From an uncultured Actinomycetota bacterium (lineage in GTDB: Bacteria; Actinomycetota; Actinomycetes; Frankiales; Frankiaceae): a DNA stretch of 64,000 nucleotides. Both the position numbers and the translations under genes were made by a program. The stretch spans positions 163,149 to 227,148 of the forward strand of contig CAVQCZ010000005.1 in NCBI GenBank assembly GCA_963711135.1. Direction: 5' to 3'. Positions within the stretch are counted from its first letter, which is position 1, and every line of letters starts with the position of its first letter. The notes under the pieces are model-generated. The model saw only the letters and a program-made list of their open reading frames with translations. It was not told where the DNA came from and did no database searches. Positions 1 to 64,000 of this stretch are shown here, piece after piece.

Positions 1-2394
1 GCGACCAAATATCTCGGGGATCGACTCGGTCAGGATTGTGAGGAGATCGGCGTGCCTGCCCAGCGGTGCATGCGGAAGGAGTTGGACGTCGGCGAAAGGC
101 TTGAGGCCCGGCTGGTCGCGGAGCAGGTCATGCGCGATGGCCCGTGCTCGTACCCAGTTGCTCGTGCTCAGGAACGGCGCAAGAGCCTGCAGCGCATCAT
201 CAGAGTTGTATTCCGACCCTTCACTTTCCAGCGCGTCGAGGCAGCCGACGACGTGTCGCTCTCGCTCCTGCGCCGTCATCCAAGGAGCGAGCTCGCCAAA
301 TGCGTAAGCGCGGTCCGTTGCCCAGAGTTCGTCGAGTTCCTTCCCTATCGGCCACCAGTGGGCGTGGCGGCGCAGCTCGCGCTCCAGGACGCGCCAGGGC
401 TCGTCGCCGAACGCTCGGACGGCGAGCTCGCGATCGATGCGCGGCGCGAGGTCTGCGAGGCGGACATCGTCCTCGGCGACGTCGATGCCTTGCAGGATGT
501 CAACCCGTTCCGTATCGGAAAGGGCGGGAAAGATGGCGACCAGACCTGCCAGCCGAACGGCAGGGGAGTCGGTCTCGTGGACAAGTGCTCGCGCTGACTC
601 CAGGTCGCCCTCCTCGACGAGCCGGCTGACGACGCTGACCGATGCTTCGATGAGCTCGTCGTCGTAGCGGGCGTCAAGCCCACGCACTATCGAGATCGCG
701 AGCTGGATCCCTTCGCCGCTGAGGGCGGGCGCCAGGGCGGTGAGGTAGCCGGCCCGGTTTGATGAATACTCGAGGCGGGAGCAGCGCGAGAGTGCCCTAC
801 GCTGCGACCACAGGCCGTGCTTGATCAGAGCAGCGGCGAACGCGCCGTCAACAAGGTCGTCAGCAGCTGCCGCGCCGGCACTCAAGAACGTGCACCACGC
901 TCTGAGCGCGGGCCAGCGCGCGCTCGCGCCCGATGCGACGGCCGCCGCGTCTGCCCGAGCAGCCGCGGAGTGCACGCGGTCGATGTCATCGATCCAGCCG
1001 GCGAGGTCATCGTTCAGCTTCATCCAGGCCGAACGCCACTCAGGGCTGAGCAGCTGCAGCATGCGGCCGGGATCAGCCTGAGCTCGCTCCAGATGCTGGC
1101 CCAGATGGCGAACCGCGTACGGCGCCGGCTCTTCGGGTGCGGGGATCAGCGAGCTTCCCGTCCACTCGATGAAGACGCGGTCGAGTGCTGCGAGGTCGCC
1201 GTCATCGCGCAGGCGCGCCAGCCGGTGCTCCTGCAGTCTCGGGTGTGCGATCGCGAAGACGCGGGGGCTCGGGCTGATCAGCAAGCGGTCAAGGGCACCA
1301 AGGGCAAAGTCGAGGTCGTCGCCACTGATGGGGAACTCGAGGCGCGCAAGCTCGAGCAGGCCCCGCCGTTCGAGCGGCCCCAGGGCCGACGTGAGCAGAT
1401 CGAAGACGCGGCGGGTCTGCGCGGAAGCGGCGTCGCCCCAAAGGCGCTGCTGGTCCTCCCACCAGCGATCGAGGAAGCCGGCGAGCCCGCCGCTGCTGTC
1501 GCGTAACCAGTCGCTCACCGAGCCCCGGTCCTGAAACGGATGCGCCCAAAGATGGCTGGCGTACAAGCCGACCACGAGCGGATCTCCGCCTGAGATCTCG
1601 TGCAGTTTGGCAACCAGGCCCGGATCGTCTGCCAGAGTGCTGAGCGACGGACCCATGTGCGTCAGCACGTCTTGGACGTCGCCTTCGCTCAAGGTCCCGA
1701 GCGCCACCACGTCAGCCCGCGACCAACCGAGGTCTTGCAACCAGTCGCTCGGAGCGGAGTGAGACGCCGTCAGCCTGGCGGAAACGAGAAGCTTGACATC
1801 AGGGTGCGGCGGTTGCGGGAAAAGCGACGGTCCGAACTGCCAGCCCGACGTCTCGTCGAGACCGTCGATGACGACCAGCACGCGAGTGCCCTCCGGCGGG
1901 GAGCGGAGCATGAGCTCGCCCACGACGTCGCGCCAGTCATCAGCAGAGTCTCCGAACGCGGGCTCTCCGTGAACCGCCGCCAGCCGGGTCGCCAACGCGC
2001 GAAGCACCGTCGCTTGCCTGTTGAACTCGAAGCGAATGCTGATGGGCACGAAGACGATCTGAAGGCGCTCTCGCCGGTCGGCGGCGGTGAGGCGGTCGCA
2101 CCAGCGGGCCACCAGCGACGACTTGCCGCGACCAGGCGGCGCGGCGACTAGCAGATACGGCTGCTCGGCCTGCCCGAGCCAGGAGTCAAGCCGGCGAAAT
2201 TCTTCACGGCGCCCACCGAACGGCTGCGGTCGCTCCGGAGAATCCCGATACTGCGCAAGGAAATTTGCGATAAGAGCGGCCCCGGGCAGCGGGCCGCCGA
2301 TCCGTTGCTGCCACCCGCCGTAAACCAGGATGACGCTGCCACCCGCATGGACGTCCTGGAGCTGGAAGACCGGCCGGTCGGGAGCGGGCGGCAA
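1..2394 (-). CDS. NACHT-type STAND NTPase (NLR-like), N-terminal part. The gene runs off the left window edge.
   Basis: It is absent from the ORF track because there is no stop codon in the window. My minus-strand translation gives ...RPVFQLQDVHAGGSVILVYGGWQQR...EQPYLLVAAPPGRGKSSLVARWCDRLTAADRRERLQIVFVPISIRFEF...GTRVLVVIDGLDE. This contains a Walker A motif (GRGKSS, about 2116-2133) and a NACHT-like Walker B motif (VLVVIDGLDE, about 1852-1880). The track lists no competing ORF of 60 aa or more in this frame. The only canonical start upstream of the P-loop is a TTG at 2394, 15 nt after the stop of the upstream gene, with GGGAGGG immediately 5' of it. Confidence 0.75.
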   Translation of the reverse strand, partial: MPPAPDRPVFQLQDVHAGGSVILVYGGWQQRIGGPLPGAALIANFLAQYRDSPERPQPFGGRREEFRRLDSWLGQAEQPYLLVAAPPGRGKSSLVARWCDRLTAADRRERLQIVFVPISIRFEFNRQATVLRALATRLAAVHGEPAFGDSADDWRDVVGELMLRSPPEGTRVLVVIDGLDETSGWQFGPSLFPQPPHPDVKLLVSARLTASHSAPSDWLQDLGWSRADVVALGTLSEGDVQDVLTHMGPSLSTLADDPGLVAKLHEISGGDPLVVGLYASHLWAHPFQDRGSVSDWLRDSSGGLAGFLDRWWEDQQRLWGDAASAQTRRVFDLLTSALGPLERRGLLELARLEFPISGDDLDFALGALDRLLISPSPRVFAIAHPRLQEHRLARLRDDGDLAALDRVFIEWTGSSLIPAPEEPAPYAVRHLGQHLERAQADPGRMLQLLSPEWRSAWMKLNDDLAGWIDDIDRVHSAAARADAAAVASGASARWPALRAWCTFLSAGAAAADDLVDGAFAAALIKHGLWSQRRALSRCSRLEYSSNRAGYLTALAPALSGEGIQLAISIVRGLDARYDDELIEASVSVVSRLVEEGDLESARALVHETDSPAVRLAGLVAIFPALSDTERVDILQGIDVAEDDVRLADLAPRIDRELAVRAFGDEPWRVLERELRRHAHWWPIGKELDELWATDRAYAFGELAPWMTAQERERHVVGCLDALESEGSEYNSDDALQALAPFLSTSNWVRARAIAHDLLRDQPGLKPFADVQLLPHAPLGRHADLLTILTESIPEIFGR

Positions 2395-2408
2395 CCCTCC
2401 CGGCGCCG

Positions 2409-2864
2409 CTAAGGGTTTGCCGGGCCGCCGCTCTCGCCGGCTTCGACGTTCGAGACCGACAAGCCGCCCCGCAGCTTCAGCCCTTCGCCGCGAAACCCAG
2501 TTCCCGTCGCGCGAATGGTGCCCACGTGGATGAATTCGGCCTCGACATTCTTGAGGTCGATGCCGATTGCGGCGGCAGCCCCGGAGTCGCTCTCGCGCAC
2601 CGCCGCAACCAGCTGGCGCGCCAGGTCCAAGAGCTCGCTATCCTCTTGGGCGCCGCCGTCTGACAGATCCTCCGCTACGGAGGCACGCTTTGCCTCAGAC
2701 TCTGGCTTGCGCTCCAGATCGTCCAGCACGACGTTCTTGTAGCGGCTCGAAAGAAGCCGCTTGATCGCGCCGTAGGCGTCCTTCACGGCTGCGGTGGCAT
2801 TTTCTTTGAAGCCGGCGGCCGCTCCGGCGGCGAGCGCGGCCACGATCAGCGAGACCGGGTCCAT
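2409..2864 (-). CDS. Small Bell/HeLo-analogous-like protein with a C-terminal amyloid-type motif (candidate NLR-controlled executioner)
   Basis: This is a 151-aa ORF. The N-terminus is a hydrophobic Gly/Ala helix (MDPVSLIVAALAAGAAAGF), followed by a charged helical middle. The C-terminal tail (IGIDLKNVEAEFIHVGTIRATG...GLSVSNVEAGESGG) carries two copies of a [LV]x[ND]V[EH]A motif. The same motif recurs at the N-terminus of the downstream NLR (QLQDVHAGGS). Confidence 0.6.
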   Translation of the reverse strand: MDPVSLIVAALAAGAAAGFKENATAAVKDAYGAIKRLLSSRYKNVVLDDLERKPESEAKRASVAEDLSDGGAQEDSELLDLARQLVAAVRESDSGAAAAIGIDLKNVEAEFIHVGTIRATGTGFRGEGLKLRGGLSVSNVEAGESGGPANP

Positions 2865-2967
2865 GCGCGGAACGTATCGCTTGAAGTCCTGGAGATAAAC
2901 CCCGTGCGGACCCTCGGCGGACGACGGGCAACCCGGAGAAACGGGCGGCTCTTGCCTTGGAGGTAGG

Positions 2968-5541
2968 TCAGCTCACGGTGATGGTGAATGACTGCATGAA
3001 CGCCCCGGTGCTGTTGGTGGCGGTAAGGGTGAGCGGATAGCTGCCTGCCGTCCCTACCTTTGCCGTGCCACTGAAAGTTCGGGTGGCGGCGCTGTAGGTG
3101 ATGCCCTTGGGCAGCGTGCCGGTCTTGGTGATCTTCGGGTTCGGGAATCCGGTGGCGGTGGCCTGGAAGGAGAACGGGACCCCGACGGTGGCTGACGCGC
3201 TCGCCGGGCTGGTGATCGTCGGCCCCTCGTGCACCTTGAGGGTGAGCGTCCGGGTGGTACTTCCCAGGCCGTTGGTCGCGATGATGGTGATGGCATAGCT
3301 CCCGCCGCTGCCCGCGAGCGGGGTGCCGCTGAGCGCGCCCGTGCCGTCCCCGTTATCGGTGAAGGCGATACCCGCGGGCAACGGGCCGGACTCGCTCAGG
3401 GCCGGGGTGGTGTAGCCCTTCGCCGTGATCGGCAGGGTGAGCGATGAGCCGACGGTGACGGTGGCGTTCGGGGCCTTCACGATCTTGGGTGCTTTGGTGA
3501 TCGCCAGCGTGAAGGTCTGGCTGGAGGTGCCCGCGGTGTTCTTCGCGGTCAGGGTGAGGGTGTAGATGCCAACCGCCCCACCGCTCGGGGTGCCGGCGAT
3601 CGTGGCGGTGCCGTCGCCGTTGTTGGTGAAGCTCACCCCTGCGGGCAGCCCGCCGGATTTGGTCAGCTTCGGTGCCGGGTAGCCGCTTGTGGTGACGGTG
3701 AAGCTGAACGGGACGCCGAACGTCTCGGTGTCAGCGGCGGGGCTCGTGATCGCGGGTGGCCCCACCGCCGGGCCGACCGCGACACCGTAGATCACCGACG
3801 GCACGTAGCCGGTGAGGGCGGTCTGGGTGCCGTTGGGGGCGATCTCGACGAGCTGGAAGCGATTGTTCGCGCCCGGGGTGGTGCCGGTGATCGCGCCGGC
3901 GAAGACGTCGCTGCCGTCATCCGCGGCGAGGGCGTATGCAAGGACCGGGGCGATGGTCGAGTACGTCCCGCCAGCCGGCGGGATCGCGGCGATCTGATTG
4001 TCGTGGTCGAGATCGGTGTAGACGTTTCCCGCCTGGTCGACGGCCACGCCATACGGGGCCGGGACGTCGGCGAGATCGACCTGAGGGCCGCCGTTCGCCG
4101 GGATCTCGTTGACGTCATAGTGGCCGAAGTCGGAGAAGAAGACGTTGTCGTGGGAGTCGACCGCAACGCCGGTGGGATAGAGCACGTTCGATCCGACCGC
4201 ATGCGGAGCGCTCCCGTCTCCGGGCACCTCCAGCAGCCCGTTGTACGGCAACGTGGCGTAGGCGACGTAGGCATTGCCCTGGCTGTCGACCGCGATGGCG
4301 GTCGGCGTCTGAGAATTGCCGGGAAGCTTCCCGCCGAGGTAAGCCCCGGTGGGCGAATACTCGACGATGCCGGGCGACCCGCTCTGCGCGATCCACACGT
4401 TTCCGTTGTGGTCGACAGTGACACCTCGCGGATCCGTCAGCCCGCCGGCGAACAGCGCAGGCGTCGTCGGGTCTGACGGGGTGATCCGGTAGACGCCGTC
4501 CGATTGCGTGTAATAGACGTCGTGCGGGCTGGCGGCCGGGATGAAGGTCTCCGTCGCGGTGCCGCACGGCTCTCCGGTGTCGACGGTGCCGCTGCTATTC
4601 GCGTCGGCGCATCCGGTGACGGTGTCCTGGCCCGCGGTCGCAGGGCCCTGATAGCTGAACGTGCACTGCCCGCTCGCGTCGGTGGTGCACGAGCCGGTCG
4701 TGGTCGTCGCTCCCGCGACGGTGAAGAGCACCGTGCCGGCTTCCACCGGGTAGCCGCCGGCGTCGTCCACGGTGGCGGTGACCGTAGCGGCGGCTCCCAC
4801 GGTGTTGGCCGAGGTCGGCGGTGAGAGTGTGACGCTCGCCGGCACCTGCACGGGAGTGCCGGTGGACAGGAAGATCGCGCTGTAGCCCGATTGCGATCCG
4901 CTGCCGGAGCTGCTGGTGGCGTAGGTGTAATCCTCCCCGCCGGCGTTTCCGATGCCAGAATCTGTGTAGAGGCCTGTCGGTGTTGGGATCGTGGCGGTGT
5001 AGGTCACGTTGGTGAGGAATTCGACCGCTTGCGTCTCCGCTTGGGGGATGATCGTAACCCCGTCGAAAGCTCGTACGTCCGCGGTGAGCCGGAAGCAAGC
5101 ACCGACCGGGTTAAGGCCTGAAGCGACCGCCCAGTCCCGCGTACCCGAGATCGTCGTGCTACCAGACGTGATGGTGAAGACGCCGTGGAATTGCGTCGTG
5201 GTGCCTATATTTACCGGCTCCGTGTAGTACAGGAAATTGTCCGTGGGCTGCGTCTGAGGGCTGATCTGCGCGGTGTAGGACTCGGTGAACGTGCCCGGGT
5301 ACGGCCCGGCGGCGTGTCCGCTGACCGTGCCGCTGAGTGTCGTCACTCCGGTGGGATTGCACTCGCTGGTGATGTTGTTCGAGCCGACGACCGGGACGAT
5401 GTCTCCGCCAGAGAAGAAGCTCTCCCCTTGGAGGCTTGCCGGCGGCGTCGCGGCCGAGGCGGTGCTGGCAGTGACAATTCCCGTCGCGACCATTCCCAGT
5501 AACGCCAACGTGGCCGCGCCGCTTCGACGTAAGCGTGACAT
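2968..5541 (-). CDS. Secreted protein with Big_1-like Ig, an NHL-repeat beta-propeller and three He_PIG-type Ig domains
   Basis: The track ORF is 2968..5712. I prefer the internal ATG at 5541 because a GGGGGA RBS sits about 8 nt upstream and it yields the signal peptide MSRLRRSGAATLALLGMVATGIVTASTASA. NHL-like blades are visible (GVTVDHNGNVWIA, IAVDSQGNAYVAY, GVAVDSHDNVFFSD, GVAVDQAGNVYT). Three units of about 90 aa with LP.G[VI].F...DGT..[IL]SGTP lie at the C-terminus. Confidence 0.8.
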   Translation of the reverse strand: MSRLRRSGAATLALLGMVATGIVTASTASAATPPASLQGESFFSGGDIVPVVGSNNITSECNPTGVTTLSGTVSGHAAGPYPGTFTESYTAQISPQTQPTDNFLYYTEPVNIGTTTQFHGVFTITSGSTTISGTRDWAVASGLNPVGACFRLTADVRAFDGVTIIPQAETQAVEFLTNVTYTATIPTPTGLYTDSGIGNAGGEDYTYATSSSGSGSQSGYSAIFLSTGTPVQVPASVTLSPPTSANTVGAAATVTATVDDAGGYPVEAGTVLFTVAGATTTTGSCTTDASGQCTFSYQGPATAGQDTVTGCADANSSGTVDTGEPCGTATETFIPAASPHDVYYTQSDGVYRITPSDPTTPALFAGGLTDPRGVTVDHNGNVWIAQSGSPGIVEYSPTGAYLGGKLPGNSQTPTAIAVDSQGNAYVAYATLPYNGLLEVPGDGSAPHAVGSNVLYPTGVAVDSHDNVFFSDFGHYDVNEIPANGGPQVDLADVPAPYGVAVDQAGNVYTDLDHDNQIAAIPPAGGTYSTIAPVLAYALAADDGSDVFAGAITGTTPGANNRFQLVEIAPNGTQTALTGYVPSVIYGVAVGPAVGPPAITSPAADTETFGVPFSFTVTTSGYPAPKLTKSGGLPAGVSFTNNGDGTATIAGTPSGGAVGIYTLTLTAKNTAGTSSQTFTLAITKAPKIVKAPNATVTVGSSLTLPITAKGYTTPALSESGPLPAGIAFTDNGDGTGALSGTPLAGSGGSYAITIIATNGLGSTTRTLTLKVHEGPTITSPASASATVGVPFSFQATATGFPNPKITKTGTLPKGITYSAATRTFSGTAKVGTAGSYPLTLTATNSTGAFMQSFTITVS

Positions 5542-5833
5542 GTGAATTCCCCCAGCGCGAAAGCAGCTGCCGGTGCACGAGGATGGGTCCCCCGACGCGC
5601 CTTCGAGTCCGGCTTCGGGCAGAGCGTAGGGCCAGGCCGCACCGGTTTGTGTGCGAAATTTGAAATTCGTTGAAATTCGCAGCGACGACCCCGGCCGGAT
5701 TTGACACCTCATTCAAATAAATATCGATCCAGGGTGCTTCGGTGAAATCCGGCTCACCGTGACCGTTATTAGGTGGGGGGCAGCCAGCGGCGAGCGCGCG
5801 ACTGCACTTCTCGACGTGGGTTTGACGGCGAGC

Positions 5834-6016
5834 TCAGGTGTCTTCGTCCCGATCCCCGTCGAACCCGCAGCGGCACTCCGTCAAGGCCTCTGCGCACTCG
5901 TCACAGCGGTCGGCGCCGTCCGTGATGTCCTTGTCATCGGAGTCAAGGTTTTCCGTTTCGGGAAGGACTTCTTCCAGAAGTAGTGCGAGATCGACCGGAT
6001 CGGTGGGAGGGAACAT
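5834..6016 (-). CDS. 60-aa acidic Cys-motif protein, copy 1 of a repeated module
   Basis: The sequence MFPPTDPVDLALLLEEVLPETENLDSDDKDITDGADRCDECAEALTECRCG... is about 80% identical to the 60-aa ORF at 21548..21730. The CxxC...CxC motif is conserved between them. Confidence 0.5.
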   Translation of the reverse strand: MFPPTDPVDLALLLEEVLPETENLDSDDKDITDGADRCDECAEALTECRCGFDGDRDEDT

Positions 6017-6031
6017 CAGCCTTCTCCTTGG

Positions 6032-6217
6032 CTAGCGACGCTTGCCCAATCCGGGGAGCCCTCCGTTGACGAGCCGCGGCTGGGGCACCCGGAAGTCGGG
6101 GCAGATCTGCTTTCCCGTTACAGCTTCTTTCCGGCTGAACGTCCGGCGGTGTTCAGCCTGACGTCGGTACTCGAGTGGCGGCAGTCCGGCGGTCGTCTTC
6201 GCCCACGAAGTGCTCAT
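6032..6217 (-). pseudogene. Internally deleted and frameshifted copy of the zinc-ribbon gene 21747..22181
   Basis: Nucleotide alignment to 21747-22181 shows the same start (ATGAGCACT...) and the same 3' end (...PQPRLVNGGLPGLGKRR). Two internal blocks are missing: one of about 65 bp and one of about 180 bp. Most of the zinc-ligand cysteines are lost (CPDF here versus CPDC in the intact copy). Confidence 0.6.
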
Positions 6218-6433
6218 CGGCACCACGCGGTACGAGCCCGCGGGCAACGACTTGTACCGTCGGACTCGGAGCGTGCAAGCCACTGAGTTGACCGAGTCGG
6301 CATCGGTCGAAACTCGAGAGGGGCTCGTCTCCGGTCGTGCAGGAGACTGGCTGCTCAAAGGAGAACATGACGACGTTGGATCGTCGACGCCCAACACTTC
6401 CAGTCGGCATACCGAGACTCCGGCGACTGAGAG

Positions 6434-8893
6434 CTAAACAGGTTTGTCGCCGGATCGGCCGAAGGCGACGTTGGCGAGGCCTTTGACGTACCAGGTGCCG
6501 TTGCTGGGTCGGAAGACGGCGTAGTCGGTTTTGCCGTCGCCGTTGAAGTCGGCGGCGAGGGGGATGTCGCCGGATCGGCCGAAGGCGACGTTGGCGAGGC
6601 CTTTGACGTACCAGGTGCCGTTGCTGGGTCGGAAGACGGCGTAGTCGGTTTTGCCGTCGCCGTTGAAGTCGGCGGCGAGGGGGATGTCGCCGGATCGGCC
6701 GAAGGCGACGTTGGCGAGGCCTTTGACGTACCAGGTGCCGTTGCTGGGTCGGAAGACGGCGTAGTCGGTTTTGCCGTCGCCGTTGAAGTCGGCGGCGAGG
6801 GGGATGTCGCCGGATCGGCCGAAGGCGACGTTGGCGAGGCCTTTGACGTACCAGGTGCCGTTGCTGGGTCGGAAGACGGCGTAGTCGGTTTTGCCGTCGC
6901 CGTTGAAGTCGGCGGCGAGGGGGATGTCGCCGGATCGGCCGAAGGCGACGTTGGCGAGGCCTTTGACGTACCAGGTGCCGTTGCTGGGTCGGAAGACGGC
7001 GTAGTCGGTTTTGCCGTCGCCGTTGAAGTCGGCGGCAAGGGGGATGTCGCCCGACGTCCCGAAGGCCACGTTGGCAAGGCCTTTGGCATACCAGGTTCTG
7101 TTGCTGGGTCGGAAGACGGCGTAGTCGGTCTTGCCGTCGGCATTGAAGTCCCCGAACGGCCAGTCTGCCCGGCGAACGGTCTTGAGGGATGCGTCATTGA
7201 GCGTCACCGCCCCTGCGGTAGCGGCATGGGCATATCGCCGACCGCTATTGACCAGCCAGCCCGATTGTGACGGGGTACCGATCAGCTGCGTCCCGTTCAT
7301 CGGCGTGCGCAACAAGTGGGCCGCGGGGGTCGATGCGTTGTCGACATCCCACTGGTCGACCAGCACGGACGACTGCGGGCCTCCGAAGGGTGTCCAGTCG
7401 GTGACAGGGAAGGCGGTCCCGCCGGCGACCCGGTAGTACGCGCCGCTGATGGTCCGAAGGAACGTCCCGCTGGCGGGTAAGGATCGCAGGTGAGCGGCCG
7501 GATTGGCGGTGTTGTCGACGTCCCATTCGTCGACGGCCACACCTGGCTTGGGGCCACCGATTGCGGCCCAGTTGCTGAGGTAGAGGGGTGCGCCGCCGGC
7601 GACGATGAAAACGCCGCCACCGGAAGCATCGAGGATGGTGCCGTCGAGGGGCACGGGCCGCAGGTGGGCGGCCGGATTGGCGGTGTTGTCGACGTCCCAT
7701 TCATCGACGGCCACACCTGGCTTGGGGCCACCGATTGCGGCCCAGTTGCTGAGGTAGAGGGGTGCGCCGCCGGCGACGATGAAAACGCCGCCACCGGAAG
7801 CATCGAGGATGGTGCCGTCGAGGGGCACGGGCCGCAGGTGGGCGGCCGGATTGGCGGTGTTGTCGACGTCCCATTCGTCGACGGCCACACCTGGCTTGGG
7901 GCCACCGATTGCGGCCCAGTTGCTGAGGTAGAGGGGTGCGCCGCCGGCGACGATGAAAACGCCGCCACCGGAAGCATCGAGGATGGTGCCGTCGAGGGGC
8001 ACGGGCCGCAGGTGGGCGGCCGGATTGGCGGTGTTGTCGACGTCCCATTCATCGACGGCCACACCTGGCTTGGGGCCACCGATTGCGGCCCAGTTGCTGA
8101 GGTAGAGGGGTGCGCCGCCGGCGACGATGAAAACGCCGCCACCGGAAGCATCGAGGATGGTGCCGTCGGCGGGGACGGCGCGTAAGGCGTCAAACTGCGC
8201 CTGCGAGATCTGGGAGACCGGCTGATTGCCACCGACGGCCGCCCACGAGCTCACATACAGCGGGGCGCCTCCGGCGATTCGGTAAACAGCAGGCAATCCC
8301 GTCACGACGACAAAGGTGCCGTCAGCCAGCGCCCCGGAACCACCGCCGACGTCGTGAGGGTGCAGGAAAGCATCGACTGAACTGGCTGCTATCCAGCCGG
8401 CATCGGTGTAACCATTGGTGGTTGCCGAGGTGAAGTTGTCAGCCACGACATGGACTTGGCTGCCGCTCACCTGGTCGACGTAAGCAACATGCCCGAAGCC
8501 GGCGGCGACTTCGGAACCCCACCAGGCAATGGATCCCACCGCTGGGGTGTGGTTGCCGCCGCCGTTGTGACTGGCCCAAGTAACAGCGTTTCCCCAGTTA
8601 CCGGGATCCGCCATGCCGTTCTGCTGAAGACGCCAAGCGGCGTACAGGGTGCAGTTGTGATAACCGTTCGCCGTTTGCGCGTAGCTGGCGCCGTAGTGTG
8701 TCCAGGCCCACGTGCCGGCGGCGTTGGCGCCGGTGTAGCCGGGGGTGCAGGCATAGCCGTAGCTCAGGCAGTCGGTCTGGGATGCTGACGCCGGAGATGC
8801 AGCAACAAAAGTCAGCGTAATCAAGGCGGCCGCAATCGACCCCAAGAATGCTACGCATGACCGGACACTTTTCCGGCCGCCAAACATCTCCAC
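6434..8893 (-). CDS. Secreted CHAP-domain amidase with six copies of an uncharacterised 58-aa module and six FG-GAP-like 40-aa repeats
   Basis: A signal peptide is present (…LITLTFVAASPASA). The CHAP Cys and His contexts are NCTLYAAWRL and GHVAYVDQV. The middle holds repeated DGTILDASGGGVFIVAGGAPLYLSNWAAIGG... modules. The C-terminus holds DFNGDGKTDYAVFRPSNGTWY repeats. Confidence 0.85.
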   Translation of the reverse strand: MEMFGGRKSVRSCVAFLGSIAAALITLTFVAASPASASQTDCLSYGYACTPGYTGANAAGTWAWTHYGASYAQTANGYHNCTLYAAWRLQQNGMADPGNWGNAVTWASHNGGGNHTPAVGSIAWWGSEVAAGFGHVAYVDQVSGSQVHVVADNFTSATTNGYTDAGWIAASSVDAFLHPHDVGGGSGALADGTFVVVTGLPAVYRIAGGAPLYVSSWAAVGGNQPVSQISQAQFDALRAVPADGTILDASGGGVFIVAGGAPLYLSNWAAIGGPKPGVAVDEWDVDNTANPAAHLRPVPLDGTILDASGGGVFIVAGGAPLYLSNWAAIGGPKPGVAVDEWDVDNTANPAAHLRPVPLDGTILDASGGGVFIVAGGAPLYLSNWAAIGGPKPGVAVDEWDVDNTANPAAHLRPVPLDGTILDASGGGVFIVAGGAPLYLSNWAAIGGPKPGVAVDEWDVDNTANPAAHLRSLPASGTFLRTISGAYYRVAGGTAFPVTDWTPFGGPQSSVLVDQWDVDNASTPAAHLLRTPMNGTQLIGTPSQSGWLVNSGRRYAHAATAGAVTLNDASLKTVRRADWPFGDFNADGKTDYAVFRPSNRTWYAKGLANVAFGTSGDIPLAADFNGDGKTDYAVFRPSNGTWYVKGLANVAFGRSGDIPLAADFNGDGKTDYAVFRPSNGTWYVKGLANVAFGRSGDIPLAADFNGDGKTDYAVFRPSNGTWYVKGLANVAFGRSGDIPLAADFNGDGKTDYAVFRPSNGTWYVKGLANVAFGRSGDIPLAADFNGDGKTDYAVFRPSNGTWYVKGLANVAFGRSGDKPV
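6437..7150 (-). repeat. 120-bp coding tandem repeat, about 6 copies, the central copies identical at nucleotide level
   Basis: The sequence lines at 6481, 6601, 6721, 6841 and 6961 are identical. Each unit encodes DFNGDGKTDYAVFRPSNGTWYVKGLANVAFGRSGDIPLAA. Confidence 0.95.
7472..8167 (-). repeat. 174-bp coding tandem repeat, 4 near-identical copies
   Basis: The period is 174 bp; for example, the motif cggtgttgtcgacgtccca recurs at 7507, 7681, 7855 and 8029. Copies differ only by an alternating ttcgtc/ttcatc SNP. Each encodes a 58-aa module. Confidence 0.9.
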
Positions 8894-8995
8894 CCCCGAG
8901 TACTACTACTCGCAATCACGATACGCAGCAAAACGTTACGGCGCAGGCGAACGCGAAAGTCGGGGCGAGATTCCGGCGTGGCCGCCGAAATCGTC

Positions 8996-9158
8996 GGCGC
9001 AATCATGAGCCCGGCGCACGATAGAAGTAACGCCGTTATCGCCAGTTCGATCCGCCGCGTCTGCCTGTTCCTGAGGGATCACAAGCGGCCGTGCCGATGC
9101 CCAACGCAACGGCAGCGGTGAAGAGAGCGAGCATCCTTTTGACATTGCGGCGCCTCAT
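8996..9158 (-). pseudogene. Orphan signal-peptide remnants
   Basis: An ATG at 9158 opens a roughly 40-codon ORF, MRRRNVKRMLALFTAAVALGIGTAAC..., which carries a lipobox. In another frame, 8996-9045 encodes ...ITALLLSCAGLMIAPT. This is nearly identical in DNA to the signal-peptide region of the CHAP paralog at 29653-29700 (AITALLLSCAGLIIAPA). Confidence 0.35.
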
Positions 9159-9185
9159 CACTGCCCGAGATCCTTCTCGCGTACG

Positions 9186-10481
9186 TCAGCCAACGCGCAG
9201 TGAGTGATTGGGGTCTTGGACGAGACCTGTGATGTGCAGCCGGCGGGGGTGGTAGCCGCTACGGTTTTCGCCGAGCCAGTAGGAGGCGTAGGCGAGGTAC
9301 AGCCGCCCGGTGGGTCCGACGACCGGTGAGGCGCCGCCTGGTCCCTGGCTGACGTCGTTCACCTTGCTGGAAAGCAGGGGAGCGACTCCGCCGGCGGGAC
9401 GGGTGCAGGCCGCGCGGGGACCCTGGCGGCAGATCGCGTACCCGGTGGCGTAATTACTGCGGCCGTCGCTGTCATTCCAGGCGGAGTCGTTGGCGGAATA
9501 GAACAGGTAGGTGACGCCGCCGTAGTAGAGCATCGACGGGTTCTCGATCGTGCTGCCTTCCCAGGCCGCGGCGCGGTTGGTCTGCAGCAGCGTGACGACG
9601 GGCGCGCCGGGAAGCGGCAGGCCGTTGCTGCCCAACTGCACTGATTTGATTGATGATTCGACGCCGCCGACCCTCCCGGCTGCCTTCCAGAGCAGGTAGT
9701 CCTTCCCCGTTGTCGGGTCGTGGTAGGGATAGGGGTCGATCGAGCCGGACGGGTCGGAGGCGACTGGCTGGCACTGGATCGGACGGATGCCACTGATGTC
9801 GCGGAACGGCCCCATCGGGCTGGCCGCGCTCGCGACGGTGAGGCAGAAACGCCCGTAGCCGTGGGGATCTCTCGGGTCGCCCGCGGCGCTCGTCCTCACG
9901 GCGGAGTAGGCGTACCACGTGGTCGCTGACGGTGTGGTGATGCTGAACACCGATGCGGCCCAGTACGTCTCCTGCTGCCATTTGTTGCCCGCGACCGCGG
10001 TCTTCAAGCCCCAGGCGGCGGGACGTACCAGCGCGTCGTTGTTGAAGAACTCATTCCACGGGGTGTCCCCGTAGGCGAGCAACTCCGGTGGGACGCCGTT
10101 GGTCCAGTTCGGATCGTTCGGGCTGGAGGCGCTGCTCCAGTTCCGGTGGATGGTCCACGTCTTCAGGTCGGTGCTGGTGAGCACGCCCAGATACCTGCCT
10201 CCGGCGGAGGAGCTGTAGGCGTAATAGGTGTTGCCGATTCGCAGGATGTCCGGATCGCCGAAGTCGCCCTGCCAGGTCAGGCCGCCCTGGAACCAGCCAT
10301 GCGGAAGGGTTGCCGACGCGTTGTTGGCATCAAGCGTCGGCGCCACCGGGGTGCCCTTGGGCACGCACGCGGCGATGCCCGCGAAACCCACAAGTGCGAC
10401 CAGCGCCGGGACGGCCCTGCGCCAGCGCAGCCACCTTGACCTCATGCGGACCTCAATCAGCGTTGAACTGCGCTTCATCAC
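9186..10481 (-). CDS. GH43-like five-bladed beta-propeller glycoside hydrolase, lipoprotein
   Basis: A lipobox is present (GFAGIAAC). The sequence shows an N-terminal GDPDILRIGNTYYAY motif and a later EGSTIENPSMLYYGGVTYLFYSAN motif, both typical of GH43 as I remember the family. The true start may be the ATG at 10478 or the one at 10445. Confidence 0.6.
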   Translation of the reverse strand: MMKRSSTLIEVRMRSRWLRWRRAVPALVALVGFAGIAACVPKGTPVAPTLDANNASATLPHGWFQGGLTWQGDFGDPDILRIGNTYYAYSSSAGGRYLGVLTSTDLKTWTIHRNWSSASSPNDPNWTNGVPPELLAYGDTPWNEFFNNDALVRPAAWGLKTAVAGNKWQQETYWAASVFSITTPSATTWYAYSAVRTSAAGDPRDPHGYGRFCLTVASAASPMGPFRDISGIRPIQCQPVASDPSGSIDPYPYHDPTTGKDYLLWKAAGRVGGVESSIKSVQLGSNGLPLPGAPVVTLLQTNRAAAWEGSTIENPSMLYYGGVTYLFYSANDSAWNDSDGRSNYATGYAICRQGPRAACTRPAGGVAPLLSSKVNDVSQGPGGASPVVGPTGRLYLAYASYWLGENRSGYHPRRLHITGLVQDPNHSLRVG

Positions 10482-10721
10482 CGGGTGGCGTTTCGCGTGG
10501 GGCAGATCGTCCGGGCCCTCGTAGGACGTTAGGGCATGTTTGGCGGTCTGTTCGCGGATTTCGAATTTACGGCGGTTTAGGCGCAGGAGGTCCGGGCAAC
10601 TCTCGGCACGCGCGATTTCGAGCCGACCACGTCTCGCCGCTCATTATTTGTAGAGCGTGTAAATAGCTGGCGGTCGCGGGTGAATCGGGCTGCGGGATTG
10701 TCGCGGCCCGCAATGATCCCG

Positions 10722-11951
10722 TCAGCTGTGGGGAACGACGTAGAAGACCCAGCTGATTGCGCTCGATCCGCTGCCCAGGATGGCGTGCCAGCGACCTGCG
10801 GCGAGCGGGTTACGCGCGAAGACGAAAACTGCGTGATCGCCCTGCAGGATTTGCCGTCCGGTGGGTCCGTAGACCGGATCACTCGTCTGATAATTGACGC
10901 TGTCGATGACGCACAGCGTGTTGTTCGTCGACGAAAGGATCGACCTGCCGTTAAGGCTCATCAGCGCGGGGGGAACCGACGTCGGATTATCCGGAAGCAT
11001 GGCGATAACCGGGAGACCCCACCAGCCGCTGGCACCGCCGGGACAGGCTTCCCGGGGATCGGGCGATTCACCGCCGTACGAGTTCAGCCCGACGACCTCG
11101 TTGTTGCCGGGAAACACGATCGGAGTCCTGATGGTGCCGTCGCCGGTGAGCCCGGAGATCACATTCAGCCCGGCACCGCTCGAGCTGGCGGCGAACGCGG
11201 ATTGTTCAAGGCCGGGCCGAAGGATCCCGATCGCGTGGAACGGAGCGGTCATCCAAATCTCGACGATCGCCCGCTGGGCTCCGGGATTCAGGAAGCCCTC
11301 GACGAGATTCGACGCGCCGGCTTGCTCCGCCCCGGCCTGGGTGTAGTAGGGGCTGGCCGGGTTCTCGGTGTGCAGGCTTTGATACTGGCCGGTGAAATAG
11401 CTCGCAGGCGTGCGGCTCAAGTAGTTCAGATGCGCGTTGAGCCCCGCGGTCCAGCTGGTGTTTTCCGTGACTGGCGGGAGCCCGGAGCCGGCGCGGTAGT
11501 AGTTCAGCGTGGCAAGCCAGCTCGCTGCAGAGCTGAGCTGATCGGACGGCAGCACGCTGACGGCGCGGCAGCCGAGAAGTTGATTGGTTCCGGGCGTACG
11601 CACGAGGTTGTCGGCGGTAACGCACACGAGATGGCTTCCCGCCACGGCCGTAACGGCTTTGTCAAAACCATGATTCGGCCCGGCGGCGCCCTTGAGCGCT
11701 GCGACGTCCGGTCGGGGAAGGCTTGCCGTCACGACCGTTGGGTGGCCGTCGATGCTGATCGTGACCGGAATGGCGGCGTGGGCCGAATCCTGGTCCCAGG
11801 CCCAGCCGGTGACATGAATGGTTCCGCTGCCGGAACTCAATGAGAACGCTGCACTCAGCTGGTTGATGCCACCCTGCGGCTGGCAGGCGATCAAGCCCGC
11901 CGCCGCGACGGCCAACGCCGCGAAGCTCCCGATCAACCGACGGTTCCGCAT
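10722..11951 (-). CDS. Lipoprotein with a CAP/SCP-like domain
   Basis: The signal and lipobox are MRNRRLIGSFAALAVAAAGLIAC. The stretch LATLNYYRAGSGLPPVTENTSWTAGLNAHLNYL resembles the N-terminal motif of the CAP domain. The antisense 387-aa ORF is Arg/Gly-rich and I rejected it. Confidence 0.5.
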   Translation of the reverse strand: MRNRRLIGSFAALAVAAAGLIACQPQGGINQLSAAFSLSSGSGTIHVTGWAWDQDSAHAAIPVTISIDGHPTVVTASLPRPDVAALKGAAGPNHGFDKAVTAVAGSHLVCVTADNLVRTPGTNQLLGCRAVSVLPSDQLSSAASWLATLNYYRAGSGLPPVTENTSWTAGLNAHLNYLSRTPASYFTGQYQSLHTENPASPYYTQAGAEQAGASNLVEGFLNPGAQRAIVEIWMTAPFHAIGILRPGLEQSAFAASSSGAGLNVISGLTGDGTIRTPIVFPGNNEVVGLNSYGGESPDPREACPGGASGWWGLPVIAMLPDNPTSVPPALMSLNGRSILSSTNNTLCVIDSVNYQTSDPVYGPTGRQILQGDHAVFVFARNPLAAGRWHAILGSGSSAISWVFYVVPHS

Positions 11952-12180
11952 GTGCTCCTCGTCTCGAATGACATCGTGTGGCGCGGCCGCGGCGGCTTAG
12001 CCGATACGCAGCGACCAGCACTTCATGCGGACCCAAATCAACGTTAAAGCACCGCTGCCGGCGCGTCCGCTGAACGCCCGTATTTTCCTGGCACAGCCGC
12101 TCCTTAGCACAGCCGCTAACCGTTGAACCGAATTTCAGTAAAGCGGCGCGCCTATCTTCAGCGCCTGTCAGCATTCTTGC

Positions 12181-14862
12181 GTGCGCTTCAAGAGAACACG
12201 CCAGCTCATCGCCGTCAGCGCAATGTTCGGTGCTGCTTTGGGAGCCTTGAGCGCCTGCGGGACGCCGACCGTGCCTTTGCCGACCGGGCAGCCGGGAGCG
12301 GCTTTGATTTCGACAGGCCCCGGATCGCGGCAGGTCTTCTGGCGCGACCGGGCATCGCATCAGGTCTACTACCGAACCTTTTCTTCCGGCGGATGGTCTG
12401 CCCCGGTTTCACTCGGCAGCAACGTGATCCAGGGGGTCGGTGCCGCGGTCGACTCGGCCGGGGTAGTGACCATTGCGACGGTCGGGACGAACAAGGCCGT
12501 CATCGTGCGTACGCGGCAGCCAGGTGGCAGCTTCTCGCCGTGGCAAAACCTCGGCGGCGCGGCCTACAGCCAGCCGGCCGTGGTCGCCCCTGCGCCACAG
12601 GTGGTGCGCGTGCTGATGACCGGAGCCAACGGCATCCCGTACATGCGGACCGAAGACCATGGGCGCTGGGGAGCGTGGGTGAAGCTGCCAGGCGCCCTCA
12701 GTGAAGCGCCCGCCGCGGCAAGGCTTGCGAGCGGAGCACTCATCCTCGAAGGGATCGGAACCGACAAGGGCCTTTACGAGCTGGCGATCTCCGCCGGCGG
12801 AATTCCCGTCGGCAGCTGGGCCAAGCAGGGAGGCCGTTGGGCGAGCACACCGGCCGTTACCGTCGATCCGGCCACCGGCGATCGAACCGTAGCGGTGCGC
12901 AACGTGTTCGGAGTCCCCGAAACAAGGACGTTTCTCAACGCCCGTCAGGTGTGGACCGCCTGGAGCGCCGTCGGCTCGACGGCTGTCGTTTCGGGTCTGA
13001 CCATGACTCGTTCCGGATCAACGACTGTCATCGCAGCGTTCGACCGGGCGGGTTCCTTGGACGAGACGACTACCGACGATGTCGAGGCTGCGACGCCCGC
13101 GTGGTCGGGGCTGCGACCGATCAGCACGCTCATCGTTCCTCCAACGACGAAGGCCGTTTCTCCAGCCGCGGTCAGCGCGGTCGTCAACGCGCCTGGCGGG
13201 ACTCAGACGGTGACGCTGGCGAGCTCAGCACCGGCAGTGGCGCCCGGTGACATCATCGCCTCCGACATCGGCGCCAACACACCCGATGGGCTGCTGGCCA
13301 AGGTCACCGGCGTGACGACCGATCCGGCTACCGGGGCGAGCACGGTGACGACCACGCCGGCGACTTTGCCGGAAGCCGTGGCCAACGGCAGCTTTGATGT
13401 GTCCGCCAGCCAAACGAGCGGCCAGCTGCAGCCGGCGATCGCAGCACCGAACACCACTCCACACCTCAGCCTGGCTCCGCGCGCCACGAATGGCAGCGTC
13501 GTTCAAGCCATCAGCAAGAACGTGTCCTGCTCGGGAAGCGCGTCAGCGAGTATCACCGGGTCGATCAGCGTCGTGCCCAGCTTTCATCTGTCTGGATCGT
13601 GGAGCCTGTTCGGCGGGGTGACTGCCGCGAGCTTCACGGGGACGGTCACCGAAGACGCCGATTTGAAGGCGGCTCTCACCGGGGCGGGCAGCTGCAACCT
13701 GGCAGCAACTCCGCTGCTGCCGAAGCCCATCAAGTTCAGCCCCATCACGTTCACCGTCGGGCCGATCCCCGTGGTCGTCGAGCCCGAACTGCAGTTCTAT
13801 CTCGACGGCAAGGGGAGTATCAGCGCGTCCGTCACTACGGAAGCCCGCCAGCGGCTGACCGCGACCGCCGGGCTCAACTGGACCAAGTCCGGCGGGCTTC
13901 ATCCGGTCAGCGGGCTCACGAACACGCAATCGTTCACGCCTCCGACGGCGACCGCCAACGCCGGCGTGGAGGTGGGAGTGGCGCCGAAACTCTCGTTGCT
14001 CCTCTACGGGCTCGCCGGGCCTGAGATCGATACTCGTGGCTATCTGAAATTCTCCGCTGACACGTCTCAAAGACCATGGTGGACGCTCAAGGCAGGGCTT
14101 TCCGCGGGTGCATCCCTGGTCATCCCAGCACTCAAAGTGAGCTTCGGAAATCCCCGCATCATCGGTTTTGAGAAGACCCTGGCGCAAGCCACCACCACGC
14201 CGCCCGGCGGCGGCACCCCGGCCCTTACCGTCACCCCCGCGTCCGGCCCGTACGGCATTGAACCGACCGTGACTTCGGCCAAAGCCTGTCCGGTGGCGAG
14301 CGGCGGAAGCGCGGTCATCAGCATCACCCAGAACTTCGCGCCGCCGACAAGCAGTTCCACCTACTCCAACTCCGTGCCACTCGCGGCGAACGGCTCCTGG
14401 AGCTATGTCGACGGAATCGGTATTTGGGGCATCACCCCCGGAGACATCCCGGTCACTTCCGTGAACTATGCGGTGACCTGCCGGGACGCCGGCGGGCATA
14501 CCACTCAGCAGTATCAGCCAGCCACGGTCCAGCTGAGCGCAGGGCTCACCTTGACGGGCGGGCTCAGCCAGACCCTCGGCAATGGCAGCCACGTCGTCAC
14601 CATTCGGCCCAACGCCGGCTGCCCGATCGCGGCGACCTCCGTCCAGATCACCGCCACGTACTTGGATTTCAGCGCCGCCCAGCAGAGCGAACCAAGCGTG
14701 AGCGTGACAGTTCCAGCGAACGGATCGCAGCTATGGGGCCCGGCCAACGTGACGCTTCCCGCCTCGCCGACGGGCTCGAACTACGTGGCGGCTTATGCCG
14801 AGTGTGACCAAGCCGGGGCCACCCCGAGATTCTTCTATACCGCGGTGAACTTCCTCATCTGA
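12181..14862 (+). CDS. Large lipoprotein with N-terminal Trp-rich propeller/lectin-like repeats
   Basis: A lipobox is present (GALSAC). The N-terminal roughly 270 aa contain repeated GGWS.P..LG / G.WG.W..LPG motifs, which resemble DUF346/PLL-type repeats. I do not recognise the remainder. Confidence 0.6.
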   Translation: MRFKRTRQLIAVSAMFGAALGALSACGTPTVPLPTGQPGAALISTGPGSRQVFWRDRASHQVYYRTFSSGGWSAPVSLGSNVIQGVGAAVDSAGVVTIATVGTNKAVIVRTRQPGGSFSPWQNLGGAAYSQPAVVAPAPQVVRVLMTGANGIPYMRTEDHGRWGAWVKLPGALSEAPAAARLASGALILEGIGTDKGLYELAISAGGIPVGSWAKQGGRWASTPAVTVDPATGDRTVAVRNVFGVPETRTFLNARQVWTAWSAVGSTAVVSGLTMTRSGSTTVIAAFDRAGSLDETTTDDVEAATPAWSGLRPISTLIVPPTTKAVSPAAVSAVVNAPGGTQTVTLASSAPAVAPGDIIASDIGANTPDGLLAKVTGVTTDPATGASTVTTTPATLPEAVANGSFDVSASQTSGQLQPAIAAPNTTPHLSLAPRATNGSVVQAISKNVSCSGSASASITGSISVVPSFHLSGSWSLFGGVTAASFTGTVTEDADLKAALTGAGSCNLAATPLLPKPIKFSPITFTVGPIPVVVEPELQFYLDGKGSISASVTTEARQRLTATAGLNWTKSGGLHPVSGLTNTQSFTPPTATANAGVEVGVAPKLSLLLYGLAGPEIDTRGYLKFSADTSQRPWWTLKAGLSAGASLVIPALKVSFGNPRIIGFEKTLAQATTTPPGGGTPALTVTPASGPYGIEPTVTSAKACPVASGGSAVISITQNFAPPTSSSTYSNSVPLAANGSWSYVDGIGIWGITPGDIPVTSVNYAVTCRDAGGHTTQQYQPATVQLSAGLTLTGGLSQTLGNGSHVVTIRPNAGCPIAATSVQITATYLDFSAAQQSEPSVSVTVPANGSQLWGPANVTLPASPTGSNYVAAYAECDQAGATPRFFYTAVNFLI

Positions 14863-15808
14863 CCCTCGGCGGCGCCGGCAGTGCCGAGTTCGTGACGCCC
14901 GGTGGCCCCGGTACGGCAGCAGGTGGGGTCTTGACGTGTGTCGCGATCAGCATGCAGAATCCGTGCTGCGTGACCTTCCACTGGCCGCCGACCTTGACCG
15001 CGCCTTGACCGCCGCTGATACCTGTCGACCCTGGACGTTCGAAGGTCAGCGAGTAGGTGACGTCCGCGTGACTAGCGTCGCTGAACAGGACCCGGTCGAC
15101 CGCGATCCGAACGGTGCGAGCCGTCTGCGGCTCCCGCCTTTTGAAGTCGGCCAAAACGGGAGCTAGCGACTGCCCGTTTTCGACTGCCGCAAGAACGGTC
15201 GCATCCGGCGTCCCACCTGTGAATGCGTCAGCGAAAGCCTGCCGTATCAGGGCTTCGTCCTGCGCGCTCGGCAGGCTCGGTTGGCCGGGGTGAACGACGA
15301 GGCCGGCGGCCATGCGCTGCGCATCGGAAGCCGTCGCTCCGAAAGTCGCGGAGATGGTCACCGTGAGGCCTGGCTGCTCGACCCATTGCAGGTAGTACGT
15401 CGGGGCTGGGAAAGCCGGAGTGCCGTCGGCCGGCAGCGACGCGAGCAGCCCCCCGTGCCCTCGGACGGCAACGTGAGTCGGAGAAAACCCGTTTTCGGAG
15501 GCCAGGTTCAGGGCTGACGGTGCGCCTCGCTCCACCAGCAGCGACAGTCGTGGAGCGGCCTTGTCCCCGGCCGTTCCACGAAAGTCCTGTGACGCCGAGG
15601 AACTCTGCCCAGCCGGCCTCAGACTCGCGCGTTCCGCCGTGAAACCTGGCGGCACCCAGGTGACACCGATCCCCGACAGTCGCGCGATCTCGGCCACCGT
15701 GCTGACGCTGGGCGAATGGGCCGGCGCTTTAAGGGCAGATGACGACCCATCGGCGCAGCCAGTCATCACTGCGAAGGCGGCAAGGCAAGCCAGGAATCGA
15801 GGGCTCAC
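14855..15808 (-). CDS. Lipoprotein, unknown function
   Basis: The sequence starts MSPRFLACLAAFAVMTGCADGSS, which contains a lipobox. It converges on the previous gene with an 8-nt overlap. Confidence 0.6.
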   Translation of the reverse strand: MSPRFLACLAAFAVMTGCADGSSSALKAPAHSPSVSTVAEIARLSGIGVTWVPPGFTAERASLRPAGQSSSASQDFRGTAGDKAAPRLSLLVERGAPSALNLASENGFSPTHVAVRGHGGLLASLPADGTPAFPAPTYYLQWVEQPGLTVTISATFGATASDAQRMAAGLVVHPGQPSLPSAQDEALIRQAFADAFTGGTPDATVLAAVENGQSLAPVLADFKRREPQTARTVRIAVDRVLFSDASHADVTYSLTFERPGSTGISGGQGAVKVGGQWKVTQHGFCMLIATHVKTPPAAVPGPPGVTNSALPAPPRVR

Positions 15809-16127
15809 AGTCTCCCTACTGAGCCTCGTCGGTCAGACGCAGGAGTCATCGGCGGACGTCAGTCTCGCACAAACCTTCCCCACATTTCACGCTCGGCAGC
15901 GCGGCGTCAGGTCGGTAGTGGGGAGGCAGGGCGGTAGTCTCCCGAGACCCCCGGGGGTGACGTTGCACAAGACGACGTAGCGGGCGCCGACGCTGGACCC
16001 TTCCGGGACCTGACCCGGATGAACGAACGGCCCGCGAGGCGGCTACGGGTCGGCGACCCCTGTTGTCGGCGCTGGCAAGTTTGCGCCTTCAACCGGCCCA
16101 GGAGGCCACACCGGTCGTTCAGCCGGC

Positions 16128-16634
16128 GTGGTAACCAGTGCGACGCATGCCAACCGGACCATCACAGGCATCCTACGTTACATGTTGCGTAGGACGGTGG
16201 TTTCGGGTTACCGTACAGAGGTGGTGGACAGGGTGGTTGTCGGGGGGCTCGCGGGGTTCGCCTCCTCTTTCGAGGTTGTGCAGAGCGAGCGGCTGAACCG
16301 CGCCCCGGCGGCTGTCGTGCAATCTGTTGCCTCCCGGGGAGCGGCGGAGATACGCCGGTATTCGAAAGGCACCGCCTACCTCATTGGCGCTGACCTGGCC
16401 GATGACCTGGTGCAAAAGGCGAGCGAGCACGACGAGTTCATTCGCGACTTCGTTGCCTGCCGTCCGTATCTACGGGCTGCGGTGACAGCTGGTGTGGACC
16501 CGCTGGAAGCGCTGGAGACGCTCCTGGACGTCGAGCCGGCCGGTCATCTGGCAGTGCGCTGGCAGGGTCTGGCTGAGCTGATGAGCCGTACCCCTGTGGC
16601 CCTTGTCGCCGGCGAGGACGGCGCCGCGACCTGA
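16128..16634 (+). CDS. Hypothetical protein
   Basis: This is a 168-aa ORF with protein-like composition. A near-palindrome overlaps its first codons, so the start may be the ATG at 16182. It may be fused to the next ORF by a 1-nt frame error. Confidence 0.4.
   Translation: MVTSATHANRTITGILRYMLRRTVVSGYRTEVVDRVVVGGLAGFASSFEVVQSERLNRAPAAVVQSVASRGAAEIRRYSKGTAYLIGADLADDLVQKASEHDEFIRDFVACRPYLRAAVTAGVDPLEALETLLDVEPAGHLAVRWQGLAELMSRTPVALVAGEDGAAT
16171..16194. promoter_or_regulatory. 24-bp near-palindrome TCCTACGTTACA|TGTTGCGTAGGA
   Basis: 10 of 12 positions are self-complementary, with an ACATGT core. It lies at the 5' end of the 16128 ORF. Confidence 0.3.
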
Positions 16635-16765
16635 CCAAACAGTCGAAGGCGCAACGCGCGGCGGTCATAGCCGGCTGGAAGCTCGTCAACGACGAGCCGA
16701 GGGTCGCGTTTGCCAACTTCGCCTACCTGCCGGCGTCCGGTGCCGCTGGCTCCCTGAACCACGAC

Positions 16766-16990
16766 ATGTACGCCGATTTCCGGCAGGTTCGACGGGTGCG
16801 ATACGACGACCTCATGACCGCTGGCCGGATCGCGGCCATGGACCACGACGCCCGGGTCGCATTCATCCGCCGCGAGATGTACTACAAGTACCGCTGGATA
16901 GTCCCGATGGCTGACGTGCGGGCGCTCGAGGCGACACGCATTCTTGCCGACCCGGCGTTCGCCGGGCCAAAGCCCGCCTGGGCGAAGTAG
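16766..16990 (+). CDS. Hypothetical protein, possibly N-terminally longer
   Basis: The frame is open from 16577. The translation from 16634 (TKQSKAQRAAVIAGWKLVNDEPRVAFANFAYLP...) looks coding, but no ATG, GTG or TTG occurs before 16766. Confidence 0.35.
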   Translation: MYADFRQVRRVRYDDLMTAGRIAAMDHDARVAFIRREMYYKYRWIVPMADVRALEATRILADPAFAGPKPAWAK

Positions 16991-17449
16991 GCGGCTCGGG
17001 GCACTCGTTTCCGCGCACGAGCGCAACCCCACCGTGACCGACATAGGTTCATTTGTTCGCGCTCGGCAAGGAATGTGCAACGGACGCAGGGGAACTCGCC
17101 CACCCTTGGGCTGTCGGTGCGGCGCGCCGTAGCAGGCTGCGCTCAGCAAGAAGGGGCTGCGCCGAGTGTCTCACCGCCCGGCGCCGGCCCCTTCCGCTGC
17201 GGGACAGTTTCACGGGCGTCGTACTCGCCTCCACTGCCCAACGCGGACAGTGTCGGCACGCCCGGGTCCACGACACCACCGGCTCCACACCATCGGTCAT
17301 GCGCTGGCAGCATCTCCTCAGACCGTGAGGGTTGGGGTCGCCGCAGACCGCGCGGGCTTTGGCGGCGGCACCACTTGTGCAGCCAGCTGTGCCTGCCGGA
17401 TCCCGTCTGTCCGACTCCTGTAGTACAGTGTGTAACACAGGAGGTCGTG

Positions 17450-17869
17450 GTGTCGCTCGATGACTTGATCAAAGCGCTCGACGACGATTCCGCCGGCACG
17501 ACGACGAGTTCAGTCCGGCAGACGATCGGGCTGCGTCGCGCCGTCGCCGAAGCCGTGGGCATGGGCCTTGCCGAATCGGCCAACGACCTGACCAATGAGG
17601 CGCTGCGCGGCGTGCTGGACGCCTTCGCTCAGCGGCAGGCTTTGGAGCAGACATATGCCGAGCGGCCCGAGCTGCGTCCGACGTTGGCCGAGGTAGCAGC
17701 AGCGCTAGCGGTAATGGACCGCTCACCGCTGGTCGATCGGCCTGATCTGCTGGCTCGCGCCGAGCAGGAGCTGGCGGCCTGGCGGCCCGGGGCCGGCGCC
17801 GAGGACGTCCTGGTCTGGGCGACCAGCCTGTTGGCCCACGAGGCAGCTTCCGCGGCAGTCGGAGCCTGA
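17450..17869 (+). CDS. Candidate antitoxin of the downstream PIN gene
   Basis: An AGGAGG RBS (17439-17444) sits 5 nt before the GTG at 17450. The gene stops 3 nt before the PIN gene starts. The long track ORF from 17075 is Arg/Pro-rich upstream of this point. Confidence 0.5.
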   Translation: MSLDDLIKALDDDSAGTTTSSVRQTIGLRRAVAEAVGMGLAESANDLTNEALRGVLDAFAQRQALEQTYAERPELRPTLAEVAAALAVMDRSPLVDRPDLLARAEQELAAWRPGAGAEDVLVWATSLLAHEAASAAVGA

Positions 17870-17872
17870 GCT

Positions 17873-18322
17873 GTGCCGGGACGCGCGAGACGCAGCCGCA
17901 GGGCGCACCCGACACACACCCTCGTACTGGACAACGAGGCAGTGCAGGCCCTGGCCGATCTGGCGCACCGCAAACACCGTCAGCTGCTCGCCTATGTGGA
18001 TGCGGCCGCGACGCGCAACGCTGTGCGGGCAGACACGGTGCGCATTCTCATCCCAGTAGCCGCGCGGGTCGAGGCCGGTGTGGCGCGATCATCGTCGGCC
18101 CTGCTCGGCCGCTACCGGGCCGTCGACACACCACTCGACGGCGCCCGTGCCGACCGCGCGGTACGCCTGCGGCTGGACGCCGGCGGCTCGGCGGTCGATG
18201 CTTGCGTCGCCGAGGTGGCGGTGACCGCCCCGGCCGGAGAGGTCACTGTGCTGACCTCGGATCTGACCGACCTTCCGCGGCTTGTGGCTGACCATCCTCG
18301 AGTACGCGTGCAGCATCTCTAG
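17873..18322 (+). CDS. PIN-domain toxin-like protein
   Basis: The protein is 149 aa. It shows LVLDNEAVQAL near the N-terminus, VDACVAEVAV in the middle and VTVLTSDLTDLPRL near the C-terminus. This matches the remembered pattern of the actinobacterial PIN family (VLDS...DA.V..A...VLTSD..D). Confidence 0.6.
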   Translation: MPGRARRSRRAHPTHTLVLDNEAVQALADLAHRKHRQLLAYVDAAATRNAVRADTVRILIPVAARVEAGVARSSSALLGRYRAVDTPLDGARADRAVRLRLDAGGSAVDACVAEVAVTAPAGEVTVLTSDLTDLPRLVADHPRVRVQHL

Positions 18323-18480
18323 AGCTGCGGTAAGCCGCCTGCTGCACGACCCTCGTCGGCCGGCAACGACTGCTCTGCGGCATGTGCAACGTCACCCCCC
18401 ACGTGTTGCCGTAGTGGAGTGGGCGGGGATAGCGGCCTCCGGCGGGGGCTGACGTCGCGTGCTTGCGTGATCCGGGTCAC

Positions 18481-18495
18481 TAATGTATAGCATTA
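18481..18495. promoter_or_regulatory. AT-rich inverted repeat TAATG-TATAG-CATTA upstream of the solute-binding protein gene
   Basis: It lies about 45 nt upstream of the ATG at 18540 and is unusually AT-rich for this genome. A small GCTTC-GGTTA-GAAGC hairpin follows it. Confidence 0.25.
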
Positions 18496-18539
18496 ATAGC
18501 TTCGGTTAGAAGCTGCTTCTGCTTCGGTCAGGAGACCGC

Positions 18540-19958
18540 ATGTCGCGTCGCTCAATGCAGCCGGTTCACTCGCGCAGTCGTCGACCGGTCCGCACGGTGA
18601 CGCTTCCGGCGCTGGTCGTTGCCGTCACGGTGGCGATGTTCGGTTGCGGGCGATCGGGGAGCACGCCGACGGCGGGTACTTCTTCAAGCAAGCCCGCGCC
18701 CGCGAGCAGCGCGACCACCTCGGCGGCGCCTGGTGATTTCGGCACTCTGAAAGGGGTCTGTGGCCCCGGCAATGCGAGCGGGGCGACTGCCCGTGGGGTG
18801 ACAGACACGACGATCCGGATCGGTGTGACGGCAGATCCCGGCTCCGCGGCGGCTCCGGGATTGGAGCAGGAATTCTTCGATACCGCTGAGGGTTTTTCGA
18901 AGTGGTGCAATGCCGCAGGCGGGATCGACGGGCGCAAGATCGTCGTCGACAAGCTGGACGCGAAGCTCTTCAACGTCGGCCAGGTGACGACGAAAGCCTG
19001 CCAGAGCGACTTCTTTCTGGTGGGGAACGGCAACGCGTTCGACAGCGCCGGTGTGAAGATCCGCGAGGCTTGCAAGCTCGGGCAGATCCCCGCCTACGTG
19101 GTCTCCCCGCAGGCGGTGAACGCCAGCTACCAGATCCAGCCGGCGCCCATCCCGTCCGACGAGATCAACGACGGCGCCATGCGGCTGCTGACTGCGGCCT
19201 TCCCTGACACGAAAACCGGTGGGATCGCCATAGCCAGCAGCACTTTGAGCTCGATCATCCCGACCGGCCTCAAGGCGCAGGAGTACCTCAAGGATCTCGG
19301 GATCAAGGTGGCGGTGCTGCAGAACCAGCCGGTGCAGATCGACAACTTCCGGCCCTACATCGAGCAGCTGAAAACCGCTGGTGCTAAAGGGCTTTACCAG
19401 ATCACGTCGCAGGATCCGAACCCCGTCGTGCAGGCCATGCGCAACGTCGGATACAACCTCGACTGGATCCTTTTCAGCACCCAGTTCTACGGACCGCAGG
19501 CGGTGGCGGGCGCGAAGTCGCTCGGCACGTTCCCGCCCAGCTACGTCCAGTTCCAAGCGCTGCCGTTCGATCTGGACAGCAAGTACCCGGTGCTCAAGCA
19601 GACCGAATCGATCGTCAAAGCTGCGGTGTCGAACCCGAAGCTGACCTCCTTCACCCTGTCGTCGTTCAATGCCTGGCTGCTGTTCGCCGAATCCGCAAAG
19701 GCCTGCGGGTCGAACCTGACCGTGGACTGCGTCTTGCAGAAGGCCGGGTCATACTCGGACTGGACTGGCGGCGGCCTTTACCCGAAGCAGGATCTGCGGC
19801 CGGGCCAGCAGCATGCTTCGCCCTGCATCGCGCTGGTGAAGCTGACCACCAGCGGCTTCGTCTACGACCAGCAGGCCACTGACCCGACCTCCGGCGACTT
19901 CCCGTACAACTGCGATCCGCTGAACGTGAAGAAGGTGAAGACCTACCTGACCAGCTGA
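18540..19958 (+). CDS. Type-1 periplasmic-binding-fold (Leu/Ile/Val-binding-like) solute-binding lipoprotein, orphan
   Basis: A lipobox is present (AMFGC). The stretch GVTDTTIRIGVTADPGSAAAPGLEQEFFDTAEGFSKWCNAAGGIDGRKIVVDKLDAKL is typical of this family. No ABC permease or ATPase gene is adjacent. It is paralogous to the ectodomain of the kinase at 34040..36613. Confidence 0.75.
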   Translation: MSRRSMQPVHSRSRRPVRTVTLPALVVAVTVAMFGCGRSGSTPTAGTSSSKPAPASSATTSAAPGDFGTLKGVCGPGNASGATARGVTDTTIRIGVTADPGSAAAPGLEQEFFDTAEGFSKWCNAAGGIDGRKIVVDKLDAKLFNVGQVTTKACQSDFFLVGNGNAFDSAGVKIREACKLGQIPAYVVSPQAVNASYQIQPAPIPSDEINDGAMRLLTAAFPDTKTGGIAIASSTLSSIIPTGLKAQEYLKDLGIKVAVLQNQPVQIDNFRPYIEQLKTAGAKGLYQITSQDPNPVVQAMRNVGYNLDWILFSTQFYGPQAVAGAKSLGTFPPSYVQFQALPFDLDSKYPVLKQTESIVKAAVSNPKLTSFTLSSFNAWLLFAESAKACGSNLTVDCVLQKAGSYSDWTGGGLYPKQDLRPGQQHASPCIALVKLTTSGFVYDQQATDPTSGDFPYNCDPLNVKKVKTYLTS

Positions 19959-20606
19959 GCCGCTGAACGTGCGGTGTCGGCTGCACCGCGCCGCTTTGAG
20001 CTCCGTCTCTTGGGCGAGGGCGCCGCGGACGTCGGGGCGGTGAGCATGGCGGCGGCCATATCGACGAGATTCGCGGTGAACGCATCGGCGTCCAGAGTGA
20101 GCGGCTCTCCGTCCTCGATGGCTCGTGCCCGCTCGGCGATCAGCGTCGTCGCGGCGCGCAGCATGCTCGATCAGCCTCTCGTCGCGCAGCGTTTCGGGCA
20201 GCCCACGCCGATCAAGATCCTGCCGAGCCAGATCGAATGCCTTGACGACGGCGGGCGGCTCGACTTCGCCGATCAGGTGTTGGGGCAGGATGCGCAGGTA
20301 GTCACGGCCGTCGGCGAGAAGGAGATGATCGGCCATCGGCCCGAGGATCACCGCGACGACGGCGTGCAGCGAGGCATTCGCCTTCAGCTTCGCGAGGCGC
20401 CTCGCCCGGTCGGCGTCGATGACCGCGGAGTGCCGCTCGAAGATGGCTCGCAGCAGACCTTCGCGACTACCGAAGTGATAGTGCAGCGCCGAGGCATTGC
20501 GCTGCCCGGCCAGCTCATTCAGCTCGCGCAGCCGGGTCTGCTGGATCCCTTCACGGGCGAAGAGGTGCTCCCCGGCGCGGATGAGAGCGGCTTTGGCGTC
20601 GGCCAT
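19943..20606 (-). pseudogene. TetR-family regulator interrupted by one frameshift (or an assembly indel)
   Basis: The N-terminal HTH part (MADAKAALIRAGEHLFAREGIQQTRLRELNELAGQRNASALHYHFGSREGLL...) runs in the frame of ORF 19749..20642 as far as ...RDERLIEH. The natural continuation (MLRAATTLIAERARAIEDGEPLTLDADAFTANLVDMAAAML...) lies in the frame of ORF 19943..20164. The switch is near 20160-20166. Confidence 0.65.
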
Positions 20607-20655
20607 GGAAGCGATCGTAGTGACTCGATTAATCGAATGCATTAGAGTTCGGGAC

Positions 20656-21528
20656 GTGACGACTTCACTGGCGCCTGAGGCGCATACGGCAAGTCAGCTC
20701 AGCGTGCGGCGGATCGCCGGGGCGCTCGGTGCCGAGATCCGCGGCGTTCGCCTGGCAGACCTGGACGATGCCGGCTTCGAGCAGGTGCGCAAGGAGCTCA
20801 TCGCGCACAAGGTGATCTTCCTGCCCGAGCAGTTCCTCACGCCTGACGCGCACCGCGCCTTCGCGGCGCGGCTCGGCGAGATCGAGATCCATCCGTACTT
20901 GCCGAAGCTGGATGACGAGCACCAGGAAATCGTCCTGCTGCGCAGCGGCAGCGGGTACATCGCCGACGTCTGGCACACCGACGTCACGTTCGCCGCGTCA
21001 CCCCCGAAGTTCTCGGTGCTCAACATGCTCGAGCCGGCCCCGTACGGCGGCGACACCATGTGGACCAATCAAGCGCTTGTCTACGCCAGCCTTTCGACCC
21101 CGATGAAGGAGCTGCTGCTCGGCTTGACGGCGCTGCACAGCGCCCGCAAGTTCGGCGATCCCGAGACGAAGGCCGAGCACCCGGTCGTGCGGCTCCATCC
21201 CGAAACGGGGGAGCCGTCGCTCTTCGTGAACCGCCAGTTCACCGAGCGCATCGTGGAGCTCAGCAAGGGCGAGAGCGACAGCCTGCTGGCATACCTCTAC
21301 AGCTTCAGCGAGCAGCCGCAATTCACCTGCCGCTACAGCTGGACAGCCGGCGCGATCGGCATCTGGGACAACCGCGTCACCCAGCACTACGTCGTCAACG
21401 ACTTCGAGGGCGAGCGCACGATCAGCCGCGCCACCGTCATAGGCGATGACCCCGAGCCGGCCGGCGACATCTCACGCTGGAGCCCGCATGTCATCGGGCG
21501 CACTTCCGCGGCGGCGCACGAAAGCTGA
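20656..21528 (+). CDS. TauD/TfdA-family Fe(II)/2-oxoglutarate dioxygenase
   Basis: The WHTDVTF (HxD) motif is present, along with ...GIWDNRVTQHY.... The gene is divergent from the TetR gene. I start it at the GTG at 20656, because the track ORF upstream of that point overlaps TetR and is Arg/Ser-rich. Confidence 0.85.
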   Translation: MTTSLAPEAHTASQLSVRRIAGALGAEIRGVRLADLDDAGFEQVRKELIAHKVIFLPEQFLTPDAHRAFAARLGEIEIHPYLPKLDDEHQEIVLLRSGSGYIADVWHTDVTFAASPPKFSVLNMLEPAPYGGDTMWTNQALVYASLSTPMKELLLGLTALHSARKFGDPETKAEHPVVRLHPETGEPSLFVNRQFTERIVELSKGESDSLLAYLYSFSEQPQFTCRYSWTAGAIGIWDNRVTQHYVVNDFEGERTISRATVIGDDPEPAGDISRWSPHVIGRTSAAAHES

Positions 21529-21547
21529 GCCGCACCCTTTTGCCGGC

Positions 21548-21730
21548 TCAGATGCCTTCGTCCCGATTCTCTGCGGACCCGCAGCGGCATTCCGTCAAGG
21601 CCTCTGCGCACTCGTCACAGCGGTCGACGCCGTCCGCGATGTCGTTGTCATCGGAATCAAGGTTTTGCGTCTCGGGAACGACTTCTTCCAGAAGTAGTGC
21701 GAGATCGACCGGATCGATGGGAGGGAACAT
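21548..21730 (-). CDS. 60-aa acidic Cys-motif protein, copy 2 (intact module)
   Basis: The sequence is MFPPIDPVDLALLLEEVVPETQNLDSDDNDIADGVDRCDECAEALTECRCG.... It lies 16 nt downstream of the zinc-ribbon gene. Confidence 0.55.
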   Translation of the reverse strand: MFPPIDPVDLALLLEEVVPETQNLDSDDNDIADGVDRCDECAEALTECRCGSAENRDEGI

Positions 21731-21746
21731 CTGCCCTTCTCCTTGG

Positions 21747-22181
21747 CTAGCGGCGCTTGCCCAATCCGGGTAGCCCTCCGTTGACGAGCCGCGGCTGGGG
21801 CACCCGGCAGTCGGGGCAGACCTGCTTTCCCGGCACAGCTTCTTTCCGGTTGAACGCCCGGCCGCACCGGTGGCAGGTCACCCTCGCCCAGCGTTTGTGG
21901 CAGGCCGGGCACCGGGGCGTGCCGGATTCGGTGTTCAGCCTGACGTTGGCACTCGACTGGTGGCAGTCGGCGCACTCGTCGGCGATGGTTCGAAGCGCGC
22001 GCAGGGCGTGCAGGCGCCGCATCCTCGCTCGGGTTCGAGGATTGGGCAGCTGGTCGATCAGCTGCGCAGCTTCAGCGAGCTTGAGCCGAGCGGACCCGGA
22101 GCTGGCATCTGCGATGTCTTTTTCCGCGGCGATGAGTAGACCAAGGATCCGGCGGTCGTCTTCGCGCACGACAGTGCTCAT
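21747..22181 (-). CDS. 144-aa double zinc-ribbon protein (four CxxC pairs), unknown family
   Basis: The cysteine pattern is ...CADCHQ...CPACHKRWARVTCHRCGRAF...CPDCRVPQPRLVNGGLPGLGKRR. This is the intact reference copy for the remnants at 6032..6217 and 25026..25173. Confidence 0.6.
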   Translation of the reverse strand: MSTVVREDDRRILGLLIAAEKDIADASSGSARLKLAEAAQLIDQLPNPRTRARMRRLHALRALRTIADECADCHQSSANVRLNTESGTPRCPACHKRWARVTCHRCGRAFNRKEAVPGKQVCPDCRVPQPRLVNGGLPGLGKRR

Positions 22182-22244
22182 CGGCTACCCGTTGGGGCGG
22201 GTTGAATTCGGCGGTCTCTGGGTTGACGGTGCTTATGGGCGCTG
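22095..22244. repeat. Left copy of a roughly 150-bp direct repeat (5' end plus upstream region of the zinc-ribbon gene)
   Basis: It aligns by eye to 25026-25173 at about 93% identity (ggagctggc..gcgatgtc.ttttccgcggcgatgagtagaccaaggatccggcggtcgtcttcgcgcac...gggttgaattcggcggtctctgggttgacggtgc). Confidence 0.85.
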
Positions 22245-22541
22245 GGGCGCGTCGTGTCGCCGTGAGCAATCCCAGTTGATGGCCACCCTCCGAGGAGGAA
22301 CTCCGCCGTTGGTGCGCTGGATATCACGCCGCTTGCTGCCACGTCTCGTCCTTGGGCGACCGGTGTGATGTGAAATGCGTGGCAAACGTTTGGAAACGTG
22401 GCTGGGAGCAAGAAATGGTCGGCTTCATACCCGGAAAAGTCGTGAAACTCGAACGTCGGAGCCGGGCGTGCGAGAGACTTCCTCGAGTCGAGGCCGGCGC
22501 AGAGGCTGGTCACCAAGGAGGAGGAGATTCCGCTGAAGCGC

Positions 22542-24962
22542 TTGCGTGCAAGGATCCGGGTAGCGCTCTCGCTTTTCGCAGGACTGACCCTTCTCGGTTC
22601 GCTCGCGGCCGTCGCGCCCGCGGCCGCGGCCGGTTCGTCGCCTTTCAAGATTTTGGTACTGGGTGATTCTTACTCCGCGGGCAATGGCGCTGGCGCCTAC
22701 TATGGTCCCGCCGGATGCTGGAGATCACACCGGGATTATGCCGAAGACCTGGCAAATATGGCGCGTAAGGCGCCGCACAATATGACTGTTGACGTCAAGA
22801 ATGTCGCCTGCAGTGGTGCAGTGACTGCTGATATCTTCAATAAAGAGAGTGGGCGTCCGGCAGAGTTAAACGCGGTGGACAAGTCCTACAACCTGATCCT
22901 GCTGACCATCGGCGGTAACGACGCCTACTTCGCGGATATAGTGCGGTACTGCCTGATCGCCACGACTCGAGACGGTGCCAATTGCAACCAAAATTTGGCG
23001 CGGGCGGAGTCACTGATCAACTCGGGGACTATCCAGCAACGGGTAACCAAGGTCTTGAAGGCGGTCTTGCAGCACGCCAGCCCTAGCGCCAACGTCGTGC
23101 TCTTGGGGTATCCGATCCTGGAAGGCGACACTTCCTACACCCTCCGATCTGGGCATGGAGGGCCCATCATTCAGGTCGGGCGACGCCTTCATGCGATCAG
23201 CTTGGCGGGTGAAAAGTCGCAGAGCGCCGCGGTGCAAGCCGCAAATGGGTCCTCGGGACACCGGGCGCGCTTCATCAGCGTTCAAGCGCTCTTCAACGGC
23301 CCTCCGTACCACGGCCTGTACGCCAAGAAGAACAACCCACACCGCTGGATGGTCCAGCCATGGATTGACGCGACATTCGCGAGCAAGGAAACCTTTTACC
23401 ATCCAAATCCCACAGGATGGAGCAAAGAAGCAACCTTGCTGTGGAGCGACGGCGTCATCTCCGGAAACGGTCCGTCGCCGCCGATCATCACGACCACCGC
23501 TCTGCCGGCGGCGGCGCAGGATCAGCCGTACACCACCGAGTTGACTACGTCTGACCACCGCGCCGGCAGCTGGAAGGTCACCACCGGAAGCCTGCCTCCT
23601 GGCCTGTCTTTGACCGGGTTCACGATCTCCGGTATCCCGACGACGCCAGGAAACTTCCCGATCACGCTGCAATTCACTGACACCGCCAAGCAGACCGCCT
23701 CTGTGGTTACCGCGATCAGTGTCGTCGGCACCTCCCCGGCGCCTGCCGGCGACGTCTATGCATGGGGCACCAATCCTTGTGGAGGCCTCGGGGATGGCAC
23801 GGCAACGAACTCCTTCACGCCGGAGAACGTCGCGAACCTCAACGGGATGAAGGAGATCTCCGTCGCTTACACGGACTTCCGCAGTGGCACCACCTGGGAG
23901 GTCTACGGGCTCAGAAGCGACGGAACGGTTTGGGGTTGGGGAACCTGCGGCGTAAAGGTCGATTCTCTCAGCCCAGTGCAGATCCCCGGGCTTGAGCACA
24001 TCGCCGATCTCCAGGTCAGTGCTGGACCCACGAATTATGCGCTCGCGTCAGACGGAACCGTGTGGGCTTGGGGCTTCAATGACGGAGGTGGCTTCGGCAA
24101 TGGCGCGCCGCTCGACGCTCAAGCGACCACAGCCTTCCAGATTCCCGGCCTGGCGCATGTCACTCAGCTGCTGGGCCTTGGAGAGGGCGGCTATGCCGTC
24201 GAATCCGACGGATCCGTATGGGGATGGGGGACTGTCGACGTGGGTGCCCCCGCGGATCCGGGCACGGGGGCGCTCCCTATCCAGAGCACTCCTATCCGGG
24301 TATCCGGGCTGTCCGGGGTGAGAAGCCTTTCTCTATACGACCAGGGTGCCAACTACGCGCTCAAGACCGACGGCACGCTCTGGGCCTGGGGCGACAACAC
24401 TTGGGGCGAGTTGGGTACCGGCAGCTCGAATACCAGCGACTCGGCGCCGATCTCCAATCCGGTGCAAGTCACGGGGCTCCACGACGTAGTCGCTGTCAAA
24501 CACGGAATCCAGGAGAACTACGCCTTTGAAAGCGATGGGAGTCTCTGGGTCTGGGGAACGATCCGTCAGGCCGGAGACGACGGAATAGCGGCTCCCTTGC
24601 TCTACCAGCCCACCAGAGTCCCGTCTGTTCCCGCAGTCGCGGCCTTCGACAAATATCCCCTGCAGGCCCAGGTCGTCCTCACGCGTAGCGGGCAGGTTTG
24701 GGAGCTCGGGACCGCGTTTGGTCAAGTGACCGGGCTGCCCAGCGTAACGTCCGTGACCTGCTGGAACGGTTGCTATGCGGTCGCGCAAGACGGATCCGTC
24801 TGGGCATGGGGATTGAACTACAGCTCCTGGTACCCACTCACCACGCAGCTGCCAGCGGACACGTACGACAGCCCGACCAAACTGGACGCCTTGTCCAACG
24901 TCGTGGACGTCTTTTCCGAAGGCAGGAACGTCTATGTCGTCACTGGCTCACCTACGGGGTAG
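22542..24962 (+). CDS. Secreted SGNH/GDSL hydrolase, He_PIG Ig domain and RCC1-repeat propeller protein
   Basis: A signal peptide is present. The GDSL block is FKILVLGDSYSAGNG. An Ig-like segment (LPPGLSLTGFTISGIPTTPG) follows. About seven RCC1-like repeats are visible (VYAWGTNPCGGLGDG, VWAWGFNDGGGFGNG, LWAWGDNTWGELGTG, and others). Confidence 0.85.
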   Translation: MRARIRVALSLFAGLTLLGSLAAVAPAAAAGSSPFKILVLGDSYSAGNGAGAYYGPAGCWRSHRDYAEDLANMARKAPHNMTVDVKNVACSGAVTADIFNKESGRPAELNAVDKSYNLILLTIGGNDAYFADIVRYCLIATTRDGANCNQNLARAESLINSGTIQQRVTKVLKAVLQHASPSANVVLLGYPILEGDTSYTLRSGHGGPIIQVGRRLHAISLAGEKSQSAAVQAANGSSGHRARFISVQALFNGPPYHGLYAKKNNPHRWMVQPWIDATFASKETFYHPNPTGWSKEATLLWSDGVISGNGPSPPIITTTALPAAAQDQPYTTELTTSDHRAGSWKVTTGSLPPGLSLTGFTISGIPTTPGNFPITLQFTDTAKQTASVVTAISVVGTSPAPAGDVYAWGTNPCGGLGDGTATNSFTPENVANLNGMKEISVAYTDFRSGTTWEVYGLRSDGTVWGWGTCGVKVDSLSPVQIPGLEHIADLQVSAGPTNYALASDGTVWAWGFNDGGGFGNGAPLDAQATTAFQIPGLAHVTQLLGLGEGGYAVESDGSVWGWGTVDVGAPADPGTGALPIQSTPIRVSGLSGVRSLSLYDQGANYALKTDGTLWAWGDNTWGELGTGSSNTSDSAPISNPVQVTGLHDVVAVKHGIQENYAFESDGSLWVWGTIRQAGDDGIAAPLLYQPTRVPSVPAVAAFDKYPLQAQVVLTRSGQVWELGTAFGQVTGLPSVTSVTCWNGCYAVAQDGSVWAWGLNYSSWYPLTTQLPADTYDSPTKLDALSNVVDVFSEGRNVYVVTGSPTG

Positions 24963-25025
24963 GCAAGGGCAAAGCGTTTTCGGCGACCGCCGGTGACTTG
25001 CGCACCCAAGCCGCCCGCGCCGGCG

Positions 25026-25173
25026 CCCGGAGCTGGCGGCTGCGATGTCCTTTTCCGCGGCGATGAGTAGACCAAGGATCCGGCGGTCGTCTTCGCGCAC
25101 AAAGTGCTCATCGGCGACCCGTTGCGGCGGGTTGAATTCGGCGGTCTCTGGGTTGACGGTGCATATGGCGCTC
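25026..25173 (-). pseudogene. Right copy of the direct repeat: a truncated, frameshifted 5' remnant of a third zinc-ribbon gene copy
   Basis: It encodes ..VREDDRRILGLLIAAEKDIAAASSG.. (copy 2 reads MSTVVREDDRRILGLLIAAEKDIADASSG). A 1-nt deletion sits just after the ATG. Homology ends after about 25 codons. Confidence 0.7.
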
Positions 25174-25238
25174 AACAGCGCGCGCCCGTGTGCCGACATT
25201 GTCGGTTATGCCGGTGATCAAGCGCGGGACCTATTCCA

Positions 25239-25742
25239 TTGTCGGGGTCGCCGGACCGCATGGCTGGGACCGGATGCGGGCGACTCGGAAAGCCAGCGCC
25301 CAGAGCCGTGCCGCCAGCCCGCCTCCGGCTCGGAAAGTGCTCGGCGGCCAGCGGGCATACGCGGCAGCAACCGGGCCATGCGCGAACTACGGCGGCGCCG
25401 GCCATCCGAGTACGAAAGGCGCCGCCTGCGCCTCGCGTGCGGCCGGCCGTCGCTCCCGTACCCGTCTGGGTCCTACCGGACGACACCGCAAAGGTCGACC
25501 CGAAGATCTGGCATACCGCGTGCGACACGCGAGCAGTCGCCCGGGACCTTTACGCGCTTGAAGACCGTTCGCAGATGCTGATCCTGCTCCAGGAGACCGA
25601 TCGATGGTTCGCCGACCGGCTTGCGCCGGTGAGCCGCGTCGTGAAACTCGCCGCGGAGATCACTGCCTTTGCCGAGTGGGCTGGTCTCGATTACCGGCTG
25701 CTCGAGATGCTCGAGATGCAAGCCGGCGCGGATGGAACCTGA
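25239..25742 (+). CDS. Doubtful ORF; only the C-terminal roughly 90 codons look coding
   Basis: The upstream two-thirds are Arg/Pro/Ala-rich. The distal part (LPDDTAKVDPKIWHTACDTRAVARDLYALEDRSQMLILLQETDRWFADRL...) looks protein-like but has no nearby start codon. It may be a gene remnant. Confidence 0.25.
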   Translation: MSGSPDRMAGTGCGRLGKPAPRAVPPARLRLGKCSAASGHTRQQPGHARTTAAPAIRVRKAPPAPRVRPAVAPVPVWVLPDDTAKVDPKIWHTACDTRAVARDLYALEDRSQMLILLQETDRWFADRLAPVSRVVKLAAEITAFAEWAGLDYRLLEMLEMQAGADGT

Positions 25743-26206
25743 CGTGTTGATGTGGACGATCGGTCTGCGGAGATTTTAAGAGTGGCTGCAATCGTCGTTC
25801 CACCGTCACCGTCGCCTTCGCCTTCACCTTCGCCTTCACCTTCGCCGAAACTCACGGTGAAGTTGCCGCTGGCGACCATGTAATTGCCGACCTCGTCGAC
25901 GGCTGCGACGGTGGCGCCGAATCAGAGCCAGCGAGCTACATCTTCACGACCCGCCCTCTGGGGCACCCGTTCAGCTTTGGCTGCGAGCGTGTTCGATTGG
26001 GTCTGCCCAGACCCGTTCGACTTCCTGTACACGAACTGCAAGGCCACCGACTCTGAGCGGATGCGGATGGTCATCGACAACGCCTACGGGCGTCGGCTCA
26101 GCTACGAGCCACTCATCGGCGAGATGTGAGGGGACAGTCGAGGATCTTGGCCCTACGCTGGGTATTTAGGCGCGGTTATGTCTGACGTCAGGTCTATCGT
26201 GGACGC

Positions 26207-26746
26207 ATGACCAAGTACTCGGCAGCAGACGTGGCGGCCGAACTTCGCCGTGAACTTCCCGGTCTGGGCGAAGTGAAGCTGCAGAAGCTCCTGTACTACG
26301 TCCAGGGCCGCCACCTGCAGGTATACGGCGCTCCGGCGTTCGCTGATGAGATTGTCGCGTTCGATATGGGTCCGGTGGTGGCGAGTGTCTGGCGGCAACG
26401 AAACGAACCGCCCACGGGGCTGCCGATCGACGATGATTCGCTACTGCTCAGCATCGGATACGTCGTCAGCAAGTATGGACAGCTCTACGGCACTGCACTG
26501 ATCGATCGAACTCACCACGAGCGCCCATGGCGGGCGGCAGACGCCGAGCGTCGTCGTCTGGGGGCACGTTCGGCCCCAATTTCGATCGAGGTCATGCGGG
26601 AGTTTTTCATCGGGGAAGCAAGGGCCGAGCGAAAGATACCCATCGAGCTTTTTGAGCGGACGCGGTCTCTGCGCCTGGACCCTTTGCCGCCGCCAAACCC
26701 CGTCGATCCCGACAAACTGCTGAGCCGAGTTGACCAGGTCGTCTGA
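26207..26746 (+). CDS. Panacea/DUF4065 (SocA-like) domain protein, candidate PanA-type antitoxin
   Basis: The stretch VKLQKLLYYVQGRHLQVYGAPAFADEIVAFDMGPVVASVW matches the remembered DUF4065 core (KLQKLLYY.QG......PLF...I.A...GPV...). Confidence 0.7.
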   Translation: MTKYSAADVAAELRRELPGLGEVKLQKLLYYVQGRHLQVYGAPAFADEIVAFDMGPVVASVWRQRNEPPTGLPIDDDSLLLSIGYVVSKYGQLYGTALIDRTHHERPWRAADAERRRLGARSAPISIEVMREFFIGEARAERKIPIELFERTRSLRLDPLPPPNPVDPDKLLSRVDQVV

Positions 26747-27032
26747 ACCCTGGCGATTAGACGATCCCTCGGAGAAGCTAGATCGTTGGATAGCTGAGGA
26801 CGAACCGAGCGACGAACTACGCCGAGCCATCATCGTGTGGCTAGTGAGTTTCGATGATCCATACGTCGGCGAGCCTGACCCAGAGAATCCCGTTGCGTGG
26901 GGCGCTGTTGCGATGAAGCTGCCACCTAACGTGCAGATTCCCGACCAATGTGTCTATGTCGCTTACCGGGTGAGCGCCATAGAACGGCGCATTTTCATCG
27001 ACGGGATCAGCACCTTGCCATGGCCCGTCTAG
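26730..27032 (+). CDS. Candidate cognate toxin of the Panacea protein, family not recognised
   Basis: This is a 100-aa ORF with a TTG start that overlaps the PanA-like gene by 17 nt. Its C-terminus (VYVAYRVSAIERRIFIDGI) is faintly RelE/ParE-like. Confidence 0.4.
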   Translation: MTRSSEPWRLDDPSEKLDRWIAEDEPSDELRRAIIVWLVSFDDPYVGEPDPENPVAWGAVAMKLPPNVQIPDQCVYVAYRVSAIERRIFIDGISTLPWPV

Positions 27033-27226
27033 CGCCCCGGTGGACCGGACGGGAAACGAACCCGCAAGCCAACCGTCCAAGGGTCGGCAGCGCACCAGCG
27101 CCCAGCCCAGGGACGCGGCGCGTCAGCATGACTTCGCCGAGCGTCCCTACTCTGAGTCTGTGGCCGACAAGGGTGAGCCGTCGAACGAATTACGCGAGCC
27201 TGGCGAACGTCAAAGACAAGCCCGTG

Positions 27227-27952
27227 ATGCCGCGACTAAGGCAGCGCAGCCCGATGCGCGACGTTGACGTACTCCTGGACGACGCCGACGAGCAGCTCAA
27301 GCGCGTCCGCGACATGTATGAGGCAAGCCTGCAGGCAAAGGATGCTTCCGGTCCGCTTCAAGCTCGGATCAAGAACGTGCTTGAGAACCAGCGGTCAGCG
27401 CTGGATTACCTGGCGACGGCGATTACGAACCGGGACGGCAAGCAAGGTACGAAGCCGCAGTTTCCGTACAGCTTTGAGCCGGAAGAGTTCGACAAGTGGT
27501 TCGACAAGGCCATGCCCGGCGTGCGGGCAGCACGAGCCGATATCGCGGATGCGTTCCGTCGGCACCAGCCCTTCCAGCCGGGGCACGACTGGGTTAAGGA
27601 CTTGGCGGCCCTGACGAACGAAAACAAGCATCGGCAGTTGACGCCGCAGTCCCGCGATGAGACGCGGCAGATCGATACACGTCGCGGCGGAACGGGAGCG
27701 GGGGTTGTCTTCACGCCATATCAGCCTGGGAAGGGCGGCGTCTCGTTTGGCGGCGACCTCGTCATCAACGGGGTGCCCGTCGATTCGCAGACACTGTTGC
27801 CGATTGGTGGCGGTCCGAAGCCATATATCGAGACGATCTATGTGGACTGGCTGTTCGCCGACCCGCCGAAGTCAGCGCTCCGGACTCTGGAAGAGATCGC
27901 GGCAGGCATCCGTCCCGCAGTGGCAGACATCGTTCAGACGGCTGGCCTGTAA
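27227..27952 (+). CDS. Hypothetical protein of about 240 aa, unknown family
   Basis: The coding-like part begins at MPRLRQRSPMRDVDVLLDDADEQLKRVRDMYEASL... (ATG at 27227, or alternatively 27254). The track ORF upstream of this point, from 26948, overlaps the previous gene. Confidence 0.5.
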   Translation: MPRLRQRSPMRDVDVLLDDADEQLKRVRDMYEASLQAKDASGPLQARIKNVLENQRSALDYLATAITNRDGKQGTKPQFPYSFEPEEFDKWFDKAMPGVRAARADIADAFRRHQPFQPGHDWVKDLAALTNENKHRQLTPQSRDETRQIDTRRGGTGAGVVFTPYQPGKGGVSFGGDLVINGVPVDSQTLLPIGGGPKPYIETIYVDWLFADPPKSALRTLEEIAAGIRPAVADIVQTAGL

Positions 27953-28191
27953 CGCTCAATCGTTCGCTTAGCGCGCTGGTAGGTTTTGCGCTCACCCGGC
28001 GACTCATTCATAGTCCCCGCACGGGAGAATTCGCAGAGATGCGCGATCACGTCACATAGTTCGGCGATGGCGAACGCCTGCTCAGAGTTGCATTTGTCAA
28101 CCCGCATGTTCCCGAACTATCCACAGTCTGCTTGGTACCCGACGGTTGGAGAGTGTGACAGCCGCCGTGGCGGCAGCGAGGGTGCGCTCAT

Positions 28192-29748
28192 TCAGGCACC
28201 ACAAACTCCCGTCAGATCGGCGGCCACATTGCAGTAGTTCGTGTCGAAGCCGACCAGACTTCCGGTGATGACGCCGCCGGTGAGGGTGAGCGTGCCGTAG
28301 CCGGGATGGTCGTACTTCCCGTTCGAGATCTGGTCCTTGACGGACAGGATCGCGCCCTGCGCCGTCCAACTCGAACCGGCCTGCTGCCAGGTCGCGATCT
28401 GGAAGACGATCTGCTCGACCGGGCCGCAGCATCCCAATTGCGCAAACGTCGAGCCGCGCCCGTCCTTGCTGATGGTCATGCTTCGGGTGTGGCCGCCCCA
28501 CGAGCCGGCGAAAGGTGCGCAGGCGCCGGGGCATGCCAGCGAGGCCGGCTTCGCCAGATGCGACCAGACGCCGGTTTGCCCCGCATGGTCAATGGCGCCC
28601 TGGTCGACGCTCACCGACGGCAGCGCGATCCCGTGGGGGTTGATGGTGTCCCAGGCGATCACGTAATACGGAGCCCCCGCGGTCATGCGGTAAACGCGAC
28701 CGGTCTGGCCTCCGCGGATCAGAGAGCCGTCGGCGGGAGTCTTGGCGAGGTGCGACCAGATCCCGCCGGCGCCGGCGTTGTCCACGGCGCCCTGCGGGAT
28801 CAAGATTGTTGGCTGGATCTTCCCGCCGTACGCCGCCCAGGTACTGACGTAGATGGGAGCGTGGCCGGCTACGCGGTAGACCTGGCCGTGCGATGTGGTG
28901 CTGGCGGAACTTCTGATGAAGGTGTTGTCGGCCGGCCAGAATCGCATCGCGTTCAGTTGAGTTCGGCTGATGGAGACGGTGGGCTCGAGATGGCCGTACG
29001 GGGCCCACGTGTTGACGTAAATCGGTGCCCCGCCGGCGATGCGGTAGACCTCGTTGTTGTCGGTGGTGCGTAAGAACGTTCCATTGGTCAGCTTGGGCAG
29101 CGTCGGTGGCACAGCGATAGGACGGTGCAGCACGCCGGTCACCGGGTACGTCCAGCCACCCCCGCCGGGAATGGTGATGCTGGACGAGCCGTCCCACGTC
29201 GCTTGACGTTGCACGGCGAACGAGTTCTGTGAGACGAAGACGATCGAGTACGTCCCTGCGGCGTTTCGGGTGATGGTGTCGACGATGCCGACATGGCCGT
29301 CCGGCTCTGCCGGACCGCCCGGCGGGACGACGTTCAAGCTGATCGCGTCACCCGGGCTCAGGTACGTGATCTGACCCTGGGTCTGGCCGGTCAGCCCGGC
29401 GCGGTGGGTCTGCCAGATGGTGTTGCCATTGGCATAGGGCCACGACCCGGTTCCCCAGCCGCGGGTGTCGTAGAGCCGGGTGACGAGCTCGACGCATTGG
29501 TATGCAGACGTCGGACTTCCGTCCTGGGTCGAGGACTTCACGTCGACGCCTTGCCCGCCGAGCCAGCAGGTGCCCGGCAAGAGGACAGCGCCGTCAGGGG
29601 TGGTCGTGACCGGGAGCGGTGTGCAGCTTGCGGTGACAGCGGAAGCGGTCGCCGGCGCAATGATGAGCCCAGCGCACGACAGAAGTAACGCCGTTATCGC
29701 GACGGCGGTTTGACGCCGGAGCTTGCTCAGTGTGAACGCAGTCTGCAC
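28192..29748 (-). CDS. Secreted CHAP-domain amidase, paralog of 6434..8893, with three divergent copies of the same uncharacterised module
   Basis: I start it at the GTG at 29748, which has a GAGGAA RBS. The signal peptide is ...AITALLLSCAGLIIAPATASA. The CHAP contexts are YQCVELVTRLY and GHVGIVD. Module copies include VYRIAGGAPIYVNTWAPYG, VYRVAGHAPIYVSTWAAYGG and VYRMTAGAPYYVIAWDTI. Confidence 0.8.
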   Translation of the reverse strand: MQTAFTLSKLRRQTAVAITALLLSCAGLIIAPATASAVTASCTPLPVTTTPDGAVLLPGTCWLGGQGVDVKSSTQDGSPTSAYQCVELVTRLYDTRGWGTGSWPYANGNTIWQTHRAGLTGQTQGQITYLSPGDAISLNVVPPGGPAEPDGHVGIVDTITRNAAGTYSIVFVSQNSFAVQRQATWDGSSSITIPGGGGWTYPVTGVLHRPIAVPPTLPKLTNGTFLRTTDNNEVYRIAGGAPIYVNTWAPYGHLEPTVSISRTQLNAMRFWPADNTFIRSSASTTSHGQVYRVAGHAPIYVSTWAAYGGKIQPTILIPQGAVDNAGAGGIWSHLAKTPADGSLIRGGQTGRVYRMTAGAPYYVIAWDTINPHGIALPSVSVDQGAIDHAGQTGVWSHLAKPASLACPGACAPFAGSWGGHTRSMTISKDGRGSTFAQLGCCGPVEQIVFQIATWQQAGSSWTAQGAILSVKDQISNGKYDHPGYGTLTLTGGVITGSLVGFDTNYCNVAADLTGVCGA

Positions 29749-30061
29749 TTGGTTTCCTCTGGGTCTGCGCTGAGACGTTAGCGGGCCCCTGTAATTCTGG
29801 GGCGCGATTCCAACATTTGAATTCCGTGGAAGCAGGAACGAGATTTCAACATTGATCGCCAAGCCTCGTTTGGCCGTCCGACGAGCGGCTTCTCGCGTAC
29901 TTCTACCGTTTTGAGAGGATTTCGGGCCCCCTTTTCGAGCATCCTCATGACCATTGCTGGCTCATCGGAGTTGGGTGACTACTCTCGGCGAGAAAGGTAA
30001 ACCGAGCCTCCTTGGCGTCGACGGCGCGATAGGTTTCCTTGGGTTATGTGGTACGTGATTA

Positions 30062-32890
30062 GTGCGGGCCGAGAAGTGCCGCGCCGTAACATTTTTTCGC
30101 GCTCGAGGGGGAGACGTGGACCGGGCCCTGGGTAGCCGGTACGTGCTTGGTGAACGGCTCGGCCGTGGCGGCATGGGAACGGTCTACCGGGCGACGCGTC
30201 GAGACGGCGGCCCTGACCGGGCGGTCAAGCTGCTCCGCGAAGACCTCGCGGAAAACCCCGTCGTTCTTACGCGCTTCGTCCAAGAGCGCAATCTGATGCT
30301 CACGATGCGCAGCGAGCACCTCGTCACCGTCGAGGACATGATCGTCGACGGCGGCACCGTCGGCATCGTCATGGAATTGATGCAAGGCGGCACGCTGCGC
30401 CGGCTGGCCACCGACACCGGCCCGATGGCCGCGCCGACCGCCCTTCGCCTCACGCGTCAGGTGCTTGACGGGCTCGACGTCGTGCATGCCAACGGTGTCG
30501 TGCACCGTGATGTGAAGCCGGAAAATGTCTTACTCGATCGGCCCGAGAAATCCGGGGAAACAGTAGCGAAGGTCAGCGATTTCGGCATTGCACGCCTGCT
30601 CGACGGCCCGCGGCTGACCGAGGCGTCGAGCTATCTCGGCACCGCGCACTACGGCGCTCCGGAGATTGCCCACGGCGGCGCAGCGACTTTTGCCGCAGAC
30701 GTCTACGCCGTCGGCGTGATGCTGTACGAGCTGATGGCGGGGTGTACGCCGTTCGCTGGGCTGGCACCCTACGTCGTCATCGAGCGGCAGATGGAGCAGG
30801 CTCCGCCGCAGTCACCACTGATACCGGAGGCGCTCTGGTCGGTCGTGGCGCGCTGGCTGTCAGCCGATCCGGCAGCCAGGCCGCCCGATGCGCGGCAGGC
30901 CATGCTCGAGGTCGACGACTTGCTGAAAGCTCTGTCCACGCCGAGGATCTCGCTTCCCGGTGTCATCGTTCCGGCACAGGCTGAAGCGCCGTTGGATTCG
31001 CAGCATGGGGGAGCGTCGTCACCGGGTGCCGGCTCGCAGGCGTCCGGTCTTGCACCGCTACAAGTCGCTCCGGATCTCGACGTGGATCTGGACCTGGAGA
31101 CGCGCCTGCGTAAGCGCAAGTCGCCGGCGGCCGCGGAAGAGTGGCCCCGGCATTGGCCGTCCCAGGCGGGCTACGACGGAACCCCTCCCTTCGGGATGCC
31201 AACGGACGCTCCGCCAACCGACAGAGCTCTCGATCCCACGGAGCAACGTCCCGCGTCCCCCCCGCCGCCGCACGAGATGCACCAGCAGGTGCCCGCGTGG
31301 GATGTCGACACCGGTCAAACGCGGGTCATCCCACGGAGCAAAGGCATAGCCATTGGCGCAATCGCGGCGGTCGTCGTCGCCGGTGCCACCGGTGGGATCA
31401 TCGCCGTTTCCAGCAGCAGCGGCGGCGGGAAGGGCAGCACCGCCGCTATCAGTCCTGCCGCGAATGCAGCACCCACGGTGCGATTTCCGGCGGAGAAGTA
31501 CCCCGGCGTCGGAGTCACCGCCAACCGCACGTGGACGATCAACGGGGGAGCGCATCCGACGCTCCATGGCGTGCTCGTCTTCCACACGACACGGAACGTG
31601 CCCGCCCAGATCGAGGAGCTGCTGCCGGAGTCGCTGATTCAGAACGTCAGCCAGGTGACGTTCACGCCGCAGCCCAAAGTCATCAAGGCCGATCCCATCG
31701 TGCAGTACACGTTGCCGGCTGAAGCGGGCCAGACCGTCACCGAGACCTATGACATCCCGGTCTCGGCTTCAGACGTCTCCGACTCTCAGCTGCAGCGATG
31801 GGCGGCAGCCCAGATGGCTGAGTCGGGGGCGAACTATCGCCAGTCGCACACCCTGAAGTCGATTGCCTTCACGGCGAAGAGCATCTCCGTCGCGATGGGC
31901 TCGCACGTTCAGCTACAGCTCGTCGGCAAGCTGCTCGACGGCACCACGGCACCCTCCGTGGCGTTCGGCGGGGCGGCCTTCCACAGCGTCGATCCGCGCT
32001 ACGCCAGCGTCTCCAGCACCGGTGTGGTCACCGGAGTCTCGTCCGGAGCGACCGTCATCACCGCCAAAATCAAGTCGCTGAGCACGAACATCACGGTCTC
32101 CGTGACCCCGGCCGAAACCGCTACGGACGGGGCCACTACGAGTCCCAACGGGAACGCGCCTGGGGGAGCTGTCTCGACGAGCGGCAGGCCCACCCGGACG
32201 TCGACCAGCACTGCGATCACTGACAATTGCTCGCCCGGTTCACCGAACAACTTCTGCCAGACGGTTGACTGCAGTGCGAATCCGGCAGCTGCGGGCTGCG
32301 GTGTTGTGGATTGCAGTGTGAATCCGGCACCTGCGGGCTGTGGTGGCGTGGATTGCAGTGCGAATCCTTCGGATCCGTCGTGTACGGGCGGTACGACGGT
32401 CGACTGCAGTGCGAATCCTTCGGATCCGTCGTGTACGGGCGGTACGACGGTCGACTGCAGTGCGAATCCTTCGGATCCGTCGTGTACGGGCGGTACGACG
32501 GTTGACTGCAGTGCGAATCCTTCGGATCCCTCGTGTACGGGCGGTACGACGGTCGACTGCAGTGCGAATCCTTCGGATCCGTCGTGTACGGGCGGTACGA
32601 CGGTCGACTGCAGTGCGAATCCTTCGGATCCGTCGTGTACGGGTGGCACGACGGTCGACTGCAGTGCTAACCCTTCGGACCCCTCGTGCTCGAGCGGAGG
32701 GTCGACGGGCGGCGGTACGACGGTTGACTGCACGGCGAATCCGACGGCTGCCGGCTGCCCGGGTGCCGTGTCGCCCGCAAATCCGCCAACGGACAGCAGC
32801 TCGCCGGCCGCCATCACAGGCACGGGATCAACGGGTGCGACGCCCAATGTCGTGGGTGGCACCGTCACCAGCAGCGCACCCGCGGGTTAA
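30062..32890 (+). CDS. Receptor Ser/Thr protein kinase with a Big_2-like ectodomain and a Cys-rich repeat stalk
   Basis: Kinase motifs are present (GRGGMGTVYRA, HRDVKPENVLL, DFGIARL). One TM segment is visible (IAIGAIAAVVVAGATGGIIAV). A Big_2-like segment follows, then ten VDC[ST][AV]NP..C units. The start could be the GTG at 30116 instead. Confidence 0.85.
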   Translation: MRAEKCRAVTFFRARGGDVDRALGSRYVLGERLGRGGMGTVYRATRRDGGPDRAVKLLREDLAENPVVLTRFVQERNLMLTMRSEHLVTVEDMIVDGGTVGIVMELMQGGTLRRLATDTGPMAAPTALRLTRQVLDGLDVVHANGVVHRDVKPENVLLDRPEKSGETVAKVSDFGIARLLDGPRLTEASSYLGTAHYGAPEIAHGGAATFAADVYAVGVMLYELMAGCTPFAGLAPYVVIERQMEQAPPQSPLIPEALWSVVARWLSADPAARPPDARQAMLEVDDLLKALSTPRISLPGVIVPAQAEAPLDSQHGGASSPGAGSQASGLAPLQVAPDLDVDLDLETRLRKRKSPAAAEEWPRHWPSQAGYDGTPPFGMPTDAPPTDRALDPTEQRPASPPPPHEMHQQVPAWDVDTGQTRVIPRSKGIAIGAIAAVVVAGATGGIIAVSSSSGGGKGSTAAISPAANAAPTVRFPAEKYPGVGVTANRTWTINGGAHPTLHGVLVFHTTRNVPAQIEELLPESLIQNVSQVTFTPQPKVIKADPIVQYTLPAEAGQTVTETYDIPVSASDVSDSQLQRWAAAQMAESGANYRQSHTLKSIAFTAKSISVAMGSHVQLQLVGKLLDGTTAPSVAFGGAAFHSVDPRYASVSSTGVVTGVSSGATVITAKIKSLSTNITVSVTPAETATDGATTSPNGNAPGGAVSTSGRPTRTSTSTAITDNCSPGSPNNFCQTVDCSANPAAAGCGVVDCSVNPAPAGCGGVDCSANPSDPSCTGGTTVDCSANPSDPSCTGGTTVDCSANPSDPSCTGGTTVDCSANPSDPSCTGGTTVDCSANPSDPSCTGGTTVDCSANPSDPSCTGGTTVDCSANPSDPSCSSGGSTGGGTTVDCTANPTAAGCPGAVSPANPPTDSSSPAAITGTGSTGATPNVVGGTVTSSAPAG
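32264..32757 (+). repeat. Coding tandem repeat with a 51-bp core unit, six near-identical and four divergent copies
   Basis: The unit gtcgactgcagtgcgaatccttcggatccgtcgtgtacgggcggtacgacg repeats and encodes VDCSANPSDPSCTGGTT. Confidence 0.9.
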
Positions 32891-33078
32891 GCCGTTCGAC
32901 GGTGGGGCGCGCCACGTCATGGCCGCTTCGGCGCAAACGCAGCGCGCACATCGCGGACAAGCGTGAAGTCACATGTTGCATAAATATTCGAATTCCGCTC
33001 ACTTCATGGCCCACGCGATGAAAAGGTCATAGCAAGCGTCCGCAATCGCGTAATCGTAAGAAACAACGGGGGTTTTGC

Positions 33079-33864
33079 GTGAGTCGGCCAGGTCGAGTAC
33101 TGAAGCGCGGTGGTTTTCTTGGCACCGGTATTGCGCTAGCCGTGTTGCTGGGATGCCTGGCCGGTTGCGCACCGGGTGCAATTTCCGGTGCCCCCACGGC
33201 GAGGCCCGCGTCGGAATCTGCCATCGTCAGTTGGACGATGCCTAATGACCGTTCCATCACCGGCTACCAGGTCATGTGGGGCTTTCACAAGTGGATCCCC
33301 TGCGCGAAAAGCCCCTGCACCGTGAGCCATCTGCTCTCCGGGAGCAGGTACTCCTTCGTGGTCCGCGCGATCAACCGTTCCGGAGGGGGACCCTGGAGCG
33401 CTGCAAGCAATGCCGTAACGCCGTTACCGCCGCCCACCTACAAGGTGCCGCTCAGCACGCTCTGCCGGCTGCCTGGCTCGAATGACTACATCTGCGGAAC
33501 GGACTACAGCGGCACCATCCAGGTCGGCGGCGAGCTGTTCCAGTACGTCGATCAGACCAACGGCTTCTCAGGCGCCGAACCGCCCTACTGGGATCTGCTC
33601 GTCTCCGATCCCGCTAACACCTGCTTCAGCCTGACGATTCAGTACGCCTCACCGGATCAGGTGTCCAACGTCGGCCAGAACTCCTCTGTACAGCTGCTGC
33701 AGGTCGGCGTGCCTGCCGTGCAAAGCACGACGGCGCGTGGGACGGTCGGCACGCTGACGGCTGATCTGAACGGCTCTCCGTTCACGTTGGAGGGGAACTC
33801 CAGCGACGGCGAGCAGGTCTTCGCCGACGGCTACGCGTTGTGTCACACGGTCAGCGGCACCTAG
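33079..33864 (+). CDS. Lipoprotein with an N-terminal FN3 domain
   Basis: A lipobox is present (GCLAGC). The FN3-like part reads SAIVSWTMPNDRSITGYQVMWG...SGSRYSFVVRAINRSGGGPWS. Confidence 0.7.
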   Translation: MSRPGRVLKRGGFLGTGIALAVLLGCLAGCAPGAISGAPTARPASESAIVSWTMPNDRSITGYQVMWGFHKWIPCAKSPCTVSHLLSGSRYSFVVRAINRSGGGPWSAASNAVTPLPPPTYKVPLSTLCRLPGSNDYICGTDYSGTIQVGGELFQYVDQTNGFSGAEPPYWDLLVSDPANTCFSLTIQYASPDQVSNVGQNSSVQLLQVGVPAVQSTTARGTVGTLTADLNGSPFTLEGNSSDGEQVFADGYALCHTVSGT

Positions 33865-34039
33865 CCGATCGGGTGGCCTGCGGAGGCAAGGCCGGGCGCC
33901 GAGCTGGAACGCGAAACCTCGGCCAAGATGTGACGGGTCTTGGGGCAGTGAGACGAGCGGAAGTTGCCGGAAATGCGGGAAAACGCGGGGCAGTAGTGGG
34001 TAGCCTGCTCGAAACGTTGAAGGGACGGCGGGGGGCATC

Positions 34040-36613
34040 TTGACGACGCTGCCCTTCGGCGTGGCGCCACTGAAACCGTCGGACCCGACCTCCCTGGGCC
34101 GCTACCGTTTGCTCGGTCGCATCGGTGCCGGCGGTATGGGCGTCGTCTTCCTTGGCGAAGGTTCACGCGGGCTGGCCGCAGTAAAGATGATTCGCAGTGA
34201 GTTCGGCGACGACGAGGCGTTCCGGGGTCGGTTCCTGCGGGAGCTTCAGGCGTGCTTCCGCGTCTCCGGAACCTTCACCGTGCGCCTGCTCGACTTCGAT
34301 GTTGCGGCCGACCCGCCGTGGCTCGCGACCGAGTATGTCGCCGCACCTAATCTCGAACAGCTCGTTGCACGTGACGGGCCGCTGAGGAACGGCGCGCAGC
34401 TGGCACTTGCCTTAGGACTGGCCGACGCGTTAGCGACGCTGCATGCGGATGGCATCACCCACCGCGACCTCAAGCCGTCCAACGTGCTGTGCCCCGAAGG
34501 GGGCGTGAAGGTTATCGATTTCGGTATCGCGGCGACCGAGGACGCGGCGGGCCACACTTCAACCAGCCAGGTGCTGGGAAGCCCGGCGTGGATGGCTCCA
34601 GAACGGCTGACCGGCGGGCGGGCGGTACCGGCGGGCGACATCTTCGCCTGGGCGGGCATCGTGAGCTTCGCAGCCTGCGGTCATGCGCCCTTCGGCGGCG
34701 ACTACGGGCGGTTGATGTACAGCATCGTCCACGGCGAGCCCGCCGTGGACTACGAAAAGGTAGCGCCTGCGCTCCGCGAACTCGTCGCTGCGGCATTCGC
34801 TCGGCAGCCAAGCGAGCGACCGACCGCGGCTGAACTATTGACCGGGATAGCAGGCGTCGCGCAACCCGCTGCGGGTCAAGTGGCCGACGAATTCTCGCGG
34901 CTGCTCGGCGGGGACTGGACCCGCGGTGAAGATCTCGCCGTGGTCGGTGACGCCCCGACCGAAGCCGACCGGATTGCCGACGAAGCGGAGCCGGCGCCAC
35001 CGCTGAGGCCGGAAGAGTCGCAGGGGGGCGACGCTGAACTCGCCGCGACGATGCTTCGGCCTAGTGCCCGCCCGCTCGAGGCCGAGAAAACGCTAGCAAA
35101 GAGGGAACATCTTGCCCTCGAGAAGACCGCCAAGCGGCCGCGCGAGGACAGCAGCGTGCCCCTTGGCGGCAGCCCTCGCCGTCCGCTCGCAGGGCCTGCG
35201 ACAGCGGCTCGCAAGAGTCGTCGGCGACCGCTGGTCATGCTGGTTGCCGCAGCGGTCGTTCTGCTTGGCGCAGGTAGCGGTATCGCCGTCGCCCTGACCT
35301 CTGGTGGTGGTTCGGCCCGAGCTGGTTCGGCTCCTGCTGCGAACAGGTCCTCGTCCGCGGCATCCGCCAGCAAACTCTCCGCGCCAGCGGCAGGAAGCTT
35401 CGGAAGCCTGACAAAGGTTTGTGCGCCGGGCAACGGGACGGACGGGTTGGGCCGCGGCTTGAGTGGCAAGACGATCCGCGTCGGCGTTCTGGCCGACGCA
35501 GGGGCCGCTGCTGCGCCGGGCCTGGGGCAGGAGTTCTTCGACGCTGCAGACGCCTTCGCCAAATGGTGCAACGCCGCTGGCGGCATCAACGGGCGTCAGC
35601 TCATCGTCGACAAGCTCGACGCGGCGCTCTTCGACGGCGCTCAGCGCATCAGCGAGGCCTGTCAAAGGGACTTCATGCTCGTCGGCGGCGCCAACGTGCT
35701 CGACTCCGCCGACGTCAAGCCGCGCCTTGCATGCAACCTAAGCCAGATACCGGCGGGCAGCTTCTCGCCGGAGGCGGCGAATGCAGGGTTGCAGGTCCGC
35801 CCGACAGCCGGACTCCCTGGCCTCTTTCCCGTAGGCCCGCTGCGCCTGCTTGCCGAGGCCGATCCGACTACCCAGCAGGCGCTGGGGATCGGCAGCAGCA
35901 CCCTGTCGTCCATAGCCATCAATGCGAGTGCGGCACAAGCGGCCTACCAGAAGCTCGGCTACAAGGTAGTGGCCCTGCAGTCCCGCCCGCCGACGGTCGA
36001 CAACTACCAGTCCTGGTTCGAGAAGATGAAGCAAGCTGGAGCATCGGCCGATTTCGAGCTCGCAAGCGTGAATGTCGCCCCGATGTTCGATGGCATGAAA
36101 GGCGCCGGATTCCAGCCGGATTGGGTCCTGCTGTCACCAGGGGAGTACGCGCCCTCGCTGGTTCAAGCGGCAGCAAGCTCCAGCTACCTGCCGAACACCT
36201 ATGTTGGACTGGACTTCCTGCCATTCGAGCTCGCGGCGAAGTTCCCGGTCGTGCAGCAGGTGAAAGACATGCTGTCCGCGGCGGTCGCTTCCCCGCGGTT
36301 CGATACCAACACGATTCTGGCTTTCAATGCTTGGATGCTGTGGGCGCAATCAGCGACGGCGTGCGGGGGGGTCTTCACCCCGCAATGTGTATTGCAGCAG
36401 GCTGCGTCGCACCCGGCTTGGGACGCGGGGGGCCTGATCGCTCCCGTAGACACCAACCCGGCCTCGTATCGTCCGAGTGACTGCACACTTCTCATGCGAC
36501 TGACCGCTGCAGGCTGGGTCTACGACTCCCAGGCGACGAAGCCCAACCGCGGTGTCTACAACTGTGATCCGAAGAATCTGGTCACCACGCCAAGTAACGA
36601 GCCGGGCGCCTAG
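34040..36613 (+). CDS. Receptor Ser/Thr protein kinase with an extracellular type-1 PBP (Leu/Ile/Val-binding-like) sensor domain
   Basis: It has a TTG start. Kinase motifs are present (GAGGMGVVFLG, HRDLKPSNVL, DFGIA). A TM segment is visible (LVMLVAAAVVLLGAGSGIAVAL). The ectodomain (GKTIRVGVLADAGAAAAPGLGQEFFDAADAFAKWCNAAGGINGRQLIVDKLDAAL) is colinear with the solute-binding protein at 18540..19958. Confidence 0.85.
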   Translation: MTTLPFGVAPLKPSDPTSLGRYRLLGRIGAGGMGVVFLGEGSRGLAAVKMIRSEFGDDEAFRGRFLRELQACFRVSGTFTVRLLDFDVAADPPWLATEYVAAPNLEQLVARDGPLRNGAQLALALGLADALATLHADGITHRDLKPSNVLCPEGGVKVIDFGIAATEDAAGHTSTSQVLGSPAWMAPERLTGGRAVPAGDIFAWAGIVSFAACGHAPFGGDYGRLMYSIVHGEPAVDYEKVAPALRELVAAAFARQPSERPTAAELLTGIAGVAQPAAGQVADEFSRLLGGDWTRGEDLAVVGDAPTEADRIADEAEPAPPLRPEESQGGDAELAATMLRPSARPLEAEKTLAKREHLALEKTAKRPREDSSVPLGGSPRRPLAGPATAARKSRRRPLVMLVAAAVVLLGAGSGIAVALTSGGGSARAGSAPAANRSSSAASASKLSAPAAGSFGSLTKVCAPGNGTDGLGRGLSGKTIRVGVLADAGAAAAPGLGQEFFDAADAFAKWCNAAGGINGRQLIVDKLDAALFDGAQRISEACQRDFMLVGGANVLDSADVKPRLACNLSQIPAGSFSPEAANAGLQVRPTAGLPGLFPVGPLRLLAEADPTTQQALGIGSSTLSSIAINASAAQAAYQKLGYKVVALQSRPPTVDNYQSWFEKMKQAGASADFELASVNVAPMFDGMKGAGFQPDWVLLSPGEYAPSLVQAAASSSYLPNTYVGLDFLPFELAAKFPVVQQVKDMLSAAVASPRFDTNTILAFNAWMLWAQSATACGGVFTPQCVLQQAASHPAWDAGGLIAPVDTNPASYRPSDCTLLMRLTAAGWVYDSQATKPNRGVYNCDPKNLVTTPSNEPGA

Positions 36614-36628
36614 GCGCTGGAGGGATCC

Positions 36629-37390
36629 ATGGCCGCATTCGAAGGACTCGATGTCGAGGCTGTCCAGGCGCAGGGTGCGCATCTGAAGGCCCAGGCGTCG
36701 CACCTCGACGGGATCATTCACGCTGTCTCAGCACTCGTGTCAAACGCCGACGCTGTATGGGCGGGCCATGATTCGACGGTGTTTGCCGGGGCGTGGCATC
36801 AGCAGCACCGCCCGGCACTCGTCGCTGCTTCCGCGGCGGTGGCCGGCCTTGGCCAGTCGGCCATCAACAACGCCACGGATCAAGCTACGACGAGCGCATC
36901 GAGTGGGTCCGGTCTTGCCGCCTCCGTCGCCCCGGGAAGCAGCTGGCAAGGTGGGAAAGATGCAGGGATCGCGGCTCTCGACGCCTTGGGCGTGTACGGA
37001 GCGGCGACGACGTTGCTGCCAAATCTGATGTCGAAGTTCCCAGGTATCGCTGGAAAACTGGATGTGGCCGGCCACATCGTCGATGACGCGAATTTGGGGG
37101 TCGACGGCTATCGGCTGGGTCAAGATGTCGCGGAAGGACACTACGTGCAGGCGGCCGGCGAGGGATATGACGCCGTCGCGGACGGGTTGAAAACCGCCCA
37201 CACTCCAGTGCCGTATCTCATCGGGGTGAACATGTCGGTGTGGAAATCCGTCTACCAGGACAGCCAGCAGGTCGACTGGTCGATGCCGATGCCCAATCCC
37301 TTGAGTGGCAGTAACTTCAAGGACATCTACGTGTCCGGAGCATGGTACGGGCTGAAGACCGGTGTCGGTCAGATTCTGGGGGACCTCTGA
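36629..37390 (+). CDS. WXG100-domain effector with an unknown C-terminal domain of about 150 aa (polymorphic-toxin-like T7SS substrate)
   Basis: The N-terminal 95 aa are paralogous to the small WXG100 protein: LDVEAVQAQGAHLKAQASHLDGIIHAVSALVSNADAVWAGHDSTVFAGAWHQQHRPAL...GLGQSAINNATDQA, with WAG as the WxG motif. A Ser/Gly linker follows, then a Gly/hydrophobic C-terminal domain. Confidence 0.75.
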   Translation: MAAFEGLDVEAVQAQGAHLKAQASHLDGIIHAVSALVSNADAVWAGHDSTVFAGAWHQQHRPALVAASAAVAGLGQSAINNATDQATTSASSGSGLAASVAPGSSWQGGKDAGIAALDALGVYGAATTLLPNLMSKFPGIAGKLDVAGHIVDDANLGVDGYRLGQDVAEGHYVQAAGEGYDAVADGLKTAHTPVPYLIGVNMSVWKSVYQDSQQVDWSMPMPNPLSGSNFKDIYVSGAWYGLKTGVGQILGDL

Positions 37391-37392
37391 TC

Positions 37393-38052
37393 GTGGACCC
37401 TGTGATGCATGCCGTGACGTTGACGGACGACGAGGTCGTTGCCGCCGCCATGGGTTTCGGCGTGGCTTGGCGCTCGCCGTTGCCGACCGTGGACAGTTCG
37501 TCCACGGTGGACCTGGCGGCCGCGGCTCGCCGGGGGTGGCGTTCCTTGACCGCGCGCGAACTTCTCGGGCAGCGGCGCGCTAGCGCGCGCGGCCTCGCTA
37601 CCCCACTCAGCGAATTGCTCGCTCCGGCATTCTCGCCTGCCACGCCGACGGTCATGTTCGTAGCCGACGACGTCAATGCCTGGCACTTGAACGAGCCGAC
37701 AATTGTGGGATATGAGCCTGCGCCAGGAACCGGGGAATGGCTTGTAGAGGCGGTGGATGCGACGGGTCTGCACTTTTTCGAACGGGGACTGCGCGCCGAC
37801 ACGCTTCAGCTGTTCCGCGCGACAGCGGACGCGGCCTATGAGCGGGGAGTCTCGACGATCGAGGATGGGGCCGAGATCAGCGACCGGCTATGGCTTTGCT
37901 TCGGCGGCCTGGCGCCAGACGGCGAAACGCTGAGGATCGCCAAGGGTAGATCCGAATGGATCTCCGTCACCGCCGGTGCAGACAGCCCGCGGTACGTCCG
38001 GTGCAGAGTCTGCCCGAGACGCTTGACGCGGCCTTCGCGCCGCATTCGGTGA
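37393..38052 (+). CDS. Immunity protein or EspG-like chaperone candidate for the upstream WXG effector
   Basis: The GTG start is 2 nt after the upstream stop. The N-terminus (AVTLTDDEVVAAAMGFGVAWRSPLPTV) is reminiscent of EspG-family N-termini. I saw no TM segment or signal peptide. Confidence 0.5.
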   Translation: MDPVMHAVTLTDDEVVAAAMGFGVAWRSPLPTVDSSSTVDLAAAARRGWRSLTARELLGQRRASARGLATPLSELLAPAFSPATPTVMFVADDVNAWHLNEPTIVGYEPAPGTGEWLVEAVDATGLHFFERGLRADTLQLFRATADAAYERGVSTIEDGAEISDRLWLCFGGLAPDGETLRIAKGRSEWISVTAGADSPRYVRCRVCPRRLTRPSRRIR

Positions 38053-38100
38053 CCGGCTAGCAGATCCCGCCCGTCAGACGGTGCGGCGCCGGAGCAGCGA

Positions 38101-38130
38101 GATCTGGGACGACCGAGGTCGTCCCAGATC
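38101..38130. terminator. Perfect 14-bp-stem hairpin between convergent genes
   Basis: The sequence is GATCTGGGACGACC-GA-GGTCGTCCCAGATC. It lies between the stop at 38052 (+) and the stop at 38137 (-). There is no U-tract, which is common in high-GC actinobacteria. Confidence 0.6.
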
Positions 38131-38136
38131 AGCTAC

Positions 38137-38409
38137 TCACTGACTCGAGACTCGTGCCTGTTCCTGCGCGTTGTTGATCGCCGACTGCCCAAGGCCGCGG
38201 ACGGCTTCTTCCGCGTTGTGCAGTGCAGGCTTGTGTTGGGTGTTCCACCAGTCCGCGAACTGCCGCGCGTCATTGCCCTGCCACACGGACTCCAGCTGGC
38301 GAACGATGCCGTCAACCGCGCTGATGACACCGTTGATGGCGTCTGCCTGGTGCTGCAGCTGGTGACCGAGACCGGTGACGGCCTCAACGTCCATTCCTAC
38401 CTGTGCCAT
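38137..38409 (-). CDS. WXG100-family (ESAT-6-like) protein; the only stand-alone copy in the window
   Basis: The protein is 90 aa: MAQVGMDVEAVTGLGHQLQHQADAINGVISAVDGIVRQLESVWQGNDARQF.... The WxG motif (WQG) lies at the centre of a helix-turn-helix-length protein. Confidence 0.9.
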   Translation of the reverse strand: MAQVGMDVEAVTGLGHQLQHQADAINGVISAVDGIVRQLESVWQGNDARQFADWWNTQHKPALHNAEEAVRGLGQSAINNAQEQARVSSQ

Positions 38410-38460
38410 TTTCTTTCTCCTTCACTTTCGTTGTGAGGCTTCAGATTTCAAACGTGCGTG

Positions 38461-41400
38461 TCATTCGAGGCCGACCGAACTGGCCGCCGTCATCACGATA
38501 GTGATGCGGACATCGTGGGGGAATGGGGAGAACTCCCCGGTTTTACTGCGGATGCCTGGCTCGTAGGCAGCGGAAGCTGGATCGTCGTCGTCGCTCCTCG
38601 GCGAACGAGAAAGCCGCGACCGGCCGGGAAATCGCCCCTTCGGCAGCGTGGGAAATCCGTCCTGAACACCGAGCCGTCGATCTGGTCGGGTTGCAGGCAG
38701 AAGCCGGCTTCGAGCAGACCTGGCCACCGTCAACAGCGGATAGCTGGAGTTGAACGCGCCCACCTCCCCCTCGCACAGCACCAGATGGCCCCGCCGCGCC
38801 GCCGTCTTGATGAGGTTCTGCAACGGCACGTCTGCGGCAGTGTTGAGGAAGTCCGGCAGTCCTTCGATGAAAAGGGTGACCGGTGCCGCTCCCGGCGCGT
38901 CGAGCTGAGGCAAGAGATTCGCGCAGAAGTCGGGGACTTCGTCGGCGCTGTCGATGTTCAGCGTCCAGCGGGCGAGCTCGGACAGGCTCGTCGGCACCGA
39001 ACCGATGCGGTAGGACGCCGTAGCGGGCCGACAGCGAGCGACGGATTCGACAAGCGCGGCAACGGCGCTGGTACGGCCACTTCCGGGAGGGCCGGTCACG
39101 ATGAAGACGCCCTCAGCCGAAAAGCCGACGGGCGCCAGCGTGACCGCAGATATGCCGAGCACGGGCTGTCCCTCGACGGCAAGCGGAAGTTCGCTGAGCT
39201 GGATGTGATCAGTGAGGCGCTGGATGGGCGGGGCGGGAGCCACATCGGCACGCCTCATGGCTGTCGACAGCCGGCGCATCGCTCTGGCTTGCGCATTGGG
39301 GTCCGGGTCGGTACCCAAGATCGCAACCTGCACTTCTGACTCGTCCAGCAAGCCGCGTCCTGGGGGAGAGGACGTCTTCAGCACATCCGATGGCAGGCCC
39401 GCGAGCGCGTAGTCGGCGTCGTCAGCCATCCGCAGTACCAGCCGGCGCTGAAGGCTCGACGCCAGAGCGGTCGGGACGGCGCCTGGCCGGTCGGCGGAGA
39501 GCACGACATGGATTCCTACCGGGCGACCGTCGGAGCAGATGCTGACGAACATGTCGAACAAGCGCGCGCGCTCGCCGGCGTCGTACGCCTGGCGGAACGC
39601 CGGCAGGCCGTCGACCAGGAGCAGTATTCGAGGCTCCTGAGGCTGTTTCGCCCGGGAGCGATAGTCGGTCACCGATCCCGCGTTCGCCGCGGAGTAGAGG
39701 GCGGCGCGCTCGTCCACCAAAGCGCGCAACCATCGCAGCAGGCGGGCGATGCGCTCGTCGTCGTTCCCCGAAATGATGCTGCCGACGTGTGGAAGCTCCT
39801 CGAGGAGAGAAAGGCCCCGGGAGCCGAAGTCGATGCCGTAGACGTGGCAGGGACCGCCGCGAACGGTGAAGCTTGCGGCGATGGCAATGGCCCGCAGCAT
39901 GGTGCTCTTTCCCGACCCACCGGTGCCGTAGACGGCGAGGTTGCCGTCACGGTCCGGGCGGAACGCGACGGTGGGTTGGGATTGGTTTTCCGGATCGTCG
40001 AGGAGGCCGAAGACCAGCTCGTCGTCGCGTCTGCGGGACGGAACCTGGGACTGGTTGGACAGGTCGTAAACCGTGCCGAGCTCGTTGAGCCAGGGCTTGC
40101 GCGGAACCGGTACTTCCGCTGATTCGCTCGCCTGCCTGATCGCACCCACAAGCCGTTGGATGTCGGTGGGGCCGAGGTCGGTGTGTACGGGTGCGCCGGC
40201 CGCGATCTCCCAAACCCGCCCGGAGCCGAACGTCAGCTCCTCGACCAGGATCTCGGGCGGCGGGGGTTCGGCCTTTGTCCAGCCGCCGACGTAGCCGGCT
40301 TGAAACGGCACCAGCCGGCCGGGTCCCGTCTTCGAGACCGAGCGTCCGGGCAGCGACGGGTCAAAGAACGCGGCCTGTGGCGAGCCGAGCACGTCAGTGC
40401 TGTCGTACTCGTCAGCCATGCGGAGCGCCAGGCGCAGGTTGGTGTTCGCCCGCAGCTTGTCCTTGATGACTCCGGCCGGCTGCTGAGTGGCGAGTATCAG
40501 GTGGAGCCCGAGTGAGCGTCCACGCTGGGCCACATTGACCACACCGTCGACGAATTCCGGGACCTCTTGCACCAGAGCTGCGAACTCGTCGACGACGATC
40601 ACCAGGCTGGGAGGCGCGTCGGTCTGGCCGAGCTTCTCCAAGCTCATGAGGTCTTTGGCCCCATGGGTGCTCAGCACCTTCTCGCGGTAGCGAAGTTCGG
40701 CGGAGAGCGAGGTCAGCGCCCGCCGTACCAAGTGGGGGCTCAGGTCGGTAACGAGACCCACGGTGTGGGGGAGTTCCACGCAATCCCGAAACGCCGACCC
40801 ACCCTTGTAATCGACCAGCAGGAAGGTCAACCGCTGCGGACTGTGAGCCGCCGCCATGGCCAGGATCCAGGTTTGCAGGAGCTCGCTCTTGCCTGATCCC
40901 GTCGTCCCGCCGACGAGCGCATGCGGACCGTCAGAGCGCAAATCGAGTGCATGCGGCTCGCCTGCCGCCTGCCCGATGACGGCGCGAAGAGTTCCCGCAT
41001 GGCGCACCGGCTCCGCAGGTGCCATCGGTCCGGTGAGGATGGAACGATTCTCGGTCCAGCGACCGAGCACGGAACCAGCGGTGGCGTCCAGCCGCGAGCC
41101 CGGCAGACCGAGCAGCGAGACGCTGCGGGGAAGGTCGCTGTCGTCGTCGATCCTGGCTCCGGCATCGACGATCGGCGAGAGCATTCGGGCCAGCAAGTTG
41201 GCGTCTGCGGCATCGACGAGATCGGGTGAGACGGGCTCTACAATCTCACCCGACTGGACGTAGCCGATCCGGGTGTTGGCGTTCTGCACGTTGCGGGCAT
41301 CGATGAACGTGCGGCAGGCCGCGGGAAGCAGACCGGGAGTCGGGGCGAGCCACACGACGAAAACCCCGTGCTTCCAACCGGTTTCGGCGAGCTCGACCAG

Positions 41401-42942
41401 GCGACTGTGATCGACCGGAGCATCCGCTTCGATCATTACGAGAGCCGCAGGCAGAAGGTCCGGAGCATCCGAGCCGGCCCGCTGCTGGATCACCGACTCT
41501 ATTTCCGAAATCAGCTTCACCGCATCGGGGGCCGTGCATGCCAGCTGGCGCGCCTCGATGGGGCTGTGCACAGAGGTCGTGTGCGGGAGCCATTTCAGCC
41601 AGTCCCAGTCGGCGGCGGATGCCGAAGACGCGAATCCGGTGATGACCAGCTCCGCGGGGGAGTGCAGGACCGCTGCCTGGCAGAGCACGGAACGTGCAGC
41701 CGCCAGCAAGGCGGGACGCGGTCCGGCTATGCCAAGTGCTCCATCTTCAGCAAGCCGGGCAACCACGGGGACGGAATCGACAAACGAAAACCGCTCGGTT
41801 GCGGCGATGGCTTCGTGCAGCAGCGCACGAGAACCGCGTGTGCCCGCTGGCAGCCGCACAGTGCTGCGCGACGCCTGACGGCCGAGCCCCAAGCGGATCT
41901 CGGCGAAGCCCGGCTCGCCCGGACGACGGGTCCAGAGCAGATCGGCATGGCGTGCGGCGGCGTCCAGGCAATCCCGGGAAGACGGGTGTTCCTGCAGCCG
42001 GGCGGCAACCTCAGCCACGCGCGCCTGCTCGGCTCGGTCGACCGTTTCCGCCAAGTCGGCCCTGAAGGCCTTGACCGCAGCGCGATGACCCGACCGGCCG
42101 GAGAGCCGGGATTCAACCGCGTTTCCGATCAGCATGAGCGGACTCAGTGCGATGAAGATCAGCGACGTTGCCGACTTGGTGATGAGGAAGAGCAGACCGC
42201 CGATCACCAGAGGGGCAATCAGTGGCACGAAGGGGAACCGCGATTGCTTAGGCGGGTCAGGCAGCTCCGGGACGTCGGATTCCAGTCCCTGGAATCGGGG
42301 CTCCAAGCGAGGAGGGCGTATCCAGAGGATGCTGGACTGGTCGCCGTCGGTGGCCGTGCGGGGCGCAGGTGCGGCCTTCAGCATCAGCTCCGAGTCGCCG
42401 GCAAGGACCCGATCTCCCACCCGGAGAACACACCGGGAGATGCTGTCCCCTCCGACCGATAGGCCGTTCGCAGAGCCGAGATCCGCGATCTCGACGTCGT
42501 TGGTGACGTTGAGCCGAGCATGCTGACGCGAGACAAGTGGATCGTTCAGCGTCACCTCGCAGTTGGGGTCTCGTCCGATGAGGCTGCTGCCGCGGGCAAG
42601 CCGGAATTCCTTGCCGGTGTCCGGTCCAGCCGTTACCGCAAGCACCGCGACCCCTACCGCTTCCGGGTCTTGGTAGCGGTTCCCCTCGCGGCTGAGCGTG
42701 ACCGTAGCGCCCGAGCGCAGTCCGCTTTCGCCGAGCGGAAGCCGGGGATCAAGCGCCCGGGTGTCGCGGCTCACGACCGCGAGGGTCGCCCGTTCGTCGC
42801 GGATGAGGCTGCTGCCGGTGTCTGCAGTGTCGGCGGTGCTCAGGAACCTCGCGAGGTCGCCGACTGTGGCTCGGGCATCGGCCGTCACGAGGAGATCGAC
42901 GGTGCTCCCGCCGGAGCGCTGAAGCGTGAATTTGAGTTTCAC
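38461..42942 (-). CDS. eccC: T7SS FtsK/SpoIIIE-family ATPase (EssC/EccC-like) with N-terminal ubiquitin-like and FHA domains; 3' end apparently frameshifted
   Basis: Three P-loops are present: GGTTGSGKSE, GTGGSGKST and GPPGSGRTS. The N-terminus (KFTLQRSGGSTVDLLVTADARATVGDLARFL...GLRSGATVTL) looks YukD/Ubl-like. The FHA domain reads LIGRDPNCEVTLNDPLVSRQHARL...GSANGLSVGG. Two TM helices follow. After about 38710, the family-typical tail (AGFCLQPDQIDGSVFRTDFPRCRRGDFPAGRGFLVRRGATTTIQL) lies in the +1 frame. The corrected stop would then be at 38493-38495. Confidence 0.85.
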   Translation of the reverse strand: MKLKFTLQRSGGSTVDLLVTADARATVGDLARFLSTADTADTGSSLIRDERATLAVVSRDTRALDPRLPLGESGLRSGATVTLSREGNRYQDPEAVGVAVLAVTAGPDTGKEFRLARGSSLIGRDPNCEVTLNDPLVSRQHARLNVTNDVEIADLGSANGLSVGGDSISRCVLRVGDRVLAGDSELMLKAAPAPRTATDGDQSSILWIRPPRLEPRFQGLESDVPELPDPPKQSRFPFVPLIAPLVIGGLLFLITKSATSLIFIALSPLMLIGNAVESRLSGRSGHRAAVKAFRADLAETVDRAEQARVAEVAARLQEHPSSRDCLDAAARHADLLWTRRPGEPGFAEIRLGLGRQASRSTVRLPAGTRGSRALLHEAIAATERFSFVDSVPVVARLAEDGALGIAGPRPALLAAARSVLCQAAVLHSPAELVITGFASSASAADWDWLKWLPHTTSVHSPIEARQLACTAPDAVKLISEIESVIQQRAGSDAPDLLPAALVMIEADAPVDHSRLVELAETGWKHGVFVVWLAPTPGLLPAACRTFIDARNVQNANTRIGYVQSGEIVEPVSPDLVDAADANLLARMLSPIVDAGARIDDDSDLPRSVSLLGLPGSRLDATAGSVLGRWTENRSILTGPMAPAEPVRHAGTLRAVIGQAAGEPHALDLRSDGPHALVGGTTGSGKSELLQTWILAMAAAHSPQRLTFLLVDYKGGSAFRDCVELPHTVGLVTDLSPHLVRRALTSLSAELRYREKVLSTHGAKDLMSLEKLGQTDAPPSLVIVVDEFAALVQEVPEFVDGVVNVAQRGRSLGLHLILATQQPAGVIKDKLRANTNLRLALRMADEYDSTDVLGSPQAAFFDPSLPGRSVSKTGPGRLVPFQAGYVGGWTKAEPPPPEILVEELTFGSGRVWEIAAGAPVHTDLGPTDIQRLVGAIRQASESAEVPVPRKPWLNELGTVYDLSNQSQVPSRRRDDELVFGLLDDPENQSQPTVAFRPDRDGNLAVYGTGGSGKSTMLRAIAIAASFTVRGGPCHVYGIDFGSRGLSLLEELPHVGSIISGNDDERIARLLRWLRALVDERAALYSAANAGSVTDYRSRAKQPQEPRILLLVDGLPAFRQAYDAGERARLFDMFVSICSDGRPVGIHVVLSADRPGAVPTALASSLQRRLVLRMADDADYALAGLPSDVLKTSSPPGRGLLDESEVQVAILGTDPDPNAQARAMRRLSTAMRRADVAPAPPIQRLTDHIQLSELPLAVEGQPVLGISAVTLAPVGFSAEGVFIVTGPPGSGRTSAVAALVESVARCRPATASYRIGSVPTSLSELARWTLNIDSADEVPDFCANLLPQLDAPGAAPVTLFIEGLPDFLNTAADVPLQNLIKTAARRGHLVLCEGEVGAFNSSYPLLTVARSARSRLLPATRPDRRLGVQDGFPTLPKGRFPGRSRLSRSPRSDDDDPASAAYEPGIRSKTGEFSPFPHDVRITIVMTAASSVGLE
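38525..38538 (-). promoter_or_regulatory. Palindrome GGGGAG-TT-CTCCCC (read on the minus strand), copy 1 of 3
   Basis: The plus strand reads GAATGGGGAGAACTCCCCGG. It lies about 115 nt upstream of the WXG100 start, inside the 3' end of the ATPase gene. Confidence 0.5.
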
Positions 42943-45281
42943 GACGGAGTGTCCGTGAGTGAGGCCGCCGTCAGGTTAGGCGGAAGCAGGGATCGCAAGC
43001 TGAGGGCGGTGCGGATCCGTTGCCGGCGGCTGAGCGAATCTGTCATGGTGCGTCGAGTCTTGTCGACCATGCTCCAGTACTCAGCAGCCGCTTCCGGTGA
43101 CAGCGCATCCGGACCGAAAATGCGCGCGTCCGCGGCGATCGCCAGCGGGCGGACATCGTGCTCACCGATCGCCGAGGCCTGCTCGCGCCGGGTCCGCCCA
43201 CTGGGAACGGCGAAGCCAAGGTCGCGCGCCAGGTCCACAATCTCGTGCCAGCCCCGTGCGATGCGCGTTTGGGCGGTGCCCCGCTGACGTCGTCGTGACC
43301 GTCGCCGCGCCTTCGTGCCGACGACCACACCGACGAAAAGCAATACGGCGAGGATCGGAGGGCCGCCCCACTGAGCAGCAGTCACAAGGAAATGCGGAAT
43401 ACGAAACCCGGCGCCGGCTTGCTTCTTGTGATTGGGGCTGGAGTGCAGCGAGCTGGTGTCGGCCGTTGCGGCGGTGTCGAGGGTGCTCGGCGGCCGCGTT
43501 GGATTCGGCGGTGGCACGATCGAGGCGGTCGCGTCAGACACCTTCTGCGGAGGCTGTTTCGTCGGCTTCTTCGACTGCGGGGGCATGAACTTCGTCTGGG
43601 GCACCGCAACCCACCTGCCGTCACCAAGGTGCATCTCGACCCAAGCGTGGACGTCACGACCTTTGATCACGCCGTTGGCCTCGGGAGTGGCTCCGAGTAC
43701 GACCCGGGTCGGCATCCCGAGATCGTTGGCCAGCAGCGCGAACGCGGCCGCGTACTGCTCGTCGTCGCCGACAATCTGCGTCGAGTTCAGAAAGGACGTG
43801 AGGCGCCCTACGCTGTGTCCGGGCAGGTACTGGCCTTCGCCCTTCCCGCCATCGCTGTAGAAACCCGCAGTGTGCAAGTGCGTTGCCACCGCCTGCACTT
43901 CAGCCCAGACGTCACCGGTCTTCCCGGCCCATTGCGCGGCGCGATTGGCGACGAAACTGGTAACCGACGACTGGAGGGCTGGTTGGCCGTACGGGCGCAA
44001 TTGCTGCGGCGCCTTGGTATCCAGCACCGTGTGCAGCGTGTACGTGTCGCCGGCCTTGAGCTGATCCGTGACCACTCCAGCGGAAGTCGCGAGGTTGTAG
44101 CGGAAGCTGGCGGCATGGCTGGTGCTGTCTGCGCCGGAGAAGCTCACGGAACGCAGGCTGCCCGCCTCCGGAACCCAGGCGTTGGCGTCAGAGATGGCCG
44201 CATACCCCGGCGCGATGGTGATTTCTACTGCCGTCGATGGGCCATTCGACTCCGCGGGTATCCGGGTGCCGACCTTCTGGAAAGAGTCTTCAGGCTCGTT
44301 GGAGCTGACCAGGCTTCCTGAGCTGGCACCCCAGACCGAGCCGTTGTAGCTGTCGAGTACGGCGAAGCGTAGGGGCTGCCCTGCGGGTAGGCCGTGCACC
44401 GTCAGAAGTTGCTGGTCGTAGAGCAGCTTGGCGTCTTTCGTGTACTTGCGGAAGCCGACCAGTGGGCTCGCGTAGGTGCTCAAGTCCAGCGGAGGCTGAA
44501 CATAAGCCCGCACCACAACCCGTTTGTGGGTCGACACTCCAGGCAGATGCGGCCCCACAAAGGCCGCGAGCGGCGCGGTTATGGCCAGCAGCGCGACAGC
44601 CGTCACGGCGCGGCTGCGCTGCCGGCTTCCGTTCTGCACCAGCGGATTGATGCGCTGAGACCGGACAGCCGCCCACCCGATCGCAACGGCAGCGAAGCCC
44701 AAACCCTGAACCCAGCGCGCGGCGGGCTGGGCCGTCCCGAGCAGGATCACGACCGATAGGAGCGCGATCGGTGCGAGCAGCGGCGTGACGGCGTTGCGCA
44801 ACCGCCGGGCCATCGTCATGCCGATGGCTCCGCAGGCGAGACCGAGCAGGTACGGCAGGACGAGCAGCGGCCCGCTCCCGTCGACCGGAGGCAACGTGGT
44901 CACCAGCTGCTTCCAGCCGTTGACACTCACCGACGCCAAATGCTTTACGGCACTCGCAGTGGGAAGCACCCCGATGGCGGTCTGGGTCCGCAGCGCGATG
45001 GCGCCTCCGAGCAAGAAGAACGTCAGAACGGTGACGACGGCAATGGCGATGATCGGCTGCCGGAGCACGTTGGCGAAATGGCCGATGAGCAGACCTAAGA
45101 CGAGTCCAGCCACGCCGACGAGAAGGTAGGACTGGCCGGTGTACGTCGTACGGAAGCCCAGCAGGGCAACGACCGACAGGACTGCCAGAAAGCCGGCGTC
45201 CTGCGCGTCGGCACGCGTGACCCGCCAGTGAATGCGACGGACCTCGCGACCGGCACCGGGCGAAAAAACAGCGCTACTCAT
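42939..45281 (-). CDS. Polytopic transglutaminase-like membrane protein (TgpA-like)
   Basis: About six N-terminal TM helices are visible. The core reads QIVGDDEQYAAAFALLANDLGMPTRVVLG...DVHAWVEMHLGDGRWVAV. A late TM segment and a basic tail follow. Start and stop overlap the neighbouring genes (GTGA at 42939-42942, ATGA at 45278-45281). Confidence 0.75.
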   Translation of the reverse strand: MSSAVFSPGAGREVRRIHWRVTRADAQDAGFLAVLSVVALLGFRTTYTGQSYLLVGVAGLVLGLLIGHFANVLRQPIIAIAVVTVLTFFLLGGAIALRTQTAIGVLPTASAVKHLASVSVNGWKQLVTTLPPVDGSGPLLVLPYLLGLACGAIGMTMARRLRNAVTPLLAPIALLSVVILLGTAQPAARWVQGLGFAAVAIGWAAVRSQRINPLVQNGSRQRSRAVTAVALLAITAPLAAFVGPHLPGVSTHKRVVVRAYVQPPLDLSTYASPLVGFRKYTKDAKLLYDQQLLTVHGLPAGQPLRFAVLDSYNGSVWGASSGSLVSSNEPEDSFQKVGTRIPAESNGPSTAVEITIAPGYAAISDANAWVPEAGSLRSVSFSGADSTSHAASFRYNLATSAGVVTDQLKAGDTYTLHTVLDTKAPQQLRPYGQPALQSSVTSFVANRAAQWAGKTGDVWAEVQAVATHLHTAGFYSDGGKGEGQYLPGHSVGRLTSFLNSTQIVGDDEQYAAAFALLANDLGMPTRVVLGATPEANGVIKGRDVHAWVEMHLGDGRWVAVPQTKFMPPQSKKPTKQPPQKVSDATASIVPPPNPTRPPSTLDTAATADTSSLHSSPNHKKQAGAGFRIPHFLVTAAQWGGPPILAVLLFVGVVVGTKARRRSRRRQRGTAQTRIARGWHEIVDLARDLGFAVPSGRTRREQASAIGEHDVRPLAIAADARIFGPDALSPEAAAEYWSMVDKTRRTMTDSLSRRQRIRTALSLRSLLPPNLTAASLTDTPS

Positions 45282-46612
45282 TGAAGACCTATTCCGCGAA
45301 GAAGGCGGGGAAGGTCAGTCAGCCCGGGTAGGGAGAGCACTGTCACGCTGTTGCTCTCCGCGATGTCGACCCGATTGCTGGGATCGACGCGGATGACGAC
45401 CTTGCGGGTCTCAGGGGCAAAACGCGAGGCGGCCACCCTCAGATCGATGAAGGCGGGCAGCGGGCCCGTCACGATGAACGCCAAACTGGTGTCAGGGGCT
45501 TTGCGCACGGCGTCGCCCGCTTGGTGCAGGAGCGGCGGCTGGCCCAAGCCGGCACGGCTGAAGGCGTCGAGTGTCAGGTGTGCCGGCTTGCGGTCCGCGA
45601 ACTGACCGCCAGTGAGGACGGTCGTCTCCATCTCATCCAAGATGGCCCGTACCGCAAGGGAAGCTCCGACTTGCAAGGCGACCTCGAACGTCTCGGGATC
45701 GTCGTAACTGCCGGCGTGCCCGTCGACCAGGACGAGCAGCTGGGACCGGCGCGTGTCGAGGAACTGGCGCACGAGAAAGGGTGCCTGCGGGTTAGCTCCC
45801 ATCGCCTTGGCGGACGAGCGCCAATGAATGAACCGCCGATCGTCCCCGGGGGCGAATTCCCGCAGCGCGTTGAACGCGAGGTCGCTCATCGACAGGTCTG
45901 TGGTGGGTTGGCCCTCGAGATCGCGCAGGAGCCCCGAGCCGAGCGATGGGACTGAGATCGTCTTGGGGTGCACGAACAGCTCCGTCATCTCCGTCCACGG
46001 AACAGCGCGGCGCAGCAACCCGAAAGGATCCCCACGAACGGTGGTTGCCGGGCCGATCGGGATCACCCCGCGGGCGTCGGTCGGCACGACAAAGAGCTCC
46101 TCGTGTGCGACGCCCGGGCGCAGGCTGGGAAGCGAAAACCGCGCCTTGGAGGTCGCGATCGGGAGCTCCAAGGCAAGCGAGAAGAGCCGCGCACGCGAAA
46201 CGTTCGTCACGCTGACTTGACCAGCCGCCGGGGCGCCGACGACGACCCGGCGCGGGTGTACCTCGACCGAAACGCGAAGCGTGGTGCGGCCGATCGTGAG
46301 GGCGATCGCCAGCACGATGACGATGAGGCAGAAGGCTGCGATGAGAGCGAGTTCGATCCAGTGCAGCCGCGAGCTGAGAATCCACAGGATGACGGCAGCG
46401 ACCAAGACGGTCCATCCGAGCGGAGTGACGACGCTCGTGACGGGCCGGGACAGCCGGACGGCCAGCCGTCCGCGCGCCCGTGTCCGCTGCAGGAACGGGG
46501 CGGCAGCACTTCGCAGCGCCGTCGCTTTCGCAACCGCTTGGCCCGCAGGGCCGCTCAACGTCTTCGGCATGTGACTCTTAGGCCGCCCGTTCCGCCGGCG
46601 GAACAACCTCAT
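45278..46612 (-). CDS. DUF58-family protein (partner of MoxR ATPases)
   Basis: Two N-terminal TM helices are present. The motif NALREFAPGDDRRFIHWRSSAKAM matches the remembered DUF58 signature (REY.PGD..R.I.WK.SAR). The start could be the ATG at 46570. Confidence 0.8.
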   Translation of the reverse strand: MRLFRRRNGRPKSHMPKTLSGPAGQAVAKATALRSAAAPFLQRTRARGRLAVRLSRPVTSVVTPLGWTVLVAAVILWILSSRLHWIELALIAAFCLIVIVLAIALTIGRTTLRVSVEVHPRRVVVGAPAAGQVSVTNVSRARLFSLALELPIATSKARFSLPSLRPGVAHEELFVVPTDARGVIPIGPATTVRGDPFGLLRRAVPWTEMTELFVHPKTISVPSLGSGLLRDLEGQPTTDLSMSDLAFNALREFAPGDDRRFIHWRSSAKAMGANPQAPFLVRQFLDTRRSQLLVLVDGHAGSYDDPETFEVALQVGASLAVRAILDEMETTVLTGGQFADRKPAHLTLDAFSRAGLGQPPLLHQAGDAVRKAPDTSLAFIVTGPLPAFIDLRVAASRFAPETRKVVIRVDPSNRVDIAESNSVTVLSLPGLTDLPRLLRGIGLQ

Positions 46613-47553
46613 CGAGGATGCGCTGGATCACCTGTTCCACGGTCACGCCGCTGAACTGCGCCTCGGCGTCAAGCAGCAGCCGGTGGCCAAGCAGCGGCCC
46701 GGCGAGCTCCTTGATGTCGTCGGGGATGACGTAAGGTCCTGCCCTCGGCCGCGGCCCAGGTCTTGGCGCAGCGCACGTACGCGAGGCAGCCGCGGACCGA
46801 CAAGCCCAGCCGAACGTCGGGACGGCGTCGCGACTCCTCGGCCAGCCGGCTGACGTAGCCGAGGATCGCAGGGTCGACGTGAACCTCGTCGGCGAGGCCG
46901 GCTCATCTGCGGCGACGACATTGGCCGTGATGATGGGCTGCACCGCGGCGGTGCGGTCGCGACGCTCGGCCACGACGAGACAGCAGCGCGACGGTCGCCT
47001 CGTGGTCGGGATAGCCGAGATTCGTCTTCATCAGGAACCGGTCGAGCTGAGCCTCCGGCAGCCGATAGGTGCCGGCCTGCTCGATGGGGTTCTGGGTGGC
47101 GATGACCATGAAAGGCCGCCGACGGCATGCGCGACGCCGTCGATGGTGACGCGGCCCTCCTCCATGACCTCGAGCAGCGCCGACTGGGTCTTCGGCGAGG
47201 CCCGGTTGATCTCGTCGGCGAGCACGATGGTGGCGAAGATGGGACCGCGGATGGAACTCGAAGTCCCGGCTGCGTCTGGTCGTAGATCGTCACGCCGGTG
47301 ACGTCCGAGGGCAGCAGATCGGGCGTGAACTGGATGCGGTTGTGCGTGCCCTGGACCGTGTTCGCGAGCGCCTTCGCGAGCTGGTCTTGCCGGTGCCCGG
47401 GTAGTCCTCGAGGAGCAGGTGACCCTCGGACAGCAGGCAGGTCAGCGCGAGCCGCACAACGTGGTGCTTGCCGAGCACCGCGACCCCGACATTGTCCGCC
47501 AAGCGGTTGAACGTCTGGGCGAACCAGGACATCTGTTCTTGTGTAGCAGTCAT
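46578..47553 (-). pseudogene. moxR: MoxR-type AAA+ ATPase gene broken by at least 6 frameshifts
   Basis: The gene starts at the ATG at 47553 with an AGGTGG RBS. Family-typical pieces lie in different frames: ...[12 protein letters not shown] | [35 protein letters not shown] | [36 protein letters not shown] | [35 protein letters not shown] | [53 protein letters not shown] | [22 protein letters not shown]. The switches are near 47380, 47272, 47245, 47113, 46978, 46900 and 46733. Confidence 0.8.
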
Positions 47554-47560
47554 ATTCCAC

Positions 47561-50500
47561 CTAACCCGTATGGCCGTAAGAATTAATTGTGTTAGACGTG
47601 GCGCCGTTGATCTTTGCCCATACATGGTAATTCTGCGATCCATACCCGAACCATCTCGAGGCCGACCCTTGACCACTGGAATTGAAGGTGATCGATTGGT
47701 GCCACCAAACGCCGTTGTCTGGAGCATCGTCGTACCAGTAGACGGTGTAGGTGGTATTCGGCGCAAACCCGGTACTACTGAGATTGATGTAATGACAGGA
47801 GGAATCGCCGCCGCAATAGGATGCCGGTGCCGACCCGCCCCAGCTGATGGAGATTTGTTGAGGCGGCGGTGGTGCCGCGCCGGTGCTGCCCGTATCGCTT
47901 TGCGACGCAGATGCGCGGCCCGGATCGGAAATGGTGGCGGTCAGGGTGTCGGAGCTGCTCCACGGGATGGTGTCCGAGACGTTCCACGAACCGCCGCCGT
48001 TCACCCCGAAGGTCTGGTGTTGACCCGCACTCGTCGAGACATCAACGGTTGCAGGCCTTCCGTTCGAGTTGGCACTAACGGTGAAGGTGACGGTCTGACC
48101 GCTCACGCTGTGCGTGATGGTGGGCTGCTGGAAAGGCCCGTACGTGGTCACGGTGGCAGAAGCCGATCCGCCGCATGCGCTACCCGCAAAGGCGTCGCTT
48201 CCGTGACTGCCGTTGCAATCCTGCAACAGGATGGTGGTTGCCTGACCGTTGGTGAGGCCGCTGATGGGTTCGGTGACTCCCGACTGGCCCGCGGTCGGCA
48301 TCGGCCACGATCCGCAACTTCCTCCACCGCTGATGGTGCAGTTGACCGTGGAACTGGCGCCATAGGACGGAGGCGCGTCGAATGTCAACGTCGCGCCGCC
48401 GTCTTGCCCGGTCGCAGTCGCCGTGAAGTTCTGCGGGGTTCCGGGAGTTGCCGTGGCTTCCATTTGCACGGGATCACTGGATGGTGAGGTATGCCCGGGA
48501 CCGGTGGCGGCGTTGGCTGCGATAACGGTGTACTGGTAGATCGTCCCGTCGTTCGGTAGGCCGTCGTCGGGGCACGAGGTTGCCGCCGTGATGCCGGTAC
48601 AAACCGTCTTGGTGCCCGAGCCGCCGGTACGCGTGACGGTGTACGAGGTTGGGGCCGGGCCGTTCGGGTCGTCGGGCGTCCACGAGACCGTAACCGCGCG
48701 GGTCGCCGCAGAGTCCGTCGATGCTACGAACGTTGGAGTCGAGGGTTTAGCGGGGGCACCGGCCGACTCACCGGGGACGGGCTGCGGTATGCCACGCCCC
48801 TGCGCGTTGATCGGCGTGACGGTGAACGTGTAGGTGTGGTCGTTATCCAGGCCGCTGATCGGTGCGCTTGTTGCCGTTCCTGCGGCTGTCGAATGACCGC
48901 CGTTGTCCCAAACGATGTCGTAGGACGTCAGAGGACTGCCCTCGTTCGTCGCGGGATTCCAGCTCAGCTCCAGTGAACCGTCCTGGGGATTGCTCGTTTT
49001 CAGTCCTGAAACGGCGCCCGGCACGGTGTCAGGCTTTGCCGTTGCCGAGGACCCGCTGGGGTCGCTCCAATCGACGAGGTTGTGCGCGCGGACGGTGAAG
49101 GTGTACGTGCTGCCGTTGTGCAATCCCGTGATCAGGCATGGGGATGCCGAGCACGTCTGCGTGCTCGAGCCGTAATTGACTTCGTACCGGTCGATCGGCG
49201 CACCGTTGTTGGCGGGCGTCGTCCAGGAGAGCTCGACCGAGCGGCTCAGCACAGTGCGGCCAACCTGCGGGGTGCCTGGCGGATCCGGCTTCCCCAGTAC
49301 GTGCAGCGTGATCTGACCGGTCACCTGCCGGCTCGCAAGCGAGGAGTTGGTGGAATCGCTGACGAGCACCGGGAACGTCATGGTCCCGTGGGCGTTCGCG
49401 GCCGGCGTGATCGTGACCGTGGATCCCTGGAAGGAGGCGGTCGCGTTGCTGCCGTTCGCCGTCACGTGCAGGACGCTGACCACCGCGTCGCGTAACGGTG
49501 ACGACACGTATCCCTTCAGATCGACTGTCGCCGTGCTGCCGGCTTTGACGCCGTCGATGGTGACCGGGGTGAATGACGGTGGTGCCGCCTCCTGCACCCT
49601 GAATTGGAGTGTCGAAGGCGTGGCGTCCGTGCCGTCTGCTTTCACCACCAGGACTGCAGTCCTGCCCGGCGTCGCGCCGCCTGCCGCCGTGACACTCAGC
49701 GTCGAGGTCCCGGATCCGCCGACGGCGAGGCCGTCTGAGCCGCCTTGCCACGAGCCGGAGAAACGAAGCTGGCTTCGCTCCTGTGCGGTTGGCGTCCAGA
49801 CGTGGCAGACCGAGGGGATATCGACCGCTACTGCAGGGCCTCCCGTTGTGACCGTCAGCGGGCTTTCGGGGCAGCGCAGCACCGGAGTCGGCGGGCCCAC
49901 CTGCACGGGAACCGTAAGGACCGCGGTCTGCCCGCTGGGGTCGGTCAATGAGTTTCCATCGGTGACTTCAAACGTGATCGCGGCCGGGCCTACATATCCG
50001 GGACGGCCGGTGAGGACGAGCTGGTCCTTACCGGAATTGCGTACCGCCAGGCCGCTTGCCGGGCTTGCCCAGATGTGGCTGGTGATCGTGAGTCGTACAG
50101 GTTTGCCGGCGGGGTCAATCACGAGATCCGCCAGGGGCACGGTCTTGGTAGCGCCCTTGTCGATGGAGATCGAAGCCCCGGGTTTGGTGTACGGGGCCCC
50201 GGAACCGACACCCGGGACGTGGATTACCGCGGCCGCCGTTGCACCGCCGGCGTCCTTGATTTCGTACGCGACGGTTTGGGGATGGTCGAGGACCGGGATC
50301 CTCACTTTCCCGTCGGTGGTCACCGTCGCCCCGGGAGCGAAGACATGGCTGACGACGAGCTGGTCGGACGGGCCGTCGGGGTCGACGGCCTTCGCCAGGA
50401 CGTCGACCGTGACGGCAGTGGCCTTGGGACCCGGCTTCGCGTCGGTATCCAGGGCCACGGGCGGGATGTCATGCTGCGCTTCACTGCGCACCGTCAGTGT

Positions 50501-53500
50501 CCCGACAGCCGGCGTGCCGAGTCCGTCAGTGACCCCGTAGAGCACGACGACGGGCTTCCCGGTGAGCTGCGGGGCAGTGACCTCAATCGGACCTTGCGGC
50601 GAGACCAGGACGGTTCCTGCCGGCAGTTGTGAGTTGCTGGTGCTCAGCGGCTGGATCTTCACGTTGTCGTCCGGTGCCACCAAGTCGTTCGACAAGACGT
50701 CGACGCTCAACCGAGTTCCAGGGCTGGCCACGATCGTGTCGTCGACCGCCACAGGCGGTTGCGGGTCGCCGGCTGGGACGACGGCGATACGGACGGTCGC
50801 CGAGCCGGTCTTGCCGTACCGGTCAGAGACCACGTAGGTGAACTGATCGGTCCCGCTGCTGGTCGGGTACGCCAGATACGTCAGCGAGTGCATGCCGATG
50901 CCGGCGACGCGACCCAGGGTCGGCGCGGAAGCGATCCCGGTAACGGTCACTGAATCGCCGTCCGGATCTACCCCGGAGGTCGTTACCGGAAGGGTGATGG
51001 TGTCACCGGCGACCACCCGGGCCTCGATATCCGCGGGCTGCGGGTTGTGGTCCGGGTTGGCCGGGGTCGGAGCCGGAGTCACGGTGACATGCAGGTGCCC
51101 GGTCGCCTGATCACCGGCGGGGTCTTGCGCCACATAGTCGACCAGCACGGTCTGCGTTGTGTTGACGCTGGAAGGCGCAACGTAGCGCACCAGGTTTCCC
51201 GTGACGTATGCGCTGCCCCACTTGGCCCCGGTAGTGCCGTCTGGACCGGTAACGACGAGCTGCCCCTGGCTCGCTCCGGTGACTCTCGTCGCTAGTGAGA
51301 TGGGATCGCCACCCGGGTCCGTGTCGTTGTCGAGCACGGGTACCGCAGCGGAATCCCCGACCCGCACAGTGGCGAAGTCGTCCTGCGGGACAGGCGTATC
51401 CGTAGCAACCGCGGGGAGCTGCCGTACCAAGACTTCACCGGTGGCGCTGCTGATGCCGTCCGTCACGGTGTAGCGCACCAGGAGTGGCAACGCGCCAAGC
51501 GATGAGGAGAGCGCCTTGATACGAAGCCAATGACCGGAAAGGACAGCGAGCTGCAACTGACCGTTGTTCGCGACTGCAGTTGCTGACTGGACGGCCAGCA
51601 CCTTGCCCGCCGGGTCATAGTCATTGGCCAAGACATCGAGGATCAAAGGCGCTTGCCCGTGCACGACAGCTGTGTCGGGCATGGCTACCGGGGGCAGGGT
51701 GGTCGTCGATGCGGGTTTGACGTTGATGCGAATCTTCCCGGTGGCGAACGGGGCATTGCCGAAGGCTGCCTGGTACGTGAGCAGGAATTCGCCCGGGTGC
51801 GACGCCGTCACCGTGACACGGCCGAGCCTCACATCGGTGTCGACCTTGAGACCTTCGGGCGCTGCCACGGGGCCGGCCAGGGCCAACTGTGCTGACGGCG
51901 AGCCCGGGTCGGATCCGGGAAGATCGTTGTCCAGCGGGTGCAGCTCGATCGGCTGGCCCACCTGGCCCTGCCCGACATCGGGTTGCGCGATGGCGGCGAC
52001 CGTCTTGGTTTCCGCCGGACCGCTGACATTGACCGTAAAGCTGTGCGGGACCGCCGGGCTGAGCCCGTCCGACACGTGATAAGTGATGGTCTGCGGGCCG
52101 CCGGCGACAGGAGCGCTGAAGAACAGCCTTCCGTCCGGGCTCGTCGTGACCGAGCCGCTCGAGGCGGTGGCGTCGGTGAGGGCTACCGGGTCGCCGTCAT
52201 AGTCACGCCAGTCAGCGAGCACGGGGACGGACAGATGACCACCTGAAGCAACGTTCCAGACAGAATCGTGGAAGCCGACGCGCAGCTTGGGCGGGTCCTC
52301 GTCGGATGGGCCGCGGGCCTGAACGGTCACATCCCCAATGACAGCAGGGCCTTTGCCGTCATCGACGGTATAGGTGAACGTGGTGTCACCGCTGCCGGGT
52401 GCCATCGAGATGACCACGCTCTGGCCATCGGGCGCGATCGCGAGGGTGTCAGCCGGATTGCTTGCGGCGCTGACTCCAATGACCGAAAGAATGTTGCCGG
52501 CCGGGTCGGAGTCGTTATCCAGCACGTGCAAGACAGTCGTGCGGCCCGGGCGTGCGCCAAGCTGAATCGGCTTGACGTTCGGCTTCTGATTCTGCGTGTT
52601 GAGGCTGATGTCGTTGTTCTTGGTTTTGTTGCTGTTGCTCTGAATCGGTGGCGGCTTGACAGCAGACCAGTCATCGACCTTCAGGTGGTTGTCCACGTCC
52701 CAGACCGCGCCGTTCGCGACATCGTTCAAGACGATGCTTTTGCGATTCAGCCGGAAGACAGGCCGGGTCAGGTTGGGATCGCCTCCGCCGAGGCGTGTCT
52801 TGACGGCGGCCGAATTCGCGCACCCTCGAGCGTAGGCTCCGGGCCGCCCCGCCCACGCGGCGTAGACGCATCCGCCGAGAACGACAGGGGCTGCGGGGGT
52901 GCCTGTGCCGTCGCCCGACAGGGTAGTGACCTTGCCGGAAGACAGGGCGACGGAAACGAGCCTTCGGTCGCTGGCGAGCACCACCGCCGTCGATTGAGGC
53001 CCGGGCTGCTGTAGCGTGCCGGCGACGAAGCTGCCTTTAAGCGAGAAGGTGGCTCCGGTAGATGTGGCAATGGAGCCGGTGTTGCTGTCGAACGCCACGA
53101 GGGTTGATCCGACCGCCGTGATGCGGATGCTCTGGAACGCTGTGGCGAGCCGGGTTCGCACCGGCTTGGCAAAACCGGCCCCTGCTGGGCTCAGGGTTAC
53201 CACAGTGCCGTTGGTGGAGGCGGCGTAGACCGTGCCGTCTTGAGCGACGGTGAGCGCCGGCTTTCCACTCGACCGGGGCAACGTGGCGATAGCCGTCGCG
53301 CTGGTGGGCGCTACTGCGCTGAGTGAAGTGACTCCGGTGTCCGTGTCCACTCGCTGGGCCCACAGCTTCCCGGTGGAGGGATCGAGGATCGCCAAGCTGC
53401 CGCCGGTGATCTGCACGTCGTCGTTTGAAGGCACGGGAATGGCTTGGTTGGTGAGCACGACGGCGCGATTCACATCGACCGGGAAAAGCTTGCCCTGCGT

Positions 53501-53833
53501 GTTGTCTCGCGCGATCACGGCTGCACCGTCTTGCGACACGTCAAGCGTGGAGGTTTCGCGCGCACCGCCGGGCGGGTTGAACGCCCCGTCGAGCGCGCCC
53601 GCCGGTTTGTTCACACGTCCGAAAAGGTCTTGAGCGTTGTTCGTGACCCAGATCCCGCCGTCGTGGAGATTCACGTGTTGAACGGGGTATCCGTTCGACG
53701 TCAGGGCGAACGCCACGAGGGTGGAAGCCCCCACTGCCAGAGCCGCAGTTGACGCAAGCGCCGTCTGATGGCGCTTCAGAAACCCCAATGCATCCCCCGG
53801 AACATCTAACCTGAAAAAAACAGGTACGGCCAA
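47561..53833 (-). CDS. Giant (2090 aa) membrane-anchored surface protein with a propeller-like N-domain, many cadherin/Ig-like domains, FN3 domains and a Trp/Tyr-rich C-terminal domain
   Basis: The N-terminal TM segment is [20 protein letters not shown]. Cadherin-like signatures recur ([61 protein letters not shown]). FN3 units are visible ([23 protein letters not shown]..., [22 protein letters not shown]...). The TTG start at 53833 is uncertain. The stop is 7 nt before the moxR start. Confidence 0.85.
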
Positions 53834-53887
53834 CTGGTGACTCGTCGTCCTTTTGGCAGCGTGTCAGTTGCCGCTCCAGTCGGCGAT

Positions 53888-53901
53888 GGGGAGAACTCCC
53901 C
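53888..53901 (-). promoter_or_regulatory. Palindrome GGGGAG-TT-CTCCCC (read on the minus strand), copy 2 of 3
   Basis: The plus strand reads GCGATGGGGAGAACTCCCCGCC. It lies about 55 nt upstream of the annotated start of the giant gene, in the 116-nt gap after the FHA-like/HTH gene. Confidence 0.5.
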
Positions 53902-53949
53902 GCCTGTAAAGAGAATTGCGAGGCGACGACCGTGCTACGCGTTCGCCAA

Positions 53950-54669
53950 TCATGGGGCCTCCGTCCGGTCGAGGAGGCTCAGATCGTCACGATGCACGAG
54001 CCGGGTAGCGAGTGCGAACTCCACCAACCTGGCGCGACGATTGACGGCCAGGCGCTCCGGTCCTCCGTGTAGCCCCCGGACCCCGACTTGAGTCAGTCGC
54101 TGGCAGACGTTGTCCAGCTTGCGGTTGAACTTGGTGATCGGCCATCCGAGACGCGCGGCTGCTTCGGCGGATGTCGGCACCGTGGATGCCCCGCGCTCGC
54201 CGCGCCTCAGGGGCTGCTCGCACAAGGCGATGACAAGGAGTCTCTGGTCCGGCGTCAAGGAAACCGGCCCGACGGTCGTGATTCCGGTGTCACTCTGCTC
54301 GGCGAGCGCAGGGGTGTACGGCGCGGCCTCGAGCTGCACCTCGAACTCGTAGGTCGTGGGACCTGCGGTGAACCAGACAATGTTTCGGCTGAAGACCAGC
54401 GGAAGTCTCGCGCCCGGGGCCAGCCAAGCCTGCATCGTGCCGTGCTCGTCGGCGATGGTGGCGGTGAGCTGGGTGCCGAGATTGCTGAGCACCCACAGCG
54501 AGTCCTGGTCGGCAAGCTGCAGGAACTTGCGATGCAGGTAGGGGTTGTCGTCCACCGTGAGGTCGCCGTCCCTACCGATGGTGAAAGGCCGCGACGGGAC
54601 GACGACGTATCTCTCACCGCAGAAATCGATCGTTGCAGCGGGCAGAGCCGCGGCGGAGACGGGCATCAT
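53950..54669 (-). CDS. Degenerate-FHA-like domain plus C-terminal HTH protein (candidate locus regulator)
   Basis: The start is ATGATG at 54669, forming an ATGA overlap with the kinase stop. The N-domain reads RPFTIGRDGDLTVDDNPYLHRKFLQL...LWVLSNLG. The C-terminal part is HTH-like (LTPDQRLLVIALCEQPLRRG...TSAEAAARLGWPITKFNRKLDNVCQRL). It is a paralog of 62555..63244. Confidence 0.65.
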   Translation of the reverse strand: MMPVSAAALPAATIDFCGERYVVVPSRPFTIGRDGDLTVDDNPYLHRKFLQLADQDSLWVLSNLGTQLTATIADEHGTMQAWLAPGARLPLVFSRNIVWFTAGPTTYEFEVQLEAAPYTPALAEQSDTGITTVGPVSLTPDQRLLVIALCEQPLRRGERGASTVPTSAEAAARLGWPITKFNRKLDNVCQRLTQVGVRGLHGGPERLAVNRRARLVEFALATRLVHRDDLSLLDRTEAP

Positions 54670-56288
54670 GGGCTGCACTTCGCGGCCGACCAATCGACAG
54701 CAGCATTGCTGCCGTCCGCACGCATCACTTTGATCTGCAGGCAGACAGGCGTCCCCGCGGGGGCGGACAGCGTCAGTGAGTTGTGTTGCGTGACACCGTG
54801 ACGAGCATTGTCGGAGGTTCTCCACCTGAAGGTGTCGCTGGCCAATGAGGCGTCGTAGGTCCAGCCGAACTGGACTGCGCCAGCGCTTGTCCGGGTGGCT
54901 GTGATCTGCGGTGTGCCAGGCGGAATCGCTTCTCCCGCAATGCCGGCGTCCTGCGGGGGCGTCGTCTGCGAGGTGCTCGCTAGCGCGTGAGCCTTGGGCT
55001 TGCTCCCGGATGACAGTGCTACTCCGACGGCGATGCTCGTCGCGATCACGACGGCAGCGGCTGCTACGACGAGGTAGCGTCGCGCGCCCCGGTGGGTTTC
55101 TCCGGCTGCCTCGGCTACTACGCCGCCCTGAGGTATTTCGGGCGACACCGGCTTGCGGATGGTTGACGGCAGCTCTCGCTTGTGTGCTGCGGCGCGGTCG
55201 ACCGATCGCGCCGCCGAGCCAGCCGAAGTCGCCTCGGCCGCCGGGGAAGGAGCTCGACCATCGGGAGCTTTCGGTGGCGGCGGTTGGACGAACTGCCGCC
55301 TCGAGCCCGGTGGGCTGGGCGGGGGAACGAGGGGTACGCGCTGCGGGGTTCGGACTGAGGTCGGCGCCTCTTCCCCGCCCCCGATTACGCGGCGAACAGC
55401 TTGCGTCTGCTCCTCTGCCAGGACCACGATGTCAGTGCGCGGAAGGCGAAGCTCCTGCTCGACCGCGAGGAGGGACCGAGCTAAGGCAATCGCGGACTCC
55501 GGCCGAGCGCTTGGATCCTTCGCCATGGCCTGCTGAAGAAGCCGCTCAAACGTGGTGGGGACTTCGGCGCGGCCGGTTGGGGGCGGCGGGGTGTCCCTGA
55601 TCCTGCGCATGAGCGCGTAGGCCTTGTTGTCCCCGCGGGGGACCTCGAACGGAGAACGCCCGACGAGCAAGTGCCACAGCGTTGCGCCGAGCGAGTAGAC
55701 GTCGGAGCGGACGCTCGCCGATGCCGTGCCGTAAAGGACCTCGGGCGGTGCCCAGGGAACTGAGACGCCGCCGTCCTCCTCTTCCGCCTCAGCGGAGGCG
55801 AGTTGAGCAGCGATACCGAAATCGGTAAGCCCAGGCGCCCCGTACTGGCTGGTGAGAATGTTCGCCGGCTTGATGTCCCGGTGCAAGATGCCCGCCCTGT
55901 GGGCGGTTTCCACCGCGCTGGCGATCTGTATGCCGATGCGGATGACCTCGGCGACAGGCAGTCCACCTTGCGCCGCCCGCACACTCAGGTTCGGGCGCGA
56001 GTAGTAGCTCATGAGCAGGAATGGACGGCCATCGTCGGTTTCGCCGGCAGAGAAGACCGGGACGATGTTGGGATGGTCGGCCAACGCGGCCATCGCGTTT
56101 GCTTCGGCTACGAATTGCCGACGAACCCCATCATCGAGATTGCCGACGCGGAGCACCTTGACGGCGACCTTGCGTCGCGGCATCTCTTGCTCGTACAGGT
56201 AAACATCGCTGTATCCCCCAGAGCCGAGTGGTTCGAGGTAGCTCAGACCAGAGATCTCCGGAATCGCTTCGGACAACGGCCGTTTCAC
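54666..56288 (-). CDS. Single-pass receptor Ser/Thr protein kinase with a small beta-rich ectodomain
   Basis: Kinase motifs are present (GSGGYSDVYL, VAVKVL, HRDIKPANIL, DFGIAA, PWAPPE). The TM segment is YLVVAAAAVVIATSIAVGVAL. The GTG start overlaps the upstream stop (GTGA). Confidence 0.85.
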   Translation of the reverse strand: MKRPLSEAIPEISGLSYLEPLGSGGYSDVYLYEQEMPRRKVAVKVLRVGNLDDGVRRQFVAEANAMAALADHPNIVPVFSAGETDDGRPFLLMSYYSRPNLSVRAAQGGLPVAEVIRIGIQIASAVETAHRAGILHRDIKPANILTSQYGAPGLTDFGIAAQLASAEAEEEDGGVSVPWAPPEVLYGTASASVRSDVYSLGATLWHLLVGRSPFEVPRGDNKAYALMRRIRDTPPPPTGRAEVPTTFERLLQQAMAKDPSARPESAIALARSLLAVEQELRLPRTDIVVLAEEQTQAVRRVIGGGEEAPTSVRTPQRVPLVPPPSPPGSRRQFVQPPPPKAPDGRAPSPAAEATSAGSAARSVDRAAAHKRELPSTIRKPVSPEIPQGGVVAEAAGETHRGARRYLVVAAAAVVIATSIAVGVALSSGSKPKAHALASTSQTTPPQDAGIAGEAIPPGTPQITATRTSAGAVQFGWTYDASLASDTFRWRTSDNARHGVTQHNSLTLSAPAGTPVCLQIKVMRADGSNAAVDWSAAKCSP

Positions 56289-57931
56289 GCTTCCACCTCG
56301 AAGGTGAAGGTGACGTCATCTGTCAACGCCACCACAGTTCCCGGCTCGATCAGCTGTGGATCGCGGGGGCGCAACTGTGTGGGTGGTTGACCGGGAAGCG
56401 TGACGACAGTGCCATTGGTCGACTCGAGATCCTCGACAAAGACCAGCCATCCGTCCAGGAGAACCTGAGCGTGTGTGCGCGAGATGTCCTTGTCGCGGCT
56501 GGGCAACTGCATCACGTGCGGCCGATCTCGTCCCTCTTCCGCGGGCGCTTGAGGGGCTCTCCCCATGAGAACGCCCTTGTCGAGTGACACGACGTCGCCG
56601 GTGCTGAACCTCAGTACACCGAGTGCGGGTCGCGGGACCCTCGTGGGTTCCTGGGTCGGCATGGTCTGTCGGCATACTCGACAATTGCCGGCGTGGGCTG
56701 GGCTCAGGTGTCCTGCCGGGCAGCGGGCAGCCAAGACGATCGGGCCCACTTCTTGCACGCCCGTGGGCGCTTGCGCTGCCAGGAGCTGAGCTCGACTGAT
56801 GGTGTTCTCGCTGAGCTCTTCGCCGATGTCTTCCGGATCGAAATTCAAGGTCGGTCGGGCGGCCGCCGGGACCGCTGGCTCGGCGACGGGGGAGGCGGCT
56901 TGCGGCGGAGCGGGAGCTGGAGATGACTGACGCTTCCAGGGCAGTTCGTCGATGAGATCGGAGCTGTCGTCGGTCTGTGGAAGCAGGGTGTCGTCAGGAA
57001 GGAGAGTCGAGTAGGAGTCCGCTCTCGGCGCCTGCGTTGGAAGCCGGGTCATCGGGTGAGGTTCAGCCTCGCCGGGCGATGTGGCAGGACCCGCTACGGG
57101 GGTCGGCTCGTCGTCGCCCCGCTCCGTCACCGGGCCTTGCGTGGCGCCGAAGAGATGGTCGTAGTCGTCGGCAAGTGCATCTTCCGACTCTTCCGCGGCC
57201 AGCGGATCGTCAGCCTGGGCGAGCGGCTCCTGCGGCGTTTCGGGTGCTGGCGGCGTTTCGGGAAGGGACGGGGTTTCGGGTGCGGGCGGCGTTTCGGGCA
57301 GGGGCGGCGTTTCGGGTGCGGGCGGTAGCGGCGACGGTGCCGCGAGATCGAAGAAGTTTCCGCCGTCGCTTCGGCTCGGCGGAGCGAAGTGGACGTCCAC
57401 TGTCTCTCGTCCGGGTTTCGAAGCGTCGCTCGGCTGAGCGGGAATGCTCAACCGTCCGGCCAGGACGACACCGCTGCGCAGCGGCAATTCGACGTCTTCC
57501 TGGTCCTGGCTCCCCTGGACAAGGGACAAGGCTCCCGCCGAAGCGGGAGCCACATGTTCGCGCCAGGTTGGGGCGTACTCCGAGGTCATCTCAAAGTTGG
57601 CACCGCCTGGCTGGGTCCAGATACCGCGCGACTGACCGCGCAGGATCACCCTGAGCACACCTTCCCGGACGCTGGCCAGGGCGAAGTCGCTGACAACCCG
57701 GAAGCCGGCCTCCAGGATGGCGCCGAGGATCTCGTCGGGGTCGGCGTCTCTTCGTATGAGTCCCCAGCAGGCGAGGACAACCTCATGATTCGCAGGAATT
57801 TCCGCCAACAGCCAGGTTCGCTCTCCGGCGAGGCAGACGAAGGGGCCGGGTACGTAGGTGATTTCAGCAAGCGGCGACTGAACCAACTCAATCGCTCCCG
57901 ATGCGGCGCAACCGCGGGGCCGTGGTTTCAT
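56285..57931 (-). CDS. FHA-domain protein with an unknown N-domain, a PETPP-repeat linker and a zinc-ribbon-like motif
   Basis: The C-terminal FHA domain reads GVLMGRAPQ...SRDKDISRTHAQVLLDGWLVFVEDLESTNGTVV. The motif CPAGHLSPAHAGNCRVC precedes it. I start the gene at the ATG at 57931; a TTG at 57886 is the alternative. The track ORF from 58072 overlaps the PP2C gene. Confidence 0.75.
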   Translation of the reverse strand: MKPRPRGCAASGAIELVQSPLAEITYVPGPFVCLAGERTWLLAEIPANHEVVLACWGLIRRDADPDEILGAILEAGFRVVSDFALASVREGVLRVILRGQSRGIWTQPGGANFEMTSEYAPTWREHVAPASAGALSLVQGSQDQEDVELPLRSGVVLAGRLSIPAQPSDASKPGRETVDVHFAPPSRSDGGNFFDLAAPSPLPPAPETPPLPETPPAPETPSLPETPPAPETPQEPLAQADDPLAAEESEDALADDYDHLFGATQGPVTERGDDEPTPVAGPATSPGEAEPHPMTRLPTQAPRADSYSTLLPDDTLLPQTDDSSDLIDELPWKRQSSPAPAPPQAASPVAEPAVPAAARPTLNFDPEDIGEELSENTISRAQLLAAQAPTGVQEVGPIVLAARCPAGHLSPAHAGNCRVCRQTMPTQEPTRVPRPALGVLRFSTGDVVSLDKGVLMGRAPQAPAEEGRDRPHVMQLPSRDKDISRTHAQVLLDGWLVFVEDLESTNGTVVTLPGQPPTQLRPRDPQLIEPGTVVALTDDVTFTFEVEA

Positions 57932-58673
57932 CGACCGGCTCTGGAGCGAGGCCGGGTGAATGGTCGACAACGATGACCGAGACGTTGTCCCGCCCACCAG
58001 CGGCGAGGGCGCGGCGAACGAGTGCCTCGGCAGCGTCGTGTGGGGTGGCTTCCGTCGCAAGCACGAAATCAATGGTCGAGTCGGGCACCTCGTTCGTCAG
58101 CCCGTCTGAACAGATGAGGAAGCGCTCCCCGTCCTCAGGCGGGAAAACCCAGAGATCCGGACTGGGCGACGGGAGACTTCCCAAGCAGCGCGTCACGACG
58201 TTCCGGCGGGGATGCACGCGGGCGTCGGCTGGGCTGAGTGCTCCAGACGCGACCATCTCTTCCACCTCGGAATGATCGACCGTCAACTGTTGCAATGCGC
58301 CATGTGCGTAGCGGTAAACGCGTGAGTCTCCGATGTTGAAAACGAGCCAGTGAGCACCACCAGACAGCTGGACCACGGCCAGGCCGGCGACTGTCGTCCC
58401 CATCCCGATTCGGCTGGACTCCGTCGCCGCGTTAGCGAGAATGGTGTCATTCGCGAGCGACAGGGCGCCCATGATCTGCTCCGACGTAAGCGATTCGACA
58501 TCGGCCAGCCGGCCCAGCACCTCGACCGCGATCGAGCTCGCAACGTCGCCGGCCGCGTGACCGCCCATCCCGTCAGCCACCGCGCACAGTGTCGACGAAG
58601 TCAGCACGGCGTCTTCGTTGACCTCTCTCAGAACCCCGACGTTGGTCACCGCGGACGCCAGGACCGTCAACAT
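57888..58673 (-). CDS. PP2C-family (PPM) Ser/Thr phosphatase
   Basis: The motifs REVNEDA, ADGMGGHAAGDVAS, ICSDGLTN and GGRDNVSVIVVD are present. Confidence 0.9.
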   Translation of the reverse strand: MLTVLASAVTNVGVLREVNEDAVLTSSTLCAVADGMGGHAAGDVASSIAVEVLGRLADVESLTSEQIMGALSLANDTILANAATESSRIGMGTTVAGLAVVQLSGGAHWLVFNIGDSRVYRYAHGALQQLTVDHSEVEEMVASGALSPADARVHPRRNVVTRCLGSLPSPSPDLWVFPPEDGERFLICSDGLTNEVPDSTIDFVLATEATPHDAAEALVRRALAAGGRDNVSVIVVDHSPGLAPEPVDETTAPRLRRIGSD

Positions 58674-58839
58674 GGAACGGCTCCTGCCAGCGCTTGAGAT
58701 TTGACAGCCTTCCGTTGAGCATTCGAAATTGCAGCCGACCCGTCAGGCAGAGAAGGCAAAAGCAGACTGAATCCTAGCGGCACGGCCCGGCCGGCGGACC
58801 GGGATGACAAATATGTATATGCGATTTGAGTTGACGCCA

Positions 58840-60030
58840 TTAGGACCCGGTCTGACTCAGCCATGACGGGCTTCGCCCAAAGAATGTCACGGCTTCACGG
58901 TTGAGCCAAAGCGTCGCCACGATCGTGATGTCCAACCCGATGCCGATGAAGAATCCGAGGGAATGCGCGCCACCGATCAGCTGAAGGACGATGGTGATGA
59001 GGCTGACGGCTGCTGCAACGATCGGTGCGCTGTGCTCGGCGTCGCCCACCAGCTTGTAGGAGACCACGAAGCCCACCGCAAGCAGCAGCATGAACAGCCC
59101 GACGACGTAGTACTTGCCGTCGAACTTGCCGAGCAGGAGATACAGGAGAGCGATCAGACCGACAAGACCGCCGTTCACGGCGAGCAGGACCTGAGCGATG
59201 ACCACCGGTGCGGGACGATCGCCGTCACGCGTCCTGGATTGAGCGAAGTGGTCACGCACACTCTGCGGGAGCCATAGCAGGGCGCAGGCAATCGCCGAGC
59301 CGAGAAGGATCACAGCCCGCCACGACCCACTGCCACTTCCGCCACTGGTCGTGTCGGCACCGGAGCCCGAGAGGGCGCCGATGACCAGGGCGAGGGCGAG
59401 CGCCACGGCCAGACCCCGACCAACCCGATCTGCCTTGAACAGGAGGTAGGCAACCGCCAGGCACGCCGCGCCGAACGCTGCGATGATCAGCAGAAGGAGA
59501 AGCAGCACCCAAGCAAGTTGACCGAAATACGGGCTGCCGAGCGCCTTCGCGATATCGGGGAGGGGGCGCAATCCCTCGAACAGCGTGTAGACGCCCATGG
59601 TGACAAGGGCCCCGATCACGATGAGCAGCTCGTTGGGAACCATGGCTAGGAGCCGCGGCGCTGCGGGTCTCGAAGGCAGGGGGGGTGCTGGTGACGTGAG
59701 GGGCGCCGCAGCGGGTGCGGCCGGCTCCCCGCCGAGTGTTGCGGGCGATCCGAAGCTCGCCGTCGGAGGCGGCACAGGCGCTGCGACAGCGGCGGGCACG
59801 ATCGGACGGGAGATCGGGCGGAGGGTCGTTCTTTCGACGTCGGGATCCAGGCGGTCGTCAGGTGCGTTATCAAGGTGTGGTGCGCTGCCGGCCGGGCGAT
59901 AGGCCGGCAGCTCAGCGGCCGGCCCTTCCTCGATGCTCTGCCACGAGTACCCGCAGTGGGCGCACTGAGGCACCCTGACATGGACCCGTTGCCCGCACAT
60001 CGGACACTCGGGTGCGACCTCGTCCCCCAC
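58840..60030 (-). CDS. N-terminal zinc-ribbon, Pro-rich linker and polytopic membrane protein; first gene of the minus-strand cluster
   Basis: The zinc-ribbon motif is CPMCGQRVHVRVPQCAHCG. About seven hydrophobic helices follow. Confidence 0.7.
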   Translation of the reverse strand: MGDEVAPECPMCGQRVHVRVPQCAHCGYSWQSIEEGPAAELPAYRPAGSAPHLDNAPDDRLDPDVERTTLRPISRPIVPAAVAAPVPPPTASFGSPATLGGEPAAPAAAPLTSPAPPLPSRPAAPRLLAMVPNELLIVIGALVTMGVYTLFEGLRPLPDIAKALGSPYFGQLAWVLLLLLLIIAAFGAACLAVAYLLFKADRVGRGLAVALALALVIGALSGSGADTTSGGSGSGSWRAVILLGSAIACALLWLPQSVRDHFAQSRTRDGDRPAPVVIAQVLLAVNGGLVGLIALLYLLLGKFDGKYYVVGLFMLLLAVGFVVSYKLVGDAEHSAPIVAAAVSLITIVLQLIGGAHSLGFFIGIGLDITIVATLWLNREAVTFFGRSPSWLSQTGS

Positions 60031-60244
60031 GACTACCTACCCTTTTTTCTGCTAATGGGCGGTCATAAAACAGTTGCCGACCGCATGACACTGTCTCGCA
60101 TCGGGTGGTGCTTTGTGGCCCGTTGTCGAGATTTTCTGCGTGATCTTGGGCGGCTGGAGTCGGGAAAGGCGCTACCCCCTGCTCGGCGAATCCGACCTGC
60201 CCCAGCTCAGCGCGAGGCTAAATCGTTGCCGTTCAGTTGAGAAT

Positions 60245-60258
60245 GGGGAGTTCTCCCC
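60245..60258 (+). promoter_or_regulatory. Palindrome GGGGAG-TT-CTCCCC, copy 3 of 3
   Basis: The plus strand reads GAATGGGGAGTTCTCCCCAAG. It lies in the divergent intergenic region, 140 nt upstream of the WXG-CHAP start (60399) and 215 nt from the cluster start (60030). Confidence 0.5.
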
Positions 60259-60398
60259 AAGCTGAATCGCTCGATCAGCGCTGCTTCTTGGGCTGCTGCG
60301 CCCTAGCATTGGCTCCGCCGCCTCTCGGGATGGCGGATCTCGGCGACGTTCAGCTACCGATGCTGCGCGCCGACTTGGACTCGATGGGAGGACGGCAA

Positions 60399-61271
60399 AT
60401 GGTTGCCATCGAAGGTCTCGACGTCGAGTCGGTCCAGGCGCATGGCGCTGCGTTGAAGGCGCAGGCGCAGCACCTGGAGGGAATCGTGCAGGCCATTTCC
60501 GCGCTGGTAAGTCAAGCCGAAGGCGTCTGGCAGGGGCAGGACGCTCGTGACTTTGCGGGCTGGTGGCATCAGCAGCATCGGCCGGCGCTGCTGGCGGCGG
60601 CCCAGTCCGTTGCCGGGCTCGGCACCTCCGCCATCAACAACGCGGCTGAGCAAGCACGGGCAAGCTCGGCAGCCGGGGGTTCTGGTGCGGCGATCTCGCA
60701 CACCGCTGCGGTCAGCGCGGGTGTCGGCGCCGCGGCAGTCGGGGCCGCGGCGCGGCTGGCGGCAGGCTCGTCGTCGCCGTCGACCTCTCCCGGTGGTTCG
60801 AGCGCGGGCGCGACGACCGGGACGCTCGCTCCGCCATCGGGTGGCCTACAGGGCTACCGGGCTGGGGCTGGCTTGCATCCCAGTACCGCCGACTGGGCCC
60901 AGGGAGCACCCGCGAATGGGCAGGCGGATCAGTGGGGAAAGGCGGCCAACAATTGCACATCGTGGGTTGCCTATCGCCGAGCTCAGCTTGGCCTGTCCAT
61001 CCCAGTTGGCAACGGTGGTGCCATGGGCCATGACCCAGGACTCCCTCCGACCCTGGGGGCGGTCGTTTCCTATGGCGCCGGAACGACCAGCGATCCGGGG
61101 CACGTCATGGTGGTCGAGCAAGTGATGAGCCCTGACCGTTTTCGGGTAAGTGAAATGAACTGGGACGCAGCCGGAGGATTCCGGGACAACCAGGTCTGGG
61201 ACCGGCTTCCCAACGGGATCTGGCAGCGTGAATCAGGCGGCCTGGCCGAGGCGCTGAAGTTCACCCCCTGA
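60399..61271 (+). CDS. WXG100-domain plus CHAP-amidase fusion (T7SS-type polymorphic cell-wall toxin candidate)
   Basis: I start it at the ATG at 60399, which has a GGGAGGA RBS. The WXG domain reads LDVESVQAHGAALKAQAQHLEGIVQAISALVSQAEGVWQGQDARDF...GLGTSAINNAAEQA. An Ala/Ser/Gly linker follows. The CHAP contexts are NNCTSWVAYRR and PGHVMVVEQV. Confidence 0.8.
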   Translation: MVAIEGLDVESVQAHGAALKAQAQHLEGIVQAISALVSQAEGVWQGQDARDFAGWWHQQHRPALLAAAQSVAGLGTSAINNAAEQARASSAAGGSGAAISHTAAVSAGVGAAAVGAAARLAAGSSSPSTSPGGSSAGATTGTLAPPSGGLQGYRAGAGLHPSTADWAQGAPANGQADQWGKAANNCTSWVAYRRAQLGLSIPVGNGGAMGHDPGLPPTLGAVVSYGAGTTSDPGHVMVVEQVMSPDRFRVSEMNWDAAGGFRDNQVWDRLPNGIWQRESGGLAEALKFTP

Positions 61272-61421
61272 CGACTCGATCCTGTCCAGCCATCTCGGTA
61301 GTCATGCTCTGCGAGGCACGATGCACCTGTCAGTTCACTCTCAATGCCCAACCCCGGGGGAAGACATGCAGGGATTCCCCCAGGGGACTTTGTCGCGCGG
61401 CGTAGCCACCGAGGGGGAACG

Positions 61422-61844
61422 ATGCAGGGCCTGAAGGCTCCCCGCACCCAACGATTCTCACGAGCTTTCATAGCGCTGGCCGCCGGTGGTCTCGTCGTGT
61501 CTTGCTCCTCCGGACCTGCCTCCGGGGCGGCGGCCAAGTCTCCGTCCTTCAGCCAATCAAGCGTCGGTCCCTCGTCGCCTCGTTCGACGCCGACTTTGAG
61601 ATTGGGTCGGGGTCCCGCCGCTCCCGCGGGGTTTCGGTACGCCATTTCTCTGACGGGATTCGCCGCAGATGCCGTGGTGACCATCACTTGCAACGACAGT
61701 CGCGACCCTCGGGGGTTCTACACCTTCACGTTGCATACAAACGCCGATGGAGATGCTTCAACGGCCAGCTACTGCTTTTCCGGCGATGGCCCCGACCACT
61801 GGCTGACGGCTAATGGTGTGCAGTCGAATCACGTTACGTGGTAA
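61422..61844 (+). CDS. Small lipoprotein, candidate immunity protein for the CHAP effector
   Basis: The ATG at 61422 follows a GAGGGGGAAC RBS. The N-terminus MQGLKAPRTQRFSRAFIALAAGGLVVSC carries a lipobox. The gene lies immediately downstream of the effector gene. Confidence 0.55.
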   Translation: MQGLKAPRTQRFSRAFIALAAGGLVVSCSSGPASGAAAKSPSFSQSSVGPSSPRSTPTLRLGRGPAAPAGFRYAISLTGFAADAVVTITCNDSRDPRGFYTFTLHTNADGDASTASYCFSGDGPDHWLTANGVQSNHVTW

Positions 61845-61928
61845 CGCGCCCGGGCACGCCGGTCGAGGCCGCGTGCGCGGCCGGCGACTAGCGGCACCCC
61901 CCGGCAGGACCGCCGTGGTGCAAGCGGC

Positions 61929-61956
61929 TGCCAACCGGCAGGGCTGCCGGTTGGCA
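61929..61956 (+). terminator. Hairpin with a 12-13-bp stem downstream of the lipoprotein gene
   Basis: The sequence is TGCCAACCGGCAG-GG-CTGCCGGTTGGCA. No U-tract follows. Confidence 0.4.
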
Positions 61957-62057
61957 AGCTCAAGGCGCGCCAGCACATTGCATGTTGTGCCGGCACCGCT
62001 GTCTGTGAGCCGGAGTCGCGTGGCGCTCCCGGCAGTCACGCGGCTCGGGGACTGAGC

Positions 62058-62558
62058 ATGACGGCGAGCGCGCACCTGCAAGGCCGGGTCGAGGCTTTGC
62101 TGCGTCGCAATGATGTGTTGTTCCAGCTTTCTGACGATGGCGCCTTCGTGGCGGCATTTGGCGGCGACGGCATCCCGCCGCTCGTCGTTCGCTTGACGGT
62201 TTCCGAGGGCCCGGCACTATCGTTCAAGGCTTTCTTGGTTTGCCTCTACACGGCAGATTGGGCGCCCTGCCTGTACGTGCAGCTCAATCGATGGCACTGT
62301 CGCGAAAGGTGGCCCCGAGGCTTCGTCGTCTTCGATGAGCCCAGCAGCTCCAGCGCGATCGAACTTGCTGTGTTCGCCGACCATCATGTGCCGCTCAGTC
62401 CGTCCGTCAGTGACGGGCAGCTCGATCTGTGGCTGTGGTCTTTCGTCGCGGCTGCCGATGACCTGCTGACGACGGTCTATTTGGCTGCGCCGGAGGAGGC
62501 GGATCCTTTGCCGATGCCGTCTGCGGCCGAGCTGGATCGCTGGTTTCAAGCGGAATGA
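62058..62558 (+). CDS. Small acidic cytoplasmic protein, possibly a YbjN/secretion-chaperone-like fold
   Basis: The protein is 166 aa with no TM segment. The family call rests only on size, composition and context. Its stop overlaps the next start (ATGA). Confidence 0.4.
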   Translation: MTASAHLQGRVEALLRRNDVLFQLSDDGAFVAAFGGDGIPPLVVRLTVSEGPALSFKAFLVCLYTADWAPCLYVQLNRWHCRERWPRGFVVFDEPSSSSAIELAVFADHHVPLSPSVSDGQLDLWLWSFVAAADDLLTTVYLAAPEEADPLPMPSAAELDRWFQAE

Positions 62559-63244
62559 CGTCGTCAACGACCATGGCAGAGTCGCGTCGCCCGCCCGGCC
62601 GTGCCGCCGTCACTTTCGACGCGCCGCAAGGGCCCGAAGTCGCCGTGCTCAACGATGGCGACGTGGTCAAGTTCGGACGCGGCGACGGCTGCCATATCCG
62701 ATTCGGGTTTGCGCCGGTTGCCGACACCGGAGTCCCTCGTGTCGCCGGCCTGTTCGTCGTCGCCAATCAGCGAGTCTTCATTGAAACGACGGCGAATCCT
62801 GGCCGGCCCGTTCCGGAGGTACGCGTTGCCGGACAGCCTCCGATGCCGGTGGGTGTCGGTGCGGGTTTCTCGCCTCCGGCGCAAGAGTTCCGCGTACTGG
62901 TTCGTGGCGACAAGGACTGGCAGTTGCACGTACGGGTGCGCGGCGCGGAGATCGTGGAGCAACCCAGCATGAGTGATCCGCTCACCAAGCGATACCAGCT
63001 CAAGCTGACGACGACGCAACGACGTGTCCTCGCTGCCTACGTCGAACCGCTACGGCGCGGGCGACATGAACCCGCGACCCATCGTCAAGTTGCCGACGCG
63101 TTGGGGTACCACCCGAATTCGGCACGTGAAGTTGTCTACGAACTGTGGGCACGGATGTTCGCCAGCGGCATCCCCATGCCCGACCGCTCGGACAAGAGGA
63201 TCGCCGTTGTCGAAGCAGTCTTGCTGCACGGTTTGCTGACCTGA
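62555..63244 (+). CDS. Degenerate-FHA-like domain plus C-terminal HTH protein, paralog of 53950..54669
   Basis: The N-domain reads DGDVVKFGRGDGCHIRFGF...GLFVVANQRVFIETTANPG. The C-terminal part reads LTTTQRRVLAAYVEPLRRGRHEPATHRQVADALGYHPNSAREVVYELWARM. Confidence 0.6.
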   Translation: MTSSTTMAESRRPPGRAAVTFDAPQGPEVAVLNDGDVVKFGRGDGCHIRFGFAPVADTGVPRVAGLFVVANQRVFIETTANPGRPVPEVRVAGQPPMPVGVGAGFSPPAQEFRVLVRGDKDWQLHVRVRGAEIVEQPSMSDPLTKRYQLKLTTTQRRVLAAYVEPLRRGRHEPATHRQVADALGYHPNSAREVVYELWARMFASGIPMPDRSDKRIAVVEAVLLHGLLT

Positions 63245-63247
63245 GCG

Positions 63248-64000
63248 ATGGCACCGACATCGGGGAGCCTCTTCACGGGGCCCGTTGCAGATCCTCGTCG
63301 GTACGAGGTGACCGCCGTCGACGTCGAACAGCCGCTGGTTGGGGGAGAAGGACTCACATTCCGCGCCGTCGAAGTCGAAACTGGCCGGGTGGTCGCGCTC
63401 AAGTTGCTGACCCAGCTGAGCTCCCCCGAGGTCGCCGAGCTCGAGCATCGGGCATCCGCATTCGTCGGCCTATCCCATCCGCATCTCATGCGGCATCTGG
63501 AAGTCTTCCTCGGCCCTGCGCTCATGGCGGAAGTGCCGGCATCCCCTGAGGACTTCGACGTCGCCTACTCGGTCGCAGAATGGATCGATGGCGTTCCGCT
63601 GACGGACGCCGTGGCGGTCGAGTCCAAGGCGACGGCCCTGCGCTACCTTCCCCAGATCGGGCAGGCGCTGGCCTTCCTGCACGGGCATCGCGAAGACTCC
63701 ACCCCCGCCGGCATCGTGCATCGCGACGTCAAACCCTCGAACGTCCGGATCGCAGCGGAACGAGATGCTGTCCTGCTCGACTTCGGAATCGCCCGCCCCC
63801 TGCAAGCCGATGACATGACTCAGGGAGTCGGCACCTATCAATGGAGGGCCCCGGAGGTACTCGGTCCCAGCGGCAAGCAGACATCCGCCGTCGACGCATG
63901 GGGGCTCGGCGCGCTCGGACATTGGATTTTGACCGGTGATCCGCCGGATCTCGACGGGGCTGGACCTTCACGCGAACGAATGCGGGCTGCTGCTGCCGCC
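63248..64000 (+). CDS. Ser/Thr protein kinase, 5' part; the gene runs off the right window edge
   Basis: It is absent from the ORF track because there is no stop codon in the window. My translation from the ATG at 63248 reads MAPTSGSLFTGPVADPRRYEVTAVDVEQPLVGGEGLTFRAVEVETGRVVALKLL...GIVHRDVKPSNVRI...LLDFGIARP...GTYQWRAPE. Confidence 0.75.
   Translation, partial: MAPTSGSLFTGPVADPRRYEVTAVDVEQPLVGGEGLTFRAVEVETGRVVALKLLTQLSSPEVAELEHRASAFVGLSHPHLMRHLEVFLGPALMAEVPASPEDFDVAYSVAEWIDGVPLTDAVAVESKATALRYLPQIGQALAFLHGHREDSTPAGIVHRDVKPSNVRIAAERDAVLLDFGIARPLQADDMTQGVGTYQWRAPEVLGPSGKQTSAVDAWGLGALGHWILTGDPPDLDGAGPSRERMRAAAAA

What the first reader, a model, noticed from the sequence alone, without database searches (positions are those of the whole stretch)
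1..2864. Bell-like protein plus NACHT NLR pair sharing a short motif: candidate amyloid-signalling cell-death module
**Seen in the sequence.**
- A 151-aa protein has an N-terminal Gly/Ala hydrophobic helix and a C-terminal tail containing two motif copies (LKNVEAEFIHV and VSNVEAGES).
- 15 nt downstream an NLR-like NTPase begins. Its first roughly 25 residues contain QLQDVHAGGSVILV.
- It continues with a NACHT Walker A (GRGKSS) and Walker B (VLVVIDGLDE).

**Established knowledge.** In filamentous Actinobacteria and Cyanobacteria, Bell-domain proteins with C-terminal BASS motifs sit next to NLRs that carry the same motif N-terminally. These are thought to act like fungal HET-S/NWD2 (Dyrka et al. 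2020).

**Inference.** This pair fits that scheme with the shared motif [ND]V[EH]AG.S.
Basis: partly seen in the sequence, partly recalled or inferred. Interest (0 to 1): 0.75.

Follow-up and report, generated by a model that had tools for sequence, protein, structure and literature searches.

The report
Frameshift-coupled Bell effector and NLR sensor
A small membrane-targeting "Bell" protein and a NACHT-type immune sensor, a known kind of bacterial cell-death pair, appear here to be joined by a conserved programmed -1 ribosomal frameshift, a coupling I found no report of for such systems.

Summary
The 151-aa protein (2409..2864, minus strand) has a genuine Bell domain (hhalign 99.65% against Bell proteins paired with NLRs) and a two-repeat beta-strand tail. 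The downstream gene is a NACHT-clade STAND NTPase whose N-terminal motif resembles published BASS4. The stated shared motif fails a pairwise shuffling test. It is marginal by profile for this locus (9/500 shuffles) and clearly real across the family (19/46 loci at p<=0.01).

The small ORF ends in A_AAC_CCT TAG, a canonical -1 slippery heptamer. Of 47 related loci from several phyla, 31 carry an in-frame X_XXY_YYZ heptamer at that position, mostly A_AAC_CCY or C_CCA_AAN, and the other 16 have C_CCY. The figure is 0/45 for Bell loci with other tails and 3.9% for background ORF ends. The partner gene lies in the -1 frame in 46/47. A covarying hairpin follows 4-7 nt downstream. In the orthologue L162, and in at least 15 other loci, the conserved partner N-terminus lies upstream of any ATG/GTG/TTG.

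Best reading: ordinary termination gives free effector, and frameshifting gives an effector-NLR fusion. Amyloid signalling itself remains an inference by analogy.

The parts
2409..2864 (-). 0-frame ORF: 151-aa Bell-domain protein with a two-repeat C-terminal tail (stop codon TAG at 2409..2411)
   Evidence: ORF list. 352 homologues, mostly about 151 aa and full length, from several phyla.
2565..2864 (-). Bell domain, residues 1-100: N-terminal hydrophobic helix with Asp at position 2, then a helical bundle
   Evidence: hhalign 99.65%, E=5e-25 against Bell+BASS3 proteins paired with NLRs. AlphaFold model with pLDDT 88-96 over residues 1-90 and helices at 3-18, 25-41, 48-52, 57-69, 76-92 and 94-100.
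2502..2564 (-). Tail repeat 1, residues 101-121 (GIDLKNVEAEFIHVGTIRATG)
   Evidence: Family consensus G[VI]DLxxVxAxFxRxxxV. Predicted strands at 102-105 and 108-114. Weak hit of the proxy BASS4 profile at residues 104-110.
2427..2501 (-). Tail repeat 2, residues 122-146 (TGFRGEGLKLRGGLSVSNVEAGESG)
   Evidence: Family consensus GTGVxV...GGIxIxxVxAG. Predicted strands at 124-127 and 130-137. Proxy BASS4 profile hit at residues 137-144.
2412..2418 (-). Putative -1 slippery heptamer A_AAC_CCT in the frame of the small ORF, immediately before its stop codon
   Evidence: Sequence. An in-frame X_XXY_YYZ heptamer lies in the last 14 codons in 31/47 same-tail loci, 0/45 other-tail loci and 3.9% of background ORF ends. 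Synonymous-site conservation. Identical heptamer in the relatives L162 and L163.
2369..2409 (-). Predicted imperfect GC-rich hairpin starting 2-3 nt after the heptamer; candidate frameshift stimulator, weak in this locus
   Evidence: MFE -21.7 kcal/mol for the 50 nt after the site, the 7th percentile of random positions. No better than shuffles over 75 nt (z=+1.2). The homologous sequence in L163 folds cleanly at -27.8. Family-wide enrichment and covariation.
2392..2394 (-). TTG, the only canonical start candidate in the -1 frame before the motif (7th codon after the shift site); used by gene callers
   Evidence: P0121 starts MPPAPDRP. No equivalent start exists in L162, L164 or L166.
2314..2370 (-). 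NLR-side BASS4-like motif VFQLQDVHAGGSVILVYGG (codons 15-33 after the shift site)
   Evidence: 19.8 bits against the family NLR-side motif profile, reached by 0/2000 shuffles; the orthologue L162 is in that profile. The same profile prefers published BASS4 over all other BASS classes.
1654..2220 (-). STAND NTPase domain of the NACHT clade, with Walker A GRGKSS (2116..2133) and Walker B VLVVIDGLDE (1852..1881)
   Evidence: Pfam NPHP3_N 29.7 bits (passes its cut-off), AAA_16 30.6 bits, NACHT 20.5 bits (below its cut-off). Coordinates.
1..2412 (-). -1 frame ORF from the shift site to the window edge: 804 codons, incomplete, with about 450-530 residues outside the window
   Evidence: The frame is open to the window edge. 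The orthologous ORF in L162 is 1,337 codons from the shift site. Neighbours of P0004 and P0005 are 1,304 and 1,289 aa.

Best explanation
This is a Bell-domain effector paired with a NACHT-clade NLR-like sensor of the bacterial amyloid-signalling type, with BASS4-like motifs. The two reading frames are coupled by programmed -1 ribosomal frameshifting.

Most ribosomes translating the small ORF terminate at TAG (2409..2411). This releases the 151-aa protein: a Bell helical bundle plus two beta-strand pseudorepeats. A minority slip back one nucleotide on A_AAC_CCT (2412..2418), helped by the adjacent stop codon and a downstream hairpin. They continue in the -1 frame through a short linker, a third BASS4-like repeat (VFQLQDVHAGGSVILVYGG) and the NTPase. 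The result is a Bell-repeat-repeat-linker-repeat-NACHT-sensor fusion of roughly 1,450-1,500 aa, made at a fixed low ratio to the free effector.

By analogy with HET-S/NWD2 and Bab/Agp, ligand-induced oligomerisation of the NTPase would cluster the N-terminal repeats. These would nucleate a cross-beta fold that templates the free effector's tail, and the Bell domain's N-terminal helix would be released to attack the membrane.

Shown here: Bell homology, the NTPase class, BASS4-likeness of the NLR-side motif, and the comparative signature of a frameshift site. That signature comprises the heptamer, synonymous-site conservation, the frame relationship, a covarying hairpin, and a coding N-terminus that lacks a start codon in relatives.

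Inferred: that frameshifting actually occurs and at what efficiency, amyloid templating, membrane killing, and an immune role. In this window the TTG at 2394 could additionally allow independent initiation.
For: Module identity:
- hhalign 99.65%.
- AlphaFold model of a helical bundle plus four strands.
- NPHP3_N, AAA_16 and NACHT hits.
- Relatives with other tails show clear matched Bell/NLR motif pairs.
- The family NLR-side profile scores BASS4 at a median of 7.4 bits, against -1.5 to 1.6 for the other nine classes.
- The Bell-tail profile finds the NLR-side peptide at p<=0.01 in 19/46 loci.

Frameshift:
- A_AAC_CCT TAG is in the window.
- An in-frame X_XXY_YYZ heptamer is present in 31/47 same-tail loci, 0/45 other-tail loci and 190/4891 background ORF ends. 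The other 16 same-tail loci have an in-frame C_CCT or, in L003, C_CCC.
- In 19 A_AAC_CCY loci the preceding codon encodes 8 different amino acids but always ends in A. The Pro codon is CCT in 18/19, although CCT is 8% of Pro codons in this window.
- The conserved motif types match the E. coli shiftiness rules: C_CC.Y is prone, C_CC.A_AA.A is efficient, and A_AA.C_CC.A is inactive (PMC4066793).
- The partner ORF is in the -1 frame and open from the site in 46/47 loci. Control loci are spread 15/7/9 over the three frames.
- The -1 frame often closes only 3-8 codons upstream of the site.
- Hairpin MFE averages -22.5, against -14.4 and -13.9 in controls (p=1.5e-9 and 8e-19).
- In the hairpin, 7/12 stem pairs show compensatory changes and 0/500 shuffles reach the covariation score.
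- Between WIN and L162, 49 of the 72 codons after the site encode identical residues, with nucleotide differences of 20/12/42 by codon position. Yet L162 has no ATG/GTG/TTG before codon 71 and no SD-like sequence.
- L164 and L166 likewise lack a start before the motif.
- At least 15 further loci have the first start after or inside the motif.
Against: - No experimental data.
- In the window itself a TTG lies 6 codons after the shift site, so independent initiation is possible. Gene callers use it (P0121).
- The window's own hairpin is imperfect: z=+1.2 over 75 nt and the 7th percentile over 50 nt.
- No natural single-ORF Bell-NLR fusion was found with the trans-frame query.
- The loci are homologous, so the counts are not fully independent.
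- The same-tail set was chosen by eye from tail similarity.
- The window's Bell-side tail is only weakly similar to the NLR-side motif.
- The proxy BASS4 profile gives just 2-3 bits.
- No solved structure supports the Bell fold assignment.
- No repeat domain was detected in the sensor region of the orthologue.
Confidence: 0.65

Rival explanations
1. This is an ordinary two-gene operon. The NLR is translated independently from TTG 2392..2394. The A_AAC_CCT sequence merely encodes the conserved C-terminal Asn-Pro, and no frameshift occurs in this organism.
For: - A TTG is present in the window, and at similar positions in L163 and L165.
- Gene callers annotate the NLR from it.
- The window's hairpin is weak.
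- No in-frame fusions are known.
- Published Bell/NLR pairs are described as separate, often overlapping, genes.
Against: - GGGAGGG abuts the TTG with a spacing of 0-1 nt, and it is a hairpin arm in L163.
- The orthologues L162 and L164 conserve the same N-terminus with no start codon.
- Conservation at synonymous sites (third-base A, the rare CCT) is not explained by protein coding.
- A different heptamer, C_CCA_AAN, sits at the same place in other clades.
- Bell loci with other tails lack any such heptamer (0/45).
Confidence: 0.2
2. The partner is made by non-canonical initiation (CTG, ACG or ATT) or by termination-reinitiation after the small ORF's stop. The hairpin acts as a coupling or occlusion device rather than a frameshift stimulator.
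For: - Many loci lack ATG/GTG/TTG before the motif, so some non-standard event is required.
- The stop codon often lies right at the site, with TAG or TAA the next codon in 9/19 A_AAC_CCY loci.
Against: - This does not explain conserved X_XXY_YYZ heptamers of two different sequences, or the fixed -1 frame in 46/47 loci.
- In several loci the heptamer lies 4-7 codons before the stop.
- L162 has no SD-like sequence near the junction.
- The position of the hairpin, 4-7 nt after the heptamer, is the classic geometry of a frameshift stimulator.
Confidence: 0.07
3. The pair is functionally linked, but the tail and the N-terminal motif do not signal through amyloid. They could form a soluble beta-sheet or beta-solenoid interaction (beta-augmentation or a heterotypic adaptor), or in the fusion simply a folded linker domain.
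For: - The tail is conserved across phyla over its full length, more like a folded domain than a fast-evolving prion motif.
- AlphaFold gives a monomeric four-strand sheet at pLDDT 68-83.
- Bell-side to NLR-side similarity is weak in this locus.
- BASS4 was not among the motifs tested experimentally in Dyrka et al., which tested BASS1 and BASS3.
Against: - The architecture of two repeats on the effector and one on the NLR mirrors HET-S/NWD2.
- The NLR-side motif groups with BASS4.
- Other BASS classes on the same Bell domain form prions and fibrils (abstract).
- BASS11 signalling has been demonstrated in vivo.
Confidence: 0.25

Closest known systems
Bell-domain / BASS - NLR gene pairs of filamentous bacteria, class BASS4 (Dyrka et al. 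2020, bioRxiv 10.1101/2020.01.06.895854)
   Same: - Homologous Bell domain.
- Collinear, adjacent NACHT-clade partner.
- A motif of about 20 aa at the Bell C-terminus and the NLR N-terminus.
- The motif is repeated on the Bell side, as reported for BASS4 (PMC8086366).
- The NLR-side motif profile selects BASS4 among the ten classes.
   Different: - Published BASS4 pairs are cyanobacterial, plus one from Spirosoma. This family spans Actinomycetota, Acidobacteriota, Chloroflexota, Nitrospirota-like and other lineages.
- The forward test with a proxy BASS4 profile is weak.
- The junction carries a conserved -1 frameshift signal that those papers do not mention.
- Some partners are not NTPases.
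HET-S / NWD2 of Podospora anserina
   Same: The effector has a membrane-targeting helical domain plus two pseudorepeats. The NLR has a single N-terminal copy, and the genes are adjacent. The proposed logic is templated folding that activates a pore-former.
   Different: There is no sequence relationship of the motifs (not tested here). In the fungus the genes are separate and no recoding is involved. Here the sensor probably carries the whole effector at its N-terminus.
Bab/Agp (BASS11) abortive-infection system of E. coli (Ibarlosa et al. 2024, bioRxiv 10.1101/2024.11.07.622273)
   Same: A small Bell-related helical effector with a C-terminal amyloid motif sits next to a large sensor with the same motif at its N-terminus. 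Its antiphage role has been demonstrated.
   Different: The sensor there is TPR-GreA/B-C-PIN, not a NACHT NTPase. The motif class is different. There was no detectable sequence or fold match to any PDB entry, Bab (9H9V) included. No frameshift is reported.
Programmed -1 frameshifts that set a fixed ratio of two products sharing an N-terminus: dnaX tau/gamma, phage tail assembly chaperones G/GT, IS3/IS911 OrfA/OrfAB
   Same: An X_XXY_YYZ heptamer in a short overlap window, a downstream stem-loop 4-7 nt away, and a minor long product plus a major short product from one mRNA. The motif types obey the E. coli rules (PMC4066793).
   Different: The context is an immune/cell-death effector-sensor pair. 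The A_AAC_CCU heptamer followed directly by a stop codon is unusual. None of the products has been observed.

Membership tests
Bell domain (Dyrka et al. 2020) | Sequence homology to Bell-domain proteins that carry BASS tails and pair with NLRs | tested here: met
   hhalign of A2 against A4 (Bell+BASS3/RHIM-like proteins from loci with matching NLR motifs): 99.65%, E=5e-25, 96 columns. 9 of 12 A4 tails hit Pfam RHIM weakly.
Bell domain (Dyrka et al. 2020) | N-terminal predicted hydrophobic helix with an acidic residue at position 2 or 3 | tested here: met
   MDPVSLIVAALAAGAAAG, with Asp at position 2. Helix at residues 3-18 in the model. Criterion taken.
Bell domain (Dyrka et al. 2020) | Five-helix bundle of about 100 aa in a short protein of about 120-140 aa | tested here: met
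   The AlphaFold model has five main helices plus one short helix within residues 3-100, with pLDDT 88-96. The protein is 151 aa, slightly long because the tail is doubled. No PDB neighbour confirms the fold.
Bell domain (Dyrka et al. 2020) | Membrane-targeting cell-death activity | not testable with these tools
   Needs expression and toxicity assays.
BASS4 amyloid signalling motif | Match to the BASS4 sequence profile on the NLR side | tested here: inconclusive
   Reverse test positive: the family NLR-side profile scores BASS4 at a median of 7.4 bits (NLR-side 9-12.4), against -1.5 to 1.6 for the other classes. Forward test weak: a proxy HMM built from the 18 published sequences gives 2.1 bits, reached by 9/2000 shuffles. 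The authors' own profile HMMs were not available.
BASS4 amyloid signalling motif | The same motif at the C-terminus of the adjacent Bell protein | tested here: inconclusive
   Pairwise test not significant. Bell-tail profile against the window NLR: 1.0 bit, 9/500 shuffles. Family-wide, 19/46 loci reach p<=0.01. Window tail against the NLR-side profile: 0.7 bit, 195/2000 shuffles.
BASS4 amyloid signalling motif | Pseudorepeats on the Bell side and a single copy on the NLR side | tested here: met
   Two repeats at residues 101-121 and 122-146. One copy at codons 15-33 of the -1 frame. BASS4 is reported as repeated on the Bell side in PMC8086366.
BASS4 amyloid signalling motif | Forms amyloid fibrils or prions, with the NLR-side motif templating the Bell-side motif | not testable with these tools
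   Requires fibrillation, ThT, ssNMR and cross-seeding assays. ArchCandy and PASTA were not available.
NLR-like STAND protein (NACHT/NB-ARC plus repeats) | NACHT or NB-ARC NTPase domain with Walker A and Walker B | tested here: met
   NPHP3_N (a NACHT-type model) at 29.7 bits passes its 24.8 cut-off. Pfam NACHT itself scores 20.5, below its 26.7 cut-off. GRGKSS and VLVVIDGLDE are present.
NLR-like STAND protein (NACHT/NB-ARC plus repeats) | C-terminal TPR or WD repeat sensor domain | tested here: inconclusive
   The C-terminus lies outside the window. The complete orthologue in L162 (1,337 codons) has no Pfam repeat hit at E<=0.1. Other family partners have TPR (L012, L016) or FGE-sulfatase (L010).
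Programmed -1 ribosomal frameshift site | X_XXY_YYZ slippery heptamer in the upstream frame within the overlap window | tested here: met
   A_AAC_CCT at 2412..2418. 31/47 same-tail loci against 0/45 and 3.9% in controls. A_AA.C_CC.U-type and C_CC.A_AA.A motifs are shift-prone in E. coli.
Programmed -1 ribosomal frameshift site | Conservation of the site beyond what the encoded protein requires | tested here: met
   The preceding codon takes 9 forms encoding 8 amino acids, all ending in A. CCT in 18/19 loci against 8% usage. AAC in 19/19.
Programmed -1 ribosomal frameshift site | Stimulatory RNA structure a few nucleotides downstream | tested here: inconclusive
   Family: met, with hairpins of 9-14 bp starting 4-7 nt downstream, MFE -22.5 against -14, and covariation 0/500. 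Window: imperfect hairpin at -21.7, the 7th percentile, with z=+1.2 over 75 nt. The homologous L163 hairpin folds at -27.8.
Programmed -1 ribosomal frameshift site | The downstream frame is coding but lacks its own initiation signal | tested here: inconclusive
   Met in the relatives L162, L164 and L166 and in at least 15 other loci. Not met strictly in the window, where a TTG lies 6 codons after the site.
Programmed -1 ribosomal frameshift site | Trans-frame protein detected | not testable with these tools
   Needs a reporter assay, mass spectrometry or ribosome profiling.

The most novel reading that the evidence does not exclude
In this widespread clade of Bell/BASS4-like systems the sensor is not a separate protein. 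It is made only, or mainly, as a -1 frameshift extension of the effector, so one mRNA yields abundant free effector and rare effector-sensor fusion at a hard-wired ratio. I found no earlier report of programmed recoding in a prokaryotic NLR or amyloid-signalling immune module. It would mean the nucleating seed is an effector molecule covalently attached to the sensor.
Probability: 0.6. Interest if true: 0.85.

Novelty: new variant of a known kind. Interest (0 to 1): 0.78.

Why it matters
Bell/BASS-NLR pairs are the bacterial counterpart of fungal HET-S/NWD2 and are now linked to antiphage defence. How the cell sets the sensor-to-effector ratio and keeps a prion-like effector silent is an open question.

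A conserved frameshift would give a simple answer. The ratio is written into the mRNA, and every sensor carries its own copy of the effector and its repeats as a built-in nucleus.

There is also a practical consequence for annotation. In many genomes the sensor gene is called tens to more than a thousand nucleotides too short: 297 nt in L162 and 1,382 nt in L166. This deletes the signalling motif from protein databases and would hide such pairs from motif-based screens. The prediction is directly testable with a reporter assay and one mass-spectrometry experiment.

Tried and rejected
- Pfam, NCBIfam and PADLOC on the small protein gave no family. PADLOC and NCBIfam on the NLR also gave nothing.
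- The precomputed PF20701 label on some relatives could not be reproduced or named.
- A PDB sequence-profile search and a Foldseek search of the model against the PDB gave nothing significant. The Bell assignment therefore rests on homology to Bell/BASS3 proteins.
- Pairwise Smith-Waterman of tail against N-terminus was not significant.
- The proxy BASS4 HMM gave only 2-3 bits.
- Rfam on 2200..2600 found no known frameshift element or other RNA family.
- A search with the predicted trans-frame junction product for natural in-frame Bell-NLR fusions found none. P0124 is a Bell protein fused to something unrelated.
- The source organism could not be named: the cluster look-up returned no accession or name, and the exact-match contig was only a 3.6-kb Logan fragment.
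- An intrinsic terminator as an explanation for the hairpin was considered and rejected, because the 75-nt stretches listed show no U-tract after the stem. The promoter/terminator scan tool was not run.
- Transcriptional slippage was rejected because the site has no long homopolymer.
- DNA for P0004 and P0005 was unavailable; only gene tables were returned.

Full report
**1. Checking the observation**

The 151-aa ORF is real. It lies at 2409..2864 on the minus strand. It starts MDPVSLIVAALAAGAAAG and ends in a tail containing LKNVEAEFIHV and VSNVEAGES.

Downstream on the same strand one frame stays open from 2418 to the window edge. It reads ...PVFQLQDVHAGGSVILVYGG..., then GRGKSS (Walker A, 2116..2133) and VLVVIDGLDE (Walker B, 1852..1881).

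Pfam places this protein in the NACHT clade of STAND NTPases:
- NPHP3_N scores 29.7 bits and passes its cut-off.
- AAA_16 scores 30.6 bits.
- NACHT itself scores 20.5 bits, below its 26.7 cut-off.

The only canonical start in that frame before the motif is TTG at 2392..2394, 14 nt after the stop. GGGAGGG directly abuts it.

The small protein matches nothing in Pfam, NCBIfam or PADLOC.

**2. Is the shared motif more than chance?**

Taken alone, it is not. The best local alignment between tail and NLR N-terminus is 'GGP' with score 19, which about 65% of shuffles reach.

Profile tests give a graded answer:
- A profile of Bell tails from 68 relatives, with the window excluded, hits LQDVHAGG at 1.0 bit. 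This is reached by 9/500 shuffles, so it is marginal.
- The same profile reaches p<=0.01 in 19 of 46 related loci, where about 0.5 would be expected. The hits always fall on the repeat cores.

The motif relationship is therefore a property of the family. It is barely visible in this one locus.

**3. What the small protein is**

It has 352 homologues, mostly about 151 aa and conserved over their full length, from several phyla. The family consensus includes the tail: G[VI]DLxxVxAxFxRxxxVxxxGTGVxV......GGIxIxxVxAG....P.NP.

I retrieved 80 genomic and 80 metagenomic loci. Many encode proteins that share only the N-terminal ~90 residues and carry other tails. In those loci the downstream NLR starts with an obviously matching motif. 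Examples:
- L035: GKYTVDVRGAQGVQIGDRNTQ paired with RVDAHGAVGVQVGQDNTQ.
- L040: FQGEVGSAVVGDDAHVNV paired with FHGDVDVAVVGDHATIHI.

Several of these tails are the published RHIM-like BASS3 sequence (Table S2).

A profile-profile comparison of our family with those Bell+BASS3 proteins gives 99.65% probability and E=5e-25 over residues 1-98.

The AlphaFold model has mean pLDDT 83. It shows an N-terminal hydrophobic helix, a bundle of five main helices up to residue 100, and then four beta-strands (102-105, 108-114, 124-127, 130-137). These features meet the Bell criteria of Dyrka et al..

No PDB entry matches by sequence or by fold, so those two searches were uninformative.

**4. Which motif class**

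Table S2 of Dyrka et al. lists nine BASS4 pairs, such as VVQRILENVWAGRDITIGDIHQ and QKIFENVQASGDINIRDIYQ.

- Forward test: a proxy HMM built from those 18 sequences gives only 2-3 bits in the window. It does pick out exactly three sites, which are tail repeat 1, tail repeat 2 and the NLR N-terminus. All three align to its core positions and rank among the top few of 1,807 background windows.
- Reverse test: this is clearer. A profile of 30 NLR-side motifs from this family scores published BASS4 at a median of 7.4 bits, with NLR-side members at 9-12.4 bits. Every other BASS class has a median between -1.5 and +1.6.

The NLR-side motif is therefore BASS4-like.

The arrangement of two repeats on the Bell side and one on the NLR matches the report that BASS4 is often repeated on the Bell side (PMC8086366). 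It also matches HET-S/NWD2.

The window's Bell-side tail resembles the NLR-side profile only weakly (0.7 bit, 195/2000 shuffles). Several published Bell-side BASS4 sequences are equally weak.

**5. The unexpected part: the junction**

I listed the downstream frames of loci with the same tail type. In many of them the motif-bearing N-terminus of the partner lies upstream of any ATG/GTG/TTG. The partner frame reads through the small ORF's stop as ...KPL....

In the window the DNA at this point is GCA AAC CCT TAG. This is A_AAC_CCT, an X_XXY_YYZ slippery heptamer in the small ORF's frame, followed immediately by the stop.

*Heptamer occurrence.* I compared 47 same-tail loci: the window, genomes from Actinomycetota, Acidobacteriota, Chloroflexota, Manganitrophus, Desulfobacteraceae and others, and metagenomes.
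- 31 of 47 have an in-frame X_XXY_YYZ heptamer in the last 14 codons, almost all A_AAC_CCY or C_CCA_AAN.
- The other 16 all have an in-frame C_CCT or, in L003, C_CCC.
- 0 of 45 Bell loci with other tails have such a heptamer.
- 190 of 4,891 background ORF ends (3.9%) have one.

*Synonymous-site conservation.* This covers the 19 A_AAC_CCY loci.
- The codon before AAC takes nine forms (GAA, GCA, GGA, TCA, AAA, CCA, AGA, CAA, CGA) encoding eight amino acids. All end in A.
- Asn is always AAC.
- Pro is CCT in 18 of 19, although CCT is only 8% of Pro codons in this window's long ORFs.
- Protein coding does not explain this conservation. It follows the E. coli shiftiness rules of Sharma et al. 2014: C_CC.Y is prone, C_CC.A and C_CC.G barely so, C_CC.A_AA.A is efficient, and A_AA.C_CC.A is one of three dead heptamers (PMC4066793).

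*Frame relationship.*
- The partner ORF is in the -1 frame and open from the site in 46/47 loci, for up to 1,423 codons.
- In control loci the partner frames are spread 15/7/9 over the three frames.
- In several loci the -1 frame closes only 3-8 codons upstream of the site, so the possible shift window is very narrow.

*Downstream hairpin.*
- A hairpin with a 9-14 bp stem starts 4-7 nt after the site in nearly all loci.
- The MFE of the following 50 nt averages -22.5 kcal/mol. Controls average -14.4 at the ORF ends of other-tail loci and -13.9 at random positions (p=1.5e-9 and 8e-19).
- On an alignment of 25 loci, a 12-bp stem is 82% paired and 7 of its 12 pairs show compensatory double changes. 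No shuffle out of 500 reaches the covariation score.
- Rfam has no matching family.

**6. Is the region after the site really translated without its own start?**

L162 carries the clear orthologue of the window pair. Its junction is the identical GAA AAC CCT TAG.

- Of the 72 codons after the site, 49 encode the same residue as in the window: ...F[QD]L[QN]DVHAGGS[VI]ILV...QQRIGGPLPGAA.IA.FLAQYRD.PERPQPFGGR.
- Nucleotide differences fall 20/12/42 at codon positions 1/2/3, which is a coding signature in the -1 frame.
- L162 nevertheless has no ATG, GTG or TTG before codon 71 and no SD-like sequence. The gene caller started the gene 297 nt downstream.

Other close relatives agree:
- L163 has the same A_AAC_CCT TAG CGGCGCCGGGAGGG junction, folding into a clean -27.8 kcal/mol hairpin. 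The window's GGGAGGG is therefore a hairpin arm, not a ribosome-binding site.
- L164 and L165 use C_CCC followed by a stop.
- L164 and L166 have no start before the motif. In L166 the gene caller began the partner gene 1,382 nt downstream.

At least 15 more distant loci have the first canonical start after or inside the motif.

**7. Interpretation**

The best-supported reading is a programmed -1 frameshift.
- Normal termination gives the free 151-aa effector, which has a Bell domain and two repeats.
- Slippage on A_AAC_CCT gives Bell-repeat-repeat-linker-repeat-NACHT-sensor. The linker is largely encoded by the hairpin.
- The full sensor is about 1,240-1,340 residues in relatives, so about 450-530 residues lie outside the window.

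By analogy with HET-S/NWD2 and Bab/Agp, sensor oligomerisation would nucleate the repeats, template the free effector, and release the Bell helix to attack the membrane. Those steps are inferred, not shown.

Caveats for the window specifically:
- The TTG at 2394 leaves independent initiation possible.
- The local hairpin is imperfect (7th percentile; z=+1.2 over 75 nt).
- A search with the predicted trans-frame product found no natural in-frame fusion.

For these reasons I put frameshifting at about 0.85 for the family and about 0.7 for this locus.

**8. Partners and context**

The -1 frame partners are diverse:
- NACHT-clade NTPases with TPR repeats (L012, L016).
- One with an FGE-sulfatase domain (L010).
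- Some with unannotated C-terminal regions (window, L002, L005).
- Short proteins of 231-346 aa with no Pfam family in Mycobacterium, Gordonia, Rhodococcus, Nocardia and Manganitrophus loci (tested examples L023, L018 and L093).

The orthologous locus L162 lies beside ubiquitin-like (Multi_ubiq/ThiF/BubE) and HTH-Peptidase_M78 genes, a context typical of defence islands.

**9. Novelty**

The frameshift coupling is not mentioned in the two key papers. Two full-text searches of the library also found nothing on it. I therefore class this as a new variant of a known kind.

The verdict is comparative and computational. A reporter assay and one mass-spectrometry experiment would settle it.

Noticed in passing
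L015, L023, L024, L029, L031, L036, L042, L098 (Mycobacterium, Gordonia, Rhodococcus, Nocardia); L017-L019, L092-L095 (Manganitrophus and metagenomes): The same Bell-plus-tail protein is followed in the -1 frame by short proteins of about 230-350 aa rather than an NTPase. Examples are '...VTASVKAVPIGQGLWTVTVTNASSGPITDLEVDVYGVDG...' and '...RGVDPYRDFLNDPAGPWDLSF...'. The three representatives scanned (L023, L018, L093) have no Pfam family. These may be a new class of partner or sensor for Bell effectors.
   Followed up: partly
L162:2834-5672 and 967-2061: The orthologous locus sits next to Multi_ubiq, ThiF (E1-like), BubE and DUF6791 genes and an HTH_3-Peptidase_M78 gene. This is a bacterial ubiquitin-like system and a defence-island-like neighbourhood.
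   Followed up: no
L162, L164, L166 and gene tables for P0004 and P0005: Automatic gene callers start the partner gene 48 to 1,382 nt after the small ORF's stop, cutting off the conserved N-terminal motif. Protein databases therefore under-represent this motif, and motif-pair screens would miss these loci.
   Followed up: partly
P0124 (449 aa): A Bell domain plus the first tail repeat is fused in frame to an unrelated ~320-aa region that ends in a hydrophobic, membrane-like segment. This is a different architecture built on the same effector head.
   Followed up: no
window 6434..8893 (-) and overlapping ORFs 6355..7197, 7297..8232: An 819-aa predicted secreted protein has four near-identical ~57-aa repeats (GTILDASGGGVFIVAGGAPLYLSNWAAIGGPKPGVAVDEWDVDNTANPAAHLRPVPLD) and six ~40-aa repeats ([40 protein letters not shown]). 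The repeats also create long spurious ORFs in other frames.
   Followed up: no
window 2968..5712 (-): A 914-aa signal-peptide protein lies immediately upstream of the Bell gene on the same strand. The gene table for the Logan contig L001, which carries the same small ORF, lists He_PIG plus weak or faint NHL, SGL and Vgb_lyase hits for the corresponding gene. Nothing links it to the module.
   Followed up: no
P0052, P0061, P0068, P0096, P0104 and others: The database carries a precomputed Pfam label, PF20701, for some family members. A local Pfam-A scan at E<=1 did not reproduce it, so the family's name and its relation to the Bell domain remain unresolved. P0116 and several BASS3-tailed relatives give weak EAD10 (PF19954) hits over the tail, which suggests that Pfam's EAD10 overlaps a BASS-type motif.
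   Followed up: partly
L011 (Nocardia testacea NBRC 100365): This is the only same-tail locus where the -1 frame closes after 63 codons. The motif continues in another frame (...PAVALTEANVG / DGDVSVHYSVV...), which suggests a second frame break from a sequencing error or a pseudogene.
   Followed up: no

Follow-up and report, generated by a model that had tools for sequence, protein, structure and literature searches.

The cassette described here, which consists of a gene for a basic zinc-ribbon protein (ZR) and a gene for an acidic zinc-knuckle protein (AC), is very probably a strain-specific two-gene operon of a defense/accessory island that was tripled within 20 kb by illegitimate recombination. 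Two of its copies would now be pseudogenes, a possible frameshift affects the third, and its two genes would have separate histories, with ZR from a very rare and patchy family and AC a diverged paralog of a genus-specific gene. In the window, the whole stretch of 64,000 nucleotides that was analyzed, there is one whole cassette (copy 2) and two wrecked ones (copies 1 and 3), each with unique flanks. The features are:

5834..6016, minus strand: AC1, intact ORF with 12 of its 60 residues unlike those of AC2
6032..6221, minus strand: ZR remnant of copy 1, with two internal deletions
21548..21730, minus strand: AC2, 60-aa acidic four-Cys zinc-knuckle protein (ORF call and alignment A6)
21731..21746, minus strand: 16-nt spacer with an AAGGAG ribosome-binding site for AC; copy 1 has the same spacer save for a 1-nt indel
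21747..22181, minus strand: ZR gene as assembled, 144 aa, ending ...NGGLPGLGKRR (ORF call and AF2 model)
22095..22238, minus strand: stretch of copy 2 that pairs with copy 3, forming the left arm of a 2.9-kb direct-repeat bracket
22170..22172, minus strand: single additional G, minus strand ...GAGCACT[G]TCGTG..., from comparison with copies 1 and 3 and a metagenome contig
22182..22269, minus strand: probable N-terminal coding extension of ZR with a TTG start at 22269, in frame only without the base near 22170
25026..25168, minus strand: copy 3, limited to 145 bp from the 5' end of ZR, which code for its N-terminal part in the ancestral frame

Cassette copies and the accessory region

The three copies are mutually about 92-95% identical in DNA comparisons. 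Copy 1 (5832-6147) aligns with 21546-21862 at 91-94% identity, and copy 3 (25026-25168) aligns with 22095-22238 at 95-96% identity. The 12 differences between AC1 and AC2 agree with the approximately 80% identity given for the acidic gene of copy 1 in the original prediction. The ZR gene of this copy is left with about 37 nt of its 5' end (6185-6221) and 44 nt of its middle (6147-6191), a pattern that points to two internal losses, of about 175 and 66 bp. One of the eight cysteines is still in frame, so that seven of the eight zinc ligands are gone, and the two deletions and the loss of most cysteines described earlier are thereby confirmed. This remnant retains its last 37 residues, tail included, and an ORF still runs through to them. 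The DNA alignments, the ORFs and the deletions agree with a module present in three copies at different stages of decay, locally duplicated and with two copies being eroded, as had been predicted. A genome-wide count had been suggested as a check, and DNA and protein-level searches of the 6.05-Mb genome revealed no further copies. The direct repeats of copies 2 and 3 (22095-22238 and 25026-25168) bracket an 806-aa SGNH/RCC1 gene and plausibly mark a recombination joint.

Copies 2 and 3 differ by a single base just 3' of the ATG. This was originally read as a 1-nt deletion in copy 3. It is instead an additional G in copy 2, since copies 1 and 3 are both in the shorter state and a 151-nt soil-metagenome contig, otherwise identical to copy 2, also lacks the additional base at 22170. 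The shorter state common to copies 1 and 3 and the contig indicates that the 145-bp repeat represents N-terminal coding of a longer ancestral ORF and not just a promoter. The earlier description of copy 3 as only the promoter-proximal 150 bp therefore holds for its being a short 5' piece, but not for its nature. The frame-restored ZR ORF has 172 aa, most of the closest relatives having 172-190 aa. It also recovers an aromatic residue that is often present ahead of helix 1. Judged by sequence, 22182..22269 is probably the true N-terminal extension of ZR. The additional G represents a frameshift allele if it is not an assembly indel. The module of copy 2 had been called intact; it does keep its ORFs, the eight zinc ligands and the tail, but as assembled it is frameshifted relative to the ancestral frame.

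Beyond the TauD gene, the region has no counterpart in the two same-genus genomes compared in detail, which supports its assignment as accessory. DNA searches of 12 genomes of the genus matched only scattered genes, mostly of paralogous families. A TA-type gene with a Panacea domain lies near the cassette, at 26207-26746 in the window. The proposal that the pair is derived from a phage or plasmid found no support as regards a direct origin: searches of 50,697 phage records, 72,556 plasmids and IMG/VR were negative. A metagenome scan produced one false positive, which was the antisense strand of an integrase.

The zinc-ribbon protein and its C-terminal tail

The 144-aa ZR has a pI of 10.5, a net charge of +14 and four CxxC pairs (C70/73, C91/94, C103/106 and C122/125). 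Its AF2 model (pLDDT 79) features a three-helix bundle (helices 7-66) and two C4 zinc ribbons (68-126), while the tail (134-144) falls below pLDDT 50 and is modeled as disordered. A word-seeded protein search returned no relatives of ZR or AC; these came from a full HMMER search, in which distant relatives of ZR have E-values of 2e-18 to 4e-4, and from six-frame genome searches. Eleven ZR relatives of 150-265 aa can be aligned through to the C-terminus, and in their alignment (A2) C103, C106, C122, C125, G136, P138, L140, G141 and R144 are invariant. ZR shows the defining parts of this family, i.e. a helical N-domain, C4 zinc ribbon(s) and a C-terminal ...GGLP(T/G)LG(K/R)RR. The family consists of very rare, patchily distributed small basic proteins, in which a three-helix bundle is joined by one or two C4 zinc ribbons and by a disordered tail; no member was found in 400 other genomes of the phylum, and two full-length members were found among 185,579 species genomes.

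All Pfam zinc-ribbon matches of ZR lie below the curated cut-offs. The best is TerY_C (PF15616; E 1.2e-4, 22.7 bits vs. a cut-off of 28.4), and DZR_2 (PF18912; 13 vs. 27 bits), DZR (PF12773; 11 vs. 27.3 bits) and the DksA/TraR family zf-dskA_traR (PF01258; 14.2 vs. 24.9 bits, E 0.044) also remain under their thresholds. The four CxxC pairs form two ribbons, which is the likeness to DZR, DZR_2 and TerY_C, but at the family level the match is sub-threshold and non-significant. A structure search with the ZR model returned only generic three-helix bundles (MIT domain, bS20) at E >= 0.24, sequence searches of the PDB gave no meaningful match, and the protein atlas only unnamed clusters with scores < 0.9.

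The 16-residue tail S-V-R-T-V-S-G-G-L-P-T-L-G-K/R-R-R (in letters: SVRTVSGGLPTLGKRR) stands at the very C-terminal end of small proteins of at least ten architectures that appear to be unrelated. It ends 31 distinct sequences with differing N-terminal parts. The carriers belong to the Actinomycetota and to the Alpha- and Betaproteobacteria (Micromonospora, Kribbella, Streptomyces, Nocardia, Asanoa, Actinosynnema, Blastococcus, Acidimicrobiaceae, Rhodobacteraceae, Rhizobiaceae and Deefgea). One of them reaches Phage_zn_bind_8 (PF24623) with 25.4 bits against a cut-off of 24. Across 19 loci, residues G8, L9, P10, L12, G13 and R16 are invariant with 4-6 synonymous codons each, and no conservation of the DNA extends beyond the stop codon. 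The codons of the tail vary freely, and selection therefore acts on the peptide and not on the DNA; an att site or IS end can be rejected on the same grounds. In the source genome, a search of every six-frame ORF with an HMM of the tail recovers only the two ZR copies. The tail has no match in Pfam, PHROGs or PADLOC (searched with ZR only) and none in the PDB at E <= 10, and no description of the motif was found in the literature searched.

The neighbors of tail-bearing genes include transposases, an integrase, a prophage resolvase, Type ISP RM, NB-ARC-TPR, Panacea TA and AAA_15/PDDEXK genes. The tail-bearing relatives often lie beside transposases, integrases, prophage or RM genes. All-against-all BLAST of the neighbors gave no recurrent gene that could be the partner of the tail. 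Two candidate roles were rejected. An encapsulin cargo peptide is contradicted by the absence of Linocin_M18 (PF04454) from four of four other tail-bearing genomes, the source genome having one, in a search for Linocin_M18 shells; a mimic of the GroES mobile loop is contradicted by the score of -4.6 bits of the GroES of the source genome with the tail HMM, which recovers only the two ZR copies there.

Could the tail be a docking peptide? The C-terminal tip of SSB and the ClpX-binding tail of SspB are portable C-terminal docking tails, and such shared tails let adaptors and hijackers find core machines like proteases, clamps, SSB and polymerases. The tail of ZR resembles them as a short disordered C-terminal peptide that is conserved beyond the rest of the protein and sits on different bodies. 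It differs in that its carriers are rare mobilome proteins and not core proteins, and its sequence fits no described motif. We tentatively propose that it is an undescribed portable docking motif, by which many unrelated small proteins of mobile elements and defense islands (mostly zinc-ribbon or helical) may plug into one highly conserved host machine. ZR would be one such adaptor, checked in this strain by an acidic zinc-knuckle protein recruited from a defense hot spot.

The acidic zinc-knuckle protein and its relatives

AC2 contains DRCDECAEALTECRCG and has a net charge of -15. Its AF2 model is of low confidence, with one short helix at residues 6-13 of a 59-aa model lacking Met1. The dN/dS between AC1 and AC2 is about 1.0, and the substitutions show no significant avoidance of the family-conserved columns (p = 0.31), so that a present-day constraint on AC in the cassette is putative. 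Antisense ORFs over the AC genes on the plus strand (21446-21697 and 5759-5983) are unlikely to be genes, since each begins outside the repeat and the two copies do not have the same start.

AC relatives (E 2.3e-6 to 7.4e-4) are found in five of 12 same-genus genomes and at a third locus of the source genome, and alignment A6 has ten invariant columns across 8 sequences. AC has the features by which this family is defined: an N-terminal DLAL..EE..P helix, an acidic linker, a CxxC...CxxC knuckle and a length of 50-60 aa. In the AC copies of the cassette the last Cys pair is CxC. From its sequence, AC2 is very probably a diverged paralog of a genus-restricted acidic zinc-knuckle gene. The original prediction recognized neither protein family. 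ZR belongs to a very rare family, and AC is no orphan, as A6 places it in a genus-restricted family. Neither of the two proteins is a housekeeping one.

The usual home of the AC family is in defense islands near a conserved protein that we call X (6 loci), where the neighbors include a Type IV restriction enzyme (E 2.5e-254), a NERD-UvrD helicase and JetD (E 5.8e-117) of Wadjet. SNase genes also occur beside or between X and the AC family members. The AC of the cassette shares with these loci the P..P.DLAL(L/V)VEE(V/I)(I/L)P(E/D) helix, the acidic linker and the four-Cys knuckle. In contrast to them, the cassette is devoid of X and has ZR in the upstream place, and its AC is only 31-36% identical to the others (A6). 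Homology between ZR and X was considered and rejected (hhalign probability 0.3%).

Function of the pair and alternative readings

As read from the genes only, ZR and AC are adjacent on the same strand; the ATG of AC lies 16 nt after the stop of ZR and is preceded by AAGGAG in both copies. The charges are complementary (+14 vs. -15). An AC-like gene is found downstream of ZR relatives in 0/8 loci and ZR near AC-family members in 0/6 loci, where X is present instead, and neither protein matches a toxin or antitoxin model in Pfam above the cut-off or in PADLOC. The original suggestion of a TA-like or otherwise co-evolved pair is not borne out by these counts. Because ZR and AC are co-conserved nowhere else, their predicted interaction rests on adjacency and charge only. 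As a possible mechanism, held with less than even confidence, ZR would bind nucleic acid via its basic zinc ribbons and would dock onto a conserved host machine through its tail, a portable peptide, and the very acidic, largely disordered AC would bind and mask the basic ZR, with AC acting as a regulator/anti-regulator or as a neutralizing partner. With the same reserve, ZR may be described as a putative basic nucleic-acid-binding adaptor with a docking tail and AC as its acidic neutralizing partner.

A type II toxin-antitoxin pair with ZR as the toxin and AC as the acidic antitoxin would likewise consist of two small neighboring genes in the same orientation, one for a basic and the other for an acidic protein. 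In copy 1, decay has destroyed the putative toxin and left the putative antitoxin ORF in place, TA genes are near (the Panacea domain), and a ZR relative adjoins another Panacea pair. The cassette resembles type II modules (including PanA/Panacea) in its TA/defense-rich region and its several decaying copies. However, ZR relatives occur alone, the pair is conserved at none of the loci counted above, no toxin or antitoxin model is matched, AC has no DNA-binding domain and ZR no recognizable enzymatic domain, and we regard this reading as quite improbable. It seems slightly less improbable that ZR is a small zinc-finger transcription factor of a mobile element, acting in the manner of P2 Ogr/Delta or DksA/TraR, whose tail contacts RNA polymerase and for which AC is the anti-activator. 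Ogr/Delta proteins are small C4 zinc-finger regulators of mobile elements, and ZR is similar to them, to DksA/TraR (PF01258) and to Phage_zn_bind_8 (PF24623) in being small and basic, with helical and zinc-ribbon parts, and in its mobilome contexts, its relatives having a prophage, IS elements and integrases as their surroundings. ZR weakly matches zf-dskA_traR (E 0.044) and the DksA-like phrog_54 (E 0.036), besides the one tail-bearing protein that passes the cut-off of Phage_zn_bind_8. These ZR matches are nevertheless below every curated cut-off, the phage, plasmid and IMG/VR collections contain no match, the fold search found only generic three-helix bundles, and the model is a three-helix bundle with no DksA-type coiled coil, whose combination with tandem ribbons fits no solved structure.

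Rather than a functional adaptor and its partner, the three copies could be relics of one past insertion, with copy 2 also broken by a frameshift and the ORFs persisting only because of their young age and GC-richness. This is consistent with the additional base of copy 2 relative to the other copies and the metagenome contig, with the dN/dS of about 1, with a coding potential that is weak and ambiguous (0.035 bits per codon for ZR, and the same on the antisense frame for AC), and with the lack of other module copies in any collection searched. On the other hand, a frame-restored allele exists in nature (the 151-nt soil contig), the ATG at 22181 still gives the whole folded part, neither AC ORF is broken and each retains its ribosome-binding site, and copy 2 keeps its eight zinc ligands and the tail, with both families under selection elsewhere. 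We consider mere debris unlikely, though with a probability that should not be neglected. Collapsed or duplicated assembly errors, raised in the original prediction as a danger to it, are extremely improbable: indel errors may exist in the assembly, but the copies are 5-9% apart in addition to the large deletions, every copy has its own flanking genes, and the independent contig equals copy 2 exactly save for one indel. Because they are diverged and have unique flanks, the copies are not assembly duplicates.

Local duplication and decay of a small cassette in an accessory island are ordinary genome dynamics. The AC family and X mark a variable defense hot spot of the genus and may help to find new defense genes. 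The occurrence of the tail, near letter-for-letter, on at least ten apparently unrelated bodies in two phyla is the signature of a short linear motif docking onto something very conserved. Once identified, its partner would provide a handle on mobilome proteins that now have no annotation.

Copies of the cassette and the ZR reading frame

The most complete copy of the cassette (copy 2, 21548-22244) holds both genes of the original prediction, a zinc-ribbon protein (ZR) and an acidic small protein (AC):

21747-22181, minus strand: ZR, 144 aa, four CxxC pairs, C-terminus NGGLPGLGKRR
21548-21730, minus strand: AC (AC2), 60 aa, acidic

The ZR stop and the AC start are 16 nt apart and an AAGGAG ribosome-binding site precedes AC, which shows an operon-like arrangement. 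Copy 1 matches copy 2 with 91-94% identity (5832-6147 to 21546-21862), and two further short matching pieces (6147-6191 and 6185-6221) point to the loss of about 175 and 66 bp of internal sequence. Copy 3 (25026-25168) is 95-96% identical to 22095-22238. A DNA search and tblastn of the whole 6.05-Mb genome (9 contigs, 68-69% GC) found no other copy, confirming that the cassette occurs in these three places only. Because the copies have diverged and are flanked differently, they are not assembly duplicates, and an assembly artefact is extremely improbable; the cassette has been duplicated and is decaying. Copy 1 is broken, yet a minus-strand ORF (6032-6397) that begins upstream still crosses its scrambled sequence and enters the final 37 ZR residues including the C-terminal tail; in principle this could yield a tail-bearing product of 61-121 aa.

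Alignment of the three copies shows GAGCACT-T(C/T)GTG in copies 1 and 3 and GAGCACTGTCGTG in copy 2. A 151-nt soil-metagenome contig, from the only public run containing part of this stretch, is identical to 22078-22229 except for one base absent at 22170. Since copies 1 and 3 and this contig share the shorter state, copy 2 as assembled carries one base too many, which is a frameshift allele or an indel of the assembly, where a 1-nt deletion in copy 3 had been proposed. Removal of the base fuses the ZR ORF with an upstream frame opening at TTG 22269; the resulting 172-aa protein fits the length of most of its closest relatives (172-190 aa) and regains an aromatic residue that is frequent in relatives two positions ahead of helix 1. 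Copy 3, thought to be a mere promoter-proximal piece, therefore changes meaning: the 145-bp repeat of copies 2 and 3 is probably N-terminal coding sequence, more than a promoter. The 144-aa product of the assembled frame still retains the entire folded part. Indel errors may touch other ORFs of the window.

Separate origins of ZR and AC

ZR gave only sub-threshold zinc-ribbon matches in Pfam (best TerY_C, 22.7 bits against a cut-off of 28.4), nothing useful in PHROGs or PADLOC, and only itself in a word-seeded search of 5.8 billion proteins. A full HMMER search of 1.84 billion representatives returned 11 relatives (150-265 aa, E 2e-18 to 4e-4), whose alignment with ZR extends to the extreme C-terminus. 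The family is sparse: the 185,579 species genomes hold two full-length members, one in a Micromonospora and one in a Kribbella, and there is none in a sample of 400 other genomes from across the phylum or in 60 relatives' genomes. The AlphaFold2 model from the family alignment (pLDDT 79) has a three-helix bundle (7-66) and two zinc ribbons; the tail (134-144, pLDDT <50) is modelled as disordered. Foldseek against the PDB matched generic three-helix bundles only. ZR is strongly basic (pI 10.5, net charge +14).

AC has no relative in the protein database and at first seemed an orphan. Six-frame searches placed relatives with 38-48% identity (TBLASTN) in five of the 12 same-genus genomes searched, and the own genome has a further AC-family locus, its third, at C8:310867-311031. 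Their alignment shares an N-terminal P..P.DLAL(L/V)VEE(V/I)(I/L)P(E/D) helix, an acidic linker and a four-Cys knuckle. At E <= 0.01 the family was found in none of the 43 searched genomes from other genera of the host family, and 300 other genomes of the class yielded one borderline match. The low-confidence AC model (pLDDT 56) has one short helix, which fits a peptide that may fold on a partner.

In all six loci AC lies near X, a well-conserved protein of 130-190 aa with a TSRQLL motif (50-55% identity); one genome has the two genes overlapping at stop and start. X occurs once in the own genome, outside the window, and has no detectable similarity to ZR. Around these loci we found a Type IV methyl-directed restriction enzyme (PADLOC E 2.5e-254), a NERD-UvrD helicase, an SNase and Wadjet JetC/JetD (JetD E 5.8e-117). 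These variable defence genes lie between or beside X and the AC-like gene, in the own genome (C8:309414-311031; locus L049 4539-6156) and in five same-genus genomes (L050-L054), and the locus resembles a defence hot spot bordered by two small uncharacterised genes.

Are ZR and AC a pair? No AC-like ORF lies downstream of ZR-family genes (0/8 loci) and no ZR in the six AC-family loci, so the cassette was put together in this lineage from two unrelated sources. The suggested toxin-antitoxin-like (TA-like) pair thus lacks co-evolution, and despite the operon-like arrangement a classical TA pair is very unlikely. Between AC1 and AC2, the AC genes of copies 1 and 2, dN/dS is about 1.0 (16 substitutions) and substitutions are not significantly depleted at conserved columns (p = 0.31); AC within the cassette thus shows no significant sign of constraint, although the AC family is clearly conserved across the genus.

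The C-terminal tail

A search with the most conserved stretch of the ZR family revealed many proteins that resemble ZR solely in their last ~16 residues, S-V-R-T-V-S-G-G-L-P-T-L-G-K/R-R-R, followed by the stop after 0-1 extra residue. Their bodies are diverse: double or single zinc ribbons of other types, the Pfam phage zinc finger Phage_zn_bind_8, purely helical proteins, a Lys-rich protein of 103 aa and a 226-aa Deefgea protein. Hosts are Micromonospora, Kribbella, Streptomyces, Nocardia, Asanoa, Actinosynnema, Blastococcus and an Acidimicrobiaceae MAG, as well as Rhodobacteraceae and Rhizobiaceae MAGs and Deefgea chitinilytica. In the own genome only two ZR copies bear the tail. Across 19 loci G8, L9, P10, L12, G13 and R16 are invariant, each with 4-6 codons in use, and conservation ends at the stop codon; selection thus acts on the peptide.

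This is the pattern of a putative short linear docking motif, which may resemble the ClpX-binding tail of SspB. The tail matched no Pfam or PHROGs model scanned on tail-bearing proteins, no PDB chain at E <= 10 and no text in 8.4 million papers; the ZR and AC families likewise match nothing described in the libraries and papers searched. An encapsulin cargo peptide was rejected, the shell gene being absent from 4/4 other tail-bearing genomes, as was a GroES mobile-loop mimic (own-genome GroES, -4.6 bits against the tail model).

Genomic setting and a possible mechanism

No recurring gene adjoins tail-bearing genes. Their neighbours include IS110, DDE_5, ISL3 and IS21 transposases, a tyrosine integrase, a resolvase and Ku in a Streptomyces prophage, a Type ISP restriction enzyme, an NB-ARC-TPR protein, a helicase close to a Streptomyces chromosome end and AAA_15/PDDEXK genes, which places these families in the mobilome and defence-island gene pool. 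In the prophage region (L037 9377-10579), a 206-aa resolvase-domain gene, 4 nt, a 192-aa helical tail-bearing protein and Ku follow tail-fibre and tape-measure genes, where an integration module would be expected. In Streptomyces sp. NBC_01356 (L036, 10.23-10.25 Mb of a 10.29-Mb chromosome) a 126-aa tail-bearing protein adjoins a ResIII/Helicase_C/HA helicase ~50 kb from the end; two other Streptomyces proteins (L020, L023) share its N-terminal body.

The window has a GC of 0.62-0.68, under the genome mean. Past TauD (20497-21528) it matches neither of two same-genus genomes compared in detail, and DNA searches of 12 genus genomes gave scattered gene matches only, mostly paralogous families. 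The copies sit among large secreted repeat proteins: copy 1 between a CHAP/FG-GAP and a He_PIG/NHL-type protein, while copies 2 and 3 bracket an SGNH/RCC1 gene. This gene, for an 806-aa SGNH/He_PIG/RCC1 secreted protein, is thus surrounded by the 145-bp direct repeats (22095-25168; copy 2 5' end and copy 3), which fits insertion by recombination in the ZR 5' region. Copy 3 has a Panacea-domain gene 1 kb away. A Panacea (PanA-like) pair within ~1 kb of a ZR-family gene occurs at two independent loci, convergent in a metagenome contig (L034 4217-5782) and divergent in the window (25026-27032); the two Panacea proteins share 29% identity, and their partner genes are unrelated.

We tentatively hypothesize that the basic ribbons of ZR would bind nucleic acid, that its tail would dock on a conserved host factor and that AC (net charge -15) could bind and mask ZR. 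That the cassette is inert debris is rather unlikely: decay and the AC1/AC2 substitutions agree with it, and the intact folded part of ZR and the conserved tail speak against it. An Ogr/TraR-like transcription factor from a mobile element, in keeping with the zinc ribbons and mobile neighbourhoods, is distinctly unlikely; phage, plasmid and IMG/VR collections yielded no ZR match. The cassette itself is of modest interest, and the tail motif is the part worth following up.

Follow-up and report, generated by a model that had tools for sequence, protein, structure and literature searches.

This locus raises the question whether a gene for a Panacea-type protein and the small gene overlapping its 3' end form a toxin-antitoxin module and, if so, what kind of protein the putative toxin is. 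The initial annotation had proposed a PanAT-type module with a possibly new toxin and had named an 81-aa ORF upstream as an alternative partner. In the following, the Panacea protein is called PanA and the product of the overlapping gene is called the partner. The term "window" refers to the complete stretch of DNA that was analyzed (64,000 nt). The relevant features are listed here by their positions in the window; all are on the forward strand.

25884..26129 (+): upstream ORF (orf81), TTG start, 81 aa, 77 nt upstream of panA
26207..26746 (+): panA-like gene, ATG start, 179 aa (stop codon included in the coordinates)
26207-26626 (+): PanA folded core, residues 1-140, AlphaFold2 pLDDT 85-97
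26279..26530 (+): Panacea domain as matched by Pfam, residues 25-108 (Pfam envelope)
26627..26743 (+): PanA C-terminal tail, putative toxin-neutralizing segment, residues 141-179, pLDDT 50-57
26730..26746 (+): overlap of the panA 3' end and the partner 5' end, 17 nt
26730..27032 (+): partner gene, putative PanT toxin, 100 aa, TTG start, predicted RelE/ParE-like fold

The Panacea protein

The translation of the 179-aa ORF contains the core that had been quoted for it (VKLQKLLYYVQG ... FDMGPVV). Its assignment to DUF4065/Panacea was confirmed by an HMM check: the protein matches PF13274 (SocA_Panacea) with an E-value of 4.9e-13 and 50.4 bits (cut-off 25.7). The alignment extends over profile positions 1-112 of 113, and the match was reproduced on the genome. 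In the PHROGs collection, PanA matches phrog_1281 (E 5e-25). The gene is present as a single copy in the source genome. Some homologues show 66-71% sequence identity, and many show 36-50%.

SocA, a component of the type VI toxin-antitoxin system SocAB from Caulobacter crescentus, is a Panacea protein as well. The NCBIfam equivalog model for SocA (NF047745) scores 37.9 bits against PanA, far below its cut-off of 190. We thus consider PanA a Panacea protein which is not a SocA orthologue. The partner proved unrelated to SocB in all searches made, and nothing points to a mechanism as ClpXP adaptor.

The partner gene and its start codon

The 100-aa ORF overlaps the PanA ORF by exactly 17 nt, as had been stated. 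It had been described as having no nameable family, and this is borne out by the absence of matches in Pfam, NCBIfam, PADLOC, and PHROGs. The TTG at position 26730 is the sole in-frame start codon upstream of the conserved N-terminal motif, with W8, L10, D18, W20, P26, and V34 being conserved family-wide within the first 35 residues. In the public protein collection, the partner is present only as a 65-aa product (P0001), which starts at an internal GTG and corresponds to window positions 26835-27032. This product lacks the 35 N-terminal residues, which are conserved family-wide; the gene call is therefore too short, and the 100-aa reading is the correct one.

A word-indexed protein search with the partner retrieved only the window's own product (P0001). 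An exhaustive phmmer search against 1.8 billion representatives yielded a family of 15 representative clusters. Its named members are all annotated as "hypothetical protein" and are devoid of Pfam domains. No Pfam or NCBIfam model was matched by the window partner, and no Pfam model by any of 18 relatives, at E-values up to 1; both databases gave no match for the divergent relatives at loci L094, L112, and L096. When the partner profile was compared to the PDB sequences, only a chance match to MetRS (E 0.28) was obtained.

Conservation of the gene pair

An overlapping gene for a protein of 97-105 aa follows the PanA homologue in each of four metagenome loci (L001-L004). PanA identity is 66-71% and 49% at these loci, and the downstream genes show 60-68% and 26% sequence identity to the window partner. 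We searched for the pair more broadly from both sides. With the partner profile, matches were obtained in 11 of the 401 genomes that had been sampled from the whole class, and in 10 of 56 genomes from the order, including 3 of 13 from the genus. Altogether, the partner-profile loci number 16, located in 15 genomes of about 450 from Actinomycetota, and a PanA-type gene or a remnant thereof is found directly upstream in every case.

The PanA-based search used an alignment as query and returned 80 loci from named genomes; a search for related loci with the single PanA protein as query returned none. The partner is encoded directly downstream of PanA in 45 of the 80 loci. All 45 are from Actinomycetota, and the taxa include Micromonosporaceae, Pseudonocardiales, Jatrophihabitans, Geodermatophilus, Streptosporangiaceae, Nakamurella and, weakly, Acidimicrobiia. 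The more distant PanAs, which are largely from other phyla, are mostly not accompanied by the partner. Counting genomes and MAGs together, the pair is conserved in more than 50, which come from several actinobacterial orders. Locus L023 from genome G006 was omitted from the alignment, and none of the conclusions depends on that genome.

Gene arrangement is conserved as well. Where both genes are intact (42 loci), they overlap by 8 nt (27 loci), 4 nt (8 loci), 11 nt (2 loci), or 17 nt (only in this window), so that an overlap of 4-17 nt is seen in 38 of the 42. The partner starts with GTG in 31 of the same loci, with ATG in 5, and with TTG in 4. The in-silico definition of PanAT pairs requires two genes separated by no more than 100 nt, a shared architecture in at least two species, and the absence of a longer conserved operon (Kurata et al., 2022); the pair agrees with it in all three respects.

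The proposal that the 81-aa upstream ORF (25884..26129) is the real partner of PanA was not upheld. This ORF is on the same strand, ends only 77 nt upstream of panA, and has a high GC3 of 0.78. However, tblastn revealed no relative of it beside about 100 PanA loci, its only family match is a PHROG hit at chance level (E 0.13), and the conserved neighbour of PanA is the downstream 100-aa gene. We consider it extremely improbable that this ORF is the partner. Other neighbours in the window were tried as partners and rejected (orf167, orf234, the GDSL gene, and the CHAP gene), as they are not conserved beside PanA; at about 100 PanA loci elsewhere, no relative of orf81, orf167, orf234, the SGNH/RCC1 gene, or the CHAP gene was found next to PanA.

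Two loci from Acidimicrobiia MAGs carry divergent relatives of the partner (L094:3541-3828 and L112:3460-3744; profile E-values about 1e-4), which extend the family past the class Actinomycetes. The PanAs encoded upstream of them share a distinct tail. A different situation is found in a Nitriliruptorales MAG (L097:3522-3818), where a related PanA whose C-terminal tail differs considerably precedes an unrelated ORF of 99 aa. This ORF has no match in Pfam or NCBIfam, and a by-eye impression that it represents a canonical RelE was dropped for lack of such support. The locus may reflect swapping of partner and tail within one PanA clade.

The C-terminal tail of PanA

The PanA model consists of a confidently predicted core and a poorly ordered tail, for which AlphaFold2 suggests, at low confidence, two short helices (residues 146-155 and 168-178). 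The length of this tail correlates with the presence of the partner. In the 45 PanAs which are accompanied by the partner, the chain continues for 45-62 aa past the core (median 53), while the median is 12 aa in the 35 PanAs which are not. The tails from partner-bearing loci usually end in a helix resembling D-x-x-x-L-x-A-R-L, and L171 and R174 are invariant in a 12-sequence alignment (A3). These features are the signature of a neutralizing appendage that folds upon binding, and the neutralization step itself would be exerted by this segment.

Predicted fold of the partner

The partner was modelled with AlphaFold2 from an alignment of 18 sequences (pLDDT 89.1, pTM 0.78). The model starts with a short N-terminal strand, which is followed by two helices (residues 14-24 and 28-40) and four further strands (48-50, 53-64, 73-82, and 87-97). 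When compared to the PDB by Foldseek, toxins of the RelE/ParE superfamily (RelE, HigB, HP0892) occupy six of the seven top ranks and most of the first twenty. The matches include HP0892, HigB2, RelE2, RelE1, RelE from Escherichia coli, HigB, and PfiT. RelE2 from Mycobacterium tuberculosis (3g5o_B) is matched with a TM-score of 0.62 normalized to the query and 0.74 normalized to the target, an rmsd of 2.6 Å, and a Foldseek probability of 1.0. Because the Foldseek E-values are weak (0.02-0.06), the fold call rests on the TM-scores (0.46-0.74) and on the coherence of the match list. The PanA model served as a negative control and gave no coherent matches in the PDB. Also, nothing coherent was found when the partner model was compared to viral structures. 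In the ESM Atlas, the partner matched only unnamed actinobacterial clusters, apart from one weak RelE/ParE lead at 0.90.

The model shares with the RelE/ParE superfamily (PF05016 and relatives, e.g. M. tuberculosis RelE2, 3G5O; E. coli RelE, 4FXE/4FXH; Vibrio cholerae HigB2, 5JA8) the N-terminal strand, the helical hairpin, and an antiparallel sheet of three to four strands. RelE/ParE toxins resemble the partner also in their size of about 100 aa and in being encoded downstream of, and overlapping with, their antitoxin gene. However, the relationship is not detectable at the level of sequence profiles. An hhalign comparison of the partner with 15 PF05016 proteins from related genomes resulted in E-values of 0.085-0.096, which are not significant, although the alignment is collinear and places helix on helix and strand on strand. 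According to this non-significant alignment, the partner chain stops just past the last strand, whereas the canonical PF05016 proteins go on with a His-Arg...Tyr segment. The partner would belong to the RelE/ParE superfamily when judged by the fold of its predicted structure, but not when judged by HMM or profile-profile similarity. A further difference concerns the putative antitoxin, which is a Panacea protein in place of RelB, ParD, HigA, or Phd. On the basis of the model, we assign to the partner a predicted RelE/ParE-superfamily fold.

This result splits the earlier suggestion that the toxin may be new. The partner is indeed new as a sequence family, but its predicted fold is that of a well-known group of toxins.

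Acidity and conserved residues of the partner

The window partner is acidic (pI 4.3), and this holds for the complete family (median pI 4.9, range 4.1-6.5, n=60). In contrast, canonical PF05016 proteins from related genomes have a median pI of 10.4 (n=15). Conserved positions of the family are mostly Trp, Pro, or hydrophobic residues. The conserved polar positions are D18, D43, Y45, E83, R/H86, and D91, to which the cysteine pair C77/C90 is to be added, and R/H86 is the sole widely conserved basic position. The clade to which the window partner belongs is divergent at three of these positions, with C77 being replaced by V, E83 by A, and C90 by I.

These properties bear on the possibility that the partner is a genuine ribosome-dependent mRNA endonuclease of the RelE/HigB type which is neutralized by PanA. 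The best structural matches (RelE2, RelE1, E. coli RelE, HigB2) point in this direction, and catalytic residues vary widely within the RelE family. However, the net negative charge throughout the family, R/H86 as the only widely conserved basic position, and the missing C-terminal His-Arg...Tyr segment (in the collinear, non-significant alignment) argue against such an activity, which we regard as distinctly improbable. Because the family is acidic and lacks both a conserved Lys/Arg/His/Tyr set and the C-terminal segment, binding to a protein target, as is the case for ParE with gyrase, would be more likely for the putative toxin than a RelE-type mRNase activity.

We also considered a more far-reaching reading, namely that the family is an acidic and hitherto unrecognized branch of the RelE/ParE fold whose mode of toxicity is new and differs from ribosome-dependent mRNA cleavage as well as from the classical action of ParE. 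Such a toxin might, for example, act by sequestration or mimicry on a target that is basic or binds nucleic acids. The fold-upon-binding tail of PanA would keep it in check, with the Panacea core acting as the sensor of a trigger, e.g. phage infection. We consider this reading rather doubtful in its entirety. If the partner is toxic, its acidity makes the ribosomal A site an unlikely target, and the known roles of the fold would be broadened.

Decay of the pair

Loci with a damaged pair were analyzed separately for the two search directions. In the set ascertained through PanA, the partner is inactivated or missing while PanA is intact in about 11 of 50 tail-bearing loci, i.e. in about a fifth. 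The following types of damage were encountered in this set.

L079, L085: frameshift in the partner, PanA intact
L075: nonsense codon in the partner at the invariant W37
L053, L054, L084: truncation of the partner
L093: IS insertion in the partner
L092, L056, L070: internal or whole deletion of the partner
L116: fused remnant of both PanA and the partner

At L093 (3534-3950; an uncultured Actinoplanes MAG), the partner is broken after about 35 codons and is followed by a sequence which, by eye, resembles a transposase N-terminus. This suggests that an IS has inserted into the putative toxin gene.

In the set ascertained through the partner (16 loci), 12 pairs are intact. A frameshifted partner beside an intact PanA is found twice (L016, L017), and L134 is a remnant of both genes. 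The reverse constellation is seen at L132 (903-1499; genome G420, a 63%-complete MAG), where a variable loop of PanA is interrupted by an in-frame TAA while the partner is intact. Either the assembly is in error at this point or antitoxin dependence has a real exception here, which would then be a counter-example to the partner being lost first. Loss of the partner first is what is expected for a toxin gene. The observed asymmetry is only suggestive, because PanA was the search query for the larger set and many loci in that set are from MAGs; in the unbiased, partner-based set it amounts to 2 versus 1.

The frameshifts in L016, L017, and L085 are three independent events which fall into one short stretch just past the conserved DDPYxG motif and lead into the same new frame. 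This could indicate a mutational hot spot or could be due to chance.

The decay pattern has to be weighed against the possibility that PanA and its partner form a conserved module of two proteins which has no toxicity. The RelE/ParE-fold partner might have lost toxicity, or might never have had it, and might act as a regulator, an adaptor, or a binding partner of the Panacea protein. This would be consistent with the acidity of the family (median pI 4.9), with the absence of a conserved basic or catalytic set, with the lack of a sequence link to RelE/ParE, and with the intact partner beside a stop-interrupted PanA at L132. Also, Kurata et al. (2022; PMC8832971) reported eight predicted PanTs that had no toxic effect in E. 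coli, which keeps this alternative under consideration. It has to be reconciled, however, with a gene layout in which the antitoxin strictly comes first, the genes overlap, and start codons are weak, with a patchy distribution like that of mobile genes, with the inactivation of the partner beside an intact PanA in about a fifth of the PanA-ascertained loci, and with a predicted fold which is that of a toxin superfamily. We thus consider a non-toxic module unlikely, though worth keeping in mind.

We consider it reasonably likely that the pair is a PanAT-type (type II) toxin-antitoxin module which is neutralized through the PanA tail and was horizontally acquired. This part of the earlier proposal stands with respect to the Panacea gene, the tightly coupled and conserved gene pair, and its agreement with the in-silico definition of PanAT; toxicity, target, and neutralization are what we infer. 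The reading is carried by the domain identity of PanA, the conservation of the pair, the coupling of its genes, the predicted fold of the partner, and the co-occurrence of tail and partner. In such a module, panA would be translated first, and translation of the partner would be coupled to it via the 17-nt overlap and the weak TTG start. Because of this overlap and the weak start codon, less partner than PanA is probably synthesized. The role of the putative toxin would fall to the partner as a small, soluble protein of RelE/ParE-superfamily fold. PanA probably neutralizes it through its poorly ordered C-terminal tail of 40-60 aa, with the globular Panacea domain serving as a scaffold or sensor.

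Comparison with described PanAT systems

PanAT systems were defined by Kurata et al. (2022; PMC8832971), who predicted 1,268 pairs with 88 toxin clusters. Antitoxin-first order was the more common one, and most partners were annotated as "hypothetical". The module in the window agrees with these systems in several respects. Its Panacea protein is devoid of an N-terminal domain, its genes form an antitoxin-first, overlapping two-gene locus that is found in many species, and it is chromosomal, patchy, and mobile, with a partner that is annotated only as hypothetical.

The association of a Panacea antitoxin with a RelE/ParE-fold toxin has already been described as a kind. In the part of Dataset S1 considered here (Kurata et al., PMC8832971), at least three clusters (T14, T28, and a third one) have HHpred matches to RelE, ParE, HigB, or YoeB, and cluster T59 holds a partner which is annotated as RelE/ParE family toxin. 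The window partner differs from the described systems in being acidic and in having no detectable sequence similarity to RelE/ParE. Among the Dataset S1 rows listed, genus and strain names tied the partner family to none of the 88 T clusters.

A tail-based mode of neutralization has been demonstrated for a PanA from Corynebacterium doosanense. Its Phd-C tail neutralizes Doc, as was shown experimentally, and the term "linear neutralisation" was used (Ernits et al., 2023; PMC10440598). For the Panacea core, the same authors suggested a role as sensor. The window PanA has the same architecture of a Panacea core with predicted C-terminal helices that are characteristic of PanAs accompanied by one toxin type. 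However, its tail differs in sequence from Phd-C and is paired with a RelE/ParE-fold partner, and its probable role is deduced from co-occurrence and from a model of low confidence. That the tail tracks the partner supports the notion that Panacea proteins swap neutralizing appendages while the core is not re-evolved.

On the basis of sequence comparison and structure prediction, the module is best regarded as a new PanAT member from Actinomycetota that is well conserved, with a partner that is a sequence orphan, acidic, and RelE/ParE-like in its predicted fold. With it, the PanAT network gains a pair from Actinomycetota. For a family of unannotated "hypothetical proteins", with a miscalled start in the present case, a conserved genetic context and a predicted fold are now available, and a putative function can be tested. 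Two points seem worth an experiment: the acidity of a putative toxin with RelE/ParE fold, and the co-occurrence of tail and partner. Acidity is the sole unexpected feature, the module being otherwise an ordinary mobile toxin-antitoxin-like pair in a low-GC islet.

Genomic setting

The window is GC-rich (about 0.62-0.69) and actinobacterial in character. The panA-partner module is located in a stretch of lower GC, and its GC3 is 0.64-0.69, compared to 0.73-0.81 for the flanking genes. Horizontal acquisition fits with this lower GC3 and with the patchy distribution of the pair. No sigma-70-like promoter was found at the module, and one terminator-like site, which is at chance level, is located within the partner gene. 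Because sequence conservation among close homologues does not extend to the upstream region, we do not propose an operator. A look-up of sequencing runs for the region gave none.

Just downstream of the module, a 234-aa ORF (27248-27952, +) matches phrog_13652 (E 3.8e-9) but has no match in Pfam, NCBIfam, or PADLOC. In the ESM Atlas, it resembles unnamed clusters with a length of about 230 aa, most of which come from Pseudomonadota. On the upstream side, a gene for an 806-aa SGNH/He_PIG/RCC1 protein (22542..24962) is flanked by direct repeats of approximately 145 nt (22095-22238 and 25026-25168), which are 95-96% identical. The right repeat copy (25026-25168) duplicates the 5' part of a gene for a 144-aa zinc-ribbon protein, which is encoded on the minus strand.
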